Shown here: piece by piece, positions 1 to 64,000 of the stretch | How the letters are laid out: each line of letters opens with the position of its first letter | Position numbering within the stretch: the stretch's first letter is position 1 | Assembly: GCA_965197525.1 (NCBI GenBank) | Contig: OZ240211.1 | Coordinates: forward strand, 640,001 to 704,000 | Direction: 5' to 3' | Length of the DNA: 64,000 nucleotides | Source: Nitrosopumilus sp. | Lineage (GTDB): Archaea; Thermoproteota; Nitrososphaeria; Nitrososphaerales; Nitrosopumilaceae | Position numbers and translations under genes: made by a program | Notes under the pieces: model-generated | Databases searched by the model: none | The model's input: the letters and a program-made list of their open reading frames with translations, nothing else | What the model was told of the DNA's origin: nothing

Positions 1-1389
1 AATTATAGGTGCAAAGACAGGATTGCCAGAGTATAGAGACACAAATACTGCGATGACGCCATAAACCCCAAAAAATATCTCTAAAAGAGTTGTTTTGGTA
101 AATGGGAGATTGTATGCTTTGTTCTTCCAATCATCATGCTTTGTAATGATTCCATACTTTGGCGTTCTAAGAAATTCATTCTTTTGACCGACTACTGCAT
201 CAAAGACTGCAACAGTATTGTTAACTGACATGCCAGCATTATAAACCAGTAATGCAGGCAACAAAGCCACTTTTGATTTCCATGATTTTTGATACATAGT
301 TTGTATGATAAAGATATACGCACCCGGACCCATTGCTAGATAGATGGCAATTGTTAGCAGAGGAAGGAAGCTAATCACATACAAATTGACGTTTCCTGCC
401 AGTAGTATAGGCAATGTCAAGAACTGTATCAACATTAATGGATAAACGATATGACGTGTCAGTTGTATAAAGGCCTGAATCTTGGCTTCCGCGCCAACTG
501 TGCGTTTGACGATGATATCAGTAAGTAACTTTAATGCACATTGAATAGAACCTTTTGCCCAACGAAATTGTTGTCGTTTGGCGGCATTCATTTGAGCAGG
601 TAGTTCTGCATTAACTACAATGTCTTCAAGAAATACACATTTCCAACCTTTCATCTGTGCCCTGTAACTTAGATCGAGATCTTCAACTAGTGTTGCAATA
701 TGCCAACCGCCAGCATCTTCAACACAATTGCGTCTCCAGATTCCTGCTGTGCCGTTAAAATTCATAAACAGATTGGAATTGCTTTTTGCTTTCTGTTCTA
801 TTAGAAAATGAAAATCAAGACTTAGGGCCTGTACTTGAGTGATTGTAGAATAATTTTCATTGACATGACCCCAGCGACATTGAACCAATCCAATCAAGGG
901 ATTTGAAAAATGAGGAATTGCACGTTTGAGAAACCATTGAGGAGGTATAAAATCAGCATCAAATATTGCGACAAGGTCAGTATCTGTTGTCTTCATTGCG
1001 TGTTTTAATGCACCTGCCTTGTATCCTTTTCTTGTCCCACGTCTTACATGTTCAATTTGAAAACCTTGTTTTTTGTAGTTATCAACTAGATCACTAAGTA
1101 ATTTTACTGTATCGTCATCAGAGTCATCACATACCATTATTCTCATCTTATTTTTTGGATAATCTAAATTACACACAGCATCAACTAGTCTCTTTGCAAC
1201 GTATTTTTCGTTGTATATTGGCAGTTGAATTGTAATGGTAGGAGTCCCCCAATCAATGGTGGGATGAAGATCTTTACGTTTCAGAGAGAGAAATGCAAGA
1301 TAGTAGAAATTACAAGTATATGCAGTGATTAAGATTGCAGATACAATAAACAGATCAAAGACCAATTGGGTAAAAGGATTGCCTGCCAC
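1..1389 (-). CDS. Family 2 glycosyltransferase (cellulose-synthase-like, membrane); 3' end runs off the window
   Basis: Manual translation of the minus strand from GTG at 1389: VAGNPFTQLVFDLF...TIQLPIYNEKYVAKRLVDAVCNLDYP...DDSDD, later GYKAGAL, FDADF and RWAKG motifs. Absent from the ORF track because no stop lies in the window. Confidence 0.85.
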   Translation of the reverse strand, partial: MAGNPFTQLVFDLFIVSAILITAYTCNFYYLAFLSLKRKDLHPTIDWGTPTITIQLPIYNEKYVAKRLVDAVCNLDYPKNKMRIMVCDDSDDDTVKLLSDLVDNYKKQGFQIEHVRRGTRKGYKAGALKHAMKTTDTDLVAIFDADFIPPQWFLKRAIPHFSNPLIGLVQCRWGHVNENYSTITQVQALSLDFHFLIEQKAKSNSNLFMNFNGTAGIWRRNCVEDAGGWHIATLVEDLDLSYRAQMKGWKCVFLEDIVVNAELPAQMNAAKRQQFRWAKGSIQCALKLLTDIIVKRTVGAEAKIQAFIQLTRHIVYPLMLIQFLTLPILLAGNVNLYVISFLPLLTIAIYLAMGPGAYIFIIQTMYQKSWKSKVALLPALLVYNAGMSVNNTVAVFDAVVGQKNEFLRTPKYGIITKHDDWKNKAYNLPFTKTTLLEIFFGVYGVIAVFVSLYSGNPVFAPII

Positions 1390-1469
1390 AATCTGACAGT
1401 AGTTAGTTGCTATTTATAATTGAAACAGACATGATGTTGATATTGTTATTGTAGTTGTTGCTGTTGCTG

Positions 1470-2423
1470 TTACTTTTGTTCAAATATTTTTATGGCCTGG
1501 GGAGGACAAACACCCTCACACGCAAGACAGAATATACAATCAGGTTCCTTTGACATGAGTGGTTTCTTATCAGAACCAGGATTTCCAGGGGTATCAAACC
1601 ATTCATAGACGTCAACAGGGCAGGCTTCAAGACATCCGCCATCAGCTATACAAATATCATAATCAACAGATACAAACTCTCCCCATACGCCCATTATGCC
1701 GTTGTTAGTACCTTTACGTCCCCAAGTCTTTATGGTATGTTCTGGTGCATCATATGAAGAAGATGATTTCAGTTTTGATTTGTAATCAACATCTATTGGA
1801 CCAGATTTTGCGCCATCAGGTATCTCTAGTGCGTCGCCTTCATCTTCAGCATCCTCATCGTCGGTAGCCTCGATTGGTTTTGGTTTTGCACCAAGAACTA
1901 TCTTAGCTAGAGGCGTGAGTTCTTCTAATCTTTGAATAGCTGCAACTTCGGATATCTTTTCTGACTTTACCAAGTATGATATCATCTTGTCGGCAAGTAT
2001 AGTGTTGCGTAAAATAGTGTCAATTGCCATCTTTGCAAAGTGATCAGCCTTTTTCCTATAATCTTTAACCCAGTTTGGATCACCAAATTTTTCTATTGGG
2101 AATATTTGATATATAATATCAACAACTTCGCCAGTCACAACCTCAACTGTTACTGACAAATCAACCTTCTCGTATCCTTTAGCATCAGGATCATGCATAT
2201 TCTCTTCCTTCCAACTATACGTAGCAAAGATTCTATCAGCATACATGTCCATCTCAAATGCCTTTTTGAGACCGTCATGGACTGAACGTATCTCCAATGG
2301 ATCTTCTAGCTTGACTGGTAATCGATACAATCCTAGTTTGAATCCATGCAATGGATATACGCCACGTTTTGCAGTAGGTGCCTCCATTGACCAAACTCGG
2401 TCTTTGAGTAGTAGGGACATCAC
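1470..2423 (-). CDS. Ferredoxin-domain protein with C-terminal Zn-ferredoxin-like 2x[Fe-S] domain
   Basis: C-terminal CIADGGCLEACP and CIFCLACEGVCP motifs, similar to archaeal zinc-containing ferredoxins; long N-terminal extension. Confidence 0.8.
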   Translation of the reverse strand: MMSLLLKDRVWSMEAPTAKRGVYPLHGFKLGLYRLPVKLEDPLEIRSVHDGLKKAFEMDMYADRIFATYSWKEENMHDPDAKGYEKVDLSVTVEVVTGEVVDIIYQIFPIEKFGDPNWVKDYRKKADHFAKMAIDTILRNTILADKMISYLVKSEKISEVAAIQRLEELTPLAKIVLGAKPKPIEATDDEDAEDEGDALEIPDGAKSGPIDVDYKSKLKSSSSYDAPEHTIKTWGRKGTNNGIMGVWGEFVSVDYDICIADGGCLEACPVDVYEWFDTPGNPGSDKKPLMSKEPDCIFCLACEGVCPPQAIKIFEQK

Positions 2424-2463
2424 TAGTATTAGTTTGTTTTTATTTAAAAACGTTGTCAGGGAT

Positions 2464-3751
2464 GGTTCTGTGAAGTTATCGAGGGTTATCTGTTAATCCC
2501 TAAATTGTATAAACCTCTAAACCGTAAGATATTCGTTGAAAGCGATAAAGTCATTATCACAGAAATATACGCCGAACTCTGATCTAATGGATATGATGGC
2601 TATATTCACAAAGATGGTCAATCATTGCATCAAGACAGGATTGAAAGAAGACACTCACAATATGAAGAGGTTGTCCATGTTATGTTATCATGAATTACGT
2701 AATTATGACATCCTGTCTTCATACAAACTAAATGCAATATCACGAGCTGCAGGCATGTTATCAAACAGAAAACAATCAATCAAACGAGGTGTCAGAATAA
2801 GAGACCCAATAGTCAAAAATCCCTTTATGACAAACTGTTACGGTATACAACACAGCGGTGCACTATTAACAATCCCATACAAGAAACATAACCCAATCAA
2901 CATTTTACTCAACGTTCACACCCAAAAAATCCTATCTGATCCCGCCTTGACGGTGCGTTCGTTTTCATTGACTGCTCTGAACATCAGTCTTTGTGTTTCA
3001 AAAACAGTACAAGAGATAGAGTGCACCAATCAAGTGGGAATAGACAGAAACCTAAGAAATGTGACGTGTGGGAACAAGCAAGAGGTGACAGTCTACAAGA
3101 CAAACAAACTGTTATCCATAAAGGAGAACACAATACACGCCAGGGCAGGCTTCCACAGAAATGATCGCAGAAAGAAAGGTCAATTCTGGAAACAAAGACA
3201 GAGACGAATGAGCAATAGAACAAAGCAGTACATCCACAGAATCTCAAAGGATATAGTAGACAACGCAGTCAAAAACAAGACTGCAATCGTCATGGAAAAC
3301 CTGAAAGGAATAAGAAAATTGTACCGAAAAGGAAACAGTCAAGGTAACAAGTACAGGCGTAGATTGAACGGGTGGCAATTCTACGAGTTACAACGCCAAA
3401 TAGAATACAAAGCCCAATGGGTCGGGTTGCCTCCAGTCGAGACAGTAGACCCAAGAAACACGAGCACGCAGTGTCCGCAATGCGGAAAGAGACTCCAAGA
3501 GGACATGCAACAACATCGTAAAATGTCGTGTAATAATTGCGGTTTGTTTATGGACAGGGATATTATCGCTGCCATGAACATATCACGCAAGCTGCCCCCT
3601 AGGTTTAGGGGTAGTAGAGATGACATAGATGAAGCGCAGTCCGGCACTTTTGAGCAGGCGATGACGGAACCCGGCACACCATTGGTAATCCGAATAGTCG
3701 ATATGTCAAAGTCAAGTTATAGGGGTTAACCCTCGATAACTTCACAGAACC
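2464..3751 (+). mobile_element. TnpB-only element with IS6-like terminal inverted repeats, copy 1 (1288 bp, no target duplication)
   Basis: Perfect 25-bp TIR GGTTCTGTGAAGTTATCGAGGGTTA (2464-2488) / TAACCCTCGATAACTTCACAGAACC (3727-3751). Flanks TCAGGGAT and GGGAATAG differ. Near-identical to copies at 37226 and 46452. Confidence 0.9.
2536..3729 (+). CDS. tnpB: TnpB RNA-guided nuclease (copy 1)
   Basis: RuvC-I GIDRN, RuvC-II IVMENL, zinc finger CPQCG...CNNCG, RuvC-III DRDIIAAMNI all intact; TTG start 22 nt downstream of TATAAA. Confidence 0.95.
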   Translation: MKAIKSLSQKYTPNSDLMDMMAIFTKMVNHCIKTGLKEDTHNMKRLSMLCYHELRNYDILSSYKLNAISRAAGMLSNRKQSIKRGVRIRDPIVKNPFMTNCYGIQHSGALLTIPYKKHNPINILLNVHTQKILSDPALTVRSFSLTALNISLCVSKTVQEIECTNQVGIDRNLRNVTCGNKQEVTVYKTNKLLSIKENTIHARAGFHRNDRRKKGQFWKQRQRRMSNRTKQYIHRISKDIVDNAVKNKTAIVMENLKGIRKLYRKGNSQGNKYRRRLNGWQFYELQRQIEYKAQWVGLPPVETVDPRNTSTQCPQCGKRLQEDMQQHRKMSCNNCGLFMDRDIIAAMNISRKLPPRFRGSRDDIDEAQSGTFEQAMTEPGTPLVIRIVDMSKSSYRG

Positions 3752-3984
3752 GGGAATAGAGATGTCATAATTAACCGTATAAAATAATCGGCATGCCTAA
3801 AGAAAGACAAGTCTACAATCTGATTATAACAGGCATAAAATACAAAAGGCGAGTATACCATATTTGAACCACATTAATCTAAATAACGTATGTGTCACCA
3901 CGCACAAGTTGAATATTTTATTGTATCATACGTACAAGCTACGAAAATATCATTTTTATGTAAATAAGTCCTGAGAAGAACAAG

Positions 3985-4803
3985 TTGAGACTACAAAAAG
4001 TTGCAATAGTAAGCAAGGTCGGTTCAAAGGACTCAGAACAAGCTGCCAAGAGTATTGCAAAAAAATTGCTAGCAAAAAAATCCCAAGTATTTACAATCTC
4101 GCCAATAGAGGTGGAAGGAGCGCACCAGATGGAAACGCTTGATGAGTTAAAGAAAGAGAAAAGACTTGATCTAGTCATTACTTTGGGAGGTGATGGAACA
4201 ACCTTGCGTGTTTTCAGATATTTAGAAAACGAGACGCCCATTCTAACAATCAACGTAGGAGGAAATAGAGGAATATTATCAGAGATCACAATGGATGAGA
4301 TTGATAATGCAATAGATCAAATTATAAAGAATAATTTTTTCCTAGATAAAAGAACACGAGTTGTAGTATCTTCAGGAGGAAAAGAATTCCCACCTGCATT
4401 AAATGAGATATACATTACAAGAACAAATTTGACACGAACAGCAGAGATAAAGATAAAATTTCAAAATGATGTTGTAAAACAAAAGATGGACGGAGTAATC
4501 ATTGCTACACCTAGTGGTTCTACAGGACATTCTTTTTCACTTGGCGGGCCAATTTTGCACGAAAGTTTGGATGTACTAATTATTACACCTGTTGCACCAG
4601 TGTATAGATTGGCATCATTGATTGTTCCGGACGAAAAGATAGAGATAACATGTTCCCATGATTGCAATATTGCAATGGATGCACAGGTTGTTAAATCGGT
4701 GGGATACGAAGAACCGATAACTATTAGAAAATACAAGAAACAAGCAGTCTTTATAAGATTGAAGAAACGTGGGCTAAGACAGATGAGCAAGCTTGGATTT
4801 TAA
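3985..4803 (+). CDS. nadK: NAD kinase
   Basis: GGDGT, NE and TPSGSTGHSFSLGGP motifs. Confidence 0.95.
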   Translation: MRLQKVAIVSKVGSKDSEQAAKSIAKKLLAKKSQVFTISPIEVEGAHQMETLDELKKEKRLDLVITLGGDGTTLRVFRYLENETPILTINVGGNRGILSEITMDEIDNAIDQIIKNNFFLDKRTRVVVSSGGKEFPPALNEIYITRTNLTRTAEIKIKFQNDVVKQKMDGVIIATPSGSTGHSFSLGGPILHESLDVLIITPVAPVYRLASLIVPDEKIEITCSHDCNIAMDAQVVKSVGYEEPITIRKYKKQAVFIRLKKRGLRQMSKLGF

Positions 4804-5314
4804 GATACTAGATGCTAGTGCATTTTATGCAGGAGTGCCGTTTAGATCATCGGACAGATATTATACCACGACCTTGGTGTATAACGAGATCAAACATATA
4901 AAAAAAAATCATGATGCGCTAGGAGCATTACTTGATACTGGTAAATTAGAAATCAGAGAACCTAGTGTGCAATCAATGGATAATGCAATAGAAATATCAA
5001 AAAAGACTGGGGATTACCCACAGCTATCAAAACAAGATATCTCAATTATAGCACTAGGGATGGAGACAAAAGGAGATGTAATTAGTGATGATTTTGCAAT
5101 CTCAAATGTGATAAAGAATGCAGGATTAAAGGTGTCATGTATCATGACCGGCGGTATAAGGGACGTAGGACGATGGATACACTACTGTCCAGGATGCAAA
5201 ACTAGTCAAAGTATAAAGACTACAGAGAACTGTCACCTCTGCCTAGTGTGCAATACACCATTAAAAAGAAAACTAATCAAGAGAAGATCGCTTCCCGCTC
5301 AGCCATACAAATGA
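4793..5314 (+). CDS. nob1: Nob1-like PIN endonuclease with Zn ribbon
   Basis: ILDASAF, LSKQDISIIAL, SDDFAISN, C-terminal CPGC...CLVC. Confidence 0.85.
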   Translation: MDFKILDASAFYAGVPFRSSDRYYTTTLVYNEIKHIKKNHDALGALLDTGKLEIREPSVQSMDNAIEISKKTGDYPQLSKQDISIIALGMETKGDVISDDFAISNVIKNAGLKVSCIMTGGIRDVGRWIHYCPGCKTSQSIKTTENCHLCLVCNTPLKRKLIKRRSLPAQPYK

Positions 5315-5729
5315 ACCATCGTCATCATCGTCATCAAAGTCCAATATTGTGAAAACCGGCAAGGCTGTAGAAAGATGTAATGCTCTATGCCCATGCATGC
5401 AATAACACGCATCTGTAGTTTGAGACACGAATCTTGGTACAATACATATCTGCATAAAGAATGTGTTACAATGAGGGAATGAAGAGATTAAACAAGGTCA
5501 TATTTGGTACGATCGCGTTTTTTGTAGGCGCAGTATTAGCACACATATGAGATTCCCAGCCAGCACTCTCAGCTGCCAGAGATCTATTTTTATTCCCTGC
5601 CGTTTCAGGCATGATAGTTGGTGGTATAGTGTCACTCAAAGCAGTATTTACAGAGACAAATGCATAGGTGTTTGTTTGTTTTTTTTTTTGTGCCGTGCTA
5701 TTTCATTATCATTATCATCGTCATCATCA

Positions 5730-6416
5730 TCATAACTCGTTCAGAGTCTTTTGATTTGTTGTCTTTAGTAACTTACTCTTAGAATTAAGAGTTTTTTTGA
5801 TCTTTTTGGCTCTAGCACTCCCCAAGCCCTCAACTTTTATCAATTCTGAGACAGTTGCACTAAAAACACTAGAGGGTGTTCCAAATTTTGCAAGCATTCT
5901 AACTGCAAATTTTTCTCCGACTCCAGGCAGACTACAAAGAATGGATAGCTGCTGTTTTTCCAAGTCAGATGATTTTTTGATCTTTTTGAGATACGGTCCT
6001 TTTGAAGAATCTTTGCGCGAACACATACACATCAATAGCTTGGCAGTATGTGTAGCACTAGATGTAGGAATCACCGGAATTTTAAAATCAAGAGCTATGT
6101 TAGACAGAGCACCATAAAATACCAGAGGATTCTCTGCAATCTCTTCTACCTCATCGATATTACCCTCTAGTAGAATGATCGGGTGTGCAAAGTGCTCTTT
6201 TAATCTGGAGCATTGATCGTATAGTCTGCCATCAAATAACGAGGATAAGAGATCACGAATGCTCTTTCTTTCGACAACAGTTTCAGGTCCAACAATATAA
6301 TCGCCTATTGGAAGCGTCTTTACCTCCACGTTTAGGTCAAGCGAACGGAGAAAGTCAGGTATGCCACTCTTGCGTTCTCGCTCATCGGCAATAATTCTAA
6401 GATCTGCTAATTTCAC
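5730..6416 (-). CDS. xpf: ERCC4/XPF-type structure-specific endonuclease (short form) with HhH motifs
   Basis: GDYIV...VERKSIRDL ERCC4 motif; LPGVGEK and VEGLGSARA HhH. Confidence 0.9.
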   Translation of the reverse strand: MKLADLRIIADERERKSGIPDFLRSLDLNVEVKTLPIGDYIVGPETVVERKSIRDLLSSLFDGRLYDQCSRLKEHFAHPIILLEGNIDEVEEIAENPLVFYGALSNIALDFKIPVIPTSSATHTAKLLMCMCSRKDSSKGPYLKKIKKSSDLEKQQLSILCSLPGVGEKFAVRMLAKFGTPSSVFSATVSELIKVEGLGSARAKKIKKTLNSKSKLLKTTNQKTLNEL

Positions 6417-6461
6417 AAGGTTACTTGTAATGAATTGTTAATATCTTGTATGAAATAAAGA

Positions 6462-6971
6462 TTATTTCCTAGGATTGTCGTTAGGAGGTGACGATGCAGA
6501 GCTGGAACCCAAGTTTGGTGAAGATGGATTAGAAGAACCAGTACTGTTTGGATTATTGTTATTGTTATTATTGTCGCTAGCGCCAGCAGCATTGCCACTA
6601 CTATTACTGCTACTACCACCACTACCACTCTTCATCATTGTAGTTATCTTGGCTTCTTGTTCTTTGAGTGATTCTTTGAGACGGGTCTCTTGTTTTGTGA
6701 GAACCAAGACACGTGTTTTGCCCAGTTCTAACTTCTCTTCTAACTCGTCAATCAACTCTTGCTTTTTTGATTTTATCAACACCAGACCAGTCTGTTTAAA
6801 CACAGAATCGCCATCCGGGACTTTCTTTAATTCTTCAAGTGCTTTCTCTGTTTCAGCTTTTTCAATTTCAAGATGCTGTTTTTGACTCATAACTGCCTGA
6901 AGGTTCTGCTCAGATTGTTGCATTTTCATAATTTGCTCTTGTAGCCATGGTGGCATCTGTCCTGCTGACAT
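6462..6971 (-). CDS. pfdB: Prefoldin beta subunit with long Ser/Asn/Gly/Pro low-complexity C-terminal tail
   Basis: Coiled coil with VFKQTGLVLIK hairpin; about 50-aa low-complexity extension. Confidence 0.9.
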   Translation of the reverse strand: MSAGQMPPWLQEQIMKMQQSEQNLQAVMSQKQHLEIEKAETEKALEELKKVPDGDSVFKQTGLVLIKSKKQELIDELEEKLELGKTRVLVLTKQETRLKESLKEQEAKITTMMKSGSGGSSSNSSGNAAGASDNNNNNNNPNSTGSSNPSSPNLGSSSASSPPNDNPRK

Positions 6972-7421
6972 GTATAATCATAAAATCTATGTCATTATAT
7001 CTTTAACGATAACACAGACTTTCACACTAATTAGTTGTATATGATTTTTCCTTCTGTTTTGTTATTCGATGTCCGAAAAGTAGTATACCATCACCGTATA
7101 TCGTAGGAGGAACGTGTCATGACTGATCTCCTACAAGAGATCCAATAACCCTATTATCCTGATTGCAGAATAGAAGAAGCACAACCATATGATCAACTCC
7201 GCAAGGGTACTAGTAGAGCATTCTATCGGAAGGATCAATCGTACGCACACCTGACAGATCCGTATGAAGATATCTAGGCGAATTCAGCAAGGAGTTCAAC
7301 GTGATCACAAGATTGGCAAACCTGCACTTGTTCTGGAATAAGATCGACAGGAGTCCGCCGCCATCCGGTAGATGGAGACGAGGATTGAATGAAACTGAAC
7401 CACCGCCTTCAACAGCGGCTT

Positions 7422-7766
7422 TCATTTTCTCTTAAATCTTTCAAAAACATGCTTGTCCTCGTCCAACCAAGCTAAGACGCTGTGAACGAATATTGCAAAC
7501 AATGTCCAAACCACTACAGTTCCAACAAAACCTATGATTACTGCAGTGTATTCAATAAATTCGGTTACGGGTTCCATCCTGCCCCCCATTAGCACAGAAG
7601 TCGAAACAACAAAAATGAGAAATGTTTCAGGGCCCCCGCGCAGTATGCTGGAAAATCCTAACAGAGCAAACAGCGCAGACAGTAGTCCATAGGATACAAA
7701 CCCAAGCACAAATAGCAGCTTTGACCGGCCCAAAATTTTTACAAATACTGTCAACCGTACTATCAT
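7422..7766 (-). CDS. Hypothetical small membrane protein
   Basis: 114-aa ORF with about 3 hydrophobic segments; no family recognised. Confidence 0.45.
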   Translation of the reverse strand: MIVRLTVFVKILGRSKLLFVLGFVSYGLLSALFALLGFSSILRGGPETFLIFVVSTSVLMGGRMEPVTEFIEYTAVIIGFVGTVVVWTLFAIFVHSVLAWLDEDKHVFERFKRK

Positions 7767-8115
7767 TTATCTTGTATGAAAAGTTATTCATCTCCTGTCC
7801 AATAGAGCAAAACAGTTGAGAAACCACGCCGGGAGGTCAAAAAATACTCCGAGTTTGTTTTGGAGATCATAGAGACTTATAATTTATGGTGCAATATCAG
7901 ACTCACATCAATATTTTTATAAAAAAAATCAACGGTCTGACGTTTCTCAAATTTGTCAAAAAACTATTGGAACTATGTGAATCGACCCATGAAATAATAC
8001 GCAAAAAACTTGTTTGTTAAATACATTTTCAACTTCTGATGTAGTATATAATGTTTAGTTCAATTCAAATTGAAGTAATGGTTATCAATGGTGTGTTTAG
8101 AATACATATAACAAC

Positions 8116-8931
8116 ATGAAAAACATAACAAAAACGACAAAGACGTTATTGTTTGCATCTTTGATCGTTACAATGATCCTGACATTCAACATGGTTGGGA
8201 ACGCGCAGGCGACATATAATGTGCAAAACGTAGAAAACAACAATGAAAAGTATGACTTTCTGGCCAAAGCGACATCAGAAACAGGTACATGGGAAGAACA
8301 AATGATCAACGGCGAACACATCGAACTGTGGAAATACATCGTGGTAGAACACAACGATCAAACCAAACATGTAGTCTTGAATATATTGGTGTACGACAAG
8401 CATGGCAACGAAGTTGGAGATTACGACATAGAGTTCAAGACCAAGTACGATTCTGCGACGGATACGTACGATGTCTACAACACATTACTGGATGAGACGA
8501 AAAAAATAAGCAGGGAAGGCAACGACAACTCATTGCAGACAAACGGACATACCGAAATTGGTTCCCAAATACAACCAGATGGCATAGTGGTAGCAAACCC
8601 TTATAGCATTCAGGTAGTTAACAGCTGGACAAATTTTATCGTAAGTCCTGACAATGAATTTGGTAGTGACAGCTATTCCCAATGTGGGGATAGTTGGTAT
8701 GTAGATTTCACATCCAATGGTTCGTCAGGGTTGAGAGAGTACTCGTTCTCAGGACAGTACTATTATCTTGGCTGGTGCATATTTCCGAACAATTTTGAAC
8801 GAGCTTACGTCAAGGCTTGGCAAGGTGACTGGCAAGAAACCGATGCATACAATTTCCACATCGGAACACATTCCGAGCATGACATCGACATGTCAGATCC
8901 GCTTACACTACAAGTAGTATGGTACTATTGA
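8116..8931 (+). CDS. Secreted hypothetical protein
   Basis: Signal peptide MKNITKTTKTLLFASLIVTMILTFNMVGNAQA of a type common on thaumarchaeal exported proteins; acidic beta-rich body. Confidence 0.7.
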   Translation: MKNITKTTKTLLFASLIVTMILTFNMVGNAQATYNVQNVENNNEKYDFLAKATSETGTWEEQMINGEHIELWKYIVVEHNDQTKHVVLNILVYDKHGNEVGDYDIEFKTKYDSATDTYDVYNTLLDETKKISREGNDNSLQTNGHTEIGSQIQPDGIVVANPYSIQVVNSWTNFIVSPDNEFGSDSYSQCGDSWYVDFTSNGSSGLREYSFSGQYYYLGWCIFPNNFERAYVKAWQGDWQETDAYNFHIGTHSEHDIDMSDPLTLQVVWYY

Positions 8932-8996
8932 CATCATAAATGCAATTCCCAATTCTTATATTTTTTTATACTGTTCAAGTTGACATCTGATCTAAC

Positions 8997-9389
8997 ATGA
9001 ACAAAGTTCTTCTACCAATCATAATCGGTATCGGATTGTCAATTCCGTTTGTTACAGGCTATTTGAGTTCCGAAAATTCCACCACCAACATCGATTCCAG
9101 AATTTTAGAATTTTACGAAGAGTTCGTGTTACAGTCAAATGCTGTCGTACATTCAGTCGACTTGATGTATGACGACATTCCATATATTGTACTAATATTC
9201 GACAGGACCCACGCCGGACATGTGGTTATGAACGATCCGCTTCTTTTGTTTCAGGAATTGTTTCCAGATGAGAACGTGACGATGCTGGTAGTGCTTGCGG
9301 ATGGAAAAGAGATACCGTATGATACGGAAAACAATCTACTGCGATTCAACTTTAGTAACACGGAAATCGTGGTGATAGGAGGTAAATAG
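8997..9389 (+). CDS. Hypothetical membrane-anchored protein
   Basis: 130 aa, N-terminal hydrophobic helix, follows the secreted protein on the same strand. Confidence 0.6.
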   Translation: MNKVLLPIIIGIGLSIPFVTGYLSSENSTTNIDSRILEFYEEFVLQSNAVVHSVDLMYDDIPYIVLIFDRTHAGHVVMNDPLLLFQELFPDENVTMLVVLADGKEIPYDTENNLLRFNFSNTEIVVIGGK

Positions 9390-9514
9390 TTTACGCTGTT
9401 CCAAACTCAGGACATTTGTCACTAGTGTTCAATTAGGGACAACACTATGGTCTGTTTTACACTGTTCAAAATTTGGGATACTTCCGGTTACTGTTCAATT
9501 GGAGATATAGATTA

Positions 9515-9566
9515 TAGAGATTATGGGTAATTGATTATGCATAATCTAGATTACCCATAATCTCTA
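9515..9566. repeat. 52-bp near-perfect palindrome between convergent genes
   Basis: TAGAGATTATGGGTAAT (9515-9531) / ATTACCCATAATCTCTA (9550-9566) perfect 17-bp arms enclosing the palindrome GATTATGCATAATC. Confidence 0.85.
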
Positions 9567-9608
9567 ATAACAAAAACAGCATATCATCACGCCAAAGTAC
9601 AAGCTTGG

Positions 9609-9878
9609 CTATCGATGATCTTTTGCACTAGTTGTTGTTGATTCAATGGAATCATAACTTGCTTGTACAAGTCTGAGTGTAGAGTTCAAATTGGCTCGCA
9701 GATGTGCCAGATTATCTGATTCTACTGAAATGACAATATCTTGATCTTCTTTAAATTGTATAATGGTTTTTACTGGATTTTCAGGATAAAATTCATTGTC
9801 AATATTAACAGAATTGTATATTGCACGTGAACGATCTTTGGCATCAATTGTTATTTTTGCACTATAATTTGACGTCAT
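9609..9878 (-). CDS. pcc1: KEOPS complex subunit Pcc1
   Basis: Size, ISVESDNLAHLRANLNSTLRLV motif, position after rpl37ae. Confidence 0.8.
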   Translation of the reverse strand: MTSNYSAKITIDAKDRSRAIYNSVNIDNEFYPENPVKTIIQFKEDQDIVISVESDNLAHLRANLNSTLRLVQASYDSIESTTTSAKDHR

Positions 9879-10074
9879 ATGCTGTTCCAGCCACTTTATA
9901 GCTGCATTTTTTACAAGACCAGATACCTACTGCGTCACGTCCAAACGACTGAGAACCGCATTGAGGACAGATTCTCTTCTCTTTTAGTTGTAAGTGAATC
10001 TTGGTATACTGTTTTCTAAGTTTGATTCCGTATCTAGCGCCCAAACCTTTGAGGGATTTTTTTGCTTTGGCCAT
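9862..10074 (-). CDS. rpl37ae: 50S ribosomal protein L37ae (eL43)
   Basis: GARYG motif and CPQC...CKKC zinc finger. Confidence 0.95.
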   Translation of the reverse strand: MAKAKKSLKGLGARYGIKLRKQYTKIHLQLKEKRICPQCGSQSFGRDAVGIWSCKKCSYKVAGTAYDVKL

Positions 10075-10895
10075 TATGATGTACTGCCTCTTTGAATTTC
10101 AAGAAATTGTTCTCGTATCTTCGCACCAACTCTAACACTGATATCTCCACACTGATTAATCTCATCTTGTGTAAATCCTCCACTGCCTCCCTTCTGTAAA
10201 GCGCATATATTGCCATCAGAGTCGCTAGTAATGGTGATACGTGCATCCATGACGCCCCATTCATTGCCGTTTGGATCAACAATGATATGATCCCCAATTT
10301 TAGCCATAGTTACAGATACAGGAATTGTGGATATTGGAAGCTGTGACGGCTCGCCTTCAACAAGAGATGGTTGTTCATCAACCCAATTCCATTTTGGAGT
10401 CTTTGATACAAGTAACGCTGCAGTTGTAGCATAAGAACATGCGTCAAACAAATTCCCGTCATAATCAACTACAACTGTATCTGCAAATACACCTATAACA
10501 GATTTATTTTTTTCAATAACAAGTTCAGTGACATCAACCATGTGGCTTTCTCTTATTCCTCTATCAACAACTCGTGCTAGTTCTATGACAGGAGGTTGAG
10601 GAGGTCCTGTCTCAACAGTAGGATGCGACAAGGGTAACAACTCAGCAGTACAGATAAACAAACCGCGATCACCGGTATCAGGAAATGGTCTGTCAGGTTG
10701 AATCTTGACGCCACATACAACCTCAGTATCACCTAGGCGAACCCTAGCAGAGCCATTTGCTTTAGGAATTGCGTTTACCTCGACAAATATTTTGCGAGGT
10801 TCATCAAATGCACGTCCATCAGAGCGTTGACCATTTTCTAACAGTTCTAGTATTTGCGTCTTTTTTAATTGGTCAATAACTGAGGTAGATGTCAA
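10074..10895 (-). CDS. rrp42: Exosome subunit Rrp42
   Basis: RNase PH fold (RSDGRAFDEPR, DGNLFDA), operon context. Confidence 0.95.
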   Translation of the reverse strand: MTSTSVIDQLKKTQILELLENGQRSDGRAFDEPRKIFVEVNAIPKANGSARVRLGDTEVVCGVKIQPDRPFPDTGDRGLFICTAELLPLSHPTVETGPPQPPVIELARVVDRGIRESHMVDVTELVIEKNKSVIGVFADTVVVDYDGNLFDACSYATTAALLVSKTPKWNWVDEQPSLVEGEPSQLPISTIPVSVTMAKIGDHIIVDPNGNEWGVMDARITITSDSDGNICALQKGGSGGFTQDEINQCGDISVRVGAKIREQFLEIQRGSTS

Positions 10896-11647
10896 CTTTG
10901 ATCGTTACCTCCTCCACTACCATCTTGTCCAAAGTATTTATCATGTAATGCTTTTCTCTGGAGATCATAAACTATCTTACAGCCTTTAACACCAACATCA
11001 ACACATCGTTTGTATTCATCAGGGGTCAGAACACCATCTAGTTGTAGTAGTGTGATTTTATCAAGATTTGGCATGTAACCGATTGGCATGTCTGCCTGAC
11101 CAGCTTGATCCTCTTCGTTGTTGACATCAAGAATTATAGTATCTGCTACTTTACCCGAGGCACATGCTGCAACCATATCCCGCATTGGAATTCCAGCATC
11201 AGCTAGTGCAACAGAGGCTGCAGAAAGGGCAGCACATCTTGTACCGCCATCGGCTTGTAGCACCTCAATAAATACATCTACTGCAGTTCTAGGGAATTTA
11301 TCAAGCATGACTGCAGGCTCTAGTGCTTCTTTGATAACTTTAGAGATCTCAATCTCCCGTCTTGAGGGAGCAGGATTCTTTCGTTCACCTACAGAGAAAG
11401 GTTCCATGTGGTATCTAACCCTTAAAATTCCGGTATCAGTATTTGACATATGTTTTGGATGAACGTCTCTTGGACCAAATATACCGACTAGAATTTTGTT
11501 ATCACCAAACTCGATATAAGCTGAGCCGTCAGCATTCTTTAGTCCACCAGCTCGAATCATAATTCGTCTTGGCTCATCAATTTTACGTCCATCGCAACGA
11601 ATTCCATTCTCATCCAATAAGACCATGGTTGCATCTCTACCACCCAT
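10892..11647 (-). CDS. rrp41: Exosome subunit Rrp41
   Basis: RCDGR, ADGSAY, QADGGTRCAA, EEDQAGQADMP. Confidence 0.95.
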   Translation of the reverse strand: MGGRDATMVLLDENGIRCDGRKIDEPRRIMIRAGGLKNADGSAYIEFGDNKILVGIFGPRDVHPKHMSNTDTGILRVRYHMEPFSVGERKNPAPSRREIEISKVIKEALEPAVMLDKFPRTAVDVFIEVLQADGGTRCAALSAASVALADAGIPMRDMVAACASGKVADTIILDVNNEEDQAGQADMPIGYMPNLDKITLLQLDGVLTPDEYKRCVDVGVKGCKIVYDLQRKALHDKYFGQDGSGGGNDQS

Positions 11648-12333
11648 TATGATTCATCCTTTTTTTCCAACATTTCTTTCACTTGATCAGTCAAATTAGC
11701 AATGTGTGCTTTTTCATTAACCATTTGTATAGCCTTTTTAGCCTTTAATAACCCCTCTGGTGATTCACAAGAGACTACAACCCAGCCATTCTGACCTATA
11801 GTGATTGCAGCATTAGTTGCCATCTCGATGGTTTGTATCATAGTGCCCCTCTTTCCAATTAGACGTGGAACTTTGCTAGGCGATATGGTTACGAGGTCAC
11901 CTGAATCAATCTTACCTAAATCACGGTCGGCAATAGTTACCAATGGGTCACGGGTTCTATCAAAATTAGCAATTCTTGCAGCAACTAGATCACCTGTGTT
12001 TAGTTTAGATGTAAGTTCGTCTGCATGTGCAGAGAAGTCTCGCCCAAAGACATCCTGGGCAGGTAGGAATCCTACATAACACGAATTAATATCAAGCTCC
12101 CAAGACAATGATGTATGAGATAGTACTTTGCCAATGATTAAATCATTGATTTTAGGTATATACTTTCCAGTTAATGGTATGACTTTGACAGCGTCATCAT
12201 AAATTTCAGATATGCCAATAGTAGTAGATATGATCTCAGCACCGTCTAAAATCACATTTTGCTCAGGTCGAAACGGTCCTTTGGTTACTACATCACCTGG
12301 GATAACGTATTTGCGTTTACTGTCTGCCATCAC
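11647..12333 (-). CDS. rrp4: Exosome RNA-binding subunit Rrp4
   Basis: S1 plus KH domains (YIPKINDLIIG, RLIGKRG, GQNG). Confidence 0.95.
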   Translation of the reverse strand: MMADSKRKYVIPGDVVTKGPFRPEQNVILDGAEIISTTIGISEIYDDAVKVIPLTGKYIPKINDLIIGKVLSHTSLSWELDINSCYVGFLPAQDVFGRDFSAHADELTSKLNTGDLVAARIANFDRTRDPLVTIADRDLGKIDSGDLVTISPSKVPRLIGKRGTMIQTIEMATNAAITIGQNGWVVVSCESPEGLLKAKKAIQMVNEKAHIANLTDQVKEMLEKKDES

Positions 12334-13016
12334 TGAATCATCTCAACTGTTGCAGATCCTCTAGTTATTGAGCCTAATCTATCTATCATAGATGGTCTTG
12401 CAGCTGCGGGTATTTCAAGTATTGCTTTTAAAGAACCGTTATTTTGCCATTCTTCTTTACGTAACGAGCCCATAGATTTGAGAACAGAATAAGATTGAGA
12501 GGCATACTGTGCAGGAACGGTTATCTCTAATTGAAGATTCTCGGATTTTAAGGCAATAATAGAACGTAATTTATCAACAATGTCTTTGACTTGTTCATCC
12601 ACATGTTTATGAGGATCAATTGAGACCCGCGCATCTTTCATAGCTTGATCAATTCGGAGGGGAGGGTGTGGGAGGTGCGTCTTAGGATCTACGTAGGTCT
12701 TTGCAATAGAGGTAACAATCTGTTTTCTCTTCTCGTCGATCATCTTTCGACGTTGATCAGTTGTAAGATTCAGATCCCCTTTTTGGAGAATAATCTCAGC
12801 AATTGCAGTTTGATCTTCAGTCTGGAATGCGTTTAGCAGCTTTTCAGTAGATGGCCTGGTGCCTTTTCCAGAATCGGTATAGATATCATCAGATACTAGA
12901 ACAGCAGATATGTCTCTTTTTTTGCCTAGCTTGTACTCTAGTGCAGGATCAGGTTTTACCATAATCTCAAACTTTTCTCCCTTGAAAGAGTATCGTACTA
13001 GTGTGACATCTACCAT
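12330..13016 (-). CDS. sdo1: Ribosome maturation factor SBDS/Sdo1
   Basis: GEKFEI, PKTHLPHPPLRI motifs; heads the exosome operon. Confidence 0.95.
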   Translation of the reverse strand: MVDVTLVRYSFKGEKFEIMVKPDPALEYKLGKKRDISAVLVSDDIYTDSGKGTRPSTEKLLNAFQTEDQTAIAEIILQKGDLNLTTDQRRKMIDEKRKQIVTSIAKTYVDPKTHLPHPPLRIDQAMKDARVSIDPHKHVDEQVKDIVDKLRSIIALKSENLQLEITVPAQYASQSYSVLKSMGSLRKEEWQNNGSLKAILEIPAAARPSMIDRLGSITRGSATVEMIQ

Positions 13017-13434
13017 GTTTAAGACTTGTATTATAGCTTATTATTTAGTTATTCGGATAACCAGTCTACATTCCCAATATTTTGGGAGATGTTTTGGTTC
13101 CAGGAGGACACCATAAACGCCACAGAGACTTGTAAAGACGTTTTTAGACATAATGCCAGAAATAAAACCAGTAGATACACAGATAAAACTTGTCCAAAAA
13201 TTTATTTCAGCAGAATTGGGAAGAGATTTCCATCTAGTAAAATATCTGAACTACTGCATAGTGGTACACAATGCAGGATACATAATGAGATTAAGCAGTT
13301 AATGGAGAATGGTTTACTAGAGGTACTAGTTGTCACTACAACCATTACAATCTGCTAAATCTTGAGCACAATTCCATCTACGATTCGTATAATACAAAAT
13401 ATATGGTACAGCGTTGTATGTATTAGTATGAGAA

Positions 13435-13493
13435 TGCCGTTCGCGCATCTCTAGAGGAGTAGTCTTTCTGCATGTGTGTGGACCTGCTTCTCG
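13435..13493 (-). ncRNA. Second (decaying) copy of the DUF3800-associated RNA motif
   Basis: Aligns with 57220-57277. Immediately preceded on the minus strand by a remnant reading YSGGKLYGFGIKDL, similar to the C-terminus of the DUF3800 protein at 57301 (YRSGNRLYGVGINEI). Confidence 0.55.
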
Positions 13494-13557
13494 TCCTTAT
13501 TCAAATTTAGAAGATCCTTTATGCCAAAACCGTATAATTTACCGCCAGAATAAAAAA

Positions 13558-13790
13558 CGCCTGTGAGAAACACGGTATCAAACTAGTCGATATCAACGTA
13601 CGTTACACTTCCCAAACGTGTAGTATGTGGTAAAATAGACAAGAAATCTCATGCGACTTAAAATCTATTCAAGTGTACAGCTAGTGGTTATAAAACAAAT
13701 GCAGACATCAATGTAGCATACAACATAGCTGCCAAGGCGCCGAGACGGTCGTCTATAGACACAATCATGTAGACGGTTTGAATCCGTCAA
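13558..13790 (+). pseudogene. tnpB: 3' remnant of an IS200/IS605-type tnpB with right-end hairpin
   Basis: Broken reading LVDINVRYTSQTCS...LFKCTASGYKTNADINVAYNIAA, then hairpin GACGG-TTTGAAT-CCGTC ending in TCAA (13787-13790). Confidence 0.7.
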
Positions 13791-13972
13791 CTAGAGAAGA
13801 TATTTGGGTTTTTTTCTGTTTACTACATATCTATAATCTCATTTTCTCTAAAAGGATACTGTAGAACTAAAGCACAAAAGATGCTTTAAAATACAAAAAT
13901 CTCGATAACATAGAGATTGTAGTTATAAACGGATTTAACGTGTATCGACATCACAGCTAGCTAGATTTTTAT

Positions 13973-14638
13973 GTGGATTTTAGAGAATTTTATCAAGATT
14001 TGTCCTCCTTGGAAGTAGTCAGTAGAGATAGTAACAAGATATCAATAAAACTTAGAGATATTCCACTACAATATGCAAATGCGTTAAGACGGATATGTCT
14101 AAACGGTGTTCCAATCTTTGCAATTGACACAGTAGATATTATTGAAAACTCATCAGTGCTACCAGATGAGGGTCTAGCGCATAGATTAGGGCTAATTCCA
14201 ATAACTACAGATCTATCAAGATTCAACGAGCCATCTGAGTGTGAATGTCAAAGTGAAACTGGATGTTCTAACTGTAAAGTAATGCTGGTTTTAGATTCAG
14301 GCAACTCCAACACTACACGTACGGTGTTATCTGATGAGATATCATCAGAGGATGATTCCATAAAACCAGTATCAGGCAAGGTTCCAATCGTTCAACTAGC
14401 ACCGGGACAGAGGATAAAGATAGAATGCTATGCAAGACTAGGCCGCGGAACAGAACACGCCAAATGGAATGCTGCAAACATATCAACTCTGACTGATACT
14501 GATAAAGAAAATATCAAGCTTTTAACCGTAGAATCAACAGGAGCACTCAATCCAGAGCAGATAATCATAGCAGGAGTTGACGAGGTCAGCAACAGAATTG
14601 AACAGTTTAAAGATATGATCGATGCAATTGACGAATAA
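13973..14638 (+). CDS. rpo3: RNA polymerase subunit Rpo3 (D); likely start TTG at 14000
   Basis: NALRRI, NSSVLPDEGLAHRLGLIP, GRGTEHAKW. Confidence 0.95.
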   Translation: MDFREFYQDLSSLEVVSRDSNKISIKLRDIPLQYANALRRICLNGVPIFAIDTVDIIENSSVLPDEGLAHRLGLIPITTDLSRFNEPSECECQSETGCSNCKVMLVLDSGNSNTTRTVLSDEISSEDDSIKPVSGKVPIVQLAPGQRIKIECYARLGRGTEHAKWNAANISTLTDTDKENIKLLTVESTGALNPEQIIIAGVDEVSNRIEQFKDMIDAIDE

Positions 14639-14669
14639 ATCATTAATACACATTATTATTTGGGTTTGA

Positions 14670-15032
14670 ATGCGTGATAATCACATGGAAAATCAGGTAG
14701 TTGTTCGTATGGCAAAAGAGCTAAAGAAAGCATCTAAAACAAACAAGGCTCCGATTTGGGCCAAATTAGCGCAATATGCACTAAAACCATCATCGGCAAG
14801 AAGGGATCTCAATTTGAATCGTATCGACCAGCTAACAAAGGATAATGATATTGTAGTGTTTCCAGGCAAAGTACTAGGAACAGGCAACATAACGCACAAG
14901 ATTACACTGTTTTCATTCTCAATCTCTAATTCTGCAGCTGAAAAGATCATAAAAAGCGGAGGGGAGATAATAAGTCATAAAAATTTAATGGATCAGAATC
15001 CAACAGGAAAAGGAGTGGTTATGCTTGGCTAG
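14670..15032 (+). CDS. rpl18e: 50S ribosomal protein L18e (eL18)
   Basis: NLNRI, VFPGKVLGTG, AAEKI. Confidence 0.95.
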   Translation: MRDNHMENQVVVRMAKELKKASKTNKAPIWAKLAQYALKPSSARRDLNLNRIDQLTKDNDIVVFPGKVLGTGNITHKITLFSFSISNSAAEKIIKSGGEIISHKNLMDQNPTGKGVVMLG

Positions 15033-15576
15033 TCAAGAGACGGTTGTAAAGACAAAAAAATCCGGCAAAAAGGCAACGGCGGCAACAAAGGATAAAAGAA
15101 CACCGGACATAAAGACTGATTCTAGCACCATTATAAGAACAGACAGACCAATAGTTATAGATGCAACAGACCACATAGCAGGGAGACTAGCATCAAATGT
15201 AGCAAAATTATTAATCAAAGGGAGCAGAGTGTCGGTTGTAAATTGTGAAAAGATAATGATGAGCGGTACAAGAAGCAACCAGATAAAAGAGTATAGAGAA
15301 TTTTTAGAGATTAACAGCATTATAAATCCAAAACATGGACCTGTCCATTATAGAAGACCAGATACAGTAATGGCAAAGATGATCAGAGGAATGTTACCAT
15401 ACGACAGAAAACCATCAGGAAAACAAGCACACCAAAGACTACGAACGTATATTGGATCGCCTAAAGAACTAAGATCAATACCAAAGATTCAGTTTGAGAA
15501 AGCAAAAATTAAAAAAACACCATCAAACTACACAACAATAGGCGAGATATGCAAAGTGATAGGGTGGACTAGATGA
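15025..15576 (+). CDS. rpl13: 50S ribosomal protein L13 (uL13), Lys-rich N-terminal extension
   Basis: IDATDHIAGRLAS, RRPD, IRGMLP. Confidence 0.95.
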   Translation: MASQETVVKTKKSGKKATAATKDKRTPDIKTDSSTIIRTDRPIVIDATDHIAGRLASNVAKLLIKGSRVSVVNCEKIMMSGTRSNQIKEYREFLEINSIINPKHGPVHYRRPDTVMAKMIRGMLPYDRKPSGKQAHQRLRTYIGSPKELRSIPKIQFEKAKIKKTPSNYTTIGEICKVIGWTR

Positions 15577-16022
15577 CAGTACCAAAGACTGAGATTTATT
15601 TTGCAACAAGAAAGACTGCTAGTGCACATGTATACATAACAAAAGGAAAAGGCATGATTAGAATTAACAATGTGCCAGTAGAGATGATTCCGCAAGAAAC
15701 TGCTCGCGAGGTCATCTTGGCACCACTTGAGATAGCAGGTAGTGTGAGAAACAAAGTAGACATATCAATTAGAGTACGAGGTGGAGGTTTTATGGGCCAG
15801 GCAAGTGCAATTGCAACCGGAATATCAAGGGCGCTTACAGGATGGACAAAATCCAAAAAGGAACCAAAAGATCACCCACTCCCAAAATCTACTAGAGAAG
15901 ATCTCAGAAAACGTATTACAGATTTTGACAAGTATCTAGTTAGAGGGGACGCTAGAAGAAAAGAGCCAAAAAAGTTTGGTGGACCTGGTGCTAGACGAAG
16001 AAAGCAGAAATCATATCGTTAG
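15573..16022 (+). CDS. rps9: 30S ribosomal protein S9 (uS9)
   Basis: GGGFMGQA, EPKKFGGPGARRRKQKSYR. Confidence 0.97.
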   Translation: MTVPKTEIYFATRKTASAHVYITKGKGMIRINNVPVEMIPQETAREVILAPLEIAGSVRNKVDISIRVRGGGFMGQASAIATGISRALTGWTKSKKEPKDHPLPKSTREDLRKRITDFDKYLVRGDARRKEPKKFGGPGARRRKQKSYR

Positions 16023-16025
16023 GCT

Positions 16026-16754
16026 GTGAAAGCTGTAATTTTAGCAGGCGGCAAAGGTACGCGCGGAAAACCATATACAGATTATTTTCCAAAAGCGATG
16101 ATACCAATTAACGGAAGACCGTTAGTTGATTATGTGACAAGGTATATAAAATCATTTGATTTCATCGACGAGATAATTATAATATCAGATTTTGACGGGT
16201 TGGGCGGACAGATAAAAAACTATTATTCACATAGCAAAGACATTGTTTTTATTCAGGACTCACAAGATGGGACAGGAGGCGATCTAGTACATCTAGATCG
16301 TACACTAAAAGACGAATCAGAGTTTGTTCTATGGTTTGTAGACAATTTATGCGCAGTCAACATTGCAGAGATGATAAACACATTCAAAGAAAAGAACAGT
16401 TATGCTTGTATCGCAACTAGAACAAAGAGAAGAGAAGAGACAGGTTTTGCAACAGTAAAAGACGGAATAATAAAAGAGTTCAAAGAAAAACCAACAATAA
16501 CGCTGCAGTTGTCAGAATGTTTGGGTGTATATATAATAGACACCGATATTATTTCGCAGATAAAAGCGTTGCAAAGTAAACATCAAAAAAATATCAATCT
16601 ATCGTATGACATATTACAACAGCTAGCAAAGGAAGATAAAGTAAGTGCGTACGATATACAAGACAAGGGATGGATAGATGCTCAGTCACCTGTAACTATT
16701 GAGAGAAACAAAGAATTGGTAACAAAAATTATACAAGAGATGGGGTTGGAGTAA
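16026..16754 (+). CDS. Sugar-phosphate nucleotidyltransferase family protein
   Basis: LAGGKGTR...PKAMIPINGRP, GTGG, EFKEKP. Confidence 0.85.
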   Translation: MKAVILAGGKGTRGKPYTDYFPKAMIPINGRPLVDYVTRYIKSFDFIDEIIIISDFDGLGGQIKNYYSHSKDIVFIQDSQDGTGGDLVHLDRTLKDESEFVLWFVDNLCAVNIAEMINTFKEKNSYACIATRTKRREETGFATVKDGIIKEFKEKPTITLQLSECLGVYIIDTDIISQIKALQSKHQKNINLSYDILQQLAKEDKVSAYDIQDKGWIDAQSPVTIERNKELVTKIIQEMGLE

Positions 16755-17319
16755 CATCCTCGAACTCGGATATTTTATCATCGTATTGTAGGGTCTGTGT
16801 AATATCATCAAGGCCCTGCAAAAGGATGCTCTTTTTCTCAGATTCTATTTGGAAAGGTATCTCTCGTTTATCAGATGTTGTGGTGATTAGCTGTCGTTCT
16901 AAATCCACACTAATTGTGCCAGTCTCTTGCATTAACTGTTGTACAGTATCAGAACTCAAGGTAATGGGCAACAAGCCGTTTTTAAAGCAGTTGCTATAAA
17001 AGATGTTTGCAAAAGATGGTGCGATAACAACTGAAAAACCATAATCTGCAAGGGACCAAACAGCGTGCTCTCTGCTTGAACCACAACCAAAGTTATCGCC
17101 TGTTATGAGAATTTTAGAGTTGGCGTATCGCGAGTCATTTAAGACAAAAGTTCTATCTGGAACATTAGGTTTTTCATACCTCCAGTCAAAGAACAGGAAC
17201 TCTCCAAATCCAGATTTTGTGATGCGCTTTAAGAACTGTTTTGGAACTATCTGATCAGTATCAACATTTACCTTGTCAAGTGGTGTAACAATACTCGTGA
17301 CAGTCTTAAAAGGATTCAT
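16729..17319 (-). CDS. leuD: 3-isopropylmalate dehydratase small subunit (bacterial-type LeuD)
   Basis: [24 protein letters not shown]. Confidence 0.92.
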
Positions 17320-18773
17320 ACCAAATAATCCCTCACATCTACAAAGTGGCCATTAATTGCAGCAGCAGCTGCCATCACAGGGCTGACAAGATGTGTCAGA
17401 CCTCCCCTGCCTTGTCTTCCCTCAAAATTCCTGTTAGATGTACTAGCACACCGCTCACCTGGAGATAGTATATCAGGATTCATTCCAAGACACATACTAC
17501 ACCCTGACTCTCGCCATTGAAAATTAGCATCAGTGAAGATTTTATCAAGACCCATCTCTTCTGCCTGTCTCTTTACCATCTGAGAGCCTGGAACAATGAT
17601 TCCTTTTACACTTGGTGCAATAGTTTGCCCCTTGATAATACGGGATGCCTCAACCAGATCCTCTATTCGTGCGTTGGTGCAAGAGCCGATAAATACGGTA
17701 TCAATGGAGATATCCTCAATGCATGTCCCAGGTTCTAGATTCATGTAATCAAGTGCCTTTTGAGCGCTCTTCTCTTGGTTAGGATCGCCTTTTGAGAACT
17801 CTTCAGGAGATGGTATGGATTCAGTGACATCGCAGACCATTGCAGGAGTTGTTCCCCAACTCACTTGAGGTGCAATATCATCAATATGTAGCGTAAACTG
17901 TTTCTCAAACTTGGCATTGCTGTCACTGAACAGATTAGAACTCCAATCATCAACTAGAGCATCATAGTTCTTAGGTGTGAATTGCCTGTCTCTAAGATAG
18001 TCAAATGTCTTCTCATCAGGTGCAACCAGTCCTGCACGCGCCCCTGCCTCAATTGACATATTACATATAGTCATCCTCTGTTCCATAGTGAGATCAGTTA
18101 TTCCCTGACCACGATACTCTATAACGTGATCCTTGCCGCCGCCGGTTCCAATGCGTCTTATAATTGACAGTATGATATCTTTGGCAGTTACAGCATGAGG
18201 ATTACTACGTTTGCCTGTAACTACAATCTCAAATGGTTTTAGTTTCTCCAGCCACAACGTTTGAGACGCCAATACATGCTCCACCTCACTTGTTCCAATA
18301 CCCAAAGCCAAAGCTCCAAATGCTCCATGAGTTGATGTATGACTATCACCGCAAACAATGGTACTGCCAGGTAACGTGATGCCCAGTTGCGGGCCAATGA
18401 CGTGAACGATCCCCTGATTAGGACTATTAACATCAAATAGTGTGATTCCAAAATCTTGACAGTTCTTCTCTAATGCATTGATTTGATTAGAAGACATCTG
18501 ATCAACTATTGGCAGCGAGCGATTGGTTGTCGGAACATTATGATCCATGGTAGCAATAGTAAGATCCGGCCTTCTAACACGTCTATTGTTTATGCGTAAT
18601 CCATCAAAGGCTTGAGGGGATGTAACCTCGTGAACAAGATGTCTGTCAATGTACAAGAGTGCGGTATTATTTGGTTTCTCCACTATTACATGAGAATTCC
18701 AAATTTTTTCAAAAAGAGTTTGTGCCAAATTAGGATGCATCCTTGTCATAGTGGAATAAACCACCGGCCGCAA
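17316..18773 (-). CDS. leuC: 3-isopropylmalate dehydratase large subunit (bacterial-type LeuC); true start probably about 35-45 nt downstream
   Basis: [51 protein letters not shown]. Confidence 0.93.
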
Positions 18774-19224
18774 TTATATTTGCGATAATCTCAGAGAATG
18801 GTTTCATGTTATAAGCCTGATTCGTGGTTTGATTTGTAATCTCATTGTTTGTAGTATCAATACTGATTTTGTCACCATGTGAAATTCCGTTATAGGCATC
18901 TTCAGATATCTCAATTGGTAGTAAAAATGCACCATCGACTGCGTTTCTGTAAAAGATTCTTGCAAAAGATAGTGCGAGAACTGCCTTTACACCGCAGTGC
19001 GATAAAGCAATAGGTGCGTGTTCGCGTGATGAGCCACAACCAAAATTTTTGCCAGCCAGTATGAAATCACCTTCCTTTACCTTGGAATGAAAGTCAGGGT
19101 CCAATCCCTCCATTGCATGAGTTGCAAGTTCTGCATAATCATGCACCTTTAGATACTGACCAGGAATAATTACATCAGTGTCAATGTTGTCACGTGCATA
19201 TTTTATAACATTACCCTGTATCAT
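18730..19224 (-). CDS. Archaeal-type LeuD/HacB family small subunit
   Basis: [23 protein letters not shown]; short archaeal form. Confidence 0.85.
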
Positions 19225-20501
19225 GATGGCAGATCCCTCGGATCAGTTATCTTTCCAGTTACAGCAGACGCTGCTGCCACCATAGGCGATGACAGATATG
19301 TTTGGGATTCGATATGACCCATCCTACCAGGAAAGTTTCTGTTAGTTGTACTAATACAGATCTCGTCTTTTGCCAATACACCCATATGAGCGCCACAGCA
19401 TGCTCCACACGTAGGCGGTCCCACCGTTGCACCGGCATCCATGAATATCTTCAGTAGACCATTCTCCATGGCTCTACGGTACACAGATATTGCAGCAGGT
19501 AGTACCTCGGTTCTAATCTTGACTGTTCGTCCTTTGAGGATTTTGGCAGCTGCCTGTAGATCTTCGTATTTTGCACCTGTGCATGAACCAATGTACGCCT
19601 TGTCTAGTTCAACTGATGGGGCTTCTCGTACAACAGAAATGTTCTCAGGAGAGAACGGCTTGGCAATGATTGGCTCCATCTCCGAACTCTCGTATTCAAA
19701 TACCTTGGAATACTGTGCGTCATCGTCACCTTTAATCAGATTGATGTTTGTGGCACCACGAGAGGTAAGATAGTCAACAACTTTTTTGCCAGGTTCCACT
19801 ATACCATTCTTGGCTCCAGCCTCTGTAGTCATGTTACACAAGGTCAACCGGCTTTGCACAGACATCTCATCTATACCACTTCCGCCAAACTGCATTGTTC
19901 TATAAGCTCCACCGTCTGTTCCTATATCTCCAATAATCTTCAAGATCAGATCCTTTGCCATGACATGATCAGGTAATCTTCCATTCAGTTTAAAGTACAA
20001 AGTCTCAGGAACCTTAAACCAGATCTCACCATGTAACAAGACATATGCAATATCAGTATGGCCCAGACCGCATGCAAACGCACCTAGTGCGCCAGTTGTA
20101 TTTGTATGAGAGTCGCCGCCAACATATACGTCTCCAGGCATCACCATGGCCTCCTCATGTGAGATGGTATGACATATTCCGTACTGACCCATTCCGTACT
20201 TGAAATGTTTTTCTATACCATAATGCTTTGTAAAGTTGGATAATTTTACAATATTTTCAGCAGACAATTTTTCTGCCGAAGGTACAAAATGGTCTTCGGC
20301 CACCCAAACTCGTGTAGGATCCCAGAGTTTATCAACTGATATGCCTTGTTTTTGTAGTTTGTCAAACACTTTGATTACTCCTGGCCCTGATACATCATGC
20401 ATCATGACCTTGTCGACATTTGCAAACACTACGTCATCGGGGGCCACAGATGAACGCCCTGAACCTCTAGCAAGAATTTTCTCTACGATATTCATAACCA
20501 T
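19221..20501 (-). CDS. Archaeal-type LeuC/HacA (homoaconitase family) large subunit; start set at ATG 20501
   Basis: MNIVEKIL, DSHTNTTGALG, GSCTGAKYED, CGACCG, STTNRNFPGRMG. Confidence 0.85.
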   Translation of the reverse strand: MVMNIVEKILARGSGRSSVAPDDVVFANVDKVMMHDVSGPGVIKVFDKLQKQGISVDKLWDPTRVWVAEDHFVPSAEKLSAENIVKLSNFTKHYGIEKHFKYGMGQYGICHTISHEEAMVMPGDVYVGGDSHTNTTGALGAFACGLGHTDIAYVLLHGEIWFKVPETLYFKLNGRLPDHVMAKDLILKIIGDIGTDGGAYRTMQFGGSGIDEMSVQSRLTLCNMTTEAGAKNGIVEPGKKVVDYLTSRGATNINLIKGDDDAQYSKVFEYESSEMEPIIAKPFSPENISVVREAPSVELDKAYIGSCTGAKYEDLQAAAKILKGRTVKIRTEVLPAAISVYRRAMENGLLKIFMDAGATVGPPTCGACCGAHMGVLAKDEICISTTNRNFPGRMGHIESQTYLSSPMVAAASAVTGKITDPRDLPS

Positions 20502-20566
20502 GGTTCTCAGAATAGAGATTAAAATCTTTTCAGAACAGTAAAAAGGCAAAAAAACCAAGTACAGTT

Positions 20567-21346
20567 ATGCAGTTGACTGTTCTGCCATTATTAGCACAAC
20601 GACAAAACAAAGAGTTTGATGTTACAGAGACACTCCTTGAGATGCTAAAAGATAACAGCAATCTCAAACTAGATGAAGGTGATGTAGTTGTCATCTCTAC
20701 AAAATATGTCTCAGTCTCACAAGGAAGAGTCATCAGCGCAGATAGAATAAATGCATCAGAGCAAGGATTAGAAATTTCAAAAAAATTTCACATGAGGCCA
20801 GAGGTTGCAGAGATCATCATAAGAGAGTCAGATAACATATTTGGTGGAATAGCAGGATTTGTGATAACATCAGCTGATAACATCATGGCGCCAAATGCAG
20901 GAATTGACAGATCAAATACAAAGACAGGTACTGTAGTTCTGTACCCAATAGAGCCATATCTTGTTGCAGAACAGATTAGACGAAAAATTTTTTTGACGTT
21001 ATCTGTTCACGTCGGAGTGATTCTAACAGATAGCAGACTGATGCCTGCAAGGATAGGTACAACAGGAGTCGCAGTAGCGTGTGCAGGAATAGAACCAGTG
21101 TTAGATATGAGGGCAAAAGAGGATCTTGATGGCAATACATTAAAGGTTACGTTTCAAGCAACAGCTGATAGTATTGCAACCATAGCAAACTACAAGATGG
21201 GAGAAGGTGCAGAGTCAAGACCGCTTGCAATAGTAAGGGATTCAGGGGCAAAAATGACAGATAGAAAGATAATGCCAGAAGAGACGGCAATATCCCCTGA
21301 TCAATGTGTCTATGTGCGAGGATTGTCATCTCATATAGACGTATAA
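20567..21346 (+). CDS. cofE: Coenzyme F420-0:gamma-glutamyl ligase
   Basis: GDVVVISTKYVSVSQG, NAGIDRSN, ILTDSRLMPARIG, GEGAES. Confidence 0.9.
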   Translation: MQLTVLPLLAQRQNKEFDVTETLLEMLKDNSNLKLDEGDVVVISTKYVSVSQGRVISADRINASEQGLEISKKFHMRPEVAEIIIRESDNIFGGIAGFVITSADNIMAPNAGIDRSNTKTGTVVLYPIEPYLVAEQIRRKIFLTLSVHVGVILTDSRLMPARIGTTGVAVACAGIEPVLDMRAKEDLDGNTLKVTFQATADSIATIANYKMGEGAESRPLAIVRDSGAKMTDRKIMPEETAISPDQCVYVRGLSSHIDV

Positions 21347-21727
21347 TAACAAGTTCACAAATAATTCCAGAATACTAAACCAAGTTTTTCATGACGCATG
21401 CAAATATACATCATTGACTGCTGCTAAAAGACGGATTATTTGGCTACTGAAATACATGTATAATGCGTATGTCTAATTGAGCCTGTGATTTGAATTGTTT
21501 GAACAGCATCTCTGACTAAAACACGAATCGCAATCAGACTGTATATGCGTGCGCGTGTAAGTTTTGTTTTTGACTAGACGTTGTTTAGCAAGAACACACA
21601 TCTATCCACAAGTGAAAAATATTAAATCAGAATGTATGTAATAGATTTAACGAATAGTATCGTTCAGAGGTTTTTATATATACGTGTATAAAACTGGACA
21701 TGATAAAATTAATAGATTTAATAAAGA

Positions 21728-22540
21728 TTGCACGTGGGTGTTTCCATGATAGAGAATCTCTGGCTTGTACTTTTGGGATTTGCTGCTGGAACTGCTGGAT
21801 CCATGGTAGGCTTTGGCGGCGGAATCATGATATCACCGGTTCTAGCATTTCTGGGATTCAATCCCGCAGTGATTGCAAGTAGCAGTCTGTTTGGCACGTT
21901 TGGCAACCTGGGAGGAGCTACACTCACACATGCAAAAAGGAAGAAGATCAAGTGGTCCCTAGGATTAAAACTAGGTCTTTTGTCGATTCCTGGTACTGCA
22001 ATAGGAGCCATTGCAGCTGCGTATACTGAATCAAATCTCTTCAACATCATGTTAGGCAGCATACTTGCAGTAAGTGCGTTCATGTTGGTAAGAGGCAAGA
22101 TGAAGGAGGGGAGACAGCACTCTATGAGATTCATGACAGTCATTATGGTCATAGCAAGCATGTCAGCTGGAATAGTATCTAGTTTCTTTGGCATTGGCGG
22201 AGGAGTGGTCATTGTACCATTTATGATACTCGTAATGGGAATGAAGATGAAGGAGGTGGCAATCATGTCACAGCCGGCGTTGTTAGTTATCGCCTTTGTA
22301 GGACTAGTAGTGCATGGAACACTTGGAAATCCGGACATATACCAAGGCATACCATTACTGATAGGAGGGTTCTGCGGAGGGTTATTGGGAGTCAGGCTAT
22401 CTACAAGACTAAAAGGCAGACAGATGCAGCTAATTCTCTCAGCGTTGATATTCAGTGCATCTGCAAGGCTAATCTGGGAATTTGCAGAAGACGTATATCA
22501 AGGCACGTTCCTTGCATTGAGTCGGATGCTGTCAAGCTAG
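21728..22540 (+). CDS. TauE/SafE (sulfite exporter) family membrane protein
   Basis: Two repeats of G(F/I)GGG, about 8 TM segments. Confidence 0.85.
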   Translation: MHVGVSMIENLWLVLLGFAAGTAGSMVGFGGGIMISPVLAFLGFNPAVIASSSLFGTFGNLGGATLTHAKRKKIKWSLGLKLGLLSIPGTAIGAIAAAYTESNLFNIMLGSILAVSAFMLVRGKMKEGRQHSMRFMTVIMVIASMSAGIVSSFFGIGGGVVIVPFMILVMGMKMKEVAIMSQPALLVIAFVGLVVHGTLGNPDIYQGIPLLIGGFCGGLLGVRLSTRLKGRQMQLILSALIFSASARLIWEFAEDVYQGTFLALSRMLSS

Positions 22541-22896
22541 ACAGCGTTCCTGCGTTACATATAGTAATCTGATTGATTCAACAGTAAATCTACAAGATGG
22601 TGTTAGGTGTATTCTAGAATATTTGAAGCAAACAGGATGTACCTGCCTTTGCAACACTGGAGCTGAGTACAAGAGGAACGAGCATCAGGCAAAACATGAC
22701 AGCCGGTGTCAGAATATTACGCCATTTTGAAAATATGCGTCACGTGTTATCTCAACACATCAGGACATCAAGACCAAAGCTTGATGTGATTAGATATATT
22801 GGCAGAGAATCACGATTCTGACGAATTTTTTACTGACAGTATAATTTGCACACTTTCATTTGCAAAGAAACTGGTATTTAAGAAATACTTCAATAC

Positions 22897-24196
22897 CAGT
22901 AGTCGGAAATGTACTCCCTAAATCAACCAACAGATGTTCTCAATTATGTTAACATTCTTCGAACATACTGATCTATTACCTACAGTGCCCTTACCCACCT
23001 TAGTGTTTCAGCAAAAAGGTGGGCAGGTACACCACAATAAGATTGGAGAAAGGATACTTAATACCTTGTCAGGAATACTAGAGTCTGCACCCATAGGATT
23101 CTCTACGAGGAACAATGCCCAATACGGGGTAAGCGAGTTTGCAGCCATACTGATGAAGATGTCTGAATCCAACATAGCCTCCGAGGAGGCAATCCGGCTG
23201 CTCAAGCACGCCAAAAAGAGGATGCCGTCGCCCAAGTGGTTTCGCAACATGATAAACTCGCTGGAATCAGACAGTGCAGACGAACTCTGCATGGATATGA
23301 TCACACGCACCGCAAGGCTTGCCAAGAATACGTGCCGGTACAAGGGGGGCGTACTAGTAGCAATAGATAAACACCTGATACCAAGGCACGACAAGGACAA
23401 CATGTCACATCTGACAAGATCCAAACCAAAGGGCGGTACAAGCAAGTTCGAGTGTTACGCAACAATGCATGTGGTAGCAGAACAGGTTCCGGCCATTTTG
23501 GAGTGCATGCAGGTCACGCGCAGCGTGGATGACGCCGATTTTGTGCGTAAATTCGTGCAAAAACTCAGGGATTACAGGATACGGGCCCGGTTGCTGCTGA
23601 TGGGCCGCGAGTTTTACTCGACTGAGATAATCAAGCTTGTATCAGAACAGAGACACAAGTTCCTGATGCCGGCAGTCAAGAACACGGGGATAAAGAGGGT
23701 GATACGGGAGCATCACGATAAATTACGCAAGGCAGTCTCACAGTACACCATCAGAAACGCAGCAGGCCAGTCTGCCACATTCACATTGATAATCACGCCC
23801 TCAAAAAAGATAGACGACTCTGATGCCGACACCCTGGAAAGATATCATGTCTTTGCCACCAACCTTTCCACGACCAGGGCACTAGACGAGATTGAAACGC
23901 TTCCAGAGGAGTACAGGAGAAGGTGGGGGATAGAGACAGGATACAAGCAGGTCGAACAGGTGCGTCCGAGGACAACAAGTCGCAATGCGTCGTTTAGGGC
24001 AGTCATGTTTTACGTCTCGCTGTTCATGTATAACACGTGGGCAGTAGAGCAGTACCGTGAAGATTCGAGTTATGATCGGGTAACTCTGGCACTTGTCGCA
24101 TATGCTGCGGCAATGGCTGCATTGGAATTATGTAGGATTGTGGGTCAACCATATGATGTCGGAGGATCTGCCTAAGGGGTAAATTTCCGACTACTG
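22897..24196 (+). mobile_element. ISH3-like (IS4 superfamily) insertion sequence, 1300 bp
   Basis: TIRs CAGTAGTCGGAAATGTACTCC (22897) and reverse-complement CAGTAGTCGGAAATTTACCCC (24196), first 14 bp identical; GC-richer than flanks; no target duplication seen. Confidence 0.8.
22934..24175 (+). CDS. ISH3-like DDE transposase, second catalytic Asp apparently replaced by Gly
   Basis: VAIDKH (D1), LLLMGREF where DRxF is expected, YRRRWGIETGYK (E). Confidence 0.8.
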   Translation: MFSIMLTFFEHTDLLPTVPLPTLVFQQKGGQVHHNKIGERILNTLSGILESAPIGFSTRNNAQYGVSEFAAILMKMSESNIASEEAIRLLKHAKKRMPSPKWFRNMINSLESDSADELCMDMITRTARLAKNTCRYKGGVLVAIDKHLIPRHDKDNMSHLTRSKPKGGTSKFECYATMHVVAEQVPAILECMQVTRSVDDADFVRKFVQKLRDYRIRARLLLMGREFYSTEIIKLVSEQRHKFLMPAVKNTGIKRVIREHHDKLRKAVSQYTIRNAAGQSATFTLIITPSKKIDDSDADTLERYHVFATNLSTTRALDEIETLPEEYRRRWGIETGYKQVEQVRPRTTSRNASFRAVMFYVSLFMYNTWAVEQYREDSSYDRVTLALVAYAAAMAALELCRIVGQPYDVGGSA

Positions 24197-24793
24197 ATGT
24201 TAGCTTCTGCTTTAAATATAGCAGTTTGTTTTAAAAAAATAATGGAATATCTTACAACATATCCCAAGACAGTTTCATTTTTTGATGGAATAAAACACAA
24301 AATTAACGTAGATAGCAAAAGCGGAGTAGAACAACTCCATATTGTAGTACGAAAAAGTTTTGAGGAGCTGACAAAAATTTTTGCAGAAGAGGGTTTCACC
24401 AAAGTCAAATTAGAGCACAAGCAGCCGGACCAAATTGGAAATGGTCTAAATTTAAAACTACGAAAGCCTTGGGAGATGCATGTCAGAATGGTGGATTTAA
24501 AGAAAGGGTTAATTGGTATCCACGCAGAAGTAGAAGTCTCTAGAGATTACTTGCAACACCTGTTCTCTCAGAGAACGCCTGTGATATATGAAGTAGAAGA
24601 GATCCTAAAAAAGTATCAAGTTGATTATAACATTTGGCACGACAGAATCAAAAAGAATGTCAACAGTATTGTAGATAACTACAAAGTCAAACTCACAACA
24701 CCTAGCATACCAGTATTTGCATGGAAGCCAATGCTATTTGTAATTGGTACAATCGGGATCTTTTACGGCTGGAAATACTTTAACACAATATAG
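24197..24793 (+). CDS. Hypothetical protein with C-terminal TM helix; likely start ATG 24242
   Basis: ORF track; PWEMHVR motif; hydrophobic C-terminus. Confidence 0.7.
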   Translation: MLASALNIAVCFKKIMEYLTTYPKTVSFFDGIKHKINVDSKSGVEQLHIVVRKSFEELTKIFAEEGFTKVKLEHKQPDQIGNGLNLKLRKPWEMHVRMVDLKKGLIGIHAEVEVSRDYLQHLFSQRTPVIYEVEEILKKYQVDYNIWHDRIKKNVNSIVDNYKVKLTTPSIPVFAWKPMLFVIGTIGIFYGWKYFNTI

Positions 24794-24858
24794 AAAAATT
24801 TAACGTTTAGGAAAAATTTACAAAACGCACTATACAACCGTTTCAGGCGAGTTTAATG

Positions 24859-25191
24859 TTATACACCCAACGTTTCAGCTTTGGTCAATTCCAAAAAGAC
24901 CTTGTCTCCAACTGACAGGCCCATATCCTTGTATTCATGCATGTCAAGTTTTAGTTGAGTAATTCCAGATTGCATTCCCATGCCACCTGCACCCATCCCA
25001 GACATCATCTTGTTTAGATCTTTCATCATGTCATTCATGTTTGAGAATCCCATAACCTTGGGACCATCAAAAGGTGACGGAGGATTTTGAGGCCCATCTT
25101 TCAGATCCTTCATCGAGGATAACGAAACTACAACATATGGGGCTCCATCTTGTGCCGAATCAATACTCTTTACGACAAATTCTTTCTTCAT
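24859..25191 (-). CDS. Hypothetical protein (Met/Gly-rich middle)
   Basis: 110-aa ORF with protein-like composition. Confidence 0.7.
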   Translation of the reverse strand: MKKEFVVKSIDSAQDGAPYVVVSLSSMKDLKDGPQNPPSPFDGPKVMGFSNMNDMMKDLNKMMSGMGAGGMGMQSGITQLKLDMHEYKDMGLSVGDKVFLELTKAETLGV

Positions 25192-25481
25192 GTAGAGGGT
25201 CAGTATTTACATAATTTAAAATTTAAGATAAAATTATATAAATTTGGCAGAATTTAGAGATTCATCATCAGATTATGTAGACGCGCATATAGACAATAAA
25301 GGTTTTAAGATACATATCACAGAACTGTCCGAGTATGTTTGTAAGCGATAGTACGCCGTCCTGAGTATATGAAATCGAGCAACAAAACAGATCAAGCCCA
25401 ACGCCAATAATCATATACAGAGACTCTAGTTTTTTTCCACATAGCAATACTTTCAAATACAATTTCAAGTATCAGAAACCA

Positions 25482-26030
25482 GTGACAGAAAAGCTAAAGA
25501 CAACACTACGATACTATGGAGTATCACCTTGGGAGATTGAAGTGCTATACGGACTACTAAACTCTCATTTTACAATAGTTCAAGAGGAGACAGAGATAGA
25601 TGACGAACGATTTGTAAGCTCTCTTAACATTAACATCCCACTTGCGTTCAATGAAGCATTTTTTCAGTGGTTTGATTTTAAGCGATGGGAGAAGGTCAAA
25701 TCAGTCTTCAAAGAGATGAAACGCAGAAGAGGTAGCAAGAATGCTTTGAAGATCAGAGTTAATTTTTCAGGAAGACAGAACATTGGTTTTACGATAGATA
25801 GTGAGGACAAACATTGGTTTAACAACGCATTAGAGAAGATTGACGCAGTGTTAGAGATGTTGCCATACCACCTAAATTCTGAAAAGATGCCAGCATATAT
25901 TACAGATATCACATACAAGTTTGATTCAAAGATAGCCAGATGGCAGTTAGATACTGCAGTATCATCGTCTCAAAACAAGAGATACACATTTAACAATAAC
26001 AGTAAAGGATGGGACGAGGTCATCACCTAA
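25482..26030 (+). CDS. Hypothetical protein
   Basis: 182-aa ORF, GTG start. Confidence 0.7.
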   Translation: MTEKLKTTLRYYGVSPWEIEVLYGLLNSHFTIVQEETEIDDERFVSSLNINIPLAFNEAFFQWFDFKRWEKVKSVFKEMKRRRGSKNALKIRVNFSGRQNIGFTIDSEDKHWFNNALEKIDAVLEMLPYHLNSEKMPAYITDITYKFDSKIARWQLDTAVSSSQNKRYTFNNNSKGWDEVIT

Positions 26031-26463
26031 GATCCTTTTGTAGCGGTTCTAACAATCTGTGTAGTTCCTGATATTTTGATTCTATAAATTCCAAGGCTGC
26101 AACCAGTTTTTTTGATTTCCCATACTTGTAACGAATCAGTTCACGATGATGCCAAAACGTCTTATTACCATCAAGTGACGATAAAGTGGTAAAATAGTCA
26201 GGCCCCTTCAGATCATCAGGTAGTGACATGTCATAAGGGAATAGCATATCAACTATAAACCACTCATCGGCGTCAGGATAGTCAATGCCAGTATCTATAT
26301 CAAAGAATACATGTAACAAGTCAGACTGCATAAGCCCATCATCACTGATAACGGGATGTTTCACAGAAGATCTTTTAAAATCAAGATGAATCAGTTGTGG
26401 TTCAAAGAATCCTTGAATTATAGACTTGCGAAATATTCTGTTCGCTGTAGCAATGTTCAACAA
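26023..26463 (-). CDS. Hypothetical protein
   Basis: 146-aa ORF downstream of korB on the same strand. Confidence 0.7.
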   Translation of the reverse strand: MLNIATANRIFRKSIIQGFFEPQLIHLDFKRSSVKHPVISDDGLMQSDLLHVFFDIDTGIDYPDADEWFIVDMLFPYDMSLPDDLKGPDYFTTLSSLDGNKTFWHHRELIRYKYGKSKKLVAALEFIESKYQELHRLLEPLQKDLR

Positions 26464-26508
26464 TGTGATTATTAATAACTAGTCTATAACTTGTTAGGTA
26501 AGAAAGTG

Positions 26509-27489
26509 TTAAATCTTCAAAGAATCGAGAATTTCAGATATGTCTGATGTTGGGGCACCATAACCATCGCTATCTGTATCTTTTGATATCTTCTGCTTGG
26601 CAGGAGGGTTTTCAAGATAATGAGGAATTTTGTCAGTCAATCTAGTAGCAAATGGAGAGATGAGATCATTTTTGTAAAAGATGCCAGTCGGTATCTTGTC
26701 ACCCCATTCAAGGGACTTGGCTAAGGCTTGAGACAGCTTTTCGTTGACTTGATCCTCATCATTATAATGGACTACAGGATCATATCCAATATCCTCTAGT
26801 TTGTAGATTCTTGAATGCCGTTTTAGGGACTCTTGGGCCATATCAACACTTGCGTACCAATCGCGGGTATTGATATCATTGTATGTAGGACATGGTTGTA
26901 GAACGTCAAGAAAGGACAAGCCGCGGTGTTTGACTGCTTGGATAATCAAATCTTTGAGATGTCGGACATCATAAGAATAGCCTCTTGCAACGAACGTAAA
27001 TCCGCTTGCCACTGCAAGACCGATTGGATTAACATTGTAATTTGTGTTAGGTGTTGGAAGGGATTTTGTCTTTTCACCTAGTTTCAACGTGGGAGATGCT
27101 TGCCCTTTGGTCAAACCGTACACGCCATTATCAAATATGATATAAGTCATATCCACATTTCGTCTGCCAGCTGCTACAAAATGTCCTGCACCAATTCCCA
27201 GACCGTCACCGTCACCCCCTACTGCAACTACAGTCATCTCAGGATTTGCAAGTTTTCCGCCTTGCGCAAACGTAAGAACCCTACCATGTAATGTATGGAC
27301 ACCGTATGTGTTGATGTAATGTGACGTCTTGCCAGAGCAGCCAATTCCAGAAAAGATGACTGCTTTGTCTCGGGTTATGCCCATCTCAGCTAATGCCATC
27401 TGCAAGGCATTTACAATTCCAAAATCACCACACCCTGGACACCAATCATTGTGCACATCAGTTTTGTAGTCAGCTAGTTTAAGCGCCAT
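26509..27489 (-). CDS. korB: 2-oxoacid:ferredoxin oxidoreductase beta subunit
   Basis: WCPGCGD, SGIGCS, GGDGD...[14 protein letters not shown] motif. Substrate specificity not determinable. Confidence 0.9.
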
Positions 27490-29410
27490 GACTTAGAATC
27501 TCCCTTTTGTTGGCCTTGTTTTGGACTATGTTTTTTAATGAATCATAAATTTCGGTGCTAGTCATTCCACGTCCCGTATATTTCAGGATATGGTAATCAA
27601 TCTCCCTAGATATGTTTTGATGGAATATCTTTCCAAACTGTCCAGAGTAGTTTGCCTCAATGTCAATTATTATCTGGGCGTCTTGGAGCAACGATTTGAC
27701 GGGTTCTGTAGGAAATGGATGAATTAGTTTTATCTGTAAAAAGCCAATGTCGTGTATGCCATCTCTCTTTAACATATTCAATGCATCAATTATGGGACCC
27801 TTAGTCGACCCCCAAGAGATTATCGTGTATTTCTGCACGCCAAAGGATACTACTTGTTGATCCAACGGGATCTGCCGAGTAACCAAGTCAAGTTTTGACA
27901 TTCTCTTCTCCATCATCTGCATGCGAATCTGAGGATCCTCAGATATGTGCCCGTACTCGTCTGACTCGTCGCCTGTGTTCCAGAAGACGCCATTATCAAG
28001 TCCCAGTCTAGAACGAGGAGAGATATTGTCATCTTCATCAAGTGCAAATCTCTTATAGTCGTCAGTAGTAGCAGCAGGTATCTCATCTAGTAGTTTGCCT
28101 CTGTTGATACTTACCTTTCCTGACTGGAATCTATTACATGTAAGAACAGAGGTAGCGAGGAATTTATCCATCATGTGAATTACAGGGATTTGATACATAT
28201 CAGAATAGTTAAAACAGTTTGCAGTGTCATAGAAACTCTCCTCAACATCTCCTGAGGCATAGACAATCTTTGCAAAGTCTCCACATCCTGCAAATACAGT
28301 AAACAGTAGATCGTCTTGTCCGTGCCTAGTTGGGAGACCAGTAGAGGGTCCACTTCGTTGGTACATTGTAATAACCAAAGGGACTTCATTGATTCCTGCC
28401 CACCCCAAGGCTTCAGTCATCAATGCAAATCCTGGACCGGATGTACAGGTAGATGAACGTGTTCCAGTTAACGCAGAACCAATCGTCATTCCAATAGCTG
28501 ATATCTCATCTTCAGTTTGTATTACAGCAGTACACCCCAATCTGTCATTGTGAACTTTGACTATCTCGTTGGCCTCAAGATAATTGCTCTCATCAGAGGC
28601 AGGAGTAATAGGATAAAACGGCTGAAATCTACAACCAGCAACAATCTTCCCAAGTGCCGTACCATAATAACCTTGAACAAGGATGGTATCTGACTGTTTT
28701 GTAGTTCCAGTCAGAGTATGATGACCAAACTCATCAAATGTGGTATCAGCATAGTTGTAAGAGAATGTTGCTGTCTGTTGATTAAGTGTTGCAATTTTAG
28801 GTTTTTTTGAGAATATACTAGCAATAGAGTCAAGAAGAGGCGGCATAGGTACTTTGACTAGCCCCAAAGACAGGGAAACACCAATAACGTTATACATTCT
28901 AACCAGATTGCGTAACCTTGGATTATCATATTGGGTTGCAAGATCAGATAGAATCTTCTTAAAGGATACAGGGTATAGTTTAATGCCTTTCTCTTGGGCA
29001 AGCTCCAAGACGCCCAAAATTGTAAACGGTTTATTCTTGGATTCTAGGTATCGGTGTAATCTCTCTTGGAACGGTGTATCAAGTGTATTGACACGTCCAG
29101 TATCTATTGATTCCAGATCAGAGTCATATATTATGGCACCGCCAGGCGCAACTTCGTTAAAATGTCTAAATATAGTTTCAGCATCAAATGATACCATAAG
29201 GTTTACATCATTCAGATTCGAGTGTACTGGTTCATCGGAGACTCTAACGATGAAATAACTATGTTCGCCTTTGATGTTTGAATAGAACTCTCTTTTACCA
29301 AATATTTGGTATCCTATATCAGCGCAGACCTTGGAGAAGATGTTTGCACCTGATTCAACGCCACTACCTTGTGGACCTCCTATCAGCCAAGAGAAATCAG
29401 TAGAACTCAT
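27479..29410 (-). CDS. korA: 2-oxoacid:ferredoxin oxidoreductase alpha (fused gamma-alpha) subunit
   Basis: [38 protein letters not shown]. Confidence 0.9.
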
Positions 29411-29459
29411 AGATATTCATTAACTCCGTATGATTTAACAGCATTACCAAACAATGAGA

Positions 29460-29633
29460 TCACCCACCAGTAGCTGCATCAAATAAGGCGCATTCGCATT
29501 TATCACGTTCGCCGCAGTAAGGACAGACGCATGCACACATCTCAAGAGAGTTTCTACATTCTACGCATAAAGCAAACTCTTCATCTTCACCCTCGTTTGG
29601 CGTTTCTTTGTTAATGCTAGTGTTTGACGACAT
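29460..29633 (-). CDS. Small Cys-rich putative Zn-finger protein
   Basis: CVEC...CACVCPYC...CEC; start moved to ATG 29633. Confidence 0.6.
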   Translation of the reverse strand: MSSNTSINKETPNEGEDEEFALCVECRNSLEMCACVCPYCGERDKCECALFDAATGG

Positions 29634-29678
29634 TACAATATATAGAAATAGATCGTATAAATGGGTTAAGGTTGACAG

Positions 29679-30650
29679 GTGCAACATATGAAAAAGAAGA
29701 TTTTACTTACAAGAACCATACAAGATTTTGCGCTGAAAAGATTAAGACACAGATACCAAGTAGAGGTTCATTCAGGCAAGATTCCCATTCCAAAAAAAGT
29801 TTTACAGTCAAAGATAAGAGATGCAGAAGGACTGATCTGCTTTCCATACGATATGATCACAAGAGAGGTGATAGACAATGCAAAAGGGTTAAAGGTTATA
29901 AGCACATTCAGCGTCGGTTTTGATCACATAGACATACAATATGCCAAGGAAAAGAATATCCGCATAGGCTATACGCCAAATGTGTTAACAGATGCTACAG
30001 CTGATCTGGCATTTGCACTGTTGCTTGACATAGCAAAAAGAGTCTCAGAAGGAGACAGAATAGTCAGAGATAGGGGATGGACCAAAGTTTATGGACCAAC
30101 AGAACAACTAGGAGTAGACCTGCAAGATAAGACTATTGGCATTTTGGGGTTGGGAAGAATTGGTAGGATGTTAGCCAAGAGAGCAGTAGCATTTGATATG
30201 AAGGTAATATATCATAATACCAGACGTCTACCTGAATCCAAAGAAAAGTCACTGCATGCAAAGTATGTATCCTTTGAAAAACTGGTAAAAGACAGTGATT
30301 TTCTCTCAATTCACGTACCACATACTAGGCAAACCAATCAGTTAATTGACATGAAAGTTTTTGCAAAGATGAAGAGCACAGCATATCTAATCAATACTGC
30401 TAGAGGAAAGATTGTCAACGAAGAGGATTTAGTACAAGCCTTAAAGAAGAAGATTATTGCAGGGGCGGGGCTTGATGTGTTTGAAGAAGAGCCAATAAAC
30501 AAAATGAGCCCATTGGCAAGATTAGAGAATGCGGTATTGACACCACATATTGGGAGTGCCACAAATGAAACGAGGGCCAAGATGGCAGAACTTGCAATAA
30601 AAAACTTGAACCGAGGAATACAAGGCAAACGACCAGTTTTTTCAGTGTGA
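29679..30650 (+). CDS. D-2-hydroxyacid dehydrogenase (glyoxylate reductase-like)
   Basis: SVGFDHID, GLGRIG, INTARG, LDVFEEEP, TPHIGSAT. Confidence 0.9.
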   Translation: MQHMKKKILLTRTIQDFALKRLRHRYQVEVHSGKIPIPKKVLQSKIRDAEGLICFPYDMITREVIDNAKGLKVISTFSVGFDHIDIQYAKEKNIRIGYTPNVLTDATADLAFALLLDIAKRVSEGDRIVRDRGWTKVYGPTEQLGVDLQDKTIGILGLGRIGRMLAKRAVAFDMKVIYHNTRRLPESKEKSLHAKYVSFEKLVKDSDFLSIHVPHTRQTNQLIDMKVFAKMKSTAYLINTARGKIVNEEDLVQALKKKIIAGAGLDVFEEEPINKMSPLARLENAVLTPHIGSATNETRAKMAELAIKNLNRGIQGKRPVFSV

Positions 30651-30719
30651 TGATATTCCAGACTAATAGAATAGCAAAAAATGTTCAGTTTTTATAACTA
30701 GAGTACAAGTGATATTATA

Positions 30720-30854
30720 TTGAAAAAATTCAAGCATACTAATGAAGAATTAGAATTAGCTAAACTAGAAACTGAGAAATCAAAAAAGAAGAAGAAGAAG
30801 AGTGAAGAAACAAAAGATTCACAAAAGCAAGAACAGCAACAGACTCAAGACTAG
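30720..30854 (+). CDS. Small charged hypothetical protein (44 aa)
   Basis: Manual translation from TTG: MKKFKHTNEELELAKLETEKSKKKKKKSEETKDSQKQEQQQTQD; below ORF-track cutoff. Confidence 0.4.
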   Translation: MKKFKHTNEELELAKLETEKSKKKKKKSEETKDSQKQEQQQTQD

Positions 30855-30889
30855 GCAACCCTTGTCCTTGTCTTCAGACAAGGTTTTTT

Positions 30890-31354
30890 TTAAAACTTTA
30901 ATTCAGAGCCGTATCTATGTTGGAGTTCACGGTAGATTGCATCTCTTTGCAGAATTAGTTGTTTAGAATCGTCATACATCTTTGTAAAGAATGCTGCAAA
31001 AACACGATTGCCGCTTGCGTCAAAGAAACGTACAGAGTAACTGGTACGTTGTGGTTTCTGTTCTTGTATGAACTCAGCGGAGCGTATCAACTCTGAATTG
31101 ATGTGCATGTGTGCGGGTCCGTCATTGTTACCTATAGTTATCCATTTTTCTCTCTGTTTTATGGTATCAAGGAAATTACTTTTAATCTCACTAATTGCGT
31201 TGTTGGCTATGCTGCTGCTACTAGCATTACTGCCATTATTGTCGGTACTAGTACTAGTACTAGTAGTATCATTACTCACGTTTTGTACAATAAACAAGAT
31301 ATCATCAACCTTTACTAGGTCAGACAACAGTTGTAATAGCATGGACATGGTCAA
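30890..31354 (-). CDS. ChuX/HutX-like heme-utilisation domain protein with low-complexity insert
   Basis: AISEIK...HMHIN...SYSVRFFDASGNRVFAAF pattern. Confidence 0.6.
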   Translation of the reverse strand: MTMSMLLQLLSDLVKVDDILFIVQNVSNDTTSTSTSTDNNGSNASSSSIANNAISEIKSNFLDTIKQREKWITIGNNDGPAHMHINSELIRSAEFIQEQKPQRTSYSVRFFDASGNRVFAAFFTKMYDDSKQLILQRDAIYRELQHRYGSELKF

Positions 31355-31362
31355 AGTTAAAA

Positions 31363-31707
31363 TTATTGTAGTTTTTGGGAGCTGCCCAACTGTATGAGAT
31401 CGTTTACGTTACCATTATGATTAGCATCATCATCAACATCAACATGAATGCAGTCAGTACCCACAGCCTTCACAGGAGAAAAGCTGACTGTGCCGTCACG
31501 AATTTTTCCTTGTTTTTGTAAAATGCCAATCTTGCCTGATACAACGAGTTTGTGCCTCTTGCATGTTAGTCCAACCATAAATTCGTCTTGACTATTACCA
31601 CTACTACTGCTAGTAGCAGTACCGTCTGCAATAATTGATACAATAAATTCAGGAGGATCAACACATTGTCTTCCTTTCTCAGTTACAGAGCATTTGTCAG
31701 GGAGCAT
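31363..31707 (-). CDS. Hypothetical protein
   Basis: 114-aa ORF with Cys/His cluster. Confidence 0.6.
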   Translation of the reverse strand: MLPDKCSVTEKGRQCVDPPEFIVSIIADGTATSSSSGNSQDEFMVGLTCKRHKLVVSGKIGILQKQGKIRDGTVSFSPVKAVGTDCIHVDVDDDANHNGNVNDLIQLGSSQKLQ

Positions 31708-31877
31708 TCAAGGTGTAGTAATTTTTGTCAGTTATTAAGATTGATTCCAGATATTCACTAGTTTCATATTTAAAAAACAAGCAAAAAGACGTTATTGTAT
31801 CCTGATATATTCTTCAATCTCAAAAACAGAATGAGTACATTCAATTTATTACAAATAAAAATCAAGATTGAGAGCTG

Positions 31878-33191
31878 TTGAGACAAAATTTTGACGTGGC
31901 AATTATCGGAGGAGGCATACTGGGAACCAGTATATCGTATTTTCTATCACACATGATGAATTCAAAGGATATAGCAGTAATAGAACAAGCCCACAGTGTA
32001 GCATTCCACACTAGTAGTAGAAATACAGGAAAAGTTCATGCGCCATATCTTTACAATCCAGAGAAGAAAAAATTGTTTGCAAAAACAGCATTTTATGGTT
32101 TTGAAATGTGGGAGAGATATGCCAAACTACAAAACTTGCCGTTCAAACAAGACGGGGTAATCGAAGTTGCACTAGATCAAGATGATGTAAGCATTCTTGA
32201 AAAGTACCACAAATGGGGAATACAAAACGGCCTAAACGATGAAGAGATCAGACTAGTAGATTACAACGAATTAAAGAAGATAGAACCTGAGATTAAATGC
32301 CATGCAGCTCTGTGTGTTTACAAAGATGCCTCTACTGATTATTTAGCACTGACTAACTCGATGATGAGAGATAGCAGTAAAAACGGCATAAACTTTTTGC
32401 TAGGTAAACGAGTCACAAAAATAAAAAAAGAAAAAGGCAGGTGGAACATAACATTGAATGATACAGAAACCATCTATGCAAAATATATGATTAATGCGGC
32501 AGGTGGAGAGGCAGTAGACATTGCACATCGTGTAAACGTTGCAGAGGATTTTACGGATGTGCACTTTAGAGGAGAGTATTTGAAAGTTCCAAAAGAGTAC
32601 AACAATTTGACTAAAACAAGCATATACTCTGTCCCCGAGTTTCCAGAGTATCCATTTTTGGATCCGCATTGGATTGTCAGAGTCAATGGTAATTGCGAGA
32701 TAGGTCCGAATGCGGTTCCTGTGTTTAGTCCATACGGATACAGTAAGACAGAGAACATCAAAGAGTTCATTCCAAAGATGGTAGAGATGTTAAGCACGGG
32801 TGCAAGAAAGACAATCTTCGATAAACAGTTCCAAGAGTTGGCATTAAGCGAGGTACAGTCATCTGTCTCAAAATCAGTGATGATTAATAGGGTAAAGAGA
32901 TTTTTACCAAAGATCAATCCAGATAAAATTACAGAAAAGGGTACGGCAGGCATAAGATCGACGATTATAGACAAAGATGGAAGATTTGTAGCAGATGTAA
33001 TGATACAAAAAGACGAATCATCGTGTCATATTTTAAACTACAACTCACCGGGGGCCACAGGAGCATTGCCGTTTGCAGCACATGTCATCAACCAATTAAA
33101 AGAAGACGGGGAAGGATTGTTTGACGGCATGGAATTAGATGTAAAGTGTGGTCCATGGAAGTTTACAGAGATTGTAGATAGATTACAATAA
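31878..33191 (+). CDS. FAD-dependent oxidoreductase, L-2-hydroxyglutarate oxidase (LhgO)-like
   Basis: GGGILG, HTSSRNTGKVHA, FRGEY, SPGATGALPFA. Confidence 0.8.
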   Translation: MRQNFDVAIIGGGILGTSISYFLSHMMNSKDIAVIEQAHSVAFHTSSRNTGKVHAPYLYNPEKKKLFAKTAFYGFEMWERYAKLQNLPFKQDGVIEVALDQDDVSILEKYHKWGIQNGLNDEEIRLVDYNELKKIEPEIKCHAALCVYKDASTDYLALTNSMMRDSSKNGINFLLGKRVTKIKKEKGRWNITLNDTETIYAKYMINAAGGEAVDIAHRVNVAEDFTDVHFRGEYLKVPKEYNNLTKTSIYSVPEFPEYPFLDPHWIVRVNGNCEIGPNAVPVFSPYGYSKTENIKEFIPKMVEMLSTGARKTIFDKQFQELALSEVQSSVSKSVMINRVKRFLPKINPDKITEKGTAGIRSTIIDKDGRFVADVMIQKDESSCHILNYNSPGATGALPFAAHVINQLKEDGEGLFDGMELDVKCGPWKFTEIVDRLQ

Positions 33192-33197
33192 AAGGAC

Positions 33198-33416
33198 ATG
33201 TTCACGTTCATTCGCTACCACGGTATGGAGCCTACCAACAACGAATTCGAACGCATGTAACGCAAGGTGACAATACACCACAAACTAAAAACTGGTAACT
33301 GTCAGAGGAAAGATCATGTTCTACACTATAATGACATGTCTGTTTACATAGGACAAGATGGGGTTGGATTGGTTCAAAAAGATGACAGAACCGTTCTGGG
33401 CGACCTAACCTGCTAC
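33198..33416 (+). pseudogene. 3' remnant of an IS66-family transposase
   Basis: Broken reading FTFIRYHGMEPTNNEFERM*RKV...MTCLFT*DKMGLDWFKKM, matching the IS66 C-terminal PTNNxAERxLR region. Confidence 0.6.
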
Positions 33417-33592
33417 ATTAGCTGTAGTACAACGATTATATAATAGAATAGTGTATTATACGTACGGTTCTGCGTGGTAACATGCTAGCGAGGGTAGATG
33501 CACACAAGTGATGAGAACTCCAAGGATCGCCTTCACTTATTCAACAGTACAAATCCTTTCCGTTTCCATCCCTGATTGGATTTGAGTTTATT

Positions 33593-34672
33593 TTACTTGA
33601 TCCTATAGCGAAGTATGGCAAGTACAGAGTCGTCAATATCTAATCTTTTGATTATCCTAGGCGACATTACAAATTCAATTTTAGCCAAAGTACTCTTTGC
33701 AATATCTAACATTTTGACTATATTTTTGAAATGAGTGGTATTAGACCTGTAATTTGCAGATACTATCAGCGTATCAACTGCTCCTATTTGCAATGCTTTG
33801 TAAATGACAGCATTTCTTCTAGCAGTCAGTCCCTGTTTGATCAGAGTATCATATTTTTGGACTAGCTCCTCAACATATCTTCTTCTATAGTGGTATAGGT
33901 GATGAATTATTTTTTTGCGGATGTCATCAATCGGAGTAGAGAAAGACAACTCCTCAACGAACTGACATTTTTTAGCCAATTCAGAGTGCAACTCGTCATA
34001 AAATACTGTCTTTGCAGGACCAGGCCCTCCCAACAAGATTAGTTCAGAGTCAGAACTCATGTTGTATACCTTGTTTGCCACTTTTTTGAAAAATACGTGA
34101 ATCTTTGTTTGTCGTGCCCTAAGGAATCTTCCTTGACTCTGACCACCCTTTTTGTGTCTCCCCTGAAGATCGATTTGGAGCTTAGACTCTTGTACTAGTT
34201 GACTGCCTCGAAATATCTGAATCCGCGCAGATTTTTGATCAATAGTTATCAGAGTTACATCATAGCTGGTCTTTAGTATGTCGCGGAATGGTTTTAGATA
34301 TGGTCTTTTAGTTGCCATATAGATAAATGGTAATTTTTTTGCAGTTCCCACTGCTTTGACGATTATCTTGCCATCAGAACTGCCACCACCGCCATCTCTC
34401 CAGCCAAATACACAGAGTGTCTTTACAAATTTACCGACAGTTGTGGGATTGTCTGCGAGTTTGAGTATCTTTTGTTCAATCTTTGACTCTATCTCTTCGA
34501 ATGATTCGTCTCTTTTGCTATCATGTAGCATGGATATGGTTTGCTTGCCACTTCCGTAAGGATAGTAGACGGATATACACGGAGAGTTTACTTTTTTGAT
34601 CTCGTAAAGAAACTGATTTAAGAGAAGCCATTCAGAAGGAGTGATTTGGGATGGTTCTGAATAATTTGCCAT
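33593..34672 (-). CDS. aeRF1 (release factor) paralogue with GGQ but without NIKS/YxCxxxF
   Basis: GRHKKGGQSQGRF in domain 2, GPGPAK, GAVDTLIVS in domain 3; N domain divergent. Confidence 0.75.
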   Translation of the reverse strand: MANYSEPSQITPSEWLLLNQFLYEIKKVNSPCISVYYPYGSGKQTISMLHDSKRDESFEEIESKIEQKILKLADNPTTVGKFVKTLCVFGWRDGGGGSSDGKIIVKAVGTAKKLPFIYMATKRPYLKPFRDILKTSYDVTLITIDQKSARIQIFRGSQLVQESKLQIDLQGRHKKGGQSQGRFLRARQTKIHVFFKKVANKVYNMSSDSELILLGGPGPAKTVFYDELHSELAKKCQFVEELSFSTPIDDIRKKIIHHLYHYRRRYVEELVQKYDTLIKQGLTARRNAVIYKALQIGAVDTLIVSANYRSNTTHFKNIVKMLDIAKSTLAKIEFVMSPRIIKRLDIDDSVLAILRYRIK

Positions 34673-34702
34673 GATTTGTGACTGTATCTAGTTCATAAAA
34701 AC

Positions 34703-34810
34703 GGTTCTGTCTGGTTATCAGGATCTAACATATTAACTCTGTTTTTTTAAAAAGTTAACAAGTCAAATCCCATACTGTTGACTTTGACATATCGACTATT
34801 CGGATTACCA
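34703..34810 (-). mobile_element. Orphan right end related to the TnpB elements
   Basis: 34778-34810 is identical over 33 bp to the tnpB 3' end (37261-37293); TIR-like GGTTCTGTCTGGTTATCAGG at 34703. Confidence 0.65.
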
Positions 34811-35299
34811 GTCTACATGGTTCCGACAATCATTTCACAGGGTTCAATAACAACAATACCATGGAAATAGCCCAGTTCACCCACTACGGATCGGATGAGT
34901 GGTACACAGACGTGCAGATTCCAACGACCGACCAGAAGTGGAACGGCTATGTATGAGAGTGAGATACTGGCATCGAGTCGATCATACACATTACCGAATT
35001 GTTCATAAATGAGGAACCATGATTCGGTACGGTTCCGTTTATGATGCACAAACCCGGCAAATCCACGCTAGACGACGGGGAGTAAAAGTTTACACTGATC
35101 TTTTGGTGTTTTTTGGAAAACCATTTGATGTAATAGCAGTAGATTGAAATGTACCCAAAATTTAGTCGATTATCATGCCACTAGAAAATTCCATCCTTAT
35201 AGGAAATCAAAAGCAACAAGGTGCAAATAGAGTGACATCAACTGCACAAGGCGATATGTATATAGATGAGTTTATGGTATATTTTATAAGAGATATAAC

Positions 35300-35446
35300 A
35301 TGGCTTTAAGAACTATCGCACCGTTAGATGACAAGAGTTGGAAGATCCTAACCGAGGGTTTGGAGAAAGGTCAAACCAAGGAAGAAGCCAAGTTTTTACA
35401 AGAAGCTTTGGAAGACAAGCGTAAGATTAAGTTCAATGGACAGTAA
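35300..35446 (+). CDS. Putative antitoxin (48 aa) of a GNAT toxin-antitoxin pair
   Basis: Manual translation MALRTIAPLDDKSWKILTEGLEKGQTKEEAKFLQEALEDKRKIKFNGQ; ends 6 nt before the GNAT gene; resembles the C-terminal part of DUF1778 antitoxins. Confidence 0.55.
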   Translation: MALRTIAPLDDKSWKILTEGLEKGQTKEEAKFLQEALEDKRKIKFNGQ

Positions 35447-35452
35447 CCGTTC

Positions 35453-35956
35453 ATGAAAATCAATTTTTCCAAAGTAGAGTGCTGTCGATTATCTGACACA
35501 ACTCCAGGCATAGATACGTTTGAGAATAACGAGAAAGAGCTAGTCGATTTTATTCAAAATGATGCCCTAGATGATCAGAACAAAAAGATTGGCACTACCT
35601 GGACTTGGATATATGATAAAAATATCCTGATCAGTTTCGTGACACTTGCAATGTTTTCAATCGATAAAAAAACATATCGGTTTGATGCAGACAAGTATCC
35701 TTATCGCATGATACCATCTCTGTTAATTGGCCAACTAGCAACTCATAAGAGATACGAGTGTTGTGGGCTTGGCAGGGAGATGATCTACTTTGCAATACGC
35801 AGAGCACATGATGCATCACAAACAGTAGGATGTAGATGCATTGCCCTTCATCCACTGCCAAACGCAGTATCATGGTATCAAACAAAGACACCATTTAGAT
35901 TAATCAAAAATGGCAAACAGCGCATCATGTATTTGGACATGATTCAGAAGCAATAG
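35453..35956 (+). CDS. GNAT acetyltransferase of the AtaT/TacT toxin type
   Basis: F..L..F...A start, IPSLLIGQLATHKRYECCGLGREMI, GCRCIALHP...AVSWY. Confidence 0.75.
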   Translation: MKINFSKVECCRLSDTTPGIDTFENNEKELVDFIQNDALDDQNKKIGTTWTWIYDKNILISFVTLAMFSIDKKTYRFDADKYPYRMIPSLLIGQLATHKRYECCGLGREMIYFAIRRAHDASQTVGCRCIALHPLPNAVSWYQTKTPFRLIKNGKQRIMYLDMIQKQ

Positions 35957-36315
35957 TATAAGATCAGCCTGCTCCTGATGGTGACTCCCTGTAGGTATAA
36001 CGACGCTAGAAAAGATTTGTAAAAAATATGATCGGCTAGGCTGAGCACAAGTTATTGGGTTTACAGGCATGGAACTTAGTCTTTTACCGTCAAAGAACCT
36101 ACAAAACCACGACTATTAAGGAAGGATCAGATACAAAAATTATTGAAAGTGTTTGATACAACGTTCAAATTCAGTTGGCATGCTTAATCTGATCTGATTT
36201 TGGATTAGTTAGGCGTGGTTGATGATAATTAGGAAGCAATGTTGCTGATTTTGAATCAAAGATTTGGACAACGTCGTTTATCAGGATAATGATGAAATAA
36301 TTTGATAGTTATAGA

Positions 36316-36420
36316 TGGCGCCGGGAGGGAGATTTGAACTCCCGTTCCCTTGCGAGAACGCGCTTTATGGTACATTGCTGTTTTCCAGGCGCGCGCCCTA
36401 CCAGGCTAGGCGACCCCGGC
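36316..36420 (-). tRNA. tRNA-Ser(GGA) with 18-nt intron at 37/38, CCA encoded
   Basis: GCCGGGG/TCCCGGC acceptor, G73, anticodon arm CGCGC-CTGGAA[intron]A-GCGCG, long variable arm, GGGAG-TTCAAAT-CTCCC T arm. Confidence 0.93.
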
Positions 36421-36482
36421 ACAAATCTTGCGATAATGACAGTAAAAAAATTATGATTATAAATTGTGTTATCTAGAAAATT

Positions 36483-37073
36483 CTAAACTACTGTAACAGT
36501 GATTGATGCCGTAATCGGAGTCGAGTCAGCAGTAAAAGTATGCAACTTGTAGACACCAGCTAAAACAGGCGTTCTGTCAGTTTTCAGCAGATCCCATGTG
36601 AATGTGACTTGCTGACCAGGTTCCAAAGTTTGCAGCGTATCCTCATCATTGCCCATGTCTGGATTACTCTGCGTGTTAGTATCAATGGTGTCAGAATTGG
36701 GAATAGTATCAAAAATGATATTATTGTTATTGTTATTATTGCTACTATTGCTATCACTAGCACCATATATCACAAAACCTGCCAAGCCCGTAATCTTAAA
36801 ACCAAATGATGAGTCTGAGAATACCAATGGAACGGTTCCAGTATTCACGATACGAATCTGTACAGTATCACCTTGCTTGTAAACAGTCTTATCAGTTAGT
36901 ATGGACAGAGATGGGCCATCAGAGAAGACAAGTTCGTTCGGATTTTTTAGATCATAAAGATACACGCCAAACAGGAATCCTGATACAACACCTACTGCGA
37001 TAAAGACTACAAGGCTCTTAGCTAGCAACAAACAATGTATGATGTATTGATTTTTTAATTCTTTGTAGTGCAA
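36483..37073 (-). CDS. Membrane-anchored extracellular Ig-like protein (BsuPI-like C-terminus) with poly-Asn insert
   Basis: N-terminal TM helix; TDKTVYKQGDTVQI; LEPGQQVTFTWD. Confidence 0.6.
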   Translation of the reverse strand: MHYKELKNQYIIHCLLLAKSLVVFIAVGVVSGFLFGVYLYDLKNPNELVFSDGPSLSILTDKTVYKQGDTVQIRIVNTGTVPLVFSDSSFGFKITGLAGFVIYGASDSNSSNNNNNNNIIFDTIPNSDTIDTNTQSNPDMGNDEDTLQTLEPGQQVTFTWDLLKTDRTPVLAGVYKLHTFTADSTPITASITVTVV

Positions 37074-37225
37074 AAAACACCGTAATGATTTTTAGGCATA
37101 TCAGAATCAGATGTTACTATAAACTAGAACATGTAGTCAGATGTTTAATGCAGGATACGATGCAACTGTTTACACGGATTTGTACGTATGGATAAAAGTA
37201 GCTAGTTGAAATATATCAGATCTGA

Positions 37226-38512
37226 GGTTCTGTGAAGTTATCGGGAGTTAACCCCTAAACTTGACTTTGACATATCGACTATTCGGATTACCAATGGTGT
37301 GCTGGGTTCCGTCATCGCCGGCTCAAAAGTGCCAGACTGCGCTTCACATATGTCATCTCTACTGCCCCTAAACCTAGGGGGCAGCTTGCGTGATATGTTC
37401 ATGGCAGCGATGATGTCTCTGTCCATAAACAAACCGCAATTATTACACGACAATTTACGATGTTGTTGCATGTCCTCTTGGAGTCTCTTTCCGCATTGCG
37501 GACACTGCGTGCTCGTGTTTCTTGGGTCTACTGTCTCGACGGGAGGCAGCCCGACCCATTGGGCCTTGTATTCTATTTGGCGTTGTAACTCGTAGAATTG
37601 CCACCCGTTCAATCTACGTCTGTACTTGTTACCTTGGCTGTTTCCTTTTCGGTACAATTTTCTTATTCCTTTCAGATTTTCCATGACGATTGCAGTCTTG
37701 TTTTTGACTGCGTTGTCTACTATATCCTTTGAGATTCTGTGGATGTACTGCTTTGCTCTGTTAGTCAGTCTTTTCTGTTTTTCCTTGTAGAACTGATTTT
37801 TCTTCCTGCGATCATTTCTGTGGAAGCCTGCCCTGGCGTGTATTGTGTTCTCCTTTATGGATAACAGTTTGTTTGTCTTGTAGACTGTCACCTCTTCCTC
37901 GTTCCCACACGTCACATTTCTTAGGTTTCTGTCTATTCCCACTTTCTTGGTGCACTCTATCTCTTGTACTTTTTTTGAAACACAAAGACTGATGTTGAGA
38001 GCAGTCAATGAAAACGAGCGCACCGTCAAGGCGGGATCAGATAGGATTTTTTGGGTGTGCTGGTTTAGTAAAATGTTGATTGGGTTATGTTTCTTGTATG
38101 GGATTGTTAGTAGGACACCGTTGTGTTTTATGCCGTAACAGTTTGTCATAAAGGGATTTTTGACTATTGGGTCTCTTATTCTGACACCTCGTTTGATTGA
38201 TTGTTTTCTGTTTGATAATATGCCTGCAGCTCTTGATATTGCACATATCTTGTATGTTGATAAAATGTCATAGTTACGTAATTCATGATAACATAACATG
38301 GACAACCTCTTCATATTGTGAGTGTCTTCTTTCAACCCTATCTTGATGCAATGATTGACCATCTTTGTGAATGTACTCATCATATCCATTAGATCAGAGT
38401 TTGGCGTATATTTCTGTGATATTGACTTTATCGCTTTCAACGAATATCTTACGGTTTAGAGGTTTATACATTTTAGGGATTGACAGATAACCCCCGATAA
38501 CTTCACAGAATC
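37226..38512 (-). mobile_element. TnpB-only element with IS6-like TIRs, copy 2 (1287 bp), 8-bp TSD AGATCTGA
   Basis: TIRs match at 23/25; AGATCTGA at 37218-37225 and 38513-38520. Confidence 0.92.
37238..38440 (-). CDS. tnpB: TnpB RNA-guided nuclease (copy 2)
   Basis: Intact D-E-D RuvC triad and zinc finger; near-identical to copy 1. Confidence 0.95.
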   Translation of the reverse strand: MKAIKSISQKYTPNSDLMDMMSTFTKMVNHCIKIGLKEDTHNMKRLSMLCYHELRNYDILSTYKICAISRAAGILSNRKQSIKRGVRIRDPIVKNPFMTNCYGIKHNGVLLTIPYKKHNPINILLNQHTQKILSDPALTVRSFSLTALNISLCVSKKVQEIECTKKVGIDRNLRNVTCGNEEEVTVYKTNKLLSIKENTIHARAGFHRNDRRKKNQFYKEKQKRLTNRAKQYIHRISKDIVDNAVKNKTAIVMENLKGIRKLYRKGNSQGNKYRRRLNGWQFYELQRQIEYKAQWVGLPPVETVDPRNTSTQCPQCGKRLQEDMQQHRKLSCNNCGLFMDRDIIAAMNISRKLPPRFRGSRDDICEAQSGTFEPAMTEPSTPLVIRIVDMSKSSLGVNSR

Positions 38513-38656
38513 AGATCTGACAAAATACAAGTAGAACCGTAAAGATATGACTTTAAGGACGATTGCATGGAACTTGTGTGCATATAGATTAGTTGCTGAA
38601 GTTGTTATGCCACATGCATACGTGTTCAGTACGCATACAAGTAGCAGCAGGCACCA

Positions 38657-39694
38657 TTACGACTTTTTGGCATCGTTGCCGTGATCGCGATTATGGCTGC
38701 TGCTACTGCCAGGTCTTGAACGCCATTTCTTGGGATACGTACCAGGAGACATTATGATTCTCTTTGTCTCAAACGCATAACCCTTTGTAGCATCACGTAT
38801 CTCATCATCAGACATGGTAGCCTCTGCTAAAGCTACAACCTCACCTTTTTGTGTATAAACCCCAACTATATCACCTCGCCTCAAATTTTGAGATATCTGT
38901 AATATTCCAGGTACTGCAAGCTGAGCACCATGACACATGGCATCAACTGCAGAGTCACGAATCACAACTGATTTTATCTCACTGAGTGCATGCTCTACAG
39001 GCTTTATCATCTGGAGCAGTTTAGTGTCGTCATGCTTCTCTTCCCACAATGAATATGCATCAGCTAGTTGATGCAGCGTTACAAGACCGTCTGATTCACA
39101 AAACTGGTCCACCCGAGTTCTACGCAACTCTATCATGGTGGCGCCAGGACCTAATATCTCCCCCATATCATAGTACAGTTTTCTAATGTAGGTTCCTGCC
39201 TCACACAGTATCCGTGTTAACAGTAATCGCTCTCTCTGTTCTATAATCTGAAACTCGTATATCGTTCTGGTCCTTGTCTGTCTGAGTACGGCTGAACGTT
39301 GTGGTGGTTTTTGGAATATCTCACCTTGAAACATCTCAACTACCTGAGCCAATCTCTTAGGAGAAGGTAAACTATGAATGCGACCCAATGCATGATATTC
39401 TTTGGGACCATACAGCAGTACACCCAACGCCTTTGTTGCATCTCCCAATCCTAACGGCAGTACGCCGGATACCTGCGGGTCTAATGTTCCGCTGTGACCA
39501 ATTTTTGATAGTTTCAGCAGACGTTTAGTCCATGCCACAGTCTCATGACTTGTGGGACCAGGGGGCTTGTCTAACAAAATGATGCCATAGTTTAGCAATT
39601 GTGATACATCCCTCTTGTCATAAAATGTCCCATAGGCAGGATCAGTAATATCTTGATCAATCTCTACCAAATTTTGCAGTTGTTTTAAAGTCAT
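38657..39694 (-). CDS. cbf5: H/ACA pseudouridine synthase Cbf5
   Basis: LDKPPGPTSHE, GHSGTLDP, CEAGTYIR, PUA domain. Confidence 0.95.
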   Translation of the reverse strand: MTLKQLQNLVEIDQDITDPAYGTFYDKRDVSQLLNYGIILLDKPPGPTSHETVAWTKRLLKLSKIGHSGTLDPQVSGVLPLGLGDATKALGVLLYGPKEYHALGRIHSLPSPKRLAQVVEMFQGEIFQKPPQRSAVLRQTRTRTIYEFQIIEQRERLLLTRILCEAGTYIRKLYYDMGEILGPGATMIELRRTRVDQFCESDGLVTLHQLADAYSLWEEKHDDTKLLQMIKPVEHALSEIKSVVIRDSAVDAMCHGAQLAVPGILQISQNLRRGDIVGVYTQKGEVVALAEATMSDDEIRDATKGYAFETKRIIMSPGTYPKKWRSRPGSSSSHNRDHGNDAKKS

Positions 39695-40263
39695 AACAAC
39701 TCACTTACCTTATTCTTTGCAATATCAATTACTTGCTGCGCACTACGGTTATCAGTATCAATCACCAAGTCAAACACGGACTTGTCTTGACCAAAATCAA
39801 ACTTGTACAACTTTTTGTACAATGCCTTGTTCTTGTCAAAACGTCTCTTGGTAATCTCGTATGCATCCTTTGATTCCATGTTATCCCTTGACTGCATCCG
39901 CTGTGTACTACTTGCATGAGAACCATCAAGCCAGATGCTTATTCCGCCGCCGCCGCCGTCACGTACCAGCCAAGGCAACGTATAACTGGTGATAACCATT
40001 CCGCCTTGTTTGAAAATTTTGACAAGTGTGTCGTCAATCTCTCTGTCAAACTTGGAGTTTAACTCACGCTGTTGTAGAAATTTCATTCCATCAACAGTAT
40101 CCCACCAATCATCACCACGAGAATCAAAACCTTGTTTTGCAGCCAACTCTTTTAAGATGTCACCCCCACTAATATACTCCAAGTCAAATACTTGAGCTAG
40201 TCCCTTTGCAACCGTTGTTTTGCCGACTGCAGGTGGTCCTGAGATAACGATAGATTTTGTCAA
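39691..40263 (-). CDS. cmk: Cytidylate kinase (archaeal type)
   Basis: ISGPPAVGKTT, operon context. Confidence 0.9.
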   Translation of the reverse strand: MTKSIVISGPPAVGKTTVAKGLAQVFDLEYISGGDILKELAAKQGFDSRGDDWWDTVDGMKFLQQRELNSKFDREIDDTLVKIFKQGGMVITSYTLPWLVRDGGGGGISIWLDGSHASSTQRMQSRDNMESKDAYEITKRRFDKNKALYKKLYKFDFGQDKSVFDLVIDTDNRSAQQVIDIAKNKVSELL

Positions 40264-40892
40264 CTGAAATCCATCGAGGTTTTTGTTAGCTTCATGATTA
40301 TACCACTAAATGCAATAGAGGCCAAAAAATACCATGCCCACAAGTATATCCCGTTCTCCTTACCAAAACACACATGTGCCTCATCTAATGCTTGTTCAGC
40401 TGTACATGTCAACTGGAAAAATTCACCAGGTATAACATTCAATGGTATAGGGGATATAGCTACAGTATACGTGAATAGTTGCGGTAAAACTAGATAAAAT
40501 ATAAGAATCAACGGAACAAATGTAATTAGCATAGGTCTCATATTCATCTGCATCATCTCCATTGACATTTTGTTCATGTAAGATGATTTTTTGCTTAATT
40601 CGGCGATCCTTGCTTGATCTTTTGAACGCATGGCAGCCATCCTCTCTTTTTGCCACGCTTTAGTCTCCTTCATAATACGTTTTAGCTTTACTTGGTCAAC
40701 CATCTTTTTTCTGACTGCGGCATTAAAGATGTTAAGCATGATACCAAATCCTGCTACTGTAAACATGGAGAGGATCAAACCTTTGATGATAGGATCATCG
40801 CTACCAAGTGCATTACGTGCGCCTTCCTCAAACATCTCAAACTGAAGTGAGATGCCTTCAAGAAATAAGAGTAAAAAAGCAGCAGCATCCAT
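40260..40892 (-). CDS. DUF106 / EMC3-TMCO1 (Oxa1 superfamily) membrane protein
   Basis: MRPMLITFVP, WYFLAS; position between adk and cmk. Confidence 0.85.
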   Translation of the reverse strand: MDAAAFLLLFLEGISLQFEMFEEGARNALGSDDPIIKGLILSMFTVAGFGIMLNIFNAAVRKKMVDQVKLKRIMKETKAWQKERMAAMRSKDQARIAELSKKSSYMNKMSMEMMQMNMRPMLITFVPLILIFYLVLPQLFTYTVAISPIPLNVIPGEFFQLTCTAEQALDEAHVCFGKENGIYLWAWYFLASIAFSGIIMKLTKTSMDFS

Positions 40893-40894
40893 AG

Positions 40895-41482
40895 TTACAA
40901 CAGTCCTATCGCAGTAATAATCTTCATCGCGGCTTCTTGGATGTTTCCTTCGCCATTTTGAACGTGTCTAACGGGTGCACCGGTAATAACAGTACAGGCT
41001 GCGATCATACCTGACTGAACATTTAATTCTTTTTTAATGTTAGGGAGAGTGATCTTGTCCCTGACACGAGTGGTATCACGCATTCGTCTGTTGTAAATCT
41101 CTTCAGGTTTTGCAGAGACTGATACAAAATTTGTGGGTTTAATGATCTTCAATACGTATTCAGGCAATCCTGGATAGTACCCTTCAGGCGAGTGGATAAA
41201 TGCGTGGGTGTCAATAATAATGACATCCTCAGTACATGCTGCTATCTCGTTTGCAGCTTCCCGTTGCAGGTACTGTTGTTGTGATATAGGCAGTCGTCTG
41301 AGCTCGTCTCGGTCTGTTGTATTGTTTTGTTTTGCAACCTCAAACATAAGGGTGCCATAGCTTATTACCTTGACGTCTTTCTTGCGTTGTTCCAGTATCT
41401 CAACGATGGTAGACAACAGAGAGGTCTTCCCAACTCCTGGGATCCCAACCATTACAACCACTTTTTTGTTACTTCCGTCCAA
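40895..41482 (-). CDS. adkA: Adenylate kinase (archaeal); start set at TTG 41482
   Basis: GIPGVGKTS, DTHA, GYYPGLP. Confidence 0.9.
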   Translation of the reverse strand: MDGSNKKVVVMVGIPGVGKTSLLSTIVEILEQRKKDVKVISYGTLMFEVAKQNNTTDRDELRRLPISQQQYLQREAANEIAACTEDVIIIDTHAFIHSPEGYYPGLPEYVLKIIKPTNFVSVSAKPEEIYNRRMRDTTRVRDKITLPNIKKELNVQSGMIAACTVITGAPVRHVQNGEGNIQEAAMKIITAIGLL

Positions 41483-42899
41483 GCAAAGCACCCAACCTCG
41501 GCATAACAACCTCAACTTGCTCTCTAACTAGCTGTGTGTAATAGTTAATCAGAATATCAACCATCAGCAAGACGCCGATGCCAGAACCAAATACTCCCAA
41601 GACATCTGATACTCCTGCCAAAAGACCAAGAATCATAGAACCAATCAGTGTAACTGACGGAATATACTTGTTAAGCAAGGCCTCAACTGGTTTGTTTGAG
41701 CGACGGAACCCTGGAATCTGGACATCTGCATCCAATAAATTCTGGGCAGCGCTCTTAGGGGATAGACCGCCTAGCTCAACCCATAGTTTGCCAAATACGA
41801 CAACGATACCTATCATAAATATAACATAGCCTACTGCGCGCATGGGGTCAAGGGCTACAATATCAAGTCCTCGTGGTGGCGTGATATAGTATATCAGACC
41901 TCCGATTGGGGTTGACGGGCTCGTCGGGTCAAACTGAGCTATAAAATTCATGAAAAACTGATTGTTCCGCGGGTTAAAGTTGGACCACAACGTCTGAAAT
42001 ACAAATACGGCATTGGCAGTCAATGCTGATGCCAAGATTACAGGAATGTTAGAGACGTACATCATTTTGATAGGATACACAGCAGAGAAACCCCTGTATT
42101 TGGTAGAGACGATTGGTATCTCTATCTTCATACCCTGTGTGAATACGAGAATCAACAGTATGCCAGCAGTAAGACACAGACCAAAGATACTCGGTAGCTG
42201 GTTTGACCGGAAAAAGATGTTTGATACATCGCCTGCTAGAACGGATTGCGCAATATACGGAATTATGCCGATGGTTCCACCATCACCTGCAGGTAGAGGG
42301 CTGAACAGACTCCAGAGTATTTGTTGTGCAACACCTGCCATAATGAACAAGCTGATACCACTGCCAAGACCCCAGCCTTTCTGTATTAACTCATCGAGGA
42401 ACATGATAAGAACAGACGCGGCCATCAACTGCCCAATCATGACATACAGCACATGCGGTTCGGTAACGCCCGGACCGTATACTGCTATAGCGTATATTAT
42501 AGATTCTGCAATGATTACTACATAAGTGACAAGTTTTGTGGCAGTCTGAAATATTCCACGTTCTTCTGGCTTCTTAAAGTCAAACTTTAGTATCTCAGAT
42601 CCTCTCAATAGCTGCATCAACAATCCGGCAGTAACTATAGGCCCTATGCCTAATTCCACTAGAGTGCCCTGTTGTGATGCAAAGATTACTCTTGCAAATG
42701 CCAGAAAATCAAATTCTGGCGCTGTTGCCCCAAATAGAGGAGTTTGTCCCATCACCATGTAAATCAACAGTGCAATTCCACACCAGAGTAATCTCACTTG
42801 TAGTGGAATCTTCTTTTTGGGTTTTGGAACTTGTGGCAGGTATGGTTCTACCCTAAAAACAACTTTGCGTATAATAGCAGTTAGACTACCCTCAGCCAT
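41469..42899 (-). CDS. secY: Preprotein translocase SecY
   Basis: GTLVELGIGPIVTAGL, GSGISLFI, SNIPVIL, GIGVLLMV. Confidence 0.97.
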   Translation of the reverse strand: MAEGSLTAIIRKVVFRVEPYLPQVPKPKKKIPLQVRLLWCGIALLIYMVMGQTPLFGATAPEFDFLAFARVIFASQQGTLVELGIGPIVTAGLLMQLLRGSEILKFDFKKPEERGIFQTATKLVTYVVIIAESIIYAIAVYGPGVTEPHVLYVMIGQLMAASVLIMFLDELIQKGWGLGSGISLFIMAGVAQQILWSLFSPLPAGDGGTIGIIPYIAQSVLAGDVSNIFFRSNQLPSIFGLCLTAGILLILVFTQGMKIEIPIVSTKYRGFSAVYPIKMMYVSNIPVILASALTANAVFVFQTLWSNFNPRNNQFFMNFIAQFDPTSPSTPIGGLIYYITPPRGLDIVALDPMRAVGYVIFMIGIVVVFGKLWVELGGLSPKSAAQNLLDADVQIPGFRRSNKPVEALLNKYIPSVTLIGSMILGLLAGVSDVLGVFGSGIGVLLMVDILINYYTQLVREQVEVVMPRLGALLGRK

Positions 42900-43320
42900 T
42901 GTTTTGTAACACCTCGCCCCCGACGGACTTTAGTTTATTCTCTGCAGATACGGTATACTTGGGTATGATGACAGAGTAAGCATGGCTACCAATCTTACCG
43001 CCACCAAGAAGTTTGTCGTACCCTGCACTTGTAAGATCTATGACTTTTTTACCATCTATGCTTTTGCCATGTTTGGCAAACATATCATCTAGATCACGGA
43101 CGCTAATCCATTTTTTTGTAATGTTTGGGTGAGGTGGTTTAGTAGAATCGTGACCGTAATGATCTGGATCGTCTTTTAACATAGTACTGTAGTGATGTTT
43201 CATCATGCCAGTAATTCCCAAGCCACCCTTATGACCACTAGCACGGTGCTGTCCAACTTGTCCCCATCCCATGTGCCGTCCACCACGCAGACGCCTAGTC
43301 TTTCGTAGTCTAGTTGCCAT
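42892..43320 (-). CDS. rpl15: 50S ribosomal protein L15 (uL15)
   Basis: RRLRGGR..GWG, GYDKLLGGG. Confidence 0.95.
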   Translation of the reverse strand: MATRLRKTRRLRGGRHMGWGQVGQHRASGHKGGLGITGMMKHHYSTMLKDDPDHYGHDSTKPPHPNITKKWISVRDLDDMFAKHGKSIDGKKVIDLTSAGYDKLLGGGKIGSHAYSVIIPKYTVSAENKLKSVGGEVLQNNG

Positions 43321-43789
43321 CAGGTATCATCCTCCTTACAATGGTATCTAGTTCTTTGTTATGTCCCAGCATTCCGCGTTGACCGTAGAGTTTTTTGGTG
43401 CTTCGCTTGAATCCCAATCTTGGAGGGGATAGAGCAAACCATGGTTTTAGGGGTTTTAATTTAGAGAGCGTTGCTTTGCCGTTTGCAAGTGCTGTTGCTA
43501 GTTCGTCTGTACTTGCAAATCCTAGTTTATTTAGATCCTCGGCGGTAATCTTTTTGTAACCTGATTTTCGTGCCTTTTTTTCTACTAGTTCTTTTGCAAG
43601 TGAGGCATCAAGAGATATCCAGGATACGTAATGCTGTACCTTTTTTAGCATGCCTAGTGTGTTGTCTTTTGCAGGTAGGATAGTCGCACGGTATTTTTTG
43701 TCTAGTTTCAACAAAGTCATAGTTGTAGTTGCCCAGTATGGGCAGTCTGCCTGTCCTTTAATTCTAACAACAAGATATGCGTCTGCCAT
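43310..43789 (-). CDS. rpl30: 50S ribosomal protein L30 (uL30)
   Basis: LVVRIKG, GMLKKVQHYV, LSPPRLGF. Confidence 0.93.
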   Translation of the reverse strand: MADAYLVVRIKGQADCPYWATTTMTLLKLDKKYRATILPAKDNTLGMLKKVQHYVSWISLDASLAKELVEKKARKSGYKKITAEDLNKLGFASTDELATALANGKATLSKLKPLKPWFALSPPRLGFKRSTKKLYGQRGMLGHNKELDTIVRRMIPDGN

Positions 43790-43791
43790 TG

Positions 43792-44547
43792 TTATCCCTG
43801 ACTAAATGTCTGTCTTAGACAGTCCAGTATTGCCTTTGAAGTAGAGTTCATGGTAGGTGTAGAACCTTTTGCCGTAGTCCATGCGTCCTTGAGACCTGCT
43901 AACTCTAATAATCGTTTAATCTTACCTCCTGCAACAAGACCGAGTCCGCGTGGAGCAGGAATTATCTCGATGGTGACACTGCCACCCTTTCCTCGGACTT
44001 TGAATGGAACAGAGTGTTTCTGGTCACATCTGCACTCCCAGCTACCACATCCCATCTTGACAGGGTTGACATTGAGGTATGCCTGATTGGTGGCCTTCTC
44101 TATTGCAATACGCATCTGTTTTGATTTACCTTGACCGATGCCTAGGTAGCCATTCTCGTTACCGGCTGCAACAATAGCCTTGAATCTAGTTGATTGACCA
44201 TTTGAGGTCATCTTTTGAATTATCCCTACATCTACTACTTCACTTTTTAGATCCGGTAAAAGTTTCTTTATGATACCTGCCTCTTGAATTCGTAATCCTA
44301 ACTCTATAATTTCCTCTATGGAGGTTATCTCGCCTGATGAGACTTTTTGCCCCAGTATGGTTTTTGGAATCCAGACTTCTTCTTCTGCATCGCGTCTGGG
44401 GCGTCTTGGACGATCAGAGTTGTTGTTTGGACCTCTGCCTCCATTACCAGTAGATGATGGAGGGCCTCGTCCGTACACTGGTTTGTTCCTATCTCTACGT
44501 GGGGTATCGGATGGTTTTGCTTGCGTGGTAGCAGATGTCTGACTCAT
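43792..44547 (-). CDS. rps5: 30S ribosomal protein S5 (uS5)
   Basis: WIPKTILG, GCGSWEC, PAPRGLG. Confidence 0.95.
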   Translation of the reverse strand: MSQTSATTQAKPSDTPRRDRNKPVYGRGPPSSTGNGGRGPNNNSDRPRRPRRDAEEEVWIPKTILGQKVSSGEITSIEEIIELGLRIQEAGIIKKLLPDLKSEVVDVGIIQKMTSNGQSTRFKAIVAAGNENGYLGIGQGKSKQMRIAIEKATNQAYLNVNPVKMGCGSWECRCDQKHSVPFKVRGKGGSVTIEIIPAPRGLGLVAGGKIKRLLELAGLKDAWTTAKGSTPTMNSTSKAILDCLRQTFSQG

Positions 44548-45029
44548 GTAGTACTTTCACCATCAATCAGTAATTTTATCTTTGAGATCTCATTTTTTAC
44601 AGTAAGATGCTTGCCATTAATCCTGTCATCAGACGGAAATGTCTCAGTATTTGCAGGAACGTTGACGCCTGCATCAATGACTCCCTTTAGGGCAGCTGCC
44701 ATCCGTTGGGTGTATCTTCTAGTACCAGTATACAAGATAGCGTCATCGGCACCTTGGTTTAATGCCTTTTTGCCAGCTAGATAGCCAGTCAGATACGCTG
44801 CAGGCACGCTCTTTCTAGAACCCTTCCATCCTTTTCCCAAGAGGTAACGAGAATGAGCAGATGCTATGACGGTATCGCCTGCCATGCCAGGTTTTAGAAC
44901 TTGAACCAGAGTATTTTCATTTGTAATGTTTACAGTGATAAAATCTCGTTTTCCCATCAACATGGTGCCACGTTTCTTATAATTGGTCTTTTCTTCTCTT
45001 AATCTTCGAAGTATCTTAGAATATACCAT
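44544..45029 (-). CDS. rpl18: 50S ribosomal protein L18 (uL18)
   Basis: RRLREEKTNYKKR, PAAYLTG. Confidence 0.95.
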   Translation of the reverse strand: MVYSKILRRLREEKTNYKKRGTMLMGKRDFITVNITNENTLVQVLKPGMAGDTVIASAHSRYLLGKGWKGSRKSVPAAYLTGYLAGKKALNQGADDAILYTGTRRYTQRMAAALKGVIDAGVNVPANTETFPSDDRINGKHLTVKNEISKIKLLIDGESTT

Positions 45030-45492
45030 TGTATCATCTATAGATTCGAGTTTGAATGAGCTCTTATATACGTTAAGCGTGGATGAGTGAACTGAGATAT
45101 ACCTAAAATTTAGCCGATTGTGTTCTCAGAATAGTTTGGTGTGTTGCCTAGCAGATGACCTAAAAGATGGTTTGCAGTATAGAATATGACGGAGACTTTT
45201 TCAGGCATGCAGAACACTATAAAACGCCTTGTGATCTAGTGCCCATTGTAATTCTCTCGAGTATGATATACAATGTTCTCTGAGATCTTGAAGACATTAC
45301 AAGAATTACGTTGGATTGTATATAGAATCTATGGAATAAAGTATTCAACATGTTAATAATTTAAGGCTAGTGGCAGGTAAAGCGGCTCACAACAAATAAT
45401 TTCGAGTATTTGGTTTATCGTATTTGCATGCTGTAGAAAATCTTTATGATCTAATGTGATAAGAACGCAATGCTTCACACATGCATGTATCT

Positions 45493-46407
45493 CTAATATT
45501 GGGCGGCATTTACAATAATCGTTTGTATGTCTTCTTTGAAATTATTAGATGTAGGATGTTTTAGTAACTTTCTTTGTTTTGAAAAATCAGCATCTAAAAA
45601 TTGTACAAATCGGTATATGTTATCTCGGAATTCAGTTAGATATGTTTCAAATTTATCTTTGTGATTAGATATAGTCAGTGGGATTAGAGTAAACAAATCA
45701 CTTGTTTTTTCGCCGCTGATACATTTCAAAAAAAGTCTCAATACAAGCTCTGAACGATAAGTTGTCTGCATGTGATCATTAATTTCTTCTAAACGATCCT
45801 TAAAATGTAAAAATTTACGTAACATCTTTCTCTCATCACCTCGTACCACGTAAACATCACGGCTGAAATTGTTTATTAGGTCAGTTATTTTTTGCAATAC
45901 TGTGATCTTGCTTACGTATGAAAAACTATACAAATTGTACAACTCCAAAGGTAAGTCAGAATTAAGAAATTCAATCATTGATGTCTTCGTCCATTGTTCG
46001 TATGATTTTATCAAGTACTCTTGTAACATTTTGGTAGTGGTAGTAATCATTTCAATTTGCTGGTCATATGATAGTTTGGATAAACATATTTCATTAAATA
46101 CATTTGATAACGAAGTGTTTTCCATAAAACCATCGAAAGAGTTTTTCCAATATGCTAAGGCATCTGATACTTTTAACCAGTCTGGAGACAGTGAAACTGT
46201 TTCTATTGCATCAGTAAATTCATTTTCAAATATTTTTTCCACATCTAGTTTCTCATCTGAGTAAAGACGGATCCCAGTTGTCGATGTATAGGGGTTGACA
46301 TTTTCTTTGCTTATCTGAGGGTCAAGTCGTTGTACGATCACCGATAGTGCAGTTCTTGCATGATCTAGTCTATTATGACCATGCATTCCTTCGGGAACAA
46401 GCATCAT
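45493..46407 (-). CDS. Hypothetical helical protein
   Basis: 304-aa AT-rich ORF; no family recognised. Confidence 0.6.
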   Translation of the reverse strand: MMLVPEGMHGHNRLDHARTALSVIVQRLDPQISKENVNPYTSTTGIRLYSDEKLDVEKIFENEFTDAIETVSLSPDWLKVSDALAYWKNSFDGFMENTSLSNVFNEICLSKLSYDQQIEMITTTTKMLQEYLIKSYEQWTKTSMIEFLNSDLPLELYNLYSFSYVSKITVLQKITDLINNFSRDVYVVRGDERKMLRKFLHFKDRLEEINDHMQTTYRSELVLRLFLKCISGEKTSDLFTLIPLTISNHKDKFETYLTEFRDNIYRFVQFLDADFSKQRKLLKHPTSNNFKEDIQTIIVNAAQY

Positions 46408-46451
46408 ACGGTATATGATAATGCTAAGAAGTTATATCCTTTGCCAACATG

Positions 46452-47737
46452 GGCTCTGTGAAGTTATCAGGGGTTATCTGTCAATCCCTAAAATGTATAA
46501 ACATCTAAACCGTAAGATATTCGTTGAGAGCGATAAAGTCAATATCACAGAAATATACGCCAAACTCTGATCTAATGGATATGATGGCTATATTCACAAA
46601 GATGGTCAATCATTGCATCAAGATAGGGTTGAAAGAAGACACTCACAATATGAAGAGGTTGTCCATATTATGTTATCATGAATTACGTAATTATGACATT
46701 TTATCAACATACAAGATATGTGCAATATCAAGAGCTGCAGGCATATTATCAAACAGAAAACAATCAATCAAACGAGGTGTCAGAATAAGAGACCCGATAG
46801 TCAAAAATCCCTTTATGACAAACTGGTACGGCATAAAACACAACGGTGCACTATTAACAATCCCATACAAGAAACATAACCCAATCAACATTTTACTAAA
46901 CCAGCACACCCAAAAAATCCTATCTGATCCCGCCTTGACAGTGCACTCGTTTTCATTGACTGCTCTCAGCATCAGTCTTTGTGTTTCAAAAACAGTACAA
47001 GAGATAGAGTGCATCAAGAAAGTGGGAATAGACAGAAATCTGAGAAATGTGACGTGTGGGAACGAGAAAGAGGTGACAGTCTACAAGACAAACAAACTGT
47101 TATCCATAAAGGAGAACACAATACACGCCAGGGCAGGCTTTCACAGAAATGATCGCAGGAAGAAAGGTCAATTCTGGAAACAAAGACAGAGACGAATGAG
47201 CAATAGGGCAAAGCAGTACATCCACAGAATCTCAAAGGATATAGTAGACAGCGCAGTCAAAAACAAGACTGCAATCGTCATGGAAAACCTGAAAGGAATA
47301 AGAAAATTGTACCGAAAAGGAAACAGTCAAGGTAACAAGTATAGACGTAGATTGAACGGGTGGCAGTTCTACGAGTTACAACGCCAAATAGAATACAAAG
47401 CCCAATGGGTCGGGTTGCCTCCAGTCGAGACAGTAGACCCAAGAAACACGAGCACGCAGTGTCCGAAATGCGGAAAGAGACTCCAAGAGGACATGCAACA
47501 ACATCGTAAAATGTCGTGTAATAATTGCGGGTTGTTTATGGACAGGGATATTATCGCTGCCATGAACATATCACGCAAGCTGCCCCCTAGGTTTAGGGGT
47601 AGTAGAGATGACATAGATGAAGCGCAGTCTGGCACTTTTGAGCCGGTGATGACGGAACCCGGCACACCATTGGTAATCCGAATAGTCGATATGTCAAAGT
47701 CAAGTTTAGGGGTAACTCTCGATAACTTCACAGAACC
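46452..47737 (+). mobile_element. TnpB-only element with IS6-like TIRs, copy 3 (1286 bp), 8-bp TSD CCAACATG
   Basis: TIRs match at 21/25; CCAACATG at 46444-46451 and 47738-47745. Confidence 0.92.
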
Positions 47738-47750
47738 CCAACATGCTTGA
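46524..47750 (+). CDS. tnpB: TnpB RNA-guided nuclease (copy 3); reads through the right TIR and TSD
   Basis: Intact RuvC triad and Zn finger; a 1-nt deletion near the right end removes the TIR-embedded stop used by copies 1 and 2. Confidence 0.95.
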   Translation: MRAIKSISQKYTPNSDLMDMMAIFTKMVNHCIKIGLKEDTHNMKRLSILCYHELRNYDILSTYKICAISRAAGILSNRKQSIKRGVRIRDPIVKNPFMTNWYGIKHNGALLTIPYKKHNPINILLNQHTQKILSDPALTVHSFSLTALSISLCVSKTVQEIECIKKVGIDRNLRNVTCGNEKEVTVYKTNKLLSIKENTIHARAGFHRNDRRKKGQFWKQRQRRMSNRAKQYIHRISKDIVDSAVKNKTAIVMENLKGIRKLYRKGNSQGNKYRRRLNGWQFYELQRQIEYKAQWVGLPPVETVDPRNTSTQCPKCGKRLQEDMQQHRKMSCNNCGLFMDRDIIAAMNISRKLPPRFRGSRDDIDEAQSGTFEPVMTEPGTPLVIRIVDMSKSSLGVTLDNFTEPQHA

Positions 47751-48003
47751 GGCCATAGGAATAATTATACGCCTTTGCTTGACTAGGAAATGGAATTGTA
47801 TTTTTACCTAAATCGTCATAATTTATGAATAAAAACACATCAAAAACAATGTTTTTGTAGATGTTGGAGGATTATTACACGTATCTGCACTGCCAAGACA
47901 AAAACAGTATTTGTAGCATCGTGTATGGGAGTATGGTCACTACTTTATCATCATCAAGTTTGTCTAATTTGAGAACACAATCGACTAAATGCCAGATATG
48001 TCT

Positions 48004-48924
48004 TCATCTACTGCAAATAAGGGCTGCAAGTAGGGCTTTTTGGGTATGTAGACGATTTTCTGCATTATCCCAGACAAGTGACTGTGTACCATCAATTACA
48101 GAAGAGGTGACTTCCTGACCTCGTTTGGCAGGAAGGCAATGCAAGAATACCGCGTCAGGGTTGGCAGTACGCATCAATGCATCATTTACCTGATATTTTG
48201 GAAGGAATTTTTTCAGGCGTTTGGGATCTGAGTTGTGAATGGATGAATAGGTATCAGTAACTACAACGTCAGCGTTTTGCGTAGCTATCTTTGGGTTTGT
48301 AGTCAATGTGACATCAATCGATTTGCGAGCATTGGCAACTACTGTATTATTGGGTTCAAATCCTTTTGGCGTTGCAATGGAGATATCAACGTGTGCGAGT
48401 GCTGCACCGTATATCATGGAATTGCATACGTTGTTTCCATCTCCAATCCACGCAATTTTGAGATTATCAAAGGTGTGTTTATGTTCTTTGATAGTCATGA
48501 AATCAGCTAGTGTCTGACAAGGGTGAAAGGAGTCTGATAATCCGTTAATTACTGGGATGGTAGCATGCGCTGCCAGTTTTTGTACCATATCATGTTCATA
48601 CACACGTGCCATTATGCAATCACAATAACCGGAGAGCGTCCTTGCGGTGTCTTCAATAGATTCACCACGGGAGAGTTGCATGTCTCCAGATGAGAGATTG
48701 ATTGCATGCCCGCCTAGCTGAAACATGCCAACCTCAAAGCTTACACGTGTACGGGTGGATGGTTTTTGGAATATCATTGCAAGCGTCTTGTCTTTTAAGA
48801 TGGGTTTAGATTTTTTATTTTGTTTGAGCTGTTTTTTTAATTTTATTGAATGGTTAACGAGGTTTAGAAATTCTTTTGAGGTTAGTTCTGCTAGTGTGAG
48901 TAGATCCTTGGTAGATAGTTTCAT
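48004..48924 (-). CDS. argF: Ornithine carbamoyltransferase
   Basis: [21 protein letters not shown]. Confidence 0.95.
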
Positions 48925-50546
48925 TTTCCAAAGAACCCCATTACACCACGTCGTTTCTTCTTTTTGTCATGTTTTGTTTGCTCATGATCACCATTTTCAT
49001 TATCATCATTGTTACTGTCATGTTTTTGTATAATTTCTTTAGGTTTGTTATTAAGATTTTGATCAGAGGATGGGTTGTCAATAGTAGCGTCAGGATTGGC
49101 CTGTTTATGTTTGTCATGGATGATATCTTCTTCTTCACCGTCAAAAATTTCACCGGGTTTGGGTCTACCAAGTTTAGTCCATTTGCGGATTTTGGCTGCA
49201 AGTTTTATGGCATCGCGATCATTTTCAGGAGGTGGCACATCAAACAGATCAGAATAAGTTGCAATGTCATCATCGACAATCCCATAAAATGGATCGTCTG
49301 ATTGGGGAGATGGCTCTGGCTCAAGTTGGGGTTCTGGTTTAGGCTCAAGTTTGGGTTCTGGCTCTGGTTTAGGCTCAAGTTTGGGTTCGGGTTTAGGCTT
49401 GGGTTCTGGTTTAGGCTCAAGTTTGGGTTCGGGTTTAGGCTTGGGTTCTGGCTTAGGCTCAAGTTTGGGTTCGGGTTTAGGCTTGGGTTCTGGCTTAGGC
49501 TCAAGTTTGGGTTCGGGTTTAGGCTTGGGTTCTGGTTCAGATTCAATCTCAGGTACGGATTCCAATTCTACTTTAGATTTGACAGGTGTCGTCTCAGACA
49601 TAGTTTGAGATTCGCTAGTCTCATCTGGTTTGATATCATCCAAAGATCCAAAAACTGTCTCTAGAAAAATTTTTTTGTCAAACGGTACCAAGTCACCATA
49701 CTCTTGTCCAACTCCAATAAACATAATAGGTGTAGACGTAACCTTTACAATCGATAGTGCAGCACCGCCTCGGGCATCAGCATCGCTTTTTGTTAAAATA
49801 GATCCATCAAATTTTACATGCTCGTAAAATTCACGTGCTTGATTCACAGTATCATTTCCAGCAAGAGAATCACCGACAAAAATTTTCATGTCAGGTTGTA
49901 CGACATTTGAGATTTTAGCTATCTGTTCCATTAAATTTTTACTTGTCTGCATTCTTCCTGCAGTGTCAATTAATACACAATGAGTTTTATGCGACTTGGC
50001 ATACAAAACAGCATCACGTGCAACTGCCGCTGGATCAGATTCATAGTTTTGGGCAACGAGTTTTAGATTAAGACGGTTAGTATGTGTTTTTAATTGTTCA
50101 ATCGCACCAGCTCGAAATGTATCAGCTGCTGCTACAACAACAGAATATTTTGCCTGTTGCAACATGTGTGCAATTTTTGCCAGAGAAGTGGTCTTGCCGG
50201 TTCCGTTGATTCCGACAAACAAAATAATAAACGGTTGCTGGAGTTCTTTTTTTTCATTAATTTTTTCAAACAGATTAATTTGTCCAGCAGTATCAAACAG
50301 TTCAGAAATATTAGAGATCAGAGTATCTTTAACGAATTTTTCAATCTCATTTTTATTAACTTTGGTACCAATTAATTTTTCTTTTAGGTCGGATTTAATA
50401 GAATCAATTACTTCTGCTGCAACATCAGATTCCAGCAAAGAGATCTCCAAATTAAATAAAATATCATCAATGTCTTTTTCCTTGAGTTCCTTTTCGCTAA
50501 AACTCTTTGCAGTGTTTGAAAAAACATTACGAAGGTTATCAAACAT
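48921..50546 (-). CDS. ftsY: SRP receptor FtsY with C-terminal Pro/Glu/Lys repeat extension
   Basis: [29 protein letters not shown]. Confidence 0.95.
49312..49540 (-). repeat. Coding tandem repeat, 36-bp unit ([14 protein letters not shown]-like 12-aa period) within ftsY
   Basis: About 4 near-perfect 36-bp units plus degenerate flanking units. Confidence 0.9.
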
Positions 50547-50552
50547 GCCTCA

Positions 50553-50975
50553 TCACATGTTTTGAGAAGAGTGAGATTGTACAAGTTGGTTAATTTGCGC
50601 CTTTCCTTGTTCCAATCTTGAGGCTATCTCTTGTTTTTTGGCATTATTATCTTGTAAGGCAATCTCTGCTTCTTTGTATCGTGCCTCAAAATAGTTGATA
50701 GTTGAGGAAAAATCTTTCTCTACTGCAACGCCGGATCCAATTTTTAAGATAATTTTAGAATCAGAGGATATTTTTGATGGCAGATAGGCACCCATTCCGA
50801 TTGGAACCAGAGTCTCTGATTCAGAGTTTTGGGATAATGACTTTATAGATTCTATTGCAGCCGAGGTCTCATTGAGAATGTTCATAAAAGTACTTTCCCT
50901 ATAAGATAGATCAGAATAATATTTCTCAAGCATCTGCATGTGTTGCGCCAATTGCTCGGCTTGGGCTTGACTCAT
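50553..50975 (-). CDS. pfdA: Prefoldin alpha subunit
   Basis: LVPIGMGAY, IGSGVAVEK; upstream of ftsY. Confidence 0.9.
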   Translation of the reverse strand: MSQAQAEQLAQHMQMLEKYYSDLSYRESTFMNILNETSAAIESIKSLSQNSESETLVPIGMGAYLPSKISSDSKIILKIGSGVAVEKDFSSTINYFEARYKEAEIALQDNNAKKQEIASRLEQGKAQINQLVQSHSSQNM

Positions 50976-51218
50976 TGAATAGATTAAACGGTTGTGGTTA
51001 TAAATTCATTGACAGATCAGGTAATCTAGAATAAAAGCAGGTAATGGTGTTTTGAGGCAGATGATCCCTATACCATGCAAGTACAAGGAATCATCAGGAT
51101 GATAACGTGGCGAATCGTAGGAGATTAGGGTGTGTTGCTATTTCCTGAATAGTATGAGAGGATTCTTGTAACCTTTGCGTGTACTGTTGGCAGACAAAAA
51201 TCGCAGTACTGCATCACG

Positions 51219-51887
51219 TCATGCAGCAGTATATGGACGTTGAATGGATACCTTGACATTAAGACCTAGGTGTATGCGTACCTTGGTAAGTTGTTTCCAA
51301 GAGTCAAATTTTGACGGGATTTCGTTATTCTTTTGGTTGGAATCGTATGCGTGTGCAACAGACAGGTTGTACACGTCATTGCACTCAGTCAGTGTCTTGT
51401 ATATCTTCTCGGAGATGGAGGGGTCTTGGTAAAAATCTAATTTGTATGTAAGTATCAACAAACAAGTATTCTCTTTAGATTCTAAAAAGATTACTAATGA
51501 GCCTAGTCTACTCAAATATGTAATCCCCTAAGTTATCTTGTATGAGACAAGGTTCTCTATAGGATATGGATTCTTAGGGATCATCTTTTTACATTGAAAT
51601 TCATCAATACTGTTACCTATGTTGTTCATGACAAGTTCAAACTCGTCTACTGGTTATCTGCTGATGAGGTCTATGCCCTTACTCATACGCCGGACCTCGA
51701 ATCCGTGTTGGTGAAATGGCATGCACAACCTGCCACGTGTAACACATTTGATCTCTTGTGTGATGTGTTTGTGTATTTCAAAACACATGATAAACTTTTC
51801 TACAAGTGGATCTGCTGAAAATCCGTATTTTTTTGAGATCTCCAACACATTCTCCTTGGTAAGTAAATCCGAATAATAGAGAGTCAT
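51219..51887 (-). pseudogene. Fragmented AbiEii-like nucleotidyltransferase (type IV toxin-like)
   Basis: VEKFIMCFE...RGRLCMPFH...RRMSKGIDL resembles the KGG...RFSxDID motif; broken into short ORFs. Confidence 0.5.
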
Positions 51888-52338
51888 AGTCTATCCTCTA
51901 ACATGGATTCTTCTAATGCGTGTTTATCTGAGAGGTATTCTTTGTATTGTCCCGAAAGTGGTTCACCCCTCACATCAGGCTCATAGCCTAGGTGGGCGTG
52001 TTCCATGACTGATTTTTTCAGCAGTATGACATCCCATGTAAAAGTAAGATTGGATGATGATATAATTAGTACGGGACAAAGATCCGCTCATTTTTACGCA
52101 CAAAATACAACGAATTTGGTAAAAACAATTAAGAAAGTTTTAGAAAATTTAGGAAATTTCCCCATGTTTAATCTGAACGAATATCTAAAAATCAAACATG
52201 TTTTGAAAAACTAGAGTATTTTGGCAAATTTTGTGCTAGTACAATACCCTTCAACATCCTTAATTATAAAAACAAAAATCAAGAAATTTTTTTATAAAAA
52301 AATAATTTTTATAAACTAAGCACAATTAAGTTTATAGT

Positions 52339-52625
52339 ATGACAAACATCTGGACAGATCTTGGACTGACTGATAACCCATATGATCCAAGACCACTTTC
52401 AATTGATGCAGACGACAGAGAATTGTTTGTAGGTCGTACAAAAACACTTCACGAATTCAATACCCTTCTAAGCAGTAATAGAGGCGGGATAATAATAGTC
52501 GAAGGTGGGGTAGGAGTAGGCAAGACAAGTTTTGTTAATATCGGCCTGTATGACAAGTTAGAGTCGGACAGATATCTTCCCTGCAACAAAATAGAACTGG
52601 AAAGCAATATGGATGTTGTCCAGTT
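52339..52625 (+). pseudogene. Truncated P-loop AAA/STAND-type ATPase (N-terminus only)
   Basis: LFVGR...IVEGGVGVGKTS; its ORF tail is the antisense of the convergent gene, placing a fusion junction near 52620. Confidence 0.65.
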
Positions 52626-52986
52626 TGTTCTCGGAATCATCAATAACTTTGATGGTATACTCACCTACTGGATAAGATTTGTATAAATAGAATCCTGATG
52701 CGTACAATCCTTGATCCGTTACAAAGATATCAGATACTGTTGTTGTAATACCGTCAGGATGAATCAACTCTGCTGTAATTGTGTCTCCTAGTTTTTGGGT
52801 ACTGCCTGAATAAAGTACGCTTGCAGGAAGATGTTGTTTTACAAATAGATCGTTTTGCAGTGTCAGGGCATGAGCGTCAAATGGGATGACAGTAAATGGG
52901 ATGACAGTAAATGGGATGACAGTAAAGAGAATGACTGCAACGACGGCACCAACACCAATGGTAGATATACAAAATATTCCAGTCAT
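52558..52986 (-). CDS. Secreted hypothetical protein, probably 3'-truncated; VIPFT unit duplicated in the signal region
   Basis: Hydrophobic N-terminus with AHA cleavage site; 15-bp tandem AAATGGGATGACAGT. Confidence 0.5.
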   Translation of the reverse strand: MTGIFCISTIGVGAVVAVILFTVIPFTVIPFTVIPFDAHALTLQNDLFVKQHLPASVLYSGSTQKLGDTITAELIHPDGITTTVSDIFVTDQGLYASGFYLYKSYPVGEYTIKVIDDSENKLDNIHIAFQFYFVAGKISVRL

Positions 52987-53750
52987 AAGCCGATATGCTT
53001 GACTCGACTAATACAAGATACAGATATTGATGATGCATATGCCACTTTTTTGAGAGTGATCTCTTTGTCTGATGCTCGATAAACACAATACCCTCCAAGA
53101 CATTTTGGGTTAACTCCTGATGCTCTTGTGTCATGTATAAGGATATCAGAATATTCTAATGCTTTTTTGAGGACTGTTTGATGTAAATTGAGATCAGTGC
53201 ACATCTTTGTTATTATTGACTTGATGTATGTAGAAGAGTCAAGAATGATTTTAAAGTCAACTAGTATGGTTCTGTACAATTTGTTGACGGTCTTCTCTGA
53301 AGTCTTCTCTACAATGTCATCAGGATTAAGTATCTTGCCATGTAATTTACAAGATACCATGACTAGTGCGACTATTAACGAGTGTCGCTTACATCCTTTG
53401 TAGAGGTTATTTTTAATAATCTTGTTACATATGTGAAATGAATGAGTTCGGATTGCAGATGTTGCATGAATTTGATCTAATATTGTGCATAATCGTTGCA
53501 TCAAGGATTTGTATCTAGCGTTTGTTCTGGTTTGAGACGTTGGTAAATAGGATGACGATGAGGATGTAGATGTATAATCTACAACATTAACAGATATTAC
53601 CACGCCACAATTTTGGCAAATTTGTTCACCTGCACTGACATCAAATACGATATAGGGTGCAGTAGCACAGAGGCATTTAGATATCACAGATTTTAGGGAA
53701 GGATATGGTTCTGTATACGAGGTATCCCACGCGTTTGGAATTGGATTCAT
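52983..53750 (-). CDS. tfb: Divergent transcription factor B (TFB/TFIIB) homologue
   Basis: Zn ribbon CLC...GEQICQNCGVV and two cyclin repeats (KGCKRHSLIVA; SGVNPKCLGGYCVY). Confidence 0.7.
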   Translation of the reverse strand: MNPIPNAWDTSYTEPYPSLKSVISKCLCATAPYIVFDVSAGEQICQNCGVVISVNVVDYTSTSSSSSYLPTSQTRTNARYKSLMQRLCTILDQIHATSAIRTHSFHICNKIIKNNLYKGCKRHSLIVALVMVSCKLHGKILNPDDIVEKTSEKTVNKLYRTILVDFKIILDSSTYIKSIITKMCTDLNLHQTVLKKALEYSDILIHDTRASGVNPKCLGGYCVYRASDKEITLKKVAYASSISVSCISRVKHIGL

Positions 53751-53756
53751 TTTAAT

Positions 53757-54008
53757 CTAAGATTCGTTGTGACTTTGGTTGGAAGATTCGTCTAGATAAT
53801 CGGATAATATTGCAGGGATTAATACTAGTTGTTTATGATAACCGGTGTATGCTGATGATGTCACATTTACAGCAGGTTTTAGTCTAGTGACTGGACCGTT
53901 TTTTATGGTTGCTAGTGACACAAAACGATGTACGCGATATTGTCTATTCTTTGAGGTTTGTTCAAAAAAATGTCTATGATTAGGCATGTGTTGTATTATT
54001 GATGACAT
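53757..54008 (-). CDS. Hypothetical protein
   Basis: 83-aa ORF between helicase and TFB on the same strand. Confidence 0.35.
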   Translation of the reverse strand: MSSIIQHMPNHRHFFEQTSKNRQYRVHRFVSLATIKNGPVTRLKPAVNVTSSAYTGYHKQLVLIPAILSDYLDESSNQSHNES

Positions 54009-54076
54009 TTTTGCTAATAAGGCGCATTTTACATCAATTCGTAGATATTTTTTACTCTAATCACAGATAAAATTCG

Positions 54077-56773
54077 TTAGAGGTTTGTCAGTTCATCTTT
54101 GATCTTTTGGTACAACAACTCGTCTTTTTCATTCGTTAATAATTCGTCGATGAATGTTTCAGGATTTCTCCTCCACTCAAGAACCTTTTGTAGACGTTCT
54201 TCAAATTTCGGATAACTAGCTCTTTTTCCTTCTTCTATTAGAGCCATGTCAAATCTACCTGTGTTGATTCCATCTCGTAGCGCTACAAAGATCACACACG
54301 TACTGATCTTTTCTTCAGGAATCTCTTCTGCAATCGAGAGCATTCTCTTGTATACTGCCAGCTGTCTTGTATGTTCTGATTTACGAGTTAGCTTTTTGTC
54401 CGTCTTGTAATCCACAATGAGATATCCTTGATCATGCTTGAATACTGCATCCATGTATCCTGTAAATAACAAGTTGTCATCATCCGAATAACTAGTCATT
54501 GAACCTAGAGGGATCTTTTGGTATTTCTCAGTAGCAATCAACTTCAAGCCAGGTAGATCCCCTCTTAGTCTATCAACTGCATCTAGTGCATTTTGTACCG
54601 CTTTTCTTACTTTATCGTCGTCATAGTCTTCAAGTCTTGTCTTGTTTGTAAAAACCTCCTGTATTGCTTTATGAACGCGACTTCCTAGCTTGGTTCCTGA
54701 AGAAGAGTGCGGCATATTGACTATGTTGTCTAGCATGAATTCGTACGCATCCGTCTTTATGCCAGAGTACGAGAGACGATCTATCTTTGCAAAGTAATCC
54801 TTGACATACTGTTTTAGCCACAAGTTTTTGTGTTGTAACAGTTCTTTTGCATCAGAATCCATGCCTTGAACAAACAACGAATATGCTTTTGATAGCTTTG
54901 TACTTGAATTCATTACTATACCAGCCGGCTCGTTGTTTGAACGATCATCAACCTCCATATCAGAAAAACCCTCTACGTGATAGTTTTGTTTAGAATTTTT
55001 ATTACCATCCACAATCACTACGAGTTTTTCCTTTGCCCTAGTAAATGCTACAAAGTCAACCCTCAACGATTCGTCTTCTACCTCATCTTTCACATCTATC
55101 TGACGCGATAACAAAATTGACTCCACAATGGTGTTTATAAAACTGGTCTTCTTTTTTGGGGTAACTGGAATGTATACTGCCACGTCAAACTCTCGTCCTT
55201 TTGCCTTGTGAACAGTGGTCAGAGTTATTTGAGAGTCACTACGGCGTTCCATTCTGGATTCTTCCCCGATGACGATAAAGTCAAGCAACCCCTCTAGTGT
55301 CGGCATTTCAAATGTCAGATATTCGTCAACTTCTTGTTTGAGTGATATCGCAGTTGTAAACCATTCAGCACCCTTAGAGACACATACTGGCAGTATGATA
55401 CAGTCAAACACCCTATCCATGTCTTCTCTCGTCAGTTCTGCACCTAGTTTGATACTGTCAGATGCGGCGGCGCCATCACGCCTTTTTGCATCATATTCCC
55501 TAGAAAACCCAAACGCTTCTTGGAGGGAATACCTAGAGAAGACAGTAAACGTTCCCCTAATTTTGTCTTCAATACTGTCTGAGAGTAATCCTTTGAGATA
55601 TGTTTGGATCTCTTCTTTTGCTCGTTGTGTCGTCACTTGGGATGATGTTGATGTGTATGTTATACTATTTGCATCCAACACCTTTGAAATCTCAATTATC
55701 TGCTTGTTTGTTCTCGTAATGATTCCAATTGTCTTGTTCGGATTTTCCTTGATCAGATCCAAAACTTTCATTGTACTGTTGTTACTTGATATGACTTGTG
55801 GCATATCTCCTGTCATATCTGATTGAAATCCCTCTAATTCCTCTTTGAATTTATCTCTGTTCTCAATATTTTCAAGAAAATATTCTGTTGCGTAATTTAA
55901 AATTTGTTGGGTACTGCGATAATTTTCAGTTAACTGTTTTTTTGTGCATGTCTTTTCAAATCTATCAAAGTTATTGACAGATCCCCCTTGAAATCCAAAG
56001 ATTGCCTGTTTTGAATCGCCTACCAAAAACAAGTTCTCTGCAACCATTTGTGCAATATCAGCCTCAATTTCATTCATATCCTGCATCTCATCGACTAGTA
56101 CATGCTCGAACTTGGCACCGCCAAACTCGTCTTTAAATACCAAAAGCATGTCCGAATAATCAACTGCATCTAATTTTGATGTTTCATATTCCTCGTACGC
56201 CTTGACAAAATATCTTAAAAACATCCTCATCTCTTGCATGGTATATGTAGATGATTTTTCATCAAAAATTTTCTCAATTATCCCTTCTGTTTTTTTGATA
56301 TTTATCTTGTCTGGCTTGATGCCCCAACTTTTGATGTATCTTATTGCATTCTCCGTCTTGGGCACGATCTCTGTAATTATGTAATTTTTCTCATAATTTA
56401 ACGCGTTGTTCTGCTCAAAACTCTTCAATATTGAAAATCTCAAGTTGTTATTCCCTACAATATCCCCTGAAATCTTGCCCTGGTCACGCAGATAGTTATA
56501 TGCAAAACTATGAAACGTGTGAATACTAATCTTCATAATATCCGCATTCAGAAGAAGTTTGTCTTTTGCATTCTTCATAATTGCATCAAACATCTCTTTT
56601 TTGGCCTTTTCAGTAAACGTGATACAGAGAATGTTTTCCGGACTAGTTCCATTCTCAAGCAGTTTGATTACTTTGTATGACAGTGTTGTGGTCTTTCCCG
56701 TCCCAGGGTTTGCCACCACTAGGGTGTTCTCTTTTGTATTGATGATGTCTTGTTGTTTTTTTGAAAATCCCAT
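54077..56773 (-). CDS. UvrD/REP SF1 helicase fused to C-terminal PD-(D/E)xK nuclease (AddA-like)
   Basis: ANPGTGKTT, VDEMQD, GDSKQAIFGF, ENYRS, TVHKAKGREF, VAFTRAKE; then GYMDAVF...IVDYKT...QLAVY. Confidence 0.88.
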   Translation of the reverse strand: MGFSKKQQDIINTKENTLVVANPGTGKTTTLSYKVIKLLENGTSPENILCITFTEKAKKEMFDAIMKNAKDKLLLNADIMKISIHTFHSFAYNYLRDQGKISGDIVGNNNLRFSILKSFEQNNALNYEKNYIITEIVPKTENAIRYIKSWGIKPDKINIKKTEGIIEKIFDEKSSTYTMQEMRMFLRYFVKAYEEYETSKLDAVDYSDMLLVFKDEFGGAKFEHVLVDEMQDMNEIEADIAQMVAENLFLVGDSKQAIFGFQGGSVNNFDRFEKTCTKKQLTENYRSTQQILNYATEYFLENIENRDKFKEELEGFQSDMTGDMPQVISSNNSTMKVLDLIKENPNKTIGIITRTNKQIIEISKVLDANSITYTSTSSQVTTQRAKEEIQTYLKGLLSDSIEDKIRGTFTVFSRYSLQEAFGFSREYDAKRRDGAAASDSIKLGAELTREDMDRVFDCIILPVCVSKGAEWFTTAISLKQEVDEYLTFEMPTLEGLLDFIVIGEESRMERRSDSQITLTTVHKAKGREFDVAVYIPVTPKKKTSFINTIVESILLSRQIDVKDEVEDESLRVDFVAFTRAKEKLVVIVDGNKNSKQNYHVEGFSDMEVDDRSNNEPAGIVMNSSTKLSKAYSLFVQGMDSDAKELLQHKNLWLKQYVKDYFAKIDRLSYSGIKTDAYEFMLDNIVNMPHSSSGTKLGSRVHKAIQEVFTNKTRLEDYDDDKVRKAVQNALDAVDRLRGDLPGLKLIATEKYQKIPLGSMTSYSDDDNLLFTGYMDAVFKHDQGYLIVDYKTDKKLTRKSEHTRQLAVYKRMLSIAEEIPEEKISTCVIFVALRDGINTGRFDMALIEEGKRASYPKFEERLQKVLEWRRNPETFIDELLTNEKDELLYQKIKDELTNL

Positions 56774-56959
56774 AATTATTTACACACTCTACTCCTTGGT
56801 TTTAATCTATACTACATGACAACTATCGCTTAGATTGCCACTCAATTATATTATTTGCCTGTATTGCAGTTATGAGTCATGGAAAGTGTGTGCTTGGCTG
56901 ATTGATACAAGTATTCAGTAATTCTCTTGCATGATCATGCCCAAATGATTACTCTTGTA

Positions 56960-57170
56960 GTATTCTACAGTAACGGACTGGCAACTTTACAGTAGGCAAT
57001 TCTTCATGGAAAGCATCGGTAGGGGATATCAGTCTCAACAGAATGTACCGGGAGTTTGGAAACCCTGGCATTCTAGTAAGAAAAAGAATGGCTGTTTTCT
57101 GCGACGGAGACTTTCGGTCCAATATGATGGCCGATTTCTTCTGCAAGCTGCTTGTACCTTGCCTCTTCAA
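56960..57170 (+). pseudogene. Possible Vsr (very short patch repair) endonuclease remnant
   Basis: Frame reading YREFGNPGILVRKRMAVFCDGDFR resembles Vsr PGKPDIVF...AVFxDGDFWH; frameshifted. Confidence 0.35.
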
Positions 57171-57219
57171 AGTTCAATAAAAAAATATATAGTTTAACAC
57201 CACTAGTACAATAGGGGTT

Positions 57220-57277
57220 TGCCGTCGCGCAGCTCTAGGGAAGCAGTCTTCCGCATCTGAGCGGACCTGCTTCCCGC
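57220..57277 (-). ncRNA. Structured RNA motif downstream of the DUF3800 gene
   Basis: 9-bp stem GGGAAGCAG/CTGCTTCCC with inner TCCGC/GCGGA hairpin; homologous copy at 13435-13493. Confidence 0.6.
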
Positions 57278-57300
57278 TATTTGTAGTATCACGTTTCATC

Positions 57301-58047
57301 TTAGCGTGAAGACGAGATCTCATTTATACCAACGCCATACAATCGGTTACCAGAACGATACATCTTTGAATTTAGTAACTTGAACCATTTTGCAAACATC
57401 GGATCCTTCTTGTAATGCTTGTGTATCACATACGCAATCATGTCTGCTAACTGGATCATATTCCACCTAAAGGATTCTACAAATATTGGATTCTCGATGA
57501 CATGACTGTCTCCCAGTCGATTATTCTTGCCTCTCTGCACCTGACTTGATATAAGGTTCTTGATCTCTGTGTCAGGATTCTTGTGACTAGAATCTATAAA
57601 GAACAGTCCATCGTTAATAGGAATCTGGTTACGTTCCAAAAAATTCTCAAATCTAATGACTAGTCGCCGCCAAGAATATTTCATAACAGCATGAGATCGC
57701 CTTTGCTTTAGCATGTCCTTGAAGACGATTACGTTGACTAGGACGATTTCTGACTTGCATGCGATATCAACAACCCTTGAAAATATCTCATCTTTCTTTG
57801 CGCGGTTTAGGTTTAGCTCTTTTTTTGCAAAAAACTCCCGATCATGCCAAATATCAGATGCGTGCAGTTCCCATTCATCTGAACGAAATTCTGGAAACAG
57901 ATCCTGTTTCATATCAACAAGGCTCTTTTCAACGGATCTCCAATCTTTCTCGTGAACCAGCACTCCACTCAAGATATACAAGCCGTTATCTGAACTACGA
58001 GATTTTATTGCTGTTTGTCCTGATTCATCCACATATAGAAAATACAT
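57301..58047 (-). CDS. DUF3800 family protein; start set at ATG 58047
   Basis: MYFLYVDESG, ELHASDI, FIDS, S...IQLADMIAY. Confidence 0.85.
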   Translation of the reverse strand: MYFLYVDESGQTAIKSRSSDNGLYILSGVLVHEKDWRSVEKSLVDMKQDLFPEFRSDEWELHASDIWHDREFFAKKELNLNRAKKDEIFSRVVDIACKSEIVLVNVIVFKDMLKQRRSHAVMKYSWRRLVIRFENFLERNQIPINDGLFFIDSSHKNPDTEIKNLISSQVQRGKNNRLGDSHVIENPIFVESFRWNMIQLADMIAYVIHKHYKKDPMFAKWFKLLNSKMYRSGNRLYGVGINEISSSR

Positions 58048-58193
58048 GATTATATCACATGACATGTAAATAAAAACCATGCATCTAGCTATGTACATGC
58101 ACCCAAAACCATACATAAAATTTTATCATATTGAATAAGGAATCATTTTTTTTTTTTTTGATTAAGAGATCTATATGGCCATCACAATCATCA

Positions 58194-58439
58194 TCACCAT
58201 GATAATATGATGATGATGATAAAATCAAATACGATATCCTGATATTCATAGCTAGTCAAGCTAGCTGTTATGCCGTCACGGTCTTGAATCTGCACCAAGT
58301 ATGCAAAATCCTGATCCCGGTCTCGGATGTGAAACAGATTAACACTTGACTGTACTTGGTTATCTGGAGTCATAATATCAAGGCTGAGTAAAAAACAATA
58401 TTTTATCAGATGCTGTTTGGTAATTTTATCGTCTGTCAA
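58194..58439 (-). pseudogene. Remnant of a thaumarchaeal S-layer-type C-terminal domain gene (copy A)
   Basis: DNQVQSSVNL...RDQDFAYLVQIQDRDGITASL resembles the conserved S-layer C-terminal QQVQI..DL......FAYLVQIQD..GVT.SL; homologous DNA at 63210-63760. Confidence 0.6.
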
Positions 58440-58503
58440 TCTTCATTACTCCATCTGAACATATTATCAGAATCGCGCGGAGAAGATGACAAAACAGCTT
58501 TAC

Positions 58504-58591
58504 ATTATATAAAGAAGTTGTCAATGGAATTGAAATTATTATATAAAGAAGTTGTCAATGGAATTGAAATTATTATATAAAGAAGTTGTCA
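58504..58591. repeat. 34-bp tandem repeat, 2 units plus 20 bp
   Basis: Unit ATTATATAAAGAAGTTGTCAATGGAATTGAAATT. Confidence 0.9.
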
Positions 58592-58792
58592 TATAGTGTG
58601 TCAATAGTGTAGAATAATCAAAGAAAGAGACATAAGAAATGTAAATCACTGGTGAGATTACCCAAAAAATATTGATAAAGATAAACATATTCAAAGTTGG
58701 AATGAAACACAACTCAAACATACTCCATGCATGTCTTTTGAGATAACTGAGAGATGACAAATGTTTATAACAATTTAAACATATAACTAAAC

Positions 58793-58951
58793 ATGAAAGA
58801 ATCGGATATTCAGAGACGAATAGACTGTATTGAAAAAGGAATTCAAAGTTTGGAATCAGTTGATTTAGATTCTATTACAGGGCCATCACGTAAACGACTA
58901 AAAGAGTTAAAACAAATGCAAGACCAAAAACAAAAAATTACACAAAAATAA
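58793..58951 (+). CDS. Small coiled-coil hypothetical protein (52 aa)
   Basis: Manual translation MKESDIQRRIDCIEKGIQSLE...; below ORF-track cutoff. Confidence 0.35.
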   Translation: MKESDIQRRIDCIEKGIQSLESVDLDSITGPSRKRLKELKQMQDQKQKITQK

Positions 58952-59083
58952 TTATTACACCTATAGTACGATCTAATAAAATTACATATTAGGCATAAAC
59001 AATATTTACTCATATTTTTTTATTTTCTAAACATCATTTAATAATTTATTATATTTTAAATACATAAAATAATATAACAGCAT

Positions 59084-59257
59084 ATGTCATATGACGCATA
59101 TAGTGAAGATATTAAAAAAGCAGAAATGAGAATAGAAGCTGTTAGTAAATATATAATTGAACTAGAATTGTTAGAGGAATACACAATAGCAGATGAACTG
59201 AGACAAGATTTAATACGTTTAGAAAAAGAACTTGTTGATCTTAAAGAATTACAATAA
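59084..59257 (+). CDS. Small acidic coiled-coil hypothetical protein (57 aa)
   Basis: Manual translation MSYDAYSEDIKKAEMRIEAVSKYIIELELLEEY... Confidence 0.4.
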   Translation: MSYDAYSEDIKKAEMRIEAVSKYIIELELLEEYTIADELRQDLIRLEKELVDLKELQ

Positions 59258-59832
59258 AATAATATTTTAAAAATATTGTTTTTATACACATGTATTACAA
59301 ATGAGAAAAAATCATCCGAATGGAATAATTTTGAATGAAAAAATTCATCCGAAATTGTTATTTTTTAGTGGTTTTTTGATTAAATTAATTAAGTCTAGAT
59401 GATAATACCATATCTCTGATTTAACAGTCTTAAAACAAACAACAAGTATATCCGTAATCGAACAGTGACTGTAAATATCCTGAATTTTAAACAATGTAAA
59501 AATATTTCATCGCCTTCATCACTTTGGATGAATTTCCCATGTGGTTTTGTAAATGCAGACTTGTCCATTCAAAAGATCCCTTTAAAGCAAGTTAGACAAG
59601 AAACGCTGCTCTTAGTATAGAATGGTATACTATGATCATTTCTTAGGATAGAAAATACCATTATTCTTTAATAAGAAAAAATCTTATTAAAAAAAGATTA
59701 TGGTGATTTCAGTAGATTGGAATCTACCTGAAATTTAGTCGATTATATCTCCCAAATTAGACCAGATTGCCAATAGCGCCACGATATAACATGGAAGATA
59801 AAAGAGAGTAGGTAGGCAGATGGCTCAGATGT

Positions 59833-59961
59833 CTAGTCAGTCACATCCACATCACCACTAATAGACTGCGACAATGCAGTCGGATTATCGAGGGACTTCC
59901 ATACAAACGCAGTGATACTGTATGTACCAGTCTCAGTAGGAATCCAGGATACTGCCGGACT
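59833..59961 (-). pseudogene. Last 42 codons of an S-layer-type C-terminal domain gene, cut off by the IS6 element
   Basis: SPAVSWIPTETGTYSITAFVWKSLDNPTALSQSISGDVDVTD*; continues the frame that breaks at about 63210. Confidence 0.75.
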
Positions 59962-59968
59962 GGTTCTG

Positions 59969-61120
59969 TTAACTTGACGAGTGGTAATTCTTCCTGTTAA
60001 CTGTCGAGGGGTTGGATTTTGAGGCGTTCTGTATAATGGTTAGCCATTTGTTGTTACCCTTGATCTCAATCCCTGCTCTGTCTGCTGGAGTGTCACCGTC
60101 TAAACTCATGTGAGGTCTGATGTAATTGTGATATAATTTGATACCGTCTATTGCAGGCGAGTCATCTTTTTTGAGTCCTCGAAACACTTTCTCACGGTCT
60201 CGGAACTCACCGTTTAACCTCTCTTGGATATTGTTGTTTGCCACTTGGTTTTTGAAATGTACCTCTTTGATATGTTTGCTTGGTTTATGTAAGAAATTCT
60301 TCTGAGCAAACTCTTTTTTGAAAGCGTCATTATACGCTGGTAATCCATCCGTTACAAATACGCGGGGTGTCTTTTTTGCTACTGTTTTACCCATCTTTAA
60401 CAGACTTTGTGCATCATGCTTGAACTTGCTATCAGCTACTTCTTGAGCAATCCAAAAACGTGTCTCGTTGTCCATCATGGCAAACAAATACTTGCGATCA
60501 CCCTTTACTTTAAGCCATACCTCATCCGCATGCCACTTCTCGCCTACTTGTGGGGTTATTGTACTCAGATAATCATCCATAATCTTGATGTATTTTTTGA
60601 CCCATTTGTAAATAGCAACATGAGACATATTGACACCTTGTAATCTTAGAAATTTTTGTACTCCTCTCAGAGATTCACCTGTAAAGTACAACTGCATAGC
60701 TTGTGTAATCATATCAGGTGTGGCTCTCATTCCCTCAAATCCCAAATTTACTGAGAATTTCTTAGAGCATGATTTGCACTTGAATATCTGCAAGTCATAA
60801 TTCTTGTTGTGTCTAACTCCCCATTTGGACACGTCATTAGAACCGCAGAACTGACAAGATTTGACGTCAACAGTTTCAATAACATGTTTCTTTACTTCCT
60901 TGCGTATCTTCAAAGATATTTCTACGGCATGAATGTGTTTACAGCACACCTTACGGAACTGATGATCAGGACATGAGCAACTCCAGCCAAATTCAGTACC
61001 CACCACATCATATAGGGAATCACTGTTTTGGCTTTTGGCCTCGTAGTGTGTATCATTTACTCTCTTGATCTGATCCTGTTTCTCTACTATGGTTTGACCT
61101 CTGGTCTGTCTTGTGTTCAT
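59969..61120 (-). CDS. IS6-family DDE transposase with N-terminal SWIM finger and Zn ribbon
   Basis: CSCPD...CKH SWIM; CQFC...CKSC; WHADE, VTDGLPAY, NNIQERLN triad intact; stop inside the TIR. Confidence 0.9.
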   Translation of the reverse strand: MNTRQTRGQTIVEKQDQIKRVNDTHYEAKSQNSDSLYDVVGTEFGWSCSCPDHQFRKVCCKHIHAVEISLKIRKEVKKHVIETVDVKSCQFCGSNDVSKWGVRHNKNYDLQIFKCKSCSKKFSVNLGFEGMRATPDMITQAMQLYFTGESLRGVQKFLRLQGVNMSHVAIYKWVKKYIKIMDDYLSTITPQVGEKWHADEVWLKVKGDRKYLFAMMDNETRFWIAQEVADSKFKHDAQSLLKMGKTVAKKTPRVFVTDGLPAYNDAFKKEFAQKNFLHKPSKHIKEVHFKNQVANNNIQERLNGEFRDREKVFRGLKKDDSPAIDGIKLYHNYIRPHMSLDGDTPADRAGIEIKGNNKWLTIIQNASKSNPSTVNRKNYHSSS

Positions 61121-61160
61121 ATCGTTGACACCTCAAAAATTAATATAGAGTAAAAACAAG

Positions 61161-61261
61161 TGGTGAGTGTGGGATTTGAACCCACGATGTGCTCGTCACA
61201 CAATCGCCTTTCTGAGGCAATCGCTTCAGGGCGACACCTTACCATTCTAGATAAACTCACC
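61161..61261 (-). tRNA. Atypical tRNA: GAA anticodon after splicing a 14-nt BHB intron, long variable arm (Leu-like body)
   Basis: GGTGAGT/ACTCACC acceptor, A73, ATCT/AGGT D stem, TCGCC/GGCGA anticodon stem, BHB helix CTGA/TCAG with AGC and AAA bulges, TGTGT/GCACA variable stem, GTGGG-TTCAAAT-CCCAC T arm. Confidence 0.8.
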
Positions 61262-61271
61262 ATGTATAATC

Positions 61272-61314
61272 TAATCCTTAAGGATTATATTAATGTATGT
61301 TTTTTCCTTAAGGA
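61272..61314. promoter_or_regulatory. Twin palindromic operator in the divergent tRNA/AbrB promoter region
   Basis: TAATCCTTAAGGATTA (61272-61287, perfect 16 bp) and TCCTTAAGGA (61305-61314) flank an AT-rich TATA-like segment. Confidence 0.55.
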
Positions 61315-61353
61315 CTAGTAACTCTTAAATTACAAATATTTTTCTAACTTCGT

Positions 61354-61524
61354 ATGGGACGATGGAAAAAAGATGAAACGGAATACACGGTAAATCTGAA
61401 CCATGACAAAAGACGGGGATGTATTGCAATAATACCAAAACCGATTTTGGAAAAGCTGTCGCAGCCTGACCAGATCATGTTCAAACTGTCAAAGCATGGA
61501 ATATTGGTAAAAGCAGGAGATTAA
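61354..61524 (+). CDS. Small AbrB/SpoVT-like DNA-binding protein (56 aa)
   Basis: Manual translation MGRWKKDETEYTVNLNHDKRRGCIAIIPKPILEKLSQPDQIMFKLSKHGILVKAGD; IPKPI..KL pattern. Confidence 0.6.
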   Translation: MGRWKKDETEYTVNLNHDKRRGCIAIIPKPILEKLSQPDQIMFKLSKHGILVKAGD

Positions 61525-61528
61525 CAGA

Positions 61529-63043
61529 ATGATCTCCAGCAGAGGCAAGTCTTCCTCAATCGGGGGGGGCAGCGCCTCAAACCAGCATCAAGCGGAATCA
61601 AAAACCGAACAATCTTCACAGCAGATAATCTGCCTGTTATGAGAGGTATGGAAGATGAAAGTGTAGATTTGATTTATCTTGATCCTCCGTTCAATTCTAA
61701 ACACAACTATGCTGCACCAATAGGGTCAAAGGCGGCAGGTGTCGAATTTAAGGACACATGGACACTTAGCGATGTGGATGTTGCATGGTGGGGTGAGATT
61801 GCAGAGATCAACGAATCCTTGTATTCGATTATAGGAACTGCTGGCAAAGTAGGAGGAAAATCTACAATGTCGTATCTGATATACATGGCAATTAGGATTT
61901 TGGAGATGCGCAGAATTCTAAAATCAACAGGTTCATTGTACCTGCATTGTGATGCCACTATGAATCATTATCTAAAACTAACATTAGATGCAATATTTGG
62001 TAGTTCGTGTTTCAAAAATGACATAACATGGAAACGACATTCATCCCACAATGATGGTAAAAAATACGGTAGGATTTCGGACTCTATCCTGTTTTATACA
62101 AAATCAAACAAGTATCGATGGAATAAAACACATATTCCATACACAGATGAATTTGTTAAAAAAACATTCAAACATAAAGATGAGCGTGGTAGATTTCAAC
62201 ATCAACCGTTAACAGCTGAAACAAAATCGGGCGGAGGATATGAATATACGTATCACGGACACAGTAGAATTTGGACACACCCTCAGGAATCTATGCTGAG
62301 ACTAGAAGAAGAAGGAAGGGTATATCTTCCTAAAAATAACGGCATACCGAGACAGAAATTTTATTTGAACGAATCGGAAGGAATGCCAATTCAGAATATA
62401 TGGATCGATATTCCCAAGATGTCAGGCAAGGAAAGATTAGGATATCCTACACAGAAACCATTGGCGTTGTTGGAGCGAATAATAGAATCAAGCAGTAGCA
62501 TAGGTGATATTGTGTTTGACCCATTCTGTGGTTGCGCTACAGCCTGTCTTGCAGCAGAGAAACAGGGTAGAAAATGGATAGGCTGTGACATATCTGAAAG
62601 AGCGTACTCGCTGATTGAACTTGCATCCACGTTATCATGATGTACGAGCAGGAAGTGACATATCTGAAAGAGCGTACTCGCTGATTGAACAGAGGCTTAG
62701 GGCAGATGCAGGAATTGCCAAATTCATTACAGGAGCTGGCGAAGTCATACATAGGACTGATATCCCACATAGAAAAGGCAGACGATCCAAGAACATCAAG
62801 CATACGTTATACGGAATCCAGCATGGGTACTGCAACGGTTGTAAATACCATTATCTATTCAAGGATTTGGAGGTAGATCACATCATACCAAAAGCAAAAG
62901 GCGGTCAGGATGATGACAAAAATCTTCAACTACTTTGTGGTAACTGCAACAGACGAAAAGGCGGAAAACTTACCATGACTGAACTTAATGCGGTGCTGGT
63001 TGCAGAGGGCATGAAGTTCGGTAAGGGGCGTTCTGGATCCTAG
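61529..63043 (+). pseudogene. Beta-class N6A/N4C DNA methyltransferase-HNH endonuclease fusion, interrupted twice
   Basis: DPPF and DPFCGCAT motifs; HNH DHIIPKAKGG...NLQLLCGNCN. Frame broken at G8 (61562-61569) and by a 70-bp duplication/insertion; repairing both gives one 481-aa ORF. Currently ORFs 61639-62640 and 62615-63043. Confidence 0.8.
62585..62690 (+). repeat. 36-bp direct repeat - 34-bp unique insert - 36-bp direct repeat inside the MTase-HNH gene
   Basis: GTGACATATCTGAAAGAGCGTACTCGCTGATTGAAC at 62585-62620 and 62655-62690; insert TTGCATCCACGTTATCATGATGTACGAGCAGGAA. Confidence 0.9.
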
Positions 63044-63100
63044 CTCCCGACACTTTCCAGCAAGAGTTAGATCCCGTCAAGTTAACAGAACCAAAAATTT

Positions 63101-63151
63101 ACCCCTCGACAGTTAACAGGAAGAATTACCACTCGTCAAGTTAACAGAACC
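63101..63151 (+). mobile_element. 51-bp remnant of the transposase-3' end of a second IS6 copy in opposite orientation
   Basis: Exact reverse complement of 59962-60012; 8 bp from the main element end. Confidence 0.85.
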
Positions 63152-63209
63152 TCATACTGGATGAGAAATTACACGATCATTTTTTGATTAAGAGATCTAT
63201 ATAGCCATG

Positions 63210-63540
63210 ACTAAATAATTGATTAGGGAATAATGAACATGTAATCCAAGATAGGGCTGCTGCTGTTATGCCGTCACTGTCTGGAATCTGCACCAAAGAT
63301 GCAAAATCTTGATCCCGGTACCTGGTGTGGGCAGATTAACGCTTATCTGTACTTGGTTATCTGTAGTTATAGTATCAAGACTGTTATTCCCAAACGCGTC
63401 TACTCTCGTCAAATCAAAATCAAGAGCTCGCTACAAATGCAGTCTAGTAGAGCCAATTAACGCAGTGACAGTAGTGGAGATACTATCAACAGCTGTATAC
63501 TGGGCAGGCAATGTGACCGCATCATAAATGGCACCGACTG
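63210..63540 (-). pseudogene. Remnant of an S-layer-type C-terminal domain gene (copy B, upstream part)
   Basis: RVDAFGNNSLDTITTDNQVQISVNL...RDQDFASLVQIPDSDGITAAALSWITCSLFPNQLF, frameshifted. Confidence 0.7.
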
Positions 63541-63756
63541 TGTCATCGAATCAACTATAATCTATTCTTTATTGACACGTATGAAGATCAATCAGTAATC
63601 CGAGCTAGTTGTTATTTTAAAATGCTCGTATATTAGCAGAGTAAAAAGCAGTATTTTATCAGAGGGCGTTTGGTAATTTTATCATCTGTCAATTTTCATT
63701 ATGCTATCTGAACATATTATCAGAATCGTGTAGAGAGGACTATAAACAGCTTATAC

Positions 63757-63981
63757 ATTATATAAAGAAGTTGTCAATGAAATTGAAAGTATTATATAAA
63801 GAAGTTGTCAATGAAATTGAAAGTATTATATAAAGAAGTTGTCAATGAAATTGAAAGTATTATATAAAGAAGTTGTCAATGAAATTGAAAGTATTATATA
63901 AAGAAGTTGTCAATGAAATTGAAAGTATTATATAAAGAAGTTGTCAATGAAATTGAAAGTATTATATAAAGAAGTTGTCAA
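63757..63981. repeat. 34-bp perfect tandem repeat, 6 units plus 21 bp
   Basis: Unit ATTATATAAAGAAGTTGTCAATGAAATTGAAAGT; paralogous to 58504-58591. Confidence 0.95.
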
Positions 63982-64000
63982 TAGTGTAAAATGGTCAAAG

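Follow-up and report, generated by a model that had tools for sequence, protein, structure and literature searches.

The window analysed here, a stretch of 64,000 nucleotides of the ammonia-oxidising archaeon Nitrosopumilus sp. GCA_965197525.1 (contig OZ240211.1, positions 640,001 to 704,000), contains three elements of ~1287 bp, for which the coordinates and end identities given in the preliminary description were confirmed. Copy 1 (family A, 1288 bp; 2464–3751, plus strand) carries 25-nt inverted ends at 2464–2488 and 3727–3751, copy 2 occupies 37226–38512 (minus strand) and copy 3 lies at 46452–47737 (plus strand). The two arms are identical at 25/25, 23/25 and 21/25 positions, respectively, and the tips of all three elements read GGTTCTGT. 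A search of the window with the 25-nt end sequence, allowing up to three mismatches, recovered six matches, positioned at 2464/3751, 37226/38512 and 46452/47737, compared to 0 expected from shuffled sequences. As previously reported, and as can be read directly from the window sequence, copies 2 and 3 are bracketed by exact 8-bp duplications (AGATCTGA at 37218–37225 and 38513–38520; CCAACATG at 46444–46451 and 47738–47745); copy 1 has no target duplication, its flanks being TCAGGGAT versus GGGAATAG. The trinucleotide TTG, a candidate TnpB target-adjacent motif (TAM), is found at 2453–2455 (plus strand; −11 to −9 from the left end) for copy 1 and at 46441–46443 for copy 3, and CAA at 38521–38523 corresponds to TTG on the element strand of copy 2. 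A remnant with a missing part (34703–34850, minus strand) retains the 3′ part of a guide-RNA core, a 77-nt tail and the right end (...ACAGAACC at 34703); a left end was searched for at this remnant and not found.

The only open reading frame within the elements is tnpB, and each window copy holds one open frame, in agreement with the initial assessment of the genes as intact. In copy 1, tnpB (2536–3729, plus strand) encodes a protein of 397 aa with the RuvC residues D170, E254 and DRD 340–342 and a CxxC..CxxC zinc finger, and its stop codon falls within the right inverted end; the genes of copies 2 and 3 span 37238–38440 (minus strand) and 46524–47750 (plus strand). Judging from its sequence, a TATA-like box (TTGTATAAA) located ~25 nt upstream of the TTG start codon is likely to serve as the promoter. 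The RuvC motifs GIDRN, MENLK and DRD are intact in all three window copies, as is the zinc-finger motif CNNC, with CPQC being present in copies 1 and 2. All three window TnpBs match the Pfam family Cas12f1-like_TNB (E about 1e-21; 74.7 bits for the window TnpB versus a cut-off of 26.3), the TnpB region aligning with the RuvC-II/III and zinc-ribbon regions of Cas12f and TnpB, and the protein of copy 1 reaches the curated NCBIfam model guided_TnpB (127.5 bits versus a cut-off of 100).

A structured guide RNA overlaps the 3′ end of tnpB and extends to the right end of the transposon. In copy 1, the scaffold core of this guide RNA (omegaRNA) spans positions 3591–3713 (plus strand), within the 3′ end of tnpB, and terminates in an invariant 19-mer (3695–3713) which is exact in 48 of 51 matches. 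The scaffold consensus comprises 28 pairs within coding sequence, 14 of which are changed on both sides, and no Rfam family matches the guide-RNA region. The core is followed by a tail (3714–3751, plus strand) consisting of a hairpin (3714–3742), in which the bases after the core pair with the inner part of the right end, and a 9-nt unpaired tip, CACAGAACC (3743–3751), which adjoins the flank. This layout is found in 22 of 34 distinct tails, with tail lengths of 36–102 nt; when folded as a single sequence, the right end does not score better than shuffled sequences (z = −1.14). Across the elements, the invariant core is separated from the element end by anything between 25 and 102 nt. TnpB guide RNAs do not usually vary in this way, and the variation would likewise be consistent with a guide that begins within the element. 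The transcript data aligned to the element were assembled metatranscriptome contigs, which do not resolve RNA ends.

Tabulation of ends and duplication lengths across the 99%-complete, single-contig genome yielded 33 full tnpB elements belonging to at least six end-subfamilies, 22 of which carry 8-bp duplications, along with ~10 miniature derivatives that retain just the ends and precisely the guide-RNA region. The ends of every subfamily begin with GGTTCTGT, and the IS6-type character of the ends and duplications, as originally proposed, holds genome-wide, both features matching the IS6/IS26 end consensus GGTTCTGTTGCAAA with its 8-bp duplication (PMC6807381, PMC7986276). Further 8-bp duplications surround such elements in other genomes. 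In a second genome, two copies have exchanged their duplication halves, which is an inversion by recombination; copies can thus lose their duplication because such an inversion swaps the flanks. The copies without duplications and the flank-swapping inversion are compatible with copy-in cointegrate transposition but are not specific to cointegrates. Copies considered putatively active are at least 98% identical. A search of archaeal genomes, along the lines earlier suggested, revealed the same layout throughout a thaumarchaeal TnpB clade, in Nitrosopumilales and Nitrosotalea, down to ~50% amino acid identity and including the cultured N. ureiphilus. This distribution contradicts the notion that tnpB was captured between IS6 ends in a recent, one-off event.

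Neither a Y1 TnpA (PF01797) nor a serine recombinase (PF00239) was detected in the complete genome, the same searches being positive in control genomes. The genome encodes seven IS240/IS6-type DDE transposases (PF13610 above cut-off; ~380 aa, with a SWIM zinc finger), and the elements housing these genes have GGTTCTGT tips as well. Transposase-carrying elements with both such tips and 8-bp duplications occur, and this kind of DDE transposase is present in all three searched genomes with close tnpB copies. The tnpB elements, with their IS ends, no internal transposase and intact DDE genes elsewhere in same-tip elements, have the hallmarks of non-autonomous cassettes. In one transposase-carrying element of 1970 bp, the first 18 nt of the end are those of a tnpB subfamily, the only one for which such end identity is seen; the family A end has no exact match among the transposase-carrying elements. 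The window itself contains one DDE transposase gene (59969–61120, minus strand; 383 aa), the product of which combines a SWIM zinc finger and a Zn ribbon with the DDE_Tnp_IS240 domain. It scores 53 bits against Pfam DDE_Tnp_IS240 (cut-off 27) and 120.6 bits against NCBIfam transpos_IS6 (cut-off 125; model positions 1–200 of 202), and its length and this score below the cut-off suggest an IS6-like rather than a canonical IS6 transposase. The gene resides in a 3190-bp stretch (59962–63151) with identical 35-nt inverted ends (GGTTCTGTTAAC...) at 59962–59996 and 63117–63151, an additional end at 63092 and no target duplication, which also contains a tRNA gene, a DNA methylase gene and an HNH ORF. 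This element matches the family A end at only 19/25 positions. The earlier claim of DDE transposition finds support in the IS6-type ends and duplications, the lack of Y1 and serine TnpA genes and the seven DDE genes, from which we infer that an IS6-like DDE transposase mobilises the tnpB cassettes in trans.

Directly before the left duplication, on the tnpB-upstream side, 5′-TTR occupies positions −11 to −9 in 32 of 46 elements (WTR in 42 of 46), compared to a background rate of 5.4% (binomial p about 3e-30), and on the mirrored right side it is found in 4 of 46. Among ten transposase-carrying relatives with duplications, a small control set drawn from other subfamilies, TTR is present in 1 of 20 flanks (Fisher test for the first eight transposase-carrying elements, p = 1.4e-5). 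Distant clade members have TTG, TTA, TTA, TTA, ATA, ATA and GTA at the same site. The base at position −9 is mostly G in family A, and the remaining tnpB subfamilies mostly have A. TAMs of TnpB are located directly 5′ of the guide-matched target, and the guides derive from DNA past the transposon end (PMC13565253). TTR fits such a TAM, and its oriented placement flush with the duplicated 8 bp would be compatible with TAM-dependent cleavage by TnpB with a flank-derived guide. A TAM of three nucleotides is short, which counts against this reading of TTR. An enrichment of ~13-fold by post-insertion selection alone would require strong drive or exchange of DNA between cells.

The explanation that we favour, with some reservation, is that the elements are non-autonomous, IS6-ended cassettes of TnpB and its guide RNA which are moved by a DDE transposase and home using TTR as the TAM. 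In each ~1.29-kb cassette, IS6-type inverted ends would enclose a dedicated promoter, tnpB and the guide RNA, and an IS6-like DDE transposase (~380 aa, SWIM zinc finger) encoded elsewhere would insert the cassettes, giving rise to the 8-bp duplications. The guide-RNA gene would be joined to the right end, with the covarying scaffold in the last ~125 nt of tnpB; the hairpin after the scaffold would sequester the inner inverted repeat, and nine unpaired bases, NACAGAACC, would then lead into the flank. The guide would be transcribed from the right flank, its first 8 nt being the target duplication, and TTR immediately 5′ of the left duplication would represent the TAM. An empty site, consisting of TTR, the 8-bp target and the right flank, would thus form a full TnpB target, whereas at the occupied left junction the guide match would be only 8 nt, and at the occupied right junction ACC, not TTR, would precede. 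Because the occupied allele would be an incomplete target and the empty site a full one, TnpB would cut empty alleles, on the sister chromosome or incoming DNA, and recombinational repair, using the occupied copy as template, would then install the element there. A point against this reading is that IS6-type copy-in transposition leaves no empty donor site, so that the usual rationale of restorative homing does not apply.

The oriented TTR could alternatively reflect a target preference of the transposition complex, with the IS6-type DDE carrier unchanged and the motif not being read by TnpB. In support of this view, DNA bordering the staggered cut is contacted by DDE transposases, and insertions lie in AT-rich sequence showing an excess of A at −16 and −15. 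The ends also diverge beyond 25 nt, with an extra hairpin at the right end, so that an asymmetric complex is conceivable. We nevertheless consider such a preference rather unlikely, given that the motif is one-sided (32/46 versus 4/46) despite ends identical over 25 nt and is lacking in the transposase-carrying relatives with duplications (1/20 flanks), that it directly abuts the duplicated 8 bp on the side upstream of tnpB, the exact place of a TAM for a flank-derived guide, and that its −9 base differs by tnpB subfamily (G in family A, A in others). Conceivably, TnpB or its RNA–protein complex helps to choose the insertion site, reading TTR and positioning or orienting the IS6-type transposition complex such that the staggered cut begins directly 3′ of TTR, with the tnpB-upstream end facing the motif. 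This would be a minimal form of nuclease-assisted targeting, loosely resembling CRISPR-associated transposons, and, if true, would account for an oriented motif in 70–90% of elements without very strong post-insertion selection, but we regard it as improbable.

Under another reading, to which we give little credence, the variable bases that follow the invariant 19-mer serve as a fixed, internal guide. The cassettes would then be mere passengers, and TnpB would either be inactive or be directed at a target different from the empty site. Conservation indeed falls directly past the scaffold core, as at the scaffold–guide boundary of IS605-type elements, and the closing stem of the scaffold lies within the 19-mer. 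However, the 20-mers after the core have no other genome match bearing a plausible TAM, the post-core bases pair and covary with the inner inverted repeat in every subfamily, which is scaffold-like, and the core of the N. ureiphilus type adjoins the inverted repeat directly, so that the ‘guide’ would be the repeat itself; furthermore, the oriented TTR would be left unexplained. Finally, archaea often contain elements with tnpB alone, for which the customary classification is IS200/IS605 (IS1341 group) or IS607 (PMC13565253), and ordinary elements of these kinds, with TnpA acting in trans, could be invoked here if the inverted ends and direct repeats were incidental. This is extremely hard to reconcile with a complete genome devoid of both recombinases in searches with working positive controls, and with the recurrence, over dozens of independent insertions, of 25-nt inverted ends together with 8-bp duplications of variable sequence, neither of which is a feature of IS200/IS605 and IS607 elements (PMC13565253). 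For the Nitrosopumilus sp. genome, such an identity is refuted.

A whole archaeal TnpB clade resides in IS6-type elements, which are thought to copy in without excising. In the prevailing view, TnpB is tied to cleanly excising transposons (IS605, IS607), with the nuclease reinstating the element where the donor site has been vacated; the scarcity of prokaryotic DDE partners follows from this link (PMC13565253). Provided that TTR is the TAM, a DDE transposon whose 8-bp duplication varies in sequence can be served by TnpB, the TAM lying outside the duplication and the duplication acting as the guide seed; the benefit of TnpB must then be homing into empty alleles (drive) rather than restoration, and a foreign inverted repeat can be taken up into a guide-RNA gene in the form of a hairpin. 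Because the system is compact, with copies at least 98% identical and a cultured carrier, N. ureiphilus, these predictions are directly testable.

The assumption that the TnpB–transposon pairing was undescribed holds in part. The text of Altae-Tran 2023 (PMC10691335) presents DDE-linked TnpB with symmetrical ends as a class (branches DDE-1 to DDE-6, IS630), and that of PMC13565253 names ISL2, IS630 and IS1031 as TnpB-linked DDE partners; IS6 is not named among such partners in the main text of either source. The IS6-type cassettes are hence a variant within a class already described, and the oriented TTR motif is new here. Compared by description, the DDE-1 to DDE-6/IS630 branches likewise combine TnpB and a guide RNA in a symmetrical-ended DDE-type transposon, not IS605/IS607, but the carrier here is IS6-type, with GGTTCTGT tips and a non-specific 8-bp duplication, and the cassettes, being without a transposase, would rely on one in trans. 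In Fanzor-carrying DDE transposons, the guide RNA similarly covers part of the terminal inverted repeat, with the guide continuing beyond it, and the TAM frequently corresponds to the insertion site (PMC10530073, PMC13565253). By contrast, the short sequence-specific duplication of Fanzor elements (TA, TTAA) is itself within the TAM or scaffold, whereas here the target would start with the 8 nt of the variable duplication, outside of which the TAM would lie. In IS1341-group elements, too, a lone tnpB is overlapped at its 3′ end by a guide RNA, multiple copies and guide-RNA-only miniature derivatives exist, and the left flank bears a T-rich, TAM-like 5′ motif, but these elements have no inverted ends, make no target duplication and need a Y1 TnpA, absent from the Nitrosopumilus sp. 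genome.

Similarity to the IS6/IS26 family extends to the GG tips with the cTGT motif, the first 8 nt being the bacterial consensus, the 8-bp duplication and the DDE_Tnp_IS240 catalytic domain. Unlike the IS6/IS26 transposases of 213–254 aa, the transposase described here is ~380 aa long, carries a SWIM zinc finger and a Zn ribbon at its N-terminus and falls just under the NCBIfam cut-off, and the elements have longer inverted ends (25 nt). The family placement of archaeal IS6 members is disputed (PMC6807381, PMC7986276), and reviews of the family record a single member with a passenger and two miniature derivatives but mention no tnpB (PMC7986276, PMC6807381). Similar to mobile insertion cassettes and transporter IS, the elements consist of IS ends around a passenger, without a transposase, with miniature versions in the same genome; they differ in that the passenger is itself a mobile-element nuclease, the RNA gene of which is structurally merged with one end, and in that the insertions bear a passenger-tied motif.

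The window (G000:C1:640001-704000) belongs to a 2.21-Mb single-contig genome, the relatives of which are Nitrosopumilus-type archaea, several of them sponge-derived. As reported in the preliminary description, the window carries three tnpB elements, at 2464-3751, 37226-38512 and 46452-47737 (copies 1, 2 and 3, respectively), which are bounded by 25-nt inverted ends; the six occurrences of these ends form three inverted pairs, compared to none expected by chance. The arm-to-arm matches (25/25, 23/25 and 21/25 for copies 1-3) and the exact 8-bp target duplications at copies 2 and 3 were likewise recovered, with copy 1 lacking a duplication. The tnpB genes are intact as claimed, with a single open frame per copy, and all three proteins match the Pfam TnpB/Cas12f domain and retain the RuvC motifs; the copy 1 protein additionally scores above the cut-off of the NCBIfam TnpB model. 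In their RuvC-II/III and zinc-ribbon regions, the window TnpBs align with solved Cas12f and TnpB structures.

A BLAST search of copy 1 against the genome yielded 16 full-length copies (94-100% identity) of family A, the end-subfamily to which the window copies belong, and many further matches at ~80% identity which end before the element ends. A search for inverted pairs beginning with GGTTCTGT revealed that the latter are bounded elements too, with different inner end sequences. Genome-wide, there are 33 full tnpB elements from at least six end-subfamilies, 22 of which have an 8-bp duplication (perfect or matching at 7 of 8 positions), so that the duplication length noted at the window copies recurs across the chromosome. 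In addition, ~10 miniature derivatives (208-655 bp) retain the left end with the promoter region, the last 90-115 tnpB codons and the right end. The same element design is found in a second Nitrosopumilus genome, and the GG..CTG ends and 8-bp duplications extend to other archaeal genomes, namely those of distant clade members (50-72% identity), including the cultured N. ureiphilus and a Nitrosotalea contig.

In the second Nitrosopumilus genome, two copies located ~126 kb apart in opposite orientation, L003 and L005, have reciprocally swapped duplication halves (TAGAAACT and TTATGTTA), the signature of an inversion. This pattern indicates a chromosomal inversion via recombination between the two copies, one way for copies to lose their duplication. 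Inspection of the flanks of the 11 duplication-free copies in the genome under study identified no reciprocal pair, the swap being seen only in the second genome. When the flanks of copy 3 were compared to related genomes, only the right-hand gene was matched (~70% identity), with no readable empty site, and no joint skipping an element was found in the DNA runs. One contig from DNA run X1 joins both element ends with 20-nt sides and probably reflects either a very small derivative or an artefact of assembly.

Searches for Y1 TnpA (PF01797) and serine recombinases (PF00239), which were positive in control genomes, found neither in this genome. Seven DDE_Tnp_IS240 domains scored above the cut-off; the proteins (~380 aa) carry an N-terminal SWIM zinc finger and a Zn ribbon, and several of the genes reside inside elements tipped by GGTTCTGT. 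A 1970-bp transposase element (genome positions 746475-748444) has a perfect 8-bp duplication, and the first 18 nt of its end are those of one tnpB subfamily. Two other transposase elements with GGTTCTGT tips, of 4126 bp and 5146 bp, are with a perfect 8-bp duplication and without a duplication, respectively. The IS6/IS26 consensus end is GGTTCTGTTGCAAA, and the target duplication is 8 bp (PMC6807381, PMC7986276). The IS6 carrier proposed in the preliminary description thus stands with respect to the tips and duplications, whereas the transposase score on the NCBIfam transpos_IS6 model is 120.6 bits, under the cut-off of 125. Given this score and the disputed placement of archaeal members in the IS6 family (PMC6807381), 'IS6-like' is the safe term.

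The SWIM-IS6 (IS240-type DDE) transposase gene at 59969-61120 on the minus strand had been named in the preliminary description as the candidate for a transposition assay. It is enclosed in a 3190-bp stretch (59962-63151) with identical 35-nt IS6-type inverted ends but without a duplication, and 19 of the 25 positions of its end agree with the family A end. Consequently, mobilization of the cassettes in trans is well supported as a class, though not down to the exact partner of family A. The 3190-bp stretch may not be a single mobile unit. Besides the transposase gene, it encloses a tRNA gene (61161-61261, minus strand; Rfam, 101 nt, 41 bits), an N6/N4 DNA methylase gene (61639-62640), a 142-aa ORF (62615-63043) with an HNH domain resembling that of IscB/Cas9, and a second end at 63092, and might represent a composite or rearranged unit with a restriction-modification-like pair. 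Despite the Rfam match, ARAGORN predicted no tRNA in the whole 64-kb window; the gene probably specifies an archaeal tRNA that contains an intron or has a long variable arm. Two directly repeated copies of a 209-nt sequence (87% identity; 58383-58591 and 63636-63844), which holds short tandem copies of ~31 nt, flank the IS6 unit together with a low-GC stretch (30% GC, 58-60 kb) containing several short coiled-coil-like ORFs and adjoined by a gene for a DUF3800 protein (57301-58116). The repeats may delimit a larger inserted element.

The block common to the miniature derivatives and all subfamilies lies in the last ~125 nt of the tnpB frame and corresponds to the predicted guide-RNA core. The 19-mer closing this block is conserved without change in 48 of the 51 genomic matches, with the subfamilies differing by ~20% elsewhere; a metagenome scan with the 19-mer recovered no member of the family, its three matches being GC-rich and due to chance. 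From an alignment of 51 distinct sequences, we obtained a consensus of 28 pairs, 14 of which are changed on both sides; it includes two internal hairpins, and its closing stem extends into the 19-mer. The case for the predicted structure rests on this covariation, as folding the right end as a single sequence does not outperform shuffled sequences (z = -1.14). No Rfam family matches the region. Candidate pseudoknot pairing of the GGUUU loop of the first hairpin with the GAACC tip was dropped as unsupported, since distant members carry an uncompensated G to A change in the loop, synonymous in an Arg codon. The core is followed by a tail of 25-102 nt. In the minimum-energy folds of 22 of the 34 distinct tails, the bases just past the core pair with the inner portion of the right inverted repeat, so that exactly nine bases (NACAGAACC) stay unpaired ahead of the flank. 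Between subfamilies, the arms of this hairpin vary with the pairing kept, suggesting that the inverted repeat is incorporated into the RNA as a hairpin. Contig depth climbs towards 3588-3643 in two sponge metatranscriptomes (~40-fold in X6 versus ~3-fold in DNA run X1), and some Logan contigs of such metatranscriptomes extend beyond the right end; however, contigs show neither RNA ends nor levels and are therefore not counted as evidence.

With the elements oriented by tnpB, we scored the triplet immediately upstream of the left duplication (positions -11 to -9 from the left end). The triplet is TTR in 32 of 46 elements from three genomes (A/T-T-R in 42), compared to 4 of 46 at the mirrored right side of the same elements and at most 9 of 46 at any other offset within 40 nt. 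Against a background rate of 5.4%, the binomial p is ~3e-30; elements of the same genome share history, and their flanks show separate insertions. The triplet is mostly TTG in family A and mostly TTA in the other subfamilies; distant clade members have TTG (one), TTA (three), ATA (two) and GTA (one). Miniature derivatives carry TTR in 7 of 10 cases. A 1454-bp element outside the window (genome positions 1394563-1396016), with the same kind of ends, a perfect 8-bp duplication and TTG at -11 to -9, contains unrelated ORFs and only the guide-RNA core and tail, indicating that the guide-RNA module moves with other cargo too. In the N. ureiphilus genome (G021), locus L057 encodes a TnpB only 33% identical to that of the window. 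The element has GGTTCTGTCAAG ends, and its 8-bp duplication (TTATTTCA) is perfect. The flank triplet is TAT rather than TTR. This TnpB may belong to a second lineage, housed in a carrier of the same type but associated with a different motif.

The target-adjacent motif (TAM) of TnpB immediately precedes the guide-matched target on its 5' side, and the guide derives from the DNA just past the right end of the transposon (PMC13565253). For the present elements, such a guide would begin with the 8-bp duplication, and the guide RNA would end ~16-20 nt past ...ACAGAACC. The empty site, TTR followed by the 8 bp and the right flank, would then be a complete TnpB target, whereas the occupied left junction would retain a guide match of only 8 nt, and the right junction would place ACC in the TAM position. 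With such an arrangement, the motif is expected at precisely -11 to -9 on the tnpB-upstream side, which is where it is seen. We consider it reasonably probable that TTR is the TAM, with the guide read from the right flank. The main rival, to which we assign a distinctly lower probability, is that TTR stems from the transposition complex, which would have an asymmetric preference for its target; transposase-carrying relatives with duplications have TTR at 1 of 20 flanks, a small control set of 10 elements. Even less likely is a fixed internal guide: the post-core bases behave like scaffold, a genome search found no other target for them, and TTR would stay unexplained. If TTR is indeed the TAM, its enrichment could have arisen through selection, via homing into empty alleles; direct help in target choice appears improbable.

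DDE transposase-linked TnpB with symmetrical ends is a published class (PMC10691335), and ISL2, IS630 and IS1031 have been named as DDE-type carriers (PMC13565253). Hence, the suggestion that the TnpB-transposon pairing was undescribed does not apply to DDE-linked TnpB as such but survives for IS6, as our literature search, which covered the main text of the TnpB census (PMC10691335), found no paper pairing TnpB with this family. Reviews of IS6 list one passenger-carrying member and two miniature derivatives but no tnpB (PMC6807381, PMC7986276). Subject to the placement of this clade relative to branches DDE-1 to DDE-5 of the census, what appears new is an IS6-type carrier without a transposase that is used by an entire archaeal TnpB clade. 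The apparent folding of the inverted repeat into the guide RNA would also be new, with Fanzor guide RNAs known to overlap inverted repeats (PMC10530073), as would, should the guide be read from the flank, which we regard as the better bet, a TAM located outside the variable 8-bp duplication.

Follow-up and report, generated by a model that had tools for sequence, protein, structure and literature searches.

TnpB elements framed by IS6-type inverted repeats in a Nitrosopumilus genome: very probable mobilization in trans by IS6-family transposases with lineage-specific ends

Six DDE-associated branches of TnpB (DDE-1 to DDE-6), bounded by inverted repeats and accompanied by solo TnpBs with matching ends, are described in the article text of Altae-Tran et al. 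2023 (PMC10691335). That article and a 2026 review give IS630, ISL2 and IS1031 as the DDE partners of TnpB; the article text does not mention IS6 as such a partner. The elements described here from a Nitrosopumilus genome resemble these branches, as that text presents them, in that TnpB lies within inverted-repeat ends with its 3' end near the transposon end (the tnpB frame stops 22 bp from the element end, where the criterion for a DDE-associated TnpB is 250 bp). They also resemble the solo TnpBs of that text, whose ends are like those of transposase-bearing elements, suggesting mobilization in trans. They differ from the DDE-associated TnpBs in that the arrangement is purely in trans: neither this genome nor 60 relatives nor 15 further loci yielded an element encoding both TnpB and a DDE transposase.

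The IS6/IS26 family is described as forming cointegrates by copy-in, without excision, and its published end consensus is GGTTCTG TTGCAAA (PMC6807381), the first 8 nucleotides of which equal the start shared by the IS6 transposon and the TnpB elements considered below. The family has long-transposase clades with zinc-finger N-terminal extensions, its reviews list one passenger-carrying member, ISDsp3, and two MITEs, and Harmer and Hall doubt the membership of the archaeal and long forms. IS1341-group TnpB-only elements and the guide-RNA-only derivatives of IS200/IS605 share with the present elements a non-autonomous, multicopy character, TnpB as the sole gene, stand-alone guide-RNA derivatives and a motif in the 5' flank, but they have asymmetric hairpin ends, make no duplication and are moved by Y1 transposases, whereas the present elements have symmetric repeats and 8-bp duplications in a genome in which no Y1 transposase was found. 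Fanzor, like the present TnpB, is an RNA-guided nuclease carried as cargo by duplication-making DDE transposons, with a nuclease motif tied to the insertion site; it is, however, eukaryotic or viral, is carried by transposons of other superfamilies and has a motif that overlaps the duplication, whereas the present motif is placed immediately beyond the 8-bp duplication.

The window analyzed here is a stretch of 64,000 nucleotides from a 2.21-Mb genome assembled as a single contig (99% complete). Near one edge it holds an IS6-type transposon with the following features, in window coordinates:
59962–60021, forward strand: terminal inverted repeat on the 3' side of the transposase gene, a 60-nt arm 93% complementary to 63092–63151
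59969–61120, reverse strand: IS6-family transposase of 383 aa with SWIM, Zn-ribbon, HTH and DDE domains (D199, D258, E300)
61161–61261, reverse strand: intron-containing tRNA gene with a tRNA-Leu-like 3' part, lying 40 bp upstream of the transposase start
61639–62640, forward strand: N6/N4 DNA methyltransferase part of a methylase-HNH gene, 77% identical to an intact 475-aa fusion
62580–62690, forward strand: 70-bp tandem duplication that splits the methylase-HNH frame
62660–63043, forward strand: HNH nuclease part of this passenger gene, 95% identical to residues 349–475 of the intact fusion
63073–63092, reverse strand: inner right end, 19/20 against the left end and colinear with the end of a paralogous element at genome position 920354
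63100–63151, reverse strand: outer right end, a duplicate that repeats the first 51 nt of the left end exactly, in inverted orientation

A sequence-only reading of the window had delimited this element as 59962–61120, a span that contains a genuine end and the transposase gene; it holds only that one end, and the unit bounded by inverted repeats extends to the inner end at 63092 or the outer one at 63151, a length of 3131–3190 bp. The end GGTTCTGTTAACTTGACGAG occurs at 59962–59981 on the forward strand, inverted at 63132–63151, and once more with one mismatch at 63073–63092. The right end is doubled (63041–63151), with two tandem terminal segments of ~52 nt placed 59 bp apart. All of the first nine bases of the ends (GGTTCTGTTAAC...) agree with the IS6/IS26 consensus (9/9), including the GG start and the G at position 7, and the transposase stop codon falls within the terminal repeat at 59962–60021; GG...G7 repeats, an HTH and DDE transposase and a stop codon inside the repeat are features shared with IS26 and IS257. 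The transposon departs from the compact form of the family (0.7–0.9 kb, one gene, a transposase of 213–254 aa) in its length of 3.1 kb, its passenger genes and its 383-aa transposase with added SWIM and ribbon modules. It also lacks the 8-bp target duplication of the family, its flanks being GCCGGACT and, opposite, AAAAATTT or TCATACTG, whereas the TnpB elements and sister IS6 elements do carry such duplications, which are perfect in IS6_c and IS6_f. Since the transposon is present in a single copy and has no duplication, it gives no sign of recent activity.

The 383-aa protein matches DDE_Tnp_IS240 (PF13610) at 53 bits against a cut-off of 27, and Pfam also finds the SWIM domain in the same reverse-strand frame (59969–61120). 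Its by far top family match is the NCBIfam IS6 profile (NF033587), at 120.6 bits against a cut-off of 125 and over profile positions 1–200 of 202. The intact DDE triad, SWIM domain and Zn ribbon that had been read from the sequence were all borne out in an alignment with seven relatives (three paralogue-type sequences and four public homologues), in which the SWIM ligands C48/C50/C60/H62, the CxxC...CxxC ribbon C89/C92/C115/C118 and the catalytic residues D199/D258/E300 are invariant. About 4,900 homologues were found at E<=1e-20, the named ones being IS6 family transposases of Nitrosopumilus or Nitrososphaerota, and the enzyme is thus ordinary for its archaeal group; a search of the PDB gave no sequence relative. 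The gene is the intact IS6-family transposase of a 3.1-kb IS6-type transposon with passenger genes.

Between the transposase and the right ends, the cargo includes a 56-aa ORF and the split methylase-HNH gene. A colinear paralogous element at genome 920354–923763 has this fusion intact at 475 aa (L058:3404-4831), and the cargo looks like a restriction-modification-like load on an IS6 chassis. The transposon-borne tRNA has an intron of 14 nt and is typed Phe-GAA by ARAGORN, although its variable arm is long and its 3' part resembles that of tRNA-Leu; intron-bearing tRNAs were missed by ARAGORN in default mode and recovered by Rfam and the intron mode. The junction of tRNA-Leu and transposase leader persists as a remnant at 615 kb (genome 615040–615200), and a second tRNA-Leu adjoins the element IS6_g (genome 2002247–2002334). 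At the window edge, 63740–63985 is a tandem array of about six copies of a ~34-bp AT-rich unit.

Elsewhere in the window lie three TnpB elements of one subfamily, here subfamily A:
2464–3751, forward strand: duplication-free TnpB-only element between perfect 20-nt IS6-type ends
37226–38512, reverse strand: TnpB-only element with the 8-bp duplication TCAGATCT, preceded by TTG
46452–47737, forward strand: TnpB-only element with the 8-bp duplication CCAACATG, preceded by TTG

The repeat GGTTCTGTGAAGTTATCGAG frames all three at identical boundaries, where none would be expected by chance. Their TnpB scores 127.5 bits against NF040570 (cut-off 100) and 74.7 bits against PF07282, and its RuvC motifs GIDRN, MENL and DRD align with Cas12f/TnpB structures. 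The genome contains 33 repeat-bounded TnpB elements in about ten subfamilies, with TnpB proteins 76–100% identical across elements (at least 80% for most, 60% for a single outlier), as well as 11 guide-RNA-only MITEs that keep just the last ~270 bp of the element. Every one of them (33 + 11) begins with GGTTCTGT, and each TnpB subfamily has its own variant at repeat positions 9–16. The retained 3' region has a conserved RNA fold (compensatory changes in 11 of 47 pairs, z = -3 against shuffles) and has no match in Rfam even at E<=1. The subfamily A copies of this genome are 98–99% identical and must therefore have moved recently.

Perfect 8-bp duplications flank 21 of the 33 TnpB elements and five MITEs. 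The other 12 copies have none, an absence attributable to recombination between copies, which swaps their flanks. In the genome G330 (OZ245003.1, 1.32 and 1.45 Mb; L063/L065), inverted TnpB copies carry reciprocal halves of the duplications TAGAAACT and TTATGTTA, an arrangement characteristic of a ~126-kb inversion by recombination between the copies. A chimeric element of 655 bp, not flanked by a duplication, was also observed at genome 780991–781645; its left end is of the window transposon's type (34/40), and a TnpB 3'/guide-RNA fragment bearing a TnpB-type end makes up its right part.

From the likeness of the two kinds of end, the sequence-only reading had proposed that the window transposase or a close paralogue mobilizes the TnpB elements in trans. 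The likeness itself was confirmed at 16/20 with the first 8 positions shared, the differences falling at positions 9, 12, 15 and 16. It does not discriminate among resident enzymes, because the first 8 nucleotides are the family consensus and the window TnpB end also matches the resident IS6_c and IS6_a ends at 15/20 each; in these alignments it is a family-level resemblance. The genome has seven IS6-type DDE loci, of which five have intact frames, one lacks a start codon and one is frameshifted. A closer match involves one of them: the ends of TnpB subfamily C/G equal those of IS6_c at 19/20, an element of 1970 bp at genome 746475–748444 with the duplication CTATTGTG. A 460–480-aa IS6-type DDE protein at genome 1596155–1597597, ~30% identical to the others and with no recognizable GGTTCTGT ends nearby, may be domesticated or very old.

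In this genome, no IS6 element was found with a terminal repeat equal to the subfamily A end, which the sequence-only reading had suggested looking for; scanning 300 genomes of the order for the end pattern did recover one in a congener. This autonomous IS6 (G253:C22:11587-13845; 2259 bp, perfect 30-nt repeats, 26/27 to the subfamily A ends) is the only autonomous element found with ends of the window TnpB type. Its transposase is 39% identical to the window enzyme and 47–48% identical to IS6_c and IS6_d. Overall identity was rejected as a guide to end specificity, since the IS6 paralogues are domain mosaics (genome 584840–585988 and 922592–923728; L045) from which specificity cannot be read in this way: IS6_d has a SWIM region like that of the window enzyme (85%) and a DDE core that is not, and IS6_a, which has no start codon, has a catalytic half almost exactly as in the window enzyme. 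Compared module by module instead, the SWIM, ribbon and HTH modules of the G253 enzyme are closest to IS6_c (51–58%) and its DDE core to IS6_d (58%); for the window enzyme the corresponding identities are 30–41% (DNA-binding modules), 39% (DDE core) and 51% (short C-terminal tail). In no module is the window enzyme the nearest to the G253 type; it is the farthest in the SWIM domain and the C-terminal tail and within 1–4 points of the farthest in the ribbon, HTH and DDE modules.

Across the species compared, end type tracks transposase lineage and is stable. IS6_c-like enzymes of 65% identity in two other species keep the GTAATCTTCG end type. In G330 (OZ245003.1), an 89% orthologue of the window enzyme has an end of the window transposon's type (29/30) ~0.5 kb downstream, and decayed remnants of G253-type transposases (84% and 65–72% identity) lie 30–50 bp from GAAGTT(A/G)T-type ends; TnpB copies of subfamily A number at least 13 in G330. 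The constancy of end types within a lineage from species to species implies specificity, and because end type follows lineage, the cognate lineage of the window TnpB ends would be the G253 type, not that of the window enzyme. The proposed pairing with the window enzyme or a close paralogue thus runs against the lineage-specific ends and against an end-cognate transposase that is only 39% identical to it and nearer to other paralogues, while the broader part of the proposal, an IS6-type helper acting in trans, is upheld by the ends and the 8-bp duplications. In one further genome, the 70-contig draft G284, at least seven copies of the exact subfamily A end occur at contig edges, in a genome that gave no TnpB match and whose transposases reach at most 47% identity to the G253 type, an arrangement that fits relaxed end specificity. 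The cargo between subfamily A-type ends in this draft (L049) includes a 92-aa Cys-rich ORF.

The TnpB elements had also been expected to occur together with IS6 transposases, and genomes with TnpB elements do carry them. Close TnpB relatives (above 60% identity) occur in only two of 60 related genomes, G021 and G004, both with IS6 matches, and many of the 60 have IS6 without TnpB. Distant TnpBs with GGTTCTGT-type ends are found in G054, G039, G040 and G002, of which only the 180-contig draft G040 has no IS6 match. This co-occurrence is consistent with a trans helper without being proof of one, the sample being small and the genomes related.

Each TnpB element consists of a TnpB gene and a guide-RNA scaffold between inverted repeats of IS6 type, and IS6-family DDE transposases supplied in trans would insert it and generate the 8-bp duplications. 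Subfamily C/G carries the ends of the resident IS6 at genome 746475–748444, the window's subfamily A those of a lineage found intact only in the congener G253, and the window enzyme represents a third lineage, whose conserved end type differs from both. The TnpB elements are very probably non-autonomous passengers moved in trans by an IS6-family transposase, by far the best explanation given the IS6-type repeats, the 8-bp duplications, the near-identical ends shared with autonomous elements and searches of the genome that found no Y1 or serine transposase. That the cognate partner of subfamily A is another IS6 lineage, and the window enzyme, as a member of the third, at best a cross-acting helper, is the reading we favor and consider reasonably likely.

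The recent burst of subfamily A was most likely driven by a cognate IS6 since lost from the chromosome, and next most likely by cross-action of a resident paralogue; either the cognate has disappeared or lies off the chromosome, or a resident enzyme acts across end types. Because subfamily A moved recently and its cognate is absent from the assembly, some resident non-cognate enzyme, possibly the window transposase, may have acted, and cross-action is kept alive by the G284 ends, the chimeric 655-bp element and the domain-mosaic transposases. One candidate is the IS6_c/IS6_g lineage, which would then be the present helper of subfamily A in addition to its matched subfamily C. It has three copies, two with perfect 8-bp duplications, and so was recently active in this genome; in the SWIM, ribbon and HTH modules no other enzyme of the genome comes nearer to the G253 enzyme (51–58%), and the first 9 nucleotides of its ends are common to the subfamily A ends. 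We nevertheless regard this as unlikely, as the match over the repeat is just 15/20 and the lineage's own end type is constant across species.

It is quite unlikely that the window transposase or its 79%-identical paralogue (genome 584879–585982) is the working helper, recognizing the core GGTTCTGT..TT..CG.G despite four mismatches. The enzyme is intact with near-perfect repeats, its 16/20 match is the best among intact resident IS6 ends, no cognate enzyme exists in the genome despite recent subfamily A activity, the chimeric element unites an end of its type with a TnpB module, and G330 has both its 89% orthologue and many subfamily A copies. Yet the margin of that match over IS6_c is one base and its first 8 nucleotides are family consensus; each lineage retains its end type from one species to the next, likeness to the end-cognate G253 enzyme is low in the DNA-binding modules (30–41%), the transposon is single-copy without a duplication, and the 79% paralogue lacks a start codon. 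Finally, that no IS6 enzyme is involved, these being ordinary IS200/IS605 or IS607 TnpB elements or copies spread by recombination only, with an incidental resemblance of ends, is very improbable: TnpB does usually ride on IS200/IS605 or IS607 (PMC10691335) and 12 of the 33 copies have no duplication, but perfect inverted repeats with 8-bp duplications are absent from IS200/IS605 and IS607, Y1 (PF01797) and serine (PF00239) transposases were not found in this genome in searches whose positive controls worked, the TnpB ends are near-identical to autonomous IS6 ends, and the copies without duplications show the reciprocal flank swaps expected from recombination between copies.

An rve/IS481-like transposase was also considered as helper and rejected, as the relatives of this enzyme in the genome are bounded by distinct TGT... 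ends and flanked by 14-bp duplications. In the genome G222 (L046), subfamily A-type GATTCTGTGAAGTTATCGGG ends that lack a duplication enclose a broken transposase of this kind, which may be a nested insertion. In the Nitrosopumilus genome itself, an rve/IS481-like IS of 1429 bp, unrelated to the IS6 elements, is present at 1731382–1732810 and ~1925085–1926518.

When the elements were oriented by tnpB and the three bases directly before the left 8-bp duplication were scored, W-T-R was found in 26/26 duplication-bearing TnpB/guide-RNA elements of this genome and in 7/7 from three other species (33/33 overall), against a background frequency of 8.8%. The motif adjoins the duplication with zero spacing in all 33, and no mirror motif was found on the right flank of these elements. 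Autonomous IS6 elements have it on 1 of the 14 sides of seven duplication-bearing insertions, which is about background, and a distant TnpB lineage (33% identity) has TTT in its place. The guide read out through the right repeat consists of the duplication and the right flank. At an empty site the motif stands right before the guide-matching sequence; at an occupied site only ...ACC precedes that sequence, or the match is limited to 8 nt. Motif, guide and the geometry of empty and occupied sites fit a TAM, and W-T-R thus looks like the predicted TAM of the TnpB nuclease. The simplest explanation of the motif is a homing filter that acts after insertion. That TnpB instead picks the insertion site directly, recognition of W-T-R positioning the IS6 transposase for a staggered cut at the next base, is improbable; if true, the system would be a DDE transposon assisted by its nuclease, and not a passenger on which homing acts as a later filter.

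The usual view is that TnpB earns its keep by restoring transposons that have excised. Since IS6/IS26 elements are described as copying in without excision, restorative homing of this kind does not apply to them, and a large, recently active TnpB population on IS6 ends challenges the restoration rationale. Our results turn the idea of a helper into defined pairs, IS6_c with subfamily C within one genome and the G253 IS6 with subfamily A across genomes, for which the window enzyme serves as a mismatch control. The one-sided motif beside the duplication constitutes a direct prediction of the TAM of the nuclease, and suggests that homing or target choice shapes where copies delivered by DDE transposases persist.

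Follow-up and report, generated by a model that had tools for sequence, protein, structure and literature searches.

The window, that is, the whole stretch of 64,000 nucleotides that was analysed, contains a 3.19-kb element of the IS6 family with 60-nt inverted repeats (IRs) at its ends. It holds a transposase, a tRNA gene with the anticodon GAA, a divergent ORF for a 56-aa protein, a methyltransferase and an HNH nuclease. The host is Nitrosopumilus, a marine ammonia-oxidising archaeon, and its genome is a single contig of 2.21 Mb with 39.6% G+C. The features of the element, in window coordinates, are the following.

59962-60021, no strand: left terminal IR, overlapping the transposase stop codon (60-nt IR, 93% complementary, 51 nt perfect)
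59969-61120, minus strand: IS6-family DDE transposase, 383 aa, with an N-terminal SWIM/zinc-ribbon extension (Pfam, NCBIfam)
61121-61160, minus strand: spacer between tRNA and transposase (sequence)
61129-61134, minus strand: GAGGUG of the spacer (sequence)
61140-61147, minus strand: TATA-like box of the spacer, TATATTAA (sequence)
61152-61156, minus strand: T5 run of the spacer (sequence)
61161-61261, minus strand: class-II tRNA gene, 101 nt, or 87 nt if the insert is spliced (Rfam, ARAGORN -i, stem segmentation)
61161, minus strand: discriminator A73 of the tRNA (sequence)
61186-61203, minus strand: variable arm of the tRNA (sequence)
61210-61223, minus strand: intron-like 14-nt insert between positions 37 and 38, CGAUUGCCUCAGAA (ARAGORN, sequence)
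61225-61227, minus strand: anticodon GAA of the tRNA (sequence)
61274-61314, no strand: tRNA promoter region (sequence, inverted-repeat search, comparison of homologous modules)
61274-61285 and 61305-61314, no strand: palindrome TCCTTAAGGA, two copies flanking the TATA box (sequence)
61286-61293, minus strand: TATA box TTAATATA, -32 from the tRNA 5' end (sequence)
61354-61524, plus strand: divergent ORF of the 56-aa protein (conserved beside the tRNA; homodimer prediction)
61639-62640, plus strand: N6/N4 DNA methyltransferase, cargo (Pfam; PADLOC MTase_II)
62615-63043, plus strand: HNH endonuclease, cargo (Pfam; PADLOC REase_II)
63037-63093, no strand: second, degenerate right-end copy ahead of the right IR (end-repeat search)
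63092-63151, no strand: right terminal IR, pairing with the left IR

The element is assigned to the IS6 family by its IS6/IS240-type DDE transposase and its terminal IRs. The transposase was matched by the Pfam models DDE_Tnp_IS240 (53 bits, cut-off 27) and SWIM (25 bits), and it scored 120.6 bits with NCBIfam transpos_IS6, just under the cut-off of 125. It has 13 matches in the genome, and its family was matched in 74 of the 201 Nitrosopumilaceae genomes sampled. The terminal 18-mer occurs three times in the window (0.07 expected), at both ends and in the one extra degenerate right end, and a terminal-repeat search of the window found no inner IR between the tRNA and the transposase. Since the 18-mer is confined to the element ends, the tRNA lies inside the only IR-bounded unit, and its description as transposon-borne in the sequence-only reading, an earlier annotation made from the letters alone, holds. 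No 8-bp target-site duplication is visible, and the flanks GCCGGACT and TCATACTG differ; in IS6 elements this duplication is often missing after cointegrate resolution. A search of three homologous loci, of about 3 kb each, found no terminal repeats. In a paralogous element the methyltransferase and the HNH nuclease form a single 468-aa fusion, and defence-like genes are located near the element studied here.

The element shares with known IS6 elements (IS26, ISPfu) the IS240/IS6-type DDE transposase, the terminal IRs and a stop codon within the end repeat. Those elements are about 0.8 kb long and have one gene, whereas the present one is 3.19 kb, with five passenger features, a single IR pair and no 8-bp duplication. 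With its cargo and a single transposase, it belongs to a class of transposons reported as unseen in archaea: a survey of thaumarchaeal mobile elements detected no composite transposons with passenger genes in archaea (PMC6563490). The possibility that the tRNA is needed to recode the element's own transposase was considered and rejected. Among 36 homologues, 18 of the 18 Phe positions fall in F/Y-type or variable columns, and no conserved Ser or Leu column is occupied by Phe.

Structure of the tRNA gene and its insert

Rfam RF00005 matched the tRNA gene on the minus strand, from 61261 to 61161, over the full model (1-71) with 41.1 bits and an E-value of 2.8e-5, the gathering score being 29. 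ARAGORN identified it as tRNA-Phe(gaa), i(37,14), when introns were allowed, and called no tRNA across the window when they were not. The acceptor stem has 7 bp (GGUGAGU/ACUCACC), the D arm consists of a 4-bp stem (AUCU/AGGU) and the 9-nt loop AGAAUGGUA, the anticodon arm has a 5-bp stem (UCGCC/GGCGA) and the loop CU-GAA-G[14 nt]A, and the T arm is GUGGG-UUCAAAU-CCCAC. The 18-nt variable region is composed of U, a 5-bp stem (UGUGU/GCACA, with one G.U pair), a 5-nt loop, U and C48. A73, G15 and C48 are all present, and CCA is not encoded. Every stem of the 7/4/5/5-bp layout is paired, as in archaeal elongator tRNAs, and the other elongator features, namely U33, a purine at 37, G18G19, the T-loop UUCAAAU and an external TATA box, are also found. 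The locus is thereby confirmed as a genuine, structurally intact class-II tRNA gene. The cloverleaf, the GAA anticodon, the 18-nt variable region with its 5-bp stem, A73 and the G15/C48 pair had all been described in the sequence-only reading and are all present; its central observation, the combination of a GAA anticodon and A73 with a class-II body, is borne out.

The 14-nt insert had been regarded as a textbook BHB at 37/38. An archaeal BHB is defined by its position at 37/38, a 4-bp helix, two 3-nt bulges and two outer helices. Here the position agrees, CUGA/UCAG forms a canonical central helix of 4 bp, the 3' bulge beside the anticodon stem (AAA, 3 nt) is canonical too, and one outer helix is present, but the outer helix after the 5' bulge comprises just 1-2 bp, and to that extent "textbook" was too strong. 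Excision of the insert would give a 7-nt anticodon loop, CUGAAGA. The same insert occurs in two other genomes (three in all) with 0 and 2 substitutions and with the central helix untouched. It resembles an incomplete second copy of the segment formed by the 3' anticodon stem and the variable arm, and the quasi-palindrome GCGAUUG is present twice in the precursor. The unconstrained minimum free energy of the 101-nt precursor is -40.6 kcal/mol, versus -32.1 for the cloverleaf with the BHB, and the fold of lowest energy is not a cloverleaf; it contains a 10-bp helix that joins the two copies of GCGAUUG. The spliced 87-mer is predicted to fold into a structure near the cloverleaf.

Body type, relatives and host tRNAs

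The host's own set comprises a canonical tRNA-Phe(GAA) at genome position 230215, with G20 and a 5-nt variable loop, five tRNA-Leu with A73 (tRNA-Leu(GAG) at genome position 843415) and four tRNA-Ser with G73, all of 56-63% G+C. Seven extra long-arm tRNAs of 43-52% G+C are also encoded, with the anticodons UAA (three copies), CAG, AUC, UCU and GAA, and among these A73 is found only in the GAA copy at 61161-61261. The G+C content of this copy is 50%, versus about 62% in the host tRNAs. A single SerRS and a single LeuRS are encoded, which leaves the transposon tRNA without a dedicated synthetase.

The body of the tRNA had been called Leu-like, and a comparison with the host tRNAs does not support this label. 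In host tRNA-Ser the D stem has 4 bp, the D-loop is AGCYYGGUA (9 nt), and the variable region is built of one base, a 4-bp stem, a GNRA loop, one base and C48; in host tRNA-Leu the D stem is 3 bp long, the D-loop has 11 nt, and the variable arm is UCUYUYAGGAGUUC, with two bases left unpaired ahead of C48. Against a set of 4 host tRNA-Ser sequences and 12 from relatives, the transposon tRNA has the long variable arm geometry of the Ser type and the 9-nt D-loop AGNNNGGUA, and it matches host Ser in the 4-bp D stem, in the D-loop ending in GGUA and in having one unpaired base on the 3' side of the V-stem. It departs from tRNA-Ser in A73, in GAA and in C30-G40, where all host tRNA-Ser have G30-C40. 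With tRNA-Leu it shares A73 on a long variable arm, and its T arm is one common to host tRNA-Leu, but the Leu anticodon, the Leu-type D-arm and the host Leu V-arm sequence and geometry are lacking. Its profile-HMM scores, 19.5 bits for Ser versus 13.6 for Leu, are both low (71.4 bits for real host tRNA-Leu, 48 for real Ser) and come from profiles that separate Ser and Leu weakly in this tRNA family; the Ser-type call rests on the geometry and on the G73 of the relatives, which is replaced in one degenerate copy only. A Ser-type class-II body would therefore be the better description, and the tRNA is no recent copy of either a host Ser or a host Leu gene.

A DNA search with the module, together with a pattern search, recovered a tRNA subfamily of 14 copies in 12 of 401 Nitrosopumilaceae genomes from 4 genera. 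The closest copies, in genomes G041 (93% identical) and G014 (91%), both have the same insert and both read GAA. GAA is also found in G299, which is without the insert, and in G080, with a 6-nt loop CUGAAA. GAU is the anticodon in G370, G319, G388, G384 (two copies), G063 and G059, and UAU in G351. The sole GAG copy of the subfamily, in G033, is distant and degenerate, with A73 and mismatches in three stems. The family tally is thus 4-5 for GAA, 6-7 for GAU and one for UAU. Because the nearest homologues and two others read GAA and the rest, except the degenerate GAG copy, read GAU or UAU, GAA is inherited and did not arise by a recent G36A change in a Leu gene. This check of GAA versus GAG in homologous elements, proposed in the sequence-only reading, speaks against the simpler alternative offered there, a tRNA-Leu(GAG) with a single G36A change: no intact homologue reads GAG. 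Every copy has G73 except the studied one and that of G033, and A73 here, unique among intact copies, is derived.

The 11 intact members show 1 non-pair in 231 stem cells, and compensatory changes are present at 4-69, 5-68, 11-24, 29-41, 30-40 and 31-39. This covariation constitutes strong evidence of selection on the cloverleaf. Several family copies are lesioned, with 6-nt loops in G080 and G063, C33 in G388 and G059 and truncations elsewhere, a pattern that fits either toxicity or plain decay. Four further loci of the small protein have a class-II G73 tRNA at the equivalent position; they represent a subfamily with the Leu anticodons GAG/CAG, which includes the genome copy 615040, together with a further GAU copy. 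With the family patterns, 0 matches were obtained in two scans of metagenomes and in one of viral contigs, and a loose pattern scan of genome contigs, which returned mostly Streptomyces tRNAs, found one Nitrosopumilus MAG with the same copy as G319.

Promoter, small protein and sister modules

The two palindromes that flank the TATA box of the tRNA are replaced in homologous modules by other palindromes at the same site, which track the lineage of the small protein. The 56-aa protein is kept beside the tRNA in 8 loci with 41-84% identity, and its profile detected relatives, present in multiple copies, in 37 of 151 genomes. Many of them sit 84-120 nt from a transposase start with no tRNA between, and in such basic, tRNA-less copies the transposase is leaderless and its TATA box has repeated palindromic boxes on either side. 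The protein had no match in Pfam, PDB, NCBIfam, PADLOC or Foldseek. Its AF2 monomer is poor (pLDDT 65), with the order strand-strand-strand-helix-strand-strand, and its neighbour cluster in the Atlas is AbrB/MazE/SpoVT (0.90). An intertwined homodimer was predicted with a score of 0.62 versus 0.00 for the best control, a pLDDT of 76-78 and agreement of at least 96% of contacts between runs; 20 of 30 known pairs attained the mark used, as did 1 of 23 single chains, and a pass may mirror resemblance to solved complexes, if any, rather than independent evidence. On these models the protein is probably an AbrB/SpoVT-like dimeric repressor of the transposon. It is probably the transposon's own regulator, because its relatives adjoin tRNA-less transposases with palindromes at their TATA box. 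In the tRNA-bearing variants, the tRNA would then sit on the regulated promoter of the transposon, presumably under repression.

The tRNA 3' end (61161) is separated from the ATG of the same-strand transposase (61120-61118) by exactly 40 nt, the distance reported before. The spacer has a 39-nt match of 95% identity upstream of another transposase copy, and the block of T5 run, TATA-like box and GAGGUG also precedes transposase copies without a tRNA. Since the block also lies ahead of tRNA-less transposases, tRNA processing is not required for the transposase mRNA, and the earlier suggestion that such processing could shape this mRNA is not needed to explain the arrangement. The tRNA and the transposase may still be co-transcribed.

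Sister modules occur in the same genome. Four other odd tRNAs are preceded by upstream sequence with 9-13 nt complementary to the variable arm, and two of the four adjoin broken transposase copies in convergent orientation; in an example from another genome the antisense matches lie downstream of the tRNA. These modules resemble the studied locus in the transposase family (43-46% identity), in low-G+C class-II tRNAs with G73 as in its relatives, in non-Ser anticodons and in the presence of a putative negative regulator. They differ from it in that the tRNA and the transposase converge at the 3' end of the latter, with a putative antisense small RNA ahead of the tRNA, whereas the candidate regulator at the studied locus is a protein. 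No antisense partner was detected here: complementarity of at least 9 nt is absent from the 740 nt upstream and the 1260 nt downstream outside the transposase ORF, and RNAduplex z-scores ranged from -1.2 to +1.4. An antisense signal at the 615 locus (z -4.9) falls within a conserved coding region and seems fortuitous. It is mainly because two different negative regulators are associated with the same kind of tRNA and the same transposon family that these tRNAs are read as harmful when unrestrained.

Charging and possible function

The identity rules considered here were established in archaea outside Nitrososphaerota. SerRS of the bacterial and archaeal type relies strongly on G73 and less so on G30-C40 (review by Giegé and Eriani, PMC9976931). 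For the LeuRS of H. volcanii, G73 is an antideterminant, and A73 and the V-arm bases A47c, G47d and U47h are needed; the universal PheRS set consists of G34, A35, A36 and A73, to which A. pernix adds G20 (PMC9976931). The studied tRNA has G34, A35, A36 and A73, but not the short variable loop and the G20 of tRNA-Phe (18 nt and U20). Under these rules the G73 relatives look like Ser acceptors reading Phe or Ile codons. For the studied copy, a rough ranking places charging with Phe first, poor or no charging second and charging with Leu third, with Ser as the least expected. It most likely no longer inserts Ser, and would be charged with Phe, which would be harmless, or with Leu, or poorly.

The reading that we prefer, to which we attach slightly less than an even chance, is that of a repressor-gated missense tRNA of Ser type carried as cargo by an IS6 transposon, with the present copy switched or disarmed by G73A. 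The family would consist of Ser-type bodies with anticodons for hydrophobic NUN codons (Phe GAA; Ile GAU and UAU), and its ancestral G73 form would insert Ser at Phe and Ile codons, because SerRS ignores the anticodon, and act as a missense tRNA. The 56-aa AbrB-like dimer would repress the palindrome-flanked promoter and gate the output of the tRNA together with that of the transposase; in the sister modules an antisense small RNA would take the place of the repressor. The tRNA could in this way serve the element as a conditionally expressed mistranslator that is harmful or stress-inducing. The change from G73 to A73 would remove the strongest archaeal SerRS determinant, remove the LeuRS antideterminant and complete the universal PheRS set. 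A purely transcriptional repressor alone gives no post-segregational killing. More doubtful is the general extension of the preferred reading, in which derepressed missense tRNAs with Phe, Ile, Leu and other anticodons would cause mistranslation across the proteome and serve as a weapon, whether selfish, addictive or for abortive infection, and the locus would represent a natural G73-to-A73 switch that re-assigns or disarms the tRNA.

Natural mistranslating tRNAs are found in a few bacteria (allo-tRNAs, tRNA-ProX) and in nematodes, and we know of no case of a mistranslating tRNA under the repressor of a mobile element itself. The nearest known kinds to the transposon tRNA are allo-tRNAs and nev-tRNAs. 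The bacterial allo-tRNAs are of Ser type, have UAU as the commonest anticodon and are located near toxin-antitoxin genes and ORFs related to transposons; certain ones work as missense or nonsense suppressors, many others are either toxic or without activity, and a five-stem structure is possible for some (Mukai et al., 2017, PMC5389517). They resemble the present tRNA in combining long-variable-arm Ser-type bodies with non-Ser anticodons. They are bacterial, with acceptor/T stems of 8/4 or 9/3 (a 12-bp branch), whereas the studied tRNA is archaeal and has the 7/5 arrangement found in all 11 members. The studied tRNA differs from them further by its position in a defined IS6-family element, the predicted repressor-controlled promoter, the BHB-like insert and A73. 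The nev-tRNAs of nematodes are class-II tRNAs with Gly CCC or Ile UAU anticodons that are charged with Leu (Hamashima et al., 2012, PMC3333845). Their anticodons likewise belong to neither Leu nor Ser, and charging follows the class-II rule and not the anticodon, but they are eukaryotic, chromosomal, Leu-charged and not transposon cargo. To our knowledge, they have no dedicated regulator.

A search of the accessible literature found no published description of such long-variable-arm tRNAs of Nitrosopumilus and no report of deliberate tRNA mistranslation from archaea, and a 2024 review of tRNA-driven mistranslation names archaea merely in passing, for EF1A. If these tRNAs are active, a globally abundant group of marine nitrifiers would carry mobile genes able to rewrite codon meaning on demand, and the transposon tRNA may cause the host to misread its own genes on command, which would bear on translation fidelity, on the conflict between transposon and host and on the evolution of tRNA identity. 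On this one body a single discriminator change would separate Ser, Leu and Phe identity, and class-II scaffolds with 7/5 stems and freely changing anticodons may be of use in archaeal genetic-code engineering.

Five other explanations were weighed against the repressor-gated missense tRNA. It is unlikely, though worth serious attention, that the present copy has been neutralised and is a harmless extra tRNA-Phe charged by PheRS, or an uncharged, inert passenger, of no use at present to cell or transposon. The four universal PheRS determinants, the derived A73 unique among intact copies, the disabling lesions in other family copies and the canonical tRNA-Phe(GAA) of the host at 230215 all agree with this, whereas the intact stems (all four), U33, purine 37, T-loop and promoter, as well as U20 in place of the G20 required by A. 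pernix PheRS, do not. Rather improbable is a tRNA that inserts Leu, A73 and the long arm making it a LeuRS substrate that would read UUU/UUC as Leu. In its favour, archaeal Leu identity depends on A73 and a large variable region and is countered by G73 (PMC9976931), and the nematode nev-tRNAs, of class II with Gly and Ile anticodons and charged with Leu, provide a precedent (PMC3333845); but the LeuRS of H. volcanii reads the V-arm sequence, the Leu arm and Leu-type D-arm of the host are absent here, and the Leu profile gave 13.6 bits versus 71 for host tRNA-Leu.

The tRNA fold may alternatively act in cis, as an insulator, a terminator or an RNase P/Z signal that sets the 5' end of the transposase mRNA, which we consider improbable. 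It would account for the fixed place between regulated promoter and transposase in 6 or more loci and for the leaderless transposases of basic copies versus the spacer GAGGUG of tRNA-bearing ones. Yet the same TATA-like box and GAGGUG stand ahead of tRNA-less transposases, a T5 run follows the tRNA, in the sister modules the tRNA lies at the 3' end of the transposase in convergent orientation, and such a role needs neither canonical 7-nt U33 loops nor anticodons that shift by single steps within NAN. It is very improbable that the gene is a pseudogene in decay or a hitch-hiking remnant without any role under selection: the 50% G+C versus about 62% in host tRNAs, the competing precursor fold and the degenerate relatives point that way, but 1 non-pair in 231 stem cells, six compensated pairs across four genera and the conserved promoter and position argue in the other direction. 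A tRNA-Leu(GAG) with a recent G36A, or a decoy against anticodon nucleases, is hardly credible in spite of the distant, degenerate G033, which reads GAG with A73, and of the restriction-modification genes in the element and the defence-like genes nearby, as the family patterns gave 0 matches in viral contigs, the element is without a nuclease partner, the closest homologues read GAA with no intact GAG among them, and the host already has a tRNA-Leu(GAG) at 843415.

Basic form of the insertion sequence family and its variable slot

The basic form of the IS family, as seen in the intergenic regions of loci L228, L226, L220, L234, L235 and L219, consists of a small AbrB-like gene and a divergent, leaderless transposase gene, whose TATA box is surrounded by three to four palindromic boxes that vary from lineage to lineage. 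This basic form is probably a repressor-controlled design. In a paralogous element of the same genome (locus L007, genome C1:921855-922226), the gap between methyltransferase and transposase is occupied by GGTTCTT repeated about 50 times in tandem, and this array contains an ORF made of NQEPRTK repeats. The slot corresponds to the position of the small protein and the tRNA in the window element.

The restriction-modification cargo gene of the window element is probably disrupted. Its methyltransferase and HNH ORFs are separated by a 36-nt direct repeat with 100% identical copies (62585-62620 and 62655-62690), and in the paralogous element (genome 920403-921809) the two form a single 468-aa fusion.

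Window 62585-62724: direct-repeat region at the methyltransferase and HNH ORFs

Transposon ends and flanking DNA

The 51-nt transposon end (window 59962-60012) was found again at about nine other genome sites with 77-86% identity, and these copies may be the ends of related elements or solo, MITE-like ends.

Genome 781000, 917330, 1112550, 1587590 and 1832310: examples of the recurring 51-nt end

Tandem arrays of a 34-nt unit (ATTATATAAAGAAGTTGTCAATGGAATTGAAATT) were observed at window 58504-58727 and 63754-64000; they flank the transposon on the left and right in direct orientation, and are 88-96% identical to each other.

Window 54077-58116: UvrD-helicase/PD-(D/E)XK nuclease fusion (898 aa) and DUF3800 protein, directly left of the transposon

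The fusion matches GajB-like and DRT helicase entries in PADLOC. The presence of these two genes beside the transposon suggests a defence-island setting.

Host control and variant tRNAs

Window 36319-36420, minus strand: an ordinary tRNA-Ser(GGA) of the host

This tRNA, used as the internal control for host-type class-II tRNAs, has an 18-nt intron at 37/38, a G+C content of 63% and an encoded CCA. It also demonstrates that the host makes use of intron splicing.

Genome C1:615040-615126; L214 1731-1816; L217 1336-1421; L212 1337-1422: second subfamily of small-protein-linked tRNAs

The anticodons of this subfamily are of the Leu type (CAG or GAG), and the body resembles tRNA-Leu more closely (copy 615 scores 27 bits with the Leu profile vs 17 with Ser), yet has G73; these tRNAs might read Leu codons as Ser.

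L024 1310-1500 (another genome, G136): tRNA with a long arm, a Thr anticodon (UGU) and A73, convergent to a transposase

Downstream of this tRNA lie two stretches, of 13 and 10 nt, that show exact complementarity to its own variable arm and anticodon stem-loop. Several members of the window tRNA's family, in L045 (G080), L195 (G063), L199 (G388) and L218 (G059), have a 6-nt anticodon loop or C33 in place of U33, and their stems are still perfect. Such loop lesions with intact stems are the pattern expected if some hosts select against decoding rather than folding.

Follow-up and report, generated by a model that had tools for sequence, protein, structure and literature searches.

In Escherichia coli, the adaptation proteins Cas1 and Cas2 can integrate spacers off target, with duplication of a repeat-length stretch of the target and formation of neo-CRISPR loci (Nivala, Shipman & Church 2018, Nat Microbiol 3:310, as described in 10.1101/148544 and cited in PMC7054753, PMC6698737 and PMC9456107). 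That work reportedly involved over-expressed Cas1-Cas2, supplied oligonucleotides, 28-bp repeats and a dependence on IHF. Off-target integration by Cas1-Cas2 has so far mainly been shown in engineered E. coli; natural neo-CRISPR cases reportedly come from two other species and are circumstantial (10.1101/148544). Off-target acquisition is also one accepted origin of isolated arrays, at least as a later account portrays it (Shmakov et al. 2020, CRISPR J 3:535, via PMC13142298). The phenomenon is already known experimentally, and the locus described here is not a new kind of system. It appears to offer, however, a clean natural record of such integration in an uncultivated ammonia-oxidising archaeon with a type I-B system, in which several events can be followed, one of them disrupting a gene and matched by a candidate protospacer from the same samples.

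Like the type I-E neo-CRISPR loci of E. coli, as these are described, the present locus consists of a spacer-length insert and a target duplication of the host repeat length, lies outside the array at a site that resembles the leader-repeat junction, and occurs in a host whose adaptation module looks active. In contrast to the E. coli loci, it is natural, archaeal and associated with a type I-B system with Cas4 and a 36-bp stagger, and five or more events are present in a single genome, one of which breaks a gene and has a candidate protospacer. With the isolated or orphan mini-arrays (Shmakov et al. 2020) it shares two repeats and one spacer, a position far from cas genes and a de novo origin; however, as described, those mini-arrays are repeat-like sequences retrieved by array-finding tools, whereas the present repeats are ordinary coding sequence, similar at the ends only, and paralogues and homologues record the site as it was before the insertion. 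The type I-B array of the genome itself has the same repeat length of 36 nt and spacers of 33-39 nt, a range that includes the spacer of the new unit, but the latter has no leader, a single spacer, no adjacent cas genes and only 2 of 24 internal matches to the array repeat. Cas1 integrases are mechanistically related to casposases, and the target-site duplications of transposons and casposons likewise are direct target repeats around inserted DNA that arise from staggered strand transfer. Known duplications of that kind are far shorter, however (2-15 bp rather than 36 bp), and the 34-nt insert, unlike a mobile element, has no ends, genes or copies and differs from site to site.

The repeat-spacer-repeat unit and the gene it interrupts

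The window analysed here is the whole stretch of 64,000 nucleotides at C1:640001-704000 of a single-contig genome (C1; 2.21 Mb, 39.6% G+C); positions without prefix refer to the window. An archaeal AmoA is encoded in the genome, and the organism is therefore an ammonia-oxidising archaeon. The unit has the layout 36 + 34 + 36 = 106 bp, 70 bases of which are added, and lies where two open reading frames (ORFs) overlap:

61639-62640, + strand: truncated DNA methyltransferase (MTase) ORF, 333 aa (ORF and PF01555 match)
62585-62620, + strand: copy 1 of the duplicated 36-bp target (neo-repeat), identical to copy 2
62615-63043, + strand: detached HNH-nuclease ORF, 142 aa, with a TTG start within copy 1 (PF01844 match)
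62621-62654, + strand: 34-nt insert (spacer), single occurrence in the genome
62655-62690, + strand: copy 2 of the duplicated 36-bp target, identical to copy 1

A preliminary description of this DNA had reported an exact 36-bp duplication around 34 unrelated bp and had read it as a product of off-target spacer acquisition. Coordinates and sequence both proved correct: 62585-62620 and 62655-62690 are identical over all 36 nt, and the duplicated 36-mer has the GT start, the small internal AGCG/CGCT hairpin and the ATTGAAC end attributed to it. The 34-mer is single in the window when up to three mismatches are allowed; a search of the 2.21-Mb genome, as proposed at the outset, revealed no second copy, the best other match being 13 nt. 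The 34-mer thus has no source in the window or the genome, and its derivation from nearby sequence, the outcome named beforehand as speaking against spacer acquisition, is not what is seen. Chance origin of the 36-mer pair is excluded, because an exact isolated pair of this length is unexpected in 2.2 Mb and because isolated unique pairs of such a size cluster at periods 70-73 in a scan of periods 30-600 (see below).

The 70 added bases shift the reading frame and supply a TGA stop, and therefore give rise to separate MTase and HNH ORFs, the latter open from TTG 62615, just as the preliminary description had it. PF01555 (N6_N4_Mtase) is complete in the 333-aa ORF (E 1e-42, profile positions 1-219 of 221), but the final six codons of this ORF and its TGA stop come from the inserted spacer. 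Its alignment with homologues ends at ...DISERAYSLIE, the stretch in which the two window ORFs overlap in that alignment, and is followed by a foreign LASTLS. The HNH ORF matches PF01844 (E 2e-14), a domain that all relatives have at the C-terminus of their fusion protein. Indeed, in silico deletion of 62621-62690 yields a single 445-aa ORF, so that the claim that removing 70 bp restores the MTase-HNH fusion stands. The stand-alone methyltransferase is probably still complete. The cell probably retains an orphan MTase but not the linked HNH nuclease, and the detached HNH domain is probably unexpressed.

Uninterrupted relatives, which the preliminary description had recommended looking for, are plentiful. 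In the same genome, one paralogue is an intact fusion (C1:920403-921740) and another is decayed (C1:917469-918634); both contain the homologous 36-mer once, without an insert, and read on ...WIGCDISERAYSLIEQRLK... In addition, about 115 of the best 120 database homologues, the closest of which is 85% identical, are 430-480-aa fusions that have both Pfam domains and the segment once, without the insert, and an uninterrupted diverged homologue is also found on a low-depth contig in two metagenome runs. These empty sites in two paralogues and many homologues indicate that the insert is an insertion and not the ancestral state. An empty allele from the same species was not found: the exact 36-mer of the window unit (unit 1) had no match in the metagenome contigs searched for it, and the contigs of the three runs considered below (X1-X3), a form in which rare variants are dropped, contained no joint that skips precisely the 70 bp. 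Both paralogues lie within 4 kb of sequence (C1:917469-921740), the decayed one interrupted by a stop and shortened at its 5' end, and a long GGTTCTT microsatellite is located beside them at C1:921863.

The unit is also supported by sequencing data from outside the assembly. Runs X1-X3 belong to one study, possibly the genome's own source, and contig L045 of an ENA metagenome assembly may belong to it as well, so these data are only partly independent. In X1 (Logan contigs), a 94-nt unitig covers 62591-62684 with zero differences, spanning copy 1, the spacer and copy 2, and a separate unitig consists of the 36-mer, with a depth about double that of its flanks (54 versus 26). A 99-nt contig from X3, a second sample of the same study, runs across the unit with one base absent at 62649. 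Moreover, L045 (ERZ25067264, 40 kb), from a separate assembly, contains the window unit with the same 1-nt deletion (C at 62649), and it has an extra DDE_Tnp_1 insertion sequence (IS) near window position 61765. L045 shares the unit but differs by the deletion and the extra IS; at least two lineages have therefore inherited the unit, and one of them shows the additional decay that is to be expected once a gene is inactive. The extra IS, 1.36 kb in length (L045:1636-2990; window ~61765), lies within the already broken MTase gene of this sister lineage.

The host CRISPR-Cas system and the target site

The genome contains one large CRISPR locus:

C1:1512793-1523988: CRISPR array with 158 repeats and 157 spacers

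The array repeat is exactly 36 nt long, the length of the duplication in the window, and the spacers measure 33-39 nt (35 nt in 57 of the 157, 34 nt in 48 and 36 nt in 38), a distribution within which the 34-nt insert lies. An intact adaptation module accompanies the array: a cas4-cas2-cas1 block of intact open frames is situated ~80 bp from the leader end, and its cas1 (E 1.6e-64) is the only one in the genome. The preliminary description had proposed checking for cas1 and cas2 genes and for repeat and spacer lengths near 36 and 34 nt; a CRISPR-type Cas1, Cas2 and, in addition, Cas4 are encoded, the lengths agree, and a lineage devoid of Cas1, which it had considered fatal to the idea, is not what we encountered. 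Genes for cas7/Csh2, cas5b and cas3 are arranged divergently from the cas4-cas2-cas1 block, and the system is therefore type I-B-like.

The array looks active, because all 157 spacers are distinct and degeneracy is limited to the trailer repeat. It seems to be read on the minus strand, with the leader on the cas side, as indicated by the degenerate repeat at the far end, the ATTGAAAC repeat end on the minus strand and the match of the real repeats to Rfam family CRISPR-DR7, which is likewise on the minus strand. A genome search gave no informative self-matches of array spacers, hence no protospacer-adjacent motif (PAM) was derived. A solitary CRISPR repeat with one mismatch is present at C1:1362554-1362589, 150 kb from the array, with no adjoining spacer or second repeat.

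On the plus strand, the real repeat starts with GTTTCA and ends with TTGAAC, and its leader-proximal copy is followed by AG. The duplicated segment in the window resembles precisely these ends and the leader-repeat junction: it starts with GTGACA, ends with TTGAAC and is followed by AG (62691-62692), reproducing the array junction TTGAAC/AG. Agreement thus extends to 10 of 12 terminal positions (GT..CA and TTGAAC) and both of the two leader positions, as against 2 of 24 internal positions (12/36 over the whole repeat). Among 4.42 million strand positions, 27 non-CRISPR sites score at least 12/14 (p ~6e-6); in both paralogues without an insert, the score is 9/14. On either strand, the first base of the duplicated segment is G, which is also true of the real repeat. 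The leader side of the unit is probably to the right. Certainty on this orientation is precluded by the quasi-palindromic nature of the repeat ends, owing to which the right-hand end of the unit also resembles the ATTGAAAC end. An attempt to orient the unit by the end-base bias of the array spacers (T first on the plus strand in 81 of 157) was rejected, since the spacer of the unit reads T...A on either strand.

The source of the insert and further units

Although unique in the genome, the insert recurs outside it, with 33 of its 34 nt found in an unrelated coding context in X1-X3. In each of these runs, other contigs match 62622-62655 only, with loose ends at both positions, the match at 62655 being due to chance; those from X1 and X2 run at least 255 nt on both sides in sequence unrelated to the MTase-HNH locus. 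Three variants of the protospacer-like sequence were recovered. Five of the six differences between them are at third codon positions, and they have a common frame through the spacer and terminate at the same TAA, which marks the sequence as the 3' part of a protein-coding gene. The genome contains neither these flanks nor the peptide that they encode. These contigs look like the protospacer or close relatives of it. At 62621, the first position of the spacer, the variants have A or G in place of its T, and the flanks read TTA/TTG (plus sense) and TGC (minus sense). Elsewhere, the exact 34-mer and a wobble-degenerate 33-nt pattern had zero matches in IMG/VR, JGI metagenome contigs and GTDB genome contigs, INPHARED phage records gave chance-level matches alone (E = 4), and at up to three mismatches the insert was absent from 150 genomes of the genus.

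We scanned the genome for isolated exact pairs at periods of 30-600 and for pairs with up to five mismatches at periods of 45-160. Isolated pairs cluster at periods 70-74 (9-10 of 18 pairs) and are rare at other periods. The host adaptation machinery appears to have left at least four units in the genome besides that in the window (unit 1):

C1:731766-731871: unit 2, 36-bp repeat and 34-nt spacer, copies exact; intergenic; right end and flank ...GAC/AGAG, resembling unit 1; T again as the first spacer base
C1:981256-981364: unit 3, 37/35; in the end of an IS630-like element, ~35 nt inside; empty site shown
C1:1025450-1025560: unit 4, 38/35, copies exact; intergenic, between HNH-domain and radical-SAM genes
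C1:2191251-2191359: unit 5, 37/35, one mismatch between the copies; in-frame in a 217-aa gene; empty site shown

If a 36-bp duplication is extended by chance matches, repeat lengths of 37 and 38 are to be expected. The five inserts are unrelated in sequence to one another and to everything else in the genome, apart from a copy of the unit-3 spacer: a 220-nt fragment of an IS end (C1:828435-828653) contains it with a few changes (unit at C1:828506-828613), and unit 3 was therefore copied along with the IS. For unit 3 itself, the IS copies at C1:480917 and C1:145757 have the segment once. For this unit only, it is conceivable that the repeats are an IR-DR-type transposase-binding repeat instead of an integration scar. 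Unit 5, which starts with GTGA and ends with CTGAAC, lies in the gene of a conserved membrane protein, eight homologues of which lack exactly the 24 extra residues. No empty sites of units 2 and 4 were found in relatives from the genus; these relatives are ~80% identical and their intergenic DNA is unalignable, which limits such searches. The exact 36-mer of unit 2 had no match in genome contigs, and the spacer cores of units 2-4 had none in IMG/VR. Resemblance to the repeat ends is seen in the window unit and, more weakly, in unit 2 (9/14, p ~0.003); in the other three of the four further units, the ends are not significantly similar to those of the repeat.

Two other candidates were set aside, one at C1:772237 (period 74), which has internal repeats and whose removal restores nothing, and one at C1:360796 (period 72), which lies within a repetitive large protein gene. 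An isolated exact pair of 34 nt, 28 nt apart, occurs at C1:1318322-1318417; its repeat ends in GTTGAAATG and its geometry is unlike that of the host array.

Competing explanations, consequences and neighbouring sequence

We consider it very probable that the window unit is the scar of an ectopic spacer integration by the host type I-B Cas1-Cas2, with Cas4. This reading is based on the geometry of the unit, the machinery at hand, the target mimicry, the empty sites, the foreign match, the recurrence of such units and the E. coli precedent, and the case for Cas1-Cas2 is anatomical and statistical. The integrase would have taken a 36-bp stretch of the MTase-HNH gene for the leader-proximal repeat, an error owed to the ends of the stretch, which happen to mimic both those of the CRISPR repeat and its junction with the leader. 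Two staggered attacks 36 bp apart would then have joined in a 34-nt prespacer from a foreign element, and repair of the gaps would have duplicated the 36-bp target. An insertion with exact repeat-length duplication, an intact adaptation module, junction mimicry and a foreign match are directly seen in the data; it is from these that we infer the staggered strand transfers by Cas1-Cas2 and the duplication of the target by repair.

Direct repeats around an insert can also be produced by repair, and a short tandem duplication with filler DNA, arising from slippage, template switching or error-prone break repair without any role of CRISPR, would agree with a period of 70, which is not a multiple of three, as expected for an accident. 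The filler, however, has no source anywhere in the genome and yet matches a foreign gene in the same samples. Moreover, the duplication equals the CRISPR repeat in length and the insert a common spacer, with ends that match the repeat/leader junction (p ~6e-6), and the same 36-38/34-35 geometry is found again at four or more unrelated sites while being rare at other periods, all of which makes this explanation highly improbable. The footprint of a tiny mobile element, or of another integrase with 36-bp target-site duplications such as a casposase-like Cas1 or an IS-related enzyme, is likewise highly improbable. IS and TnpB elements abound in the genome, and many genomes of the genus encode extra Cas1 homologues of casposase size, but the sole Cas1 of this genome is the CRISPR Cas1, and the five inserts are unrelated in sequence and therefore not copies of one element. 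That the unit is an assembly or sequencing artefact is barely credible: short exact repeats are sometimes wrongly assembled and the runs may be the genome's source data, but a unitig spans the whole unit, the 36-mer is at twice the depth, and the second sample and the separate ENA assembly contain the unit with a lineage-specific 1-nt deletion and an extra IS.

A different matter is whether the unit now works as a one-spacer CRISPR locus that forms part of the MTase transcript, undergoes processing and serves in interference, as the term neo-array in the preliminary description might imply. The unit sits within a presumably transcribed gene, and the ATTGAAC end of copy 1 closely resembles ATTGAAAC, the end of the real repeat that provides the 5' handle. 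However, identity to the real repeat amounts to 12/36 and concerns essentially the ends only, which makes recognition by Cas6 unlikely; the neo-repeats match no Rfam CRISPR-DR family, whereas the real repeats match CRISPR-DR7, and a second spacer was never added. We regard this possibility as very unlikely, and the repeats do not qualify as ones that the host would recognise. The off-target spacer integration of the earlier description is therefore well supported, but nothing indicates that the window unit functions as an array; most probably it is an inert scar rather than a CRISPR locus in operation.

If the units are integration scars, the five of them let the stagger of the integrase be read directly (36 bp each, chance extension allowed for), make visible the sequence mistaken by the integrase for its target (GT..CA ... 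TTGAAC/AG), and reveal the cost, a restriction-modification-like gene apparently turned into an orphan methylase and a dead nuclease. CRISPR adaptation would thereby be documented as a cause of damage to the host genome and as a provider of raw material for new arrays, and a genome-wide screen for repeat-length duplications flanking spacer-length inserts suggests itself for other lineages. As a more speculative extension, which we consider rather unlikely, ectopic integration may be recurrent and ongoing in the natural population, with some units serving as seeds of CRISPR loci or as reversible gene switches. A reversible switch is conceivable because the MTase-HNH gene would be regained exactly if the two 36-bp copies recombined.

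The surroundings of the unit contain several other repeats. Head-to-tail tandem arrays of a 34-bp unit, with a TATA-like TTATATAAA inside and ATTGAAAG at the end, are located at window positions 63757-63982 (6.6 perfect copies) and 58504-58591 (2.6 variant copies), the only two places in the genome where they occur, one on each side of the IS / MTase-HNH region. At 59969-61120, the minus strand encodes an IS6/IS240-type transposase that has a SWIM zinc finger at its N-terminus. A 22-nt inverted match (60000-60021 / 63092-63113) links the end of this IS6/IS240 element to a site at a distance of 3 kb, shortly after the end of the HNH ORF, where two GTCAAGTTAACAGAACC-containing repeats (63041-63151) adjoin it; this downstream match may be a remnant IS end.
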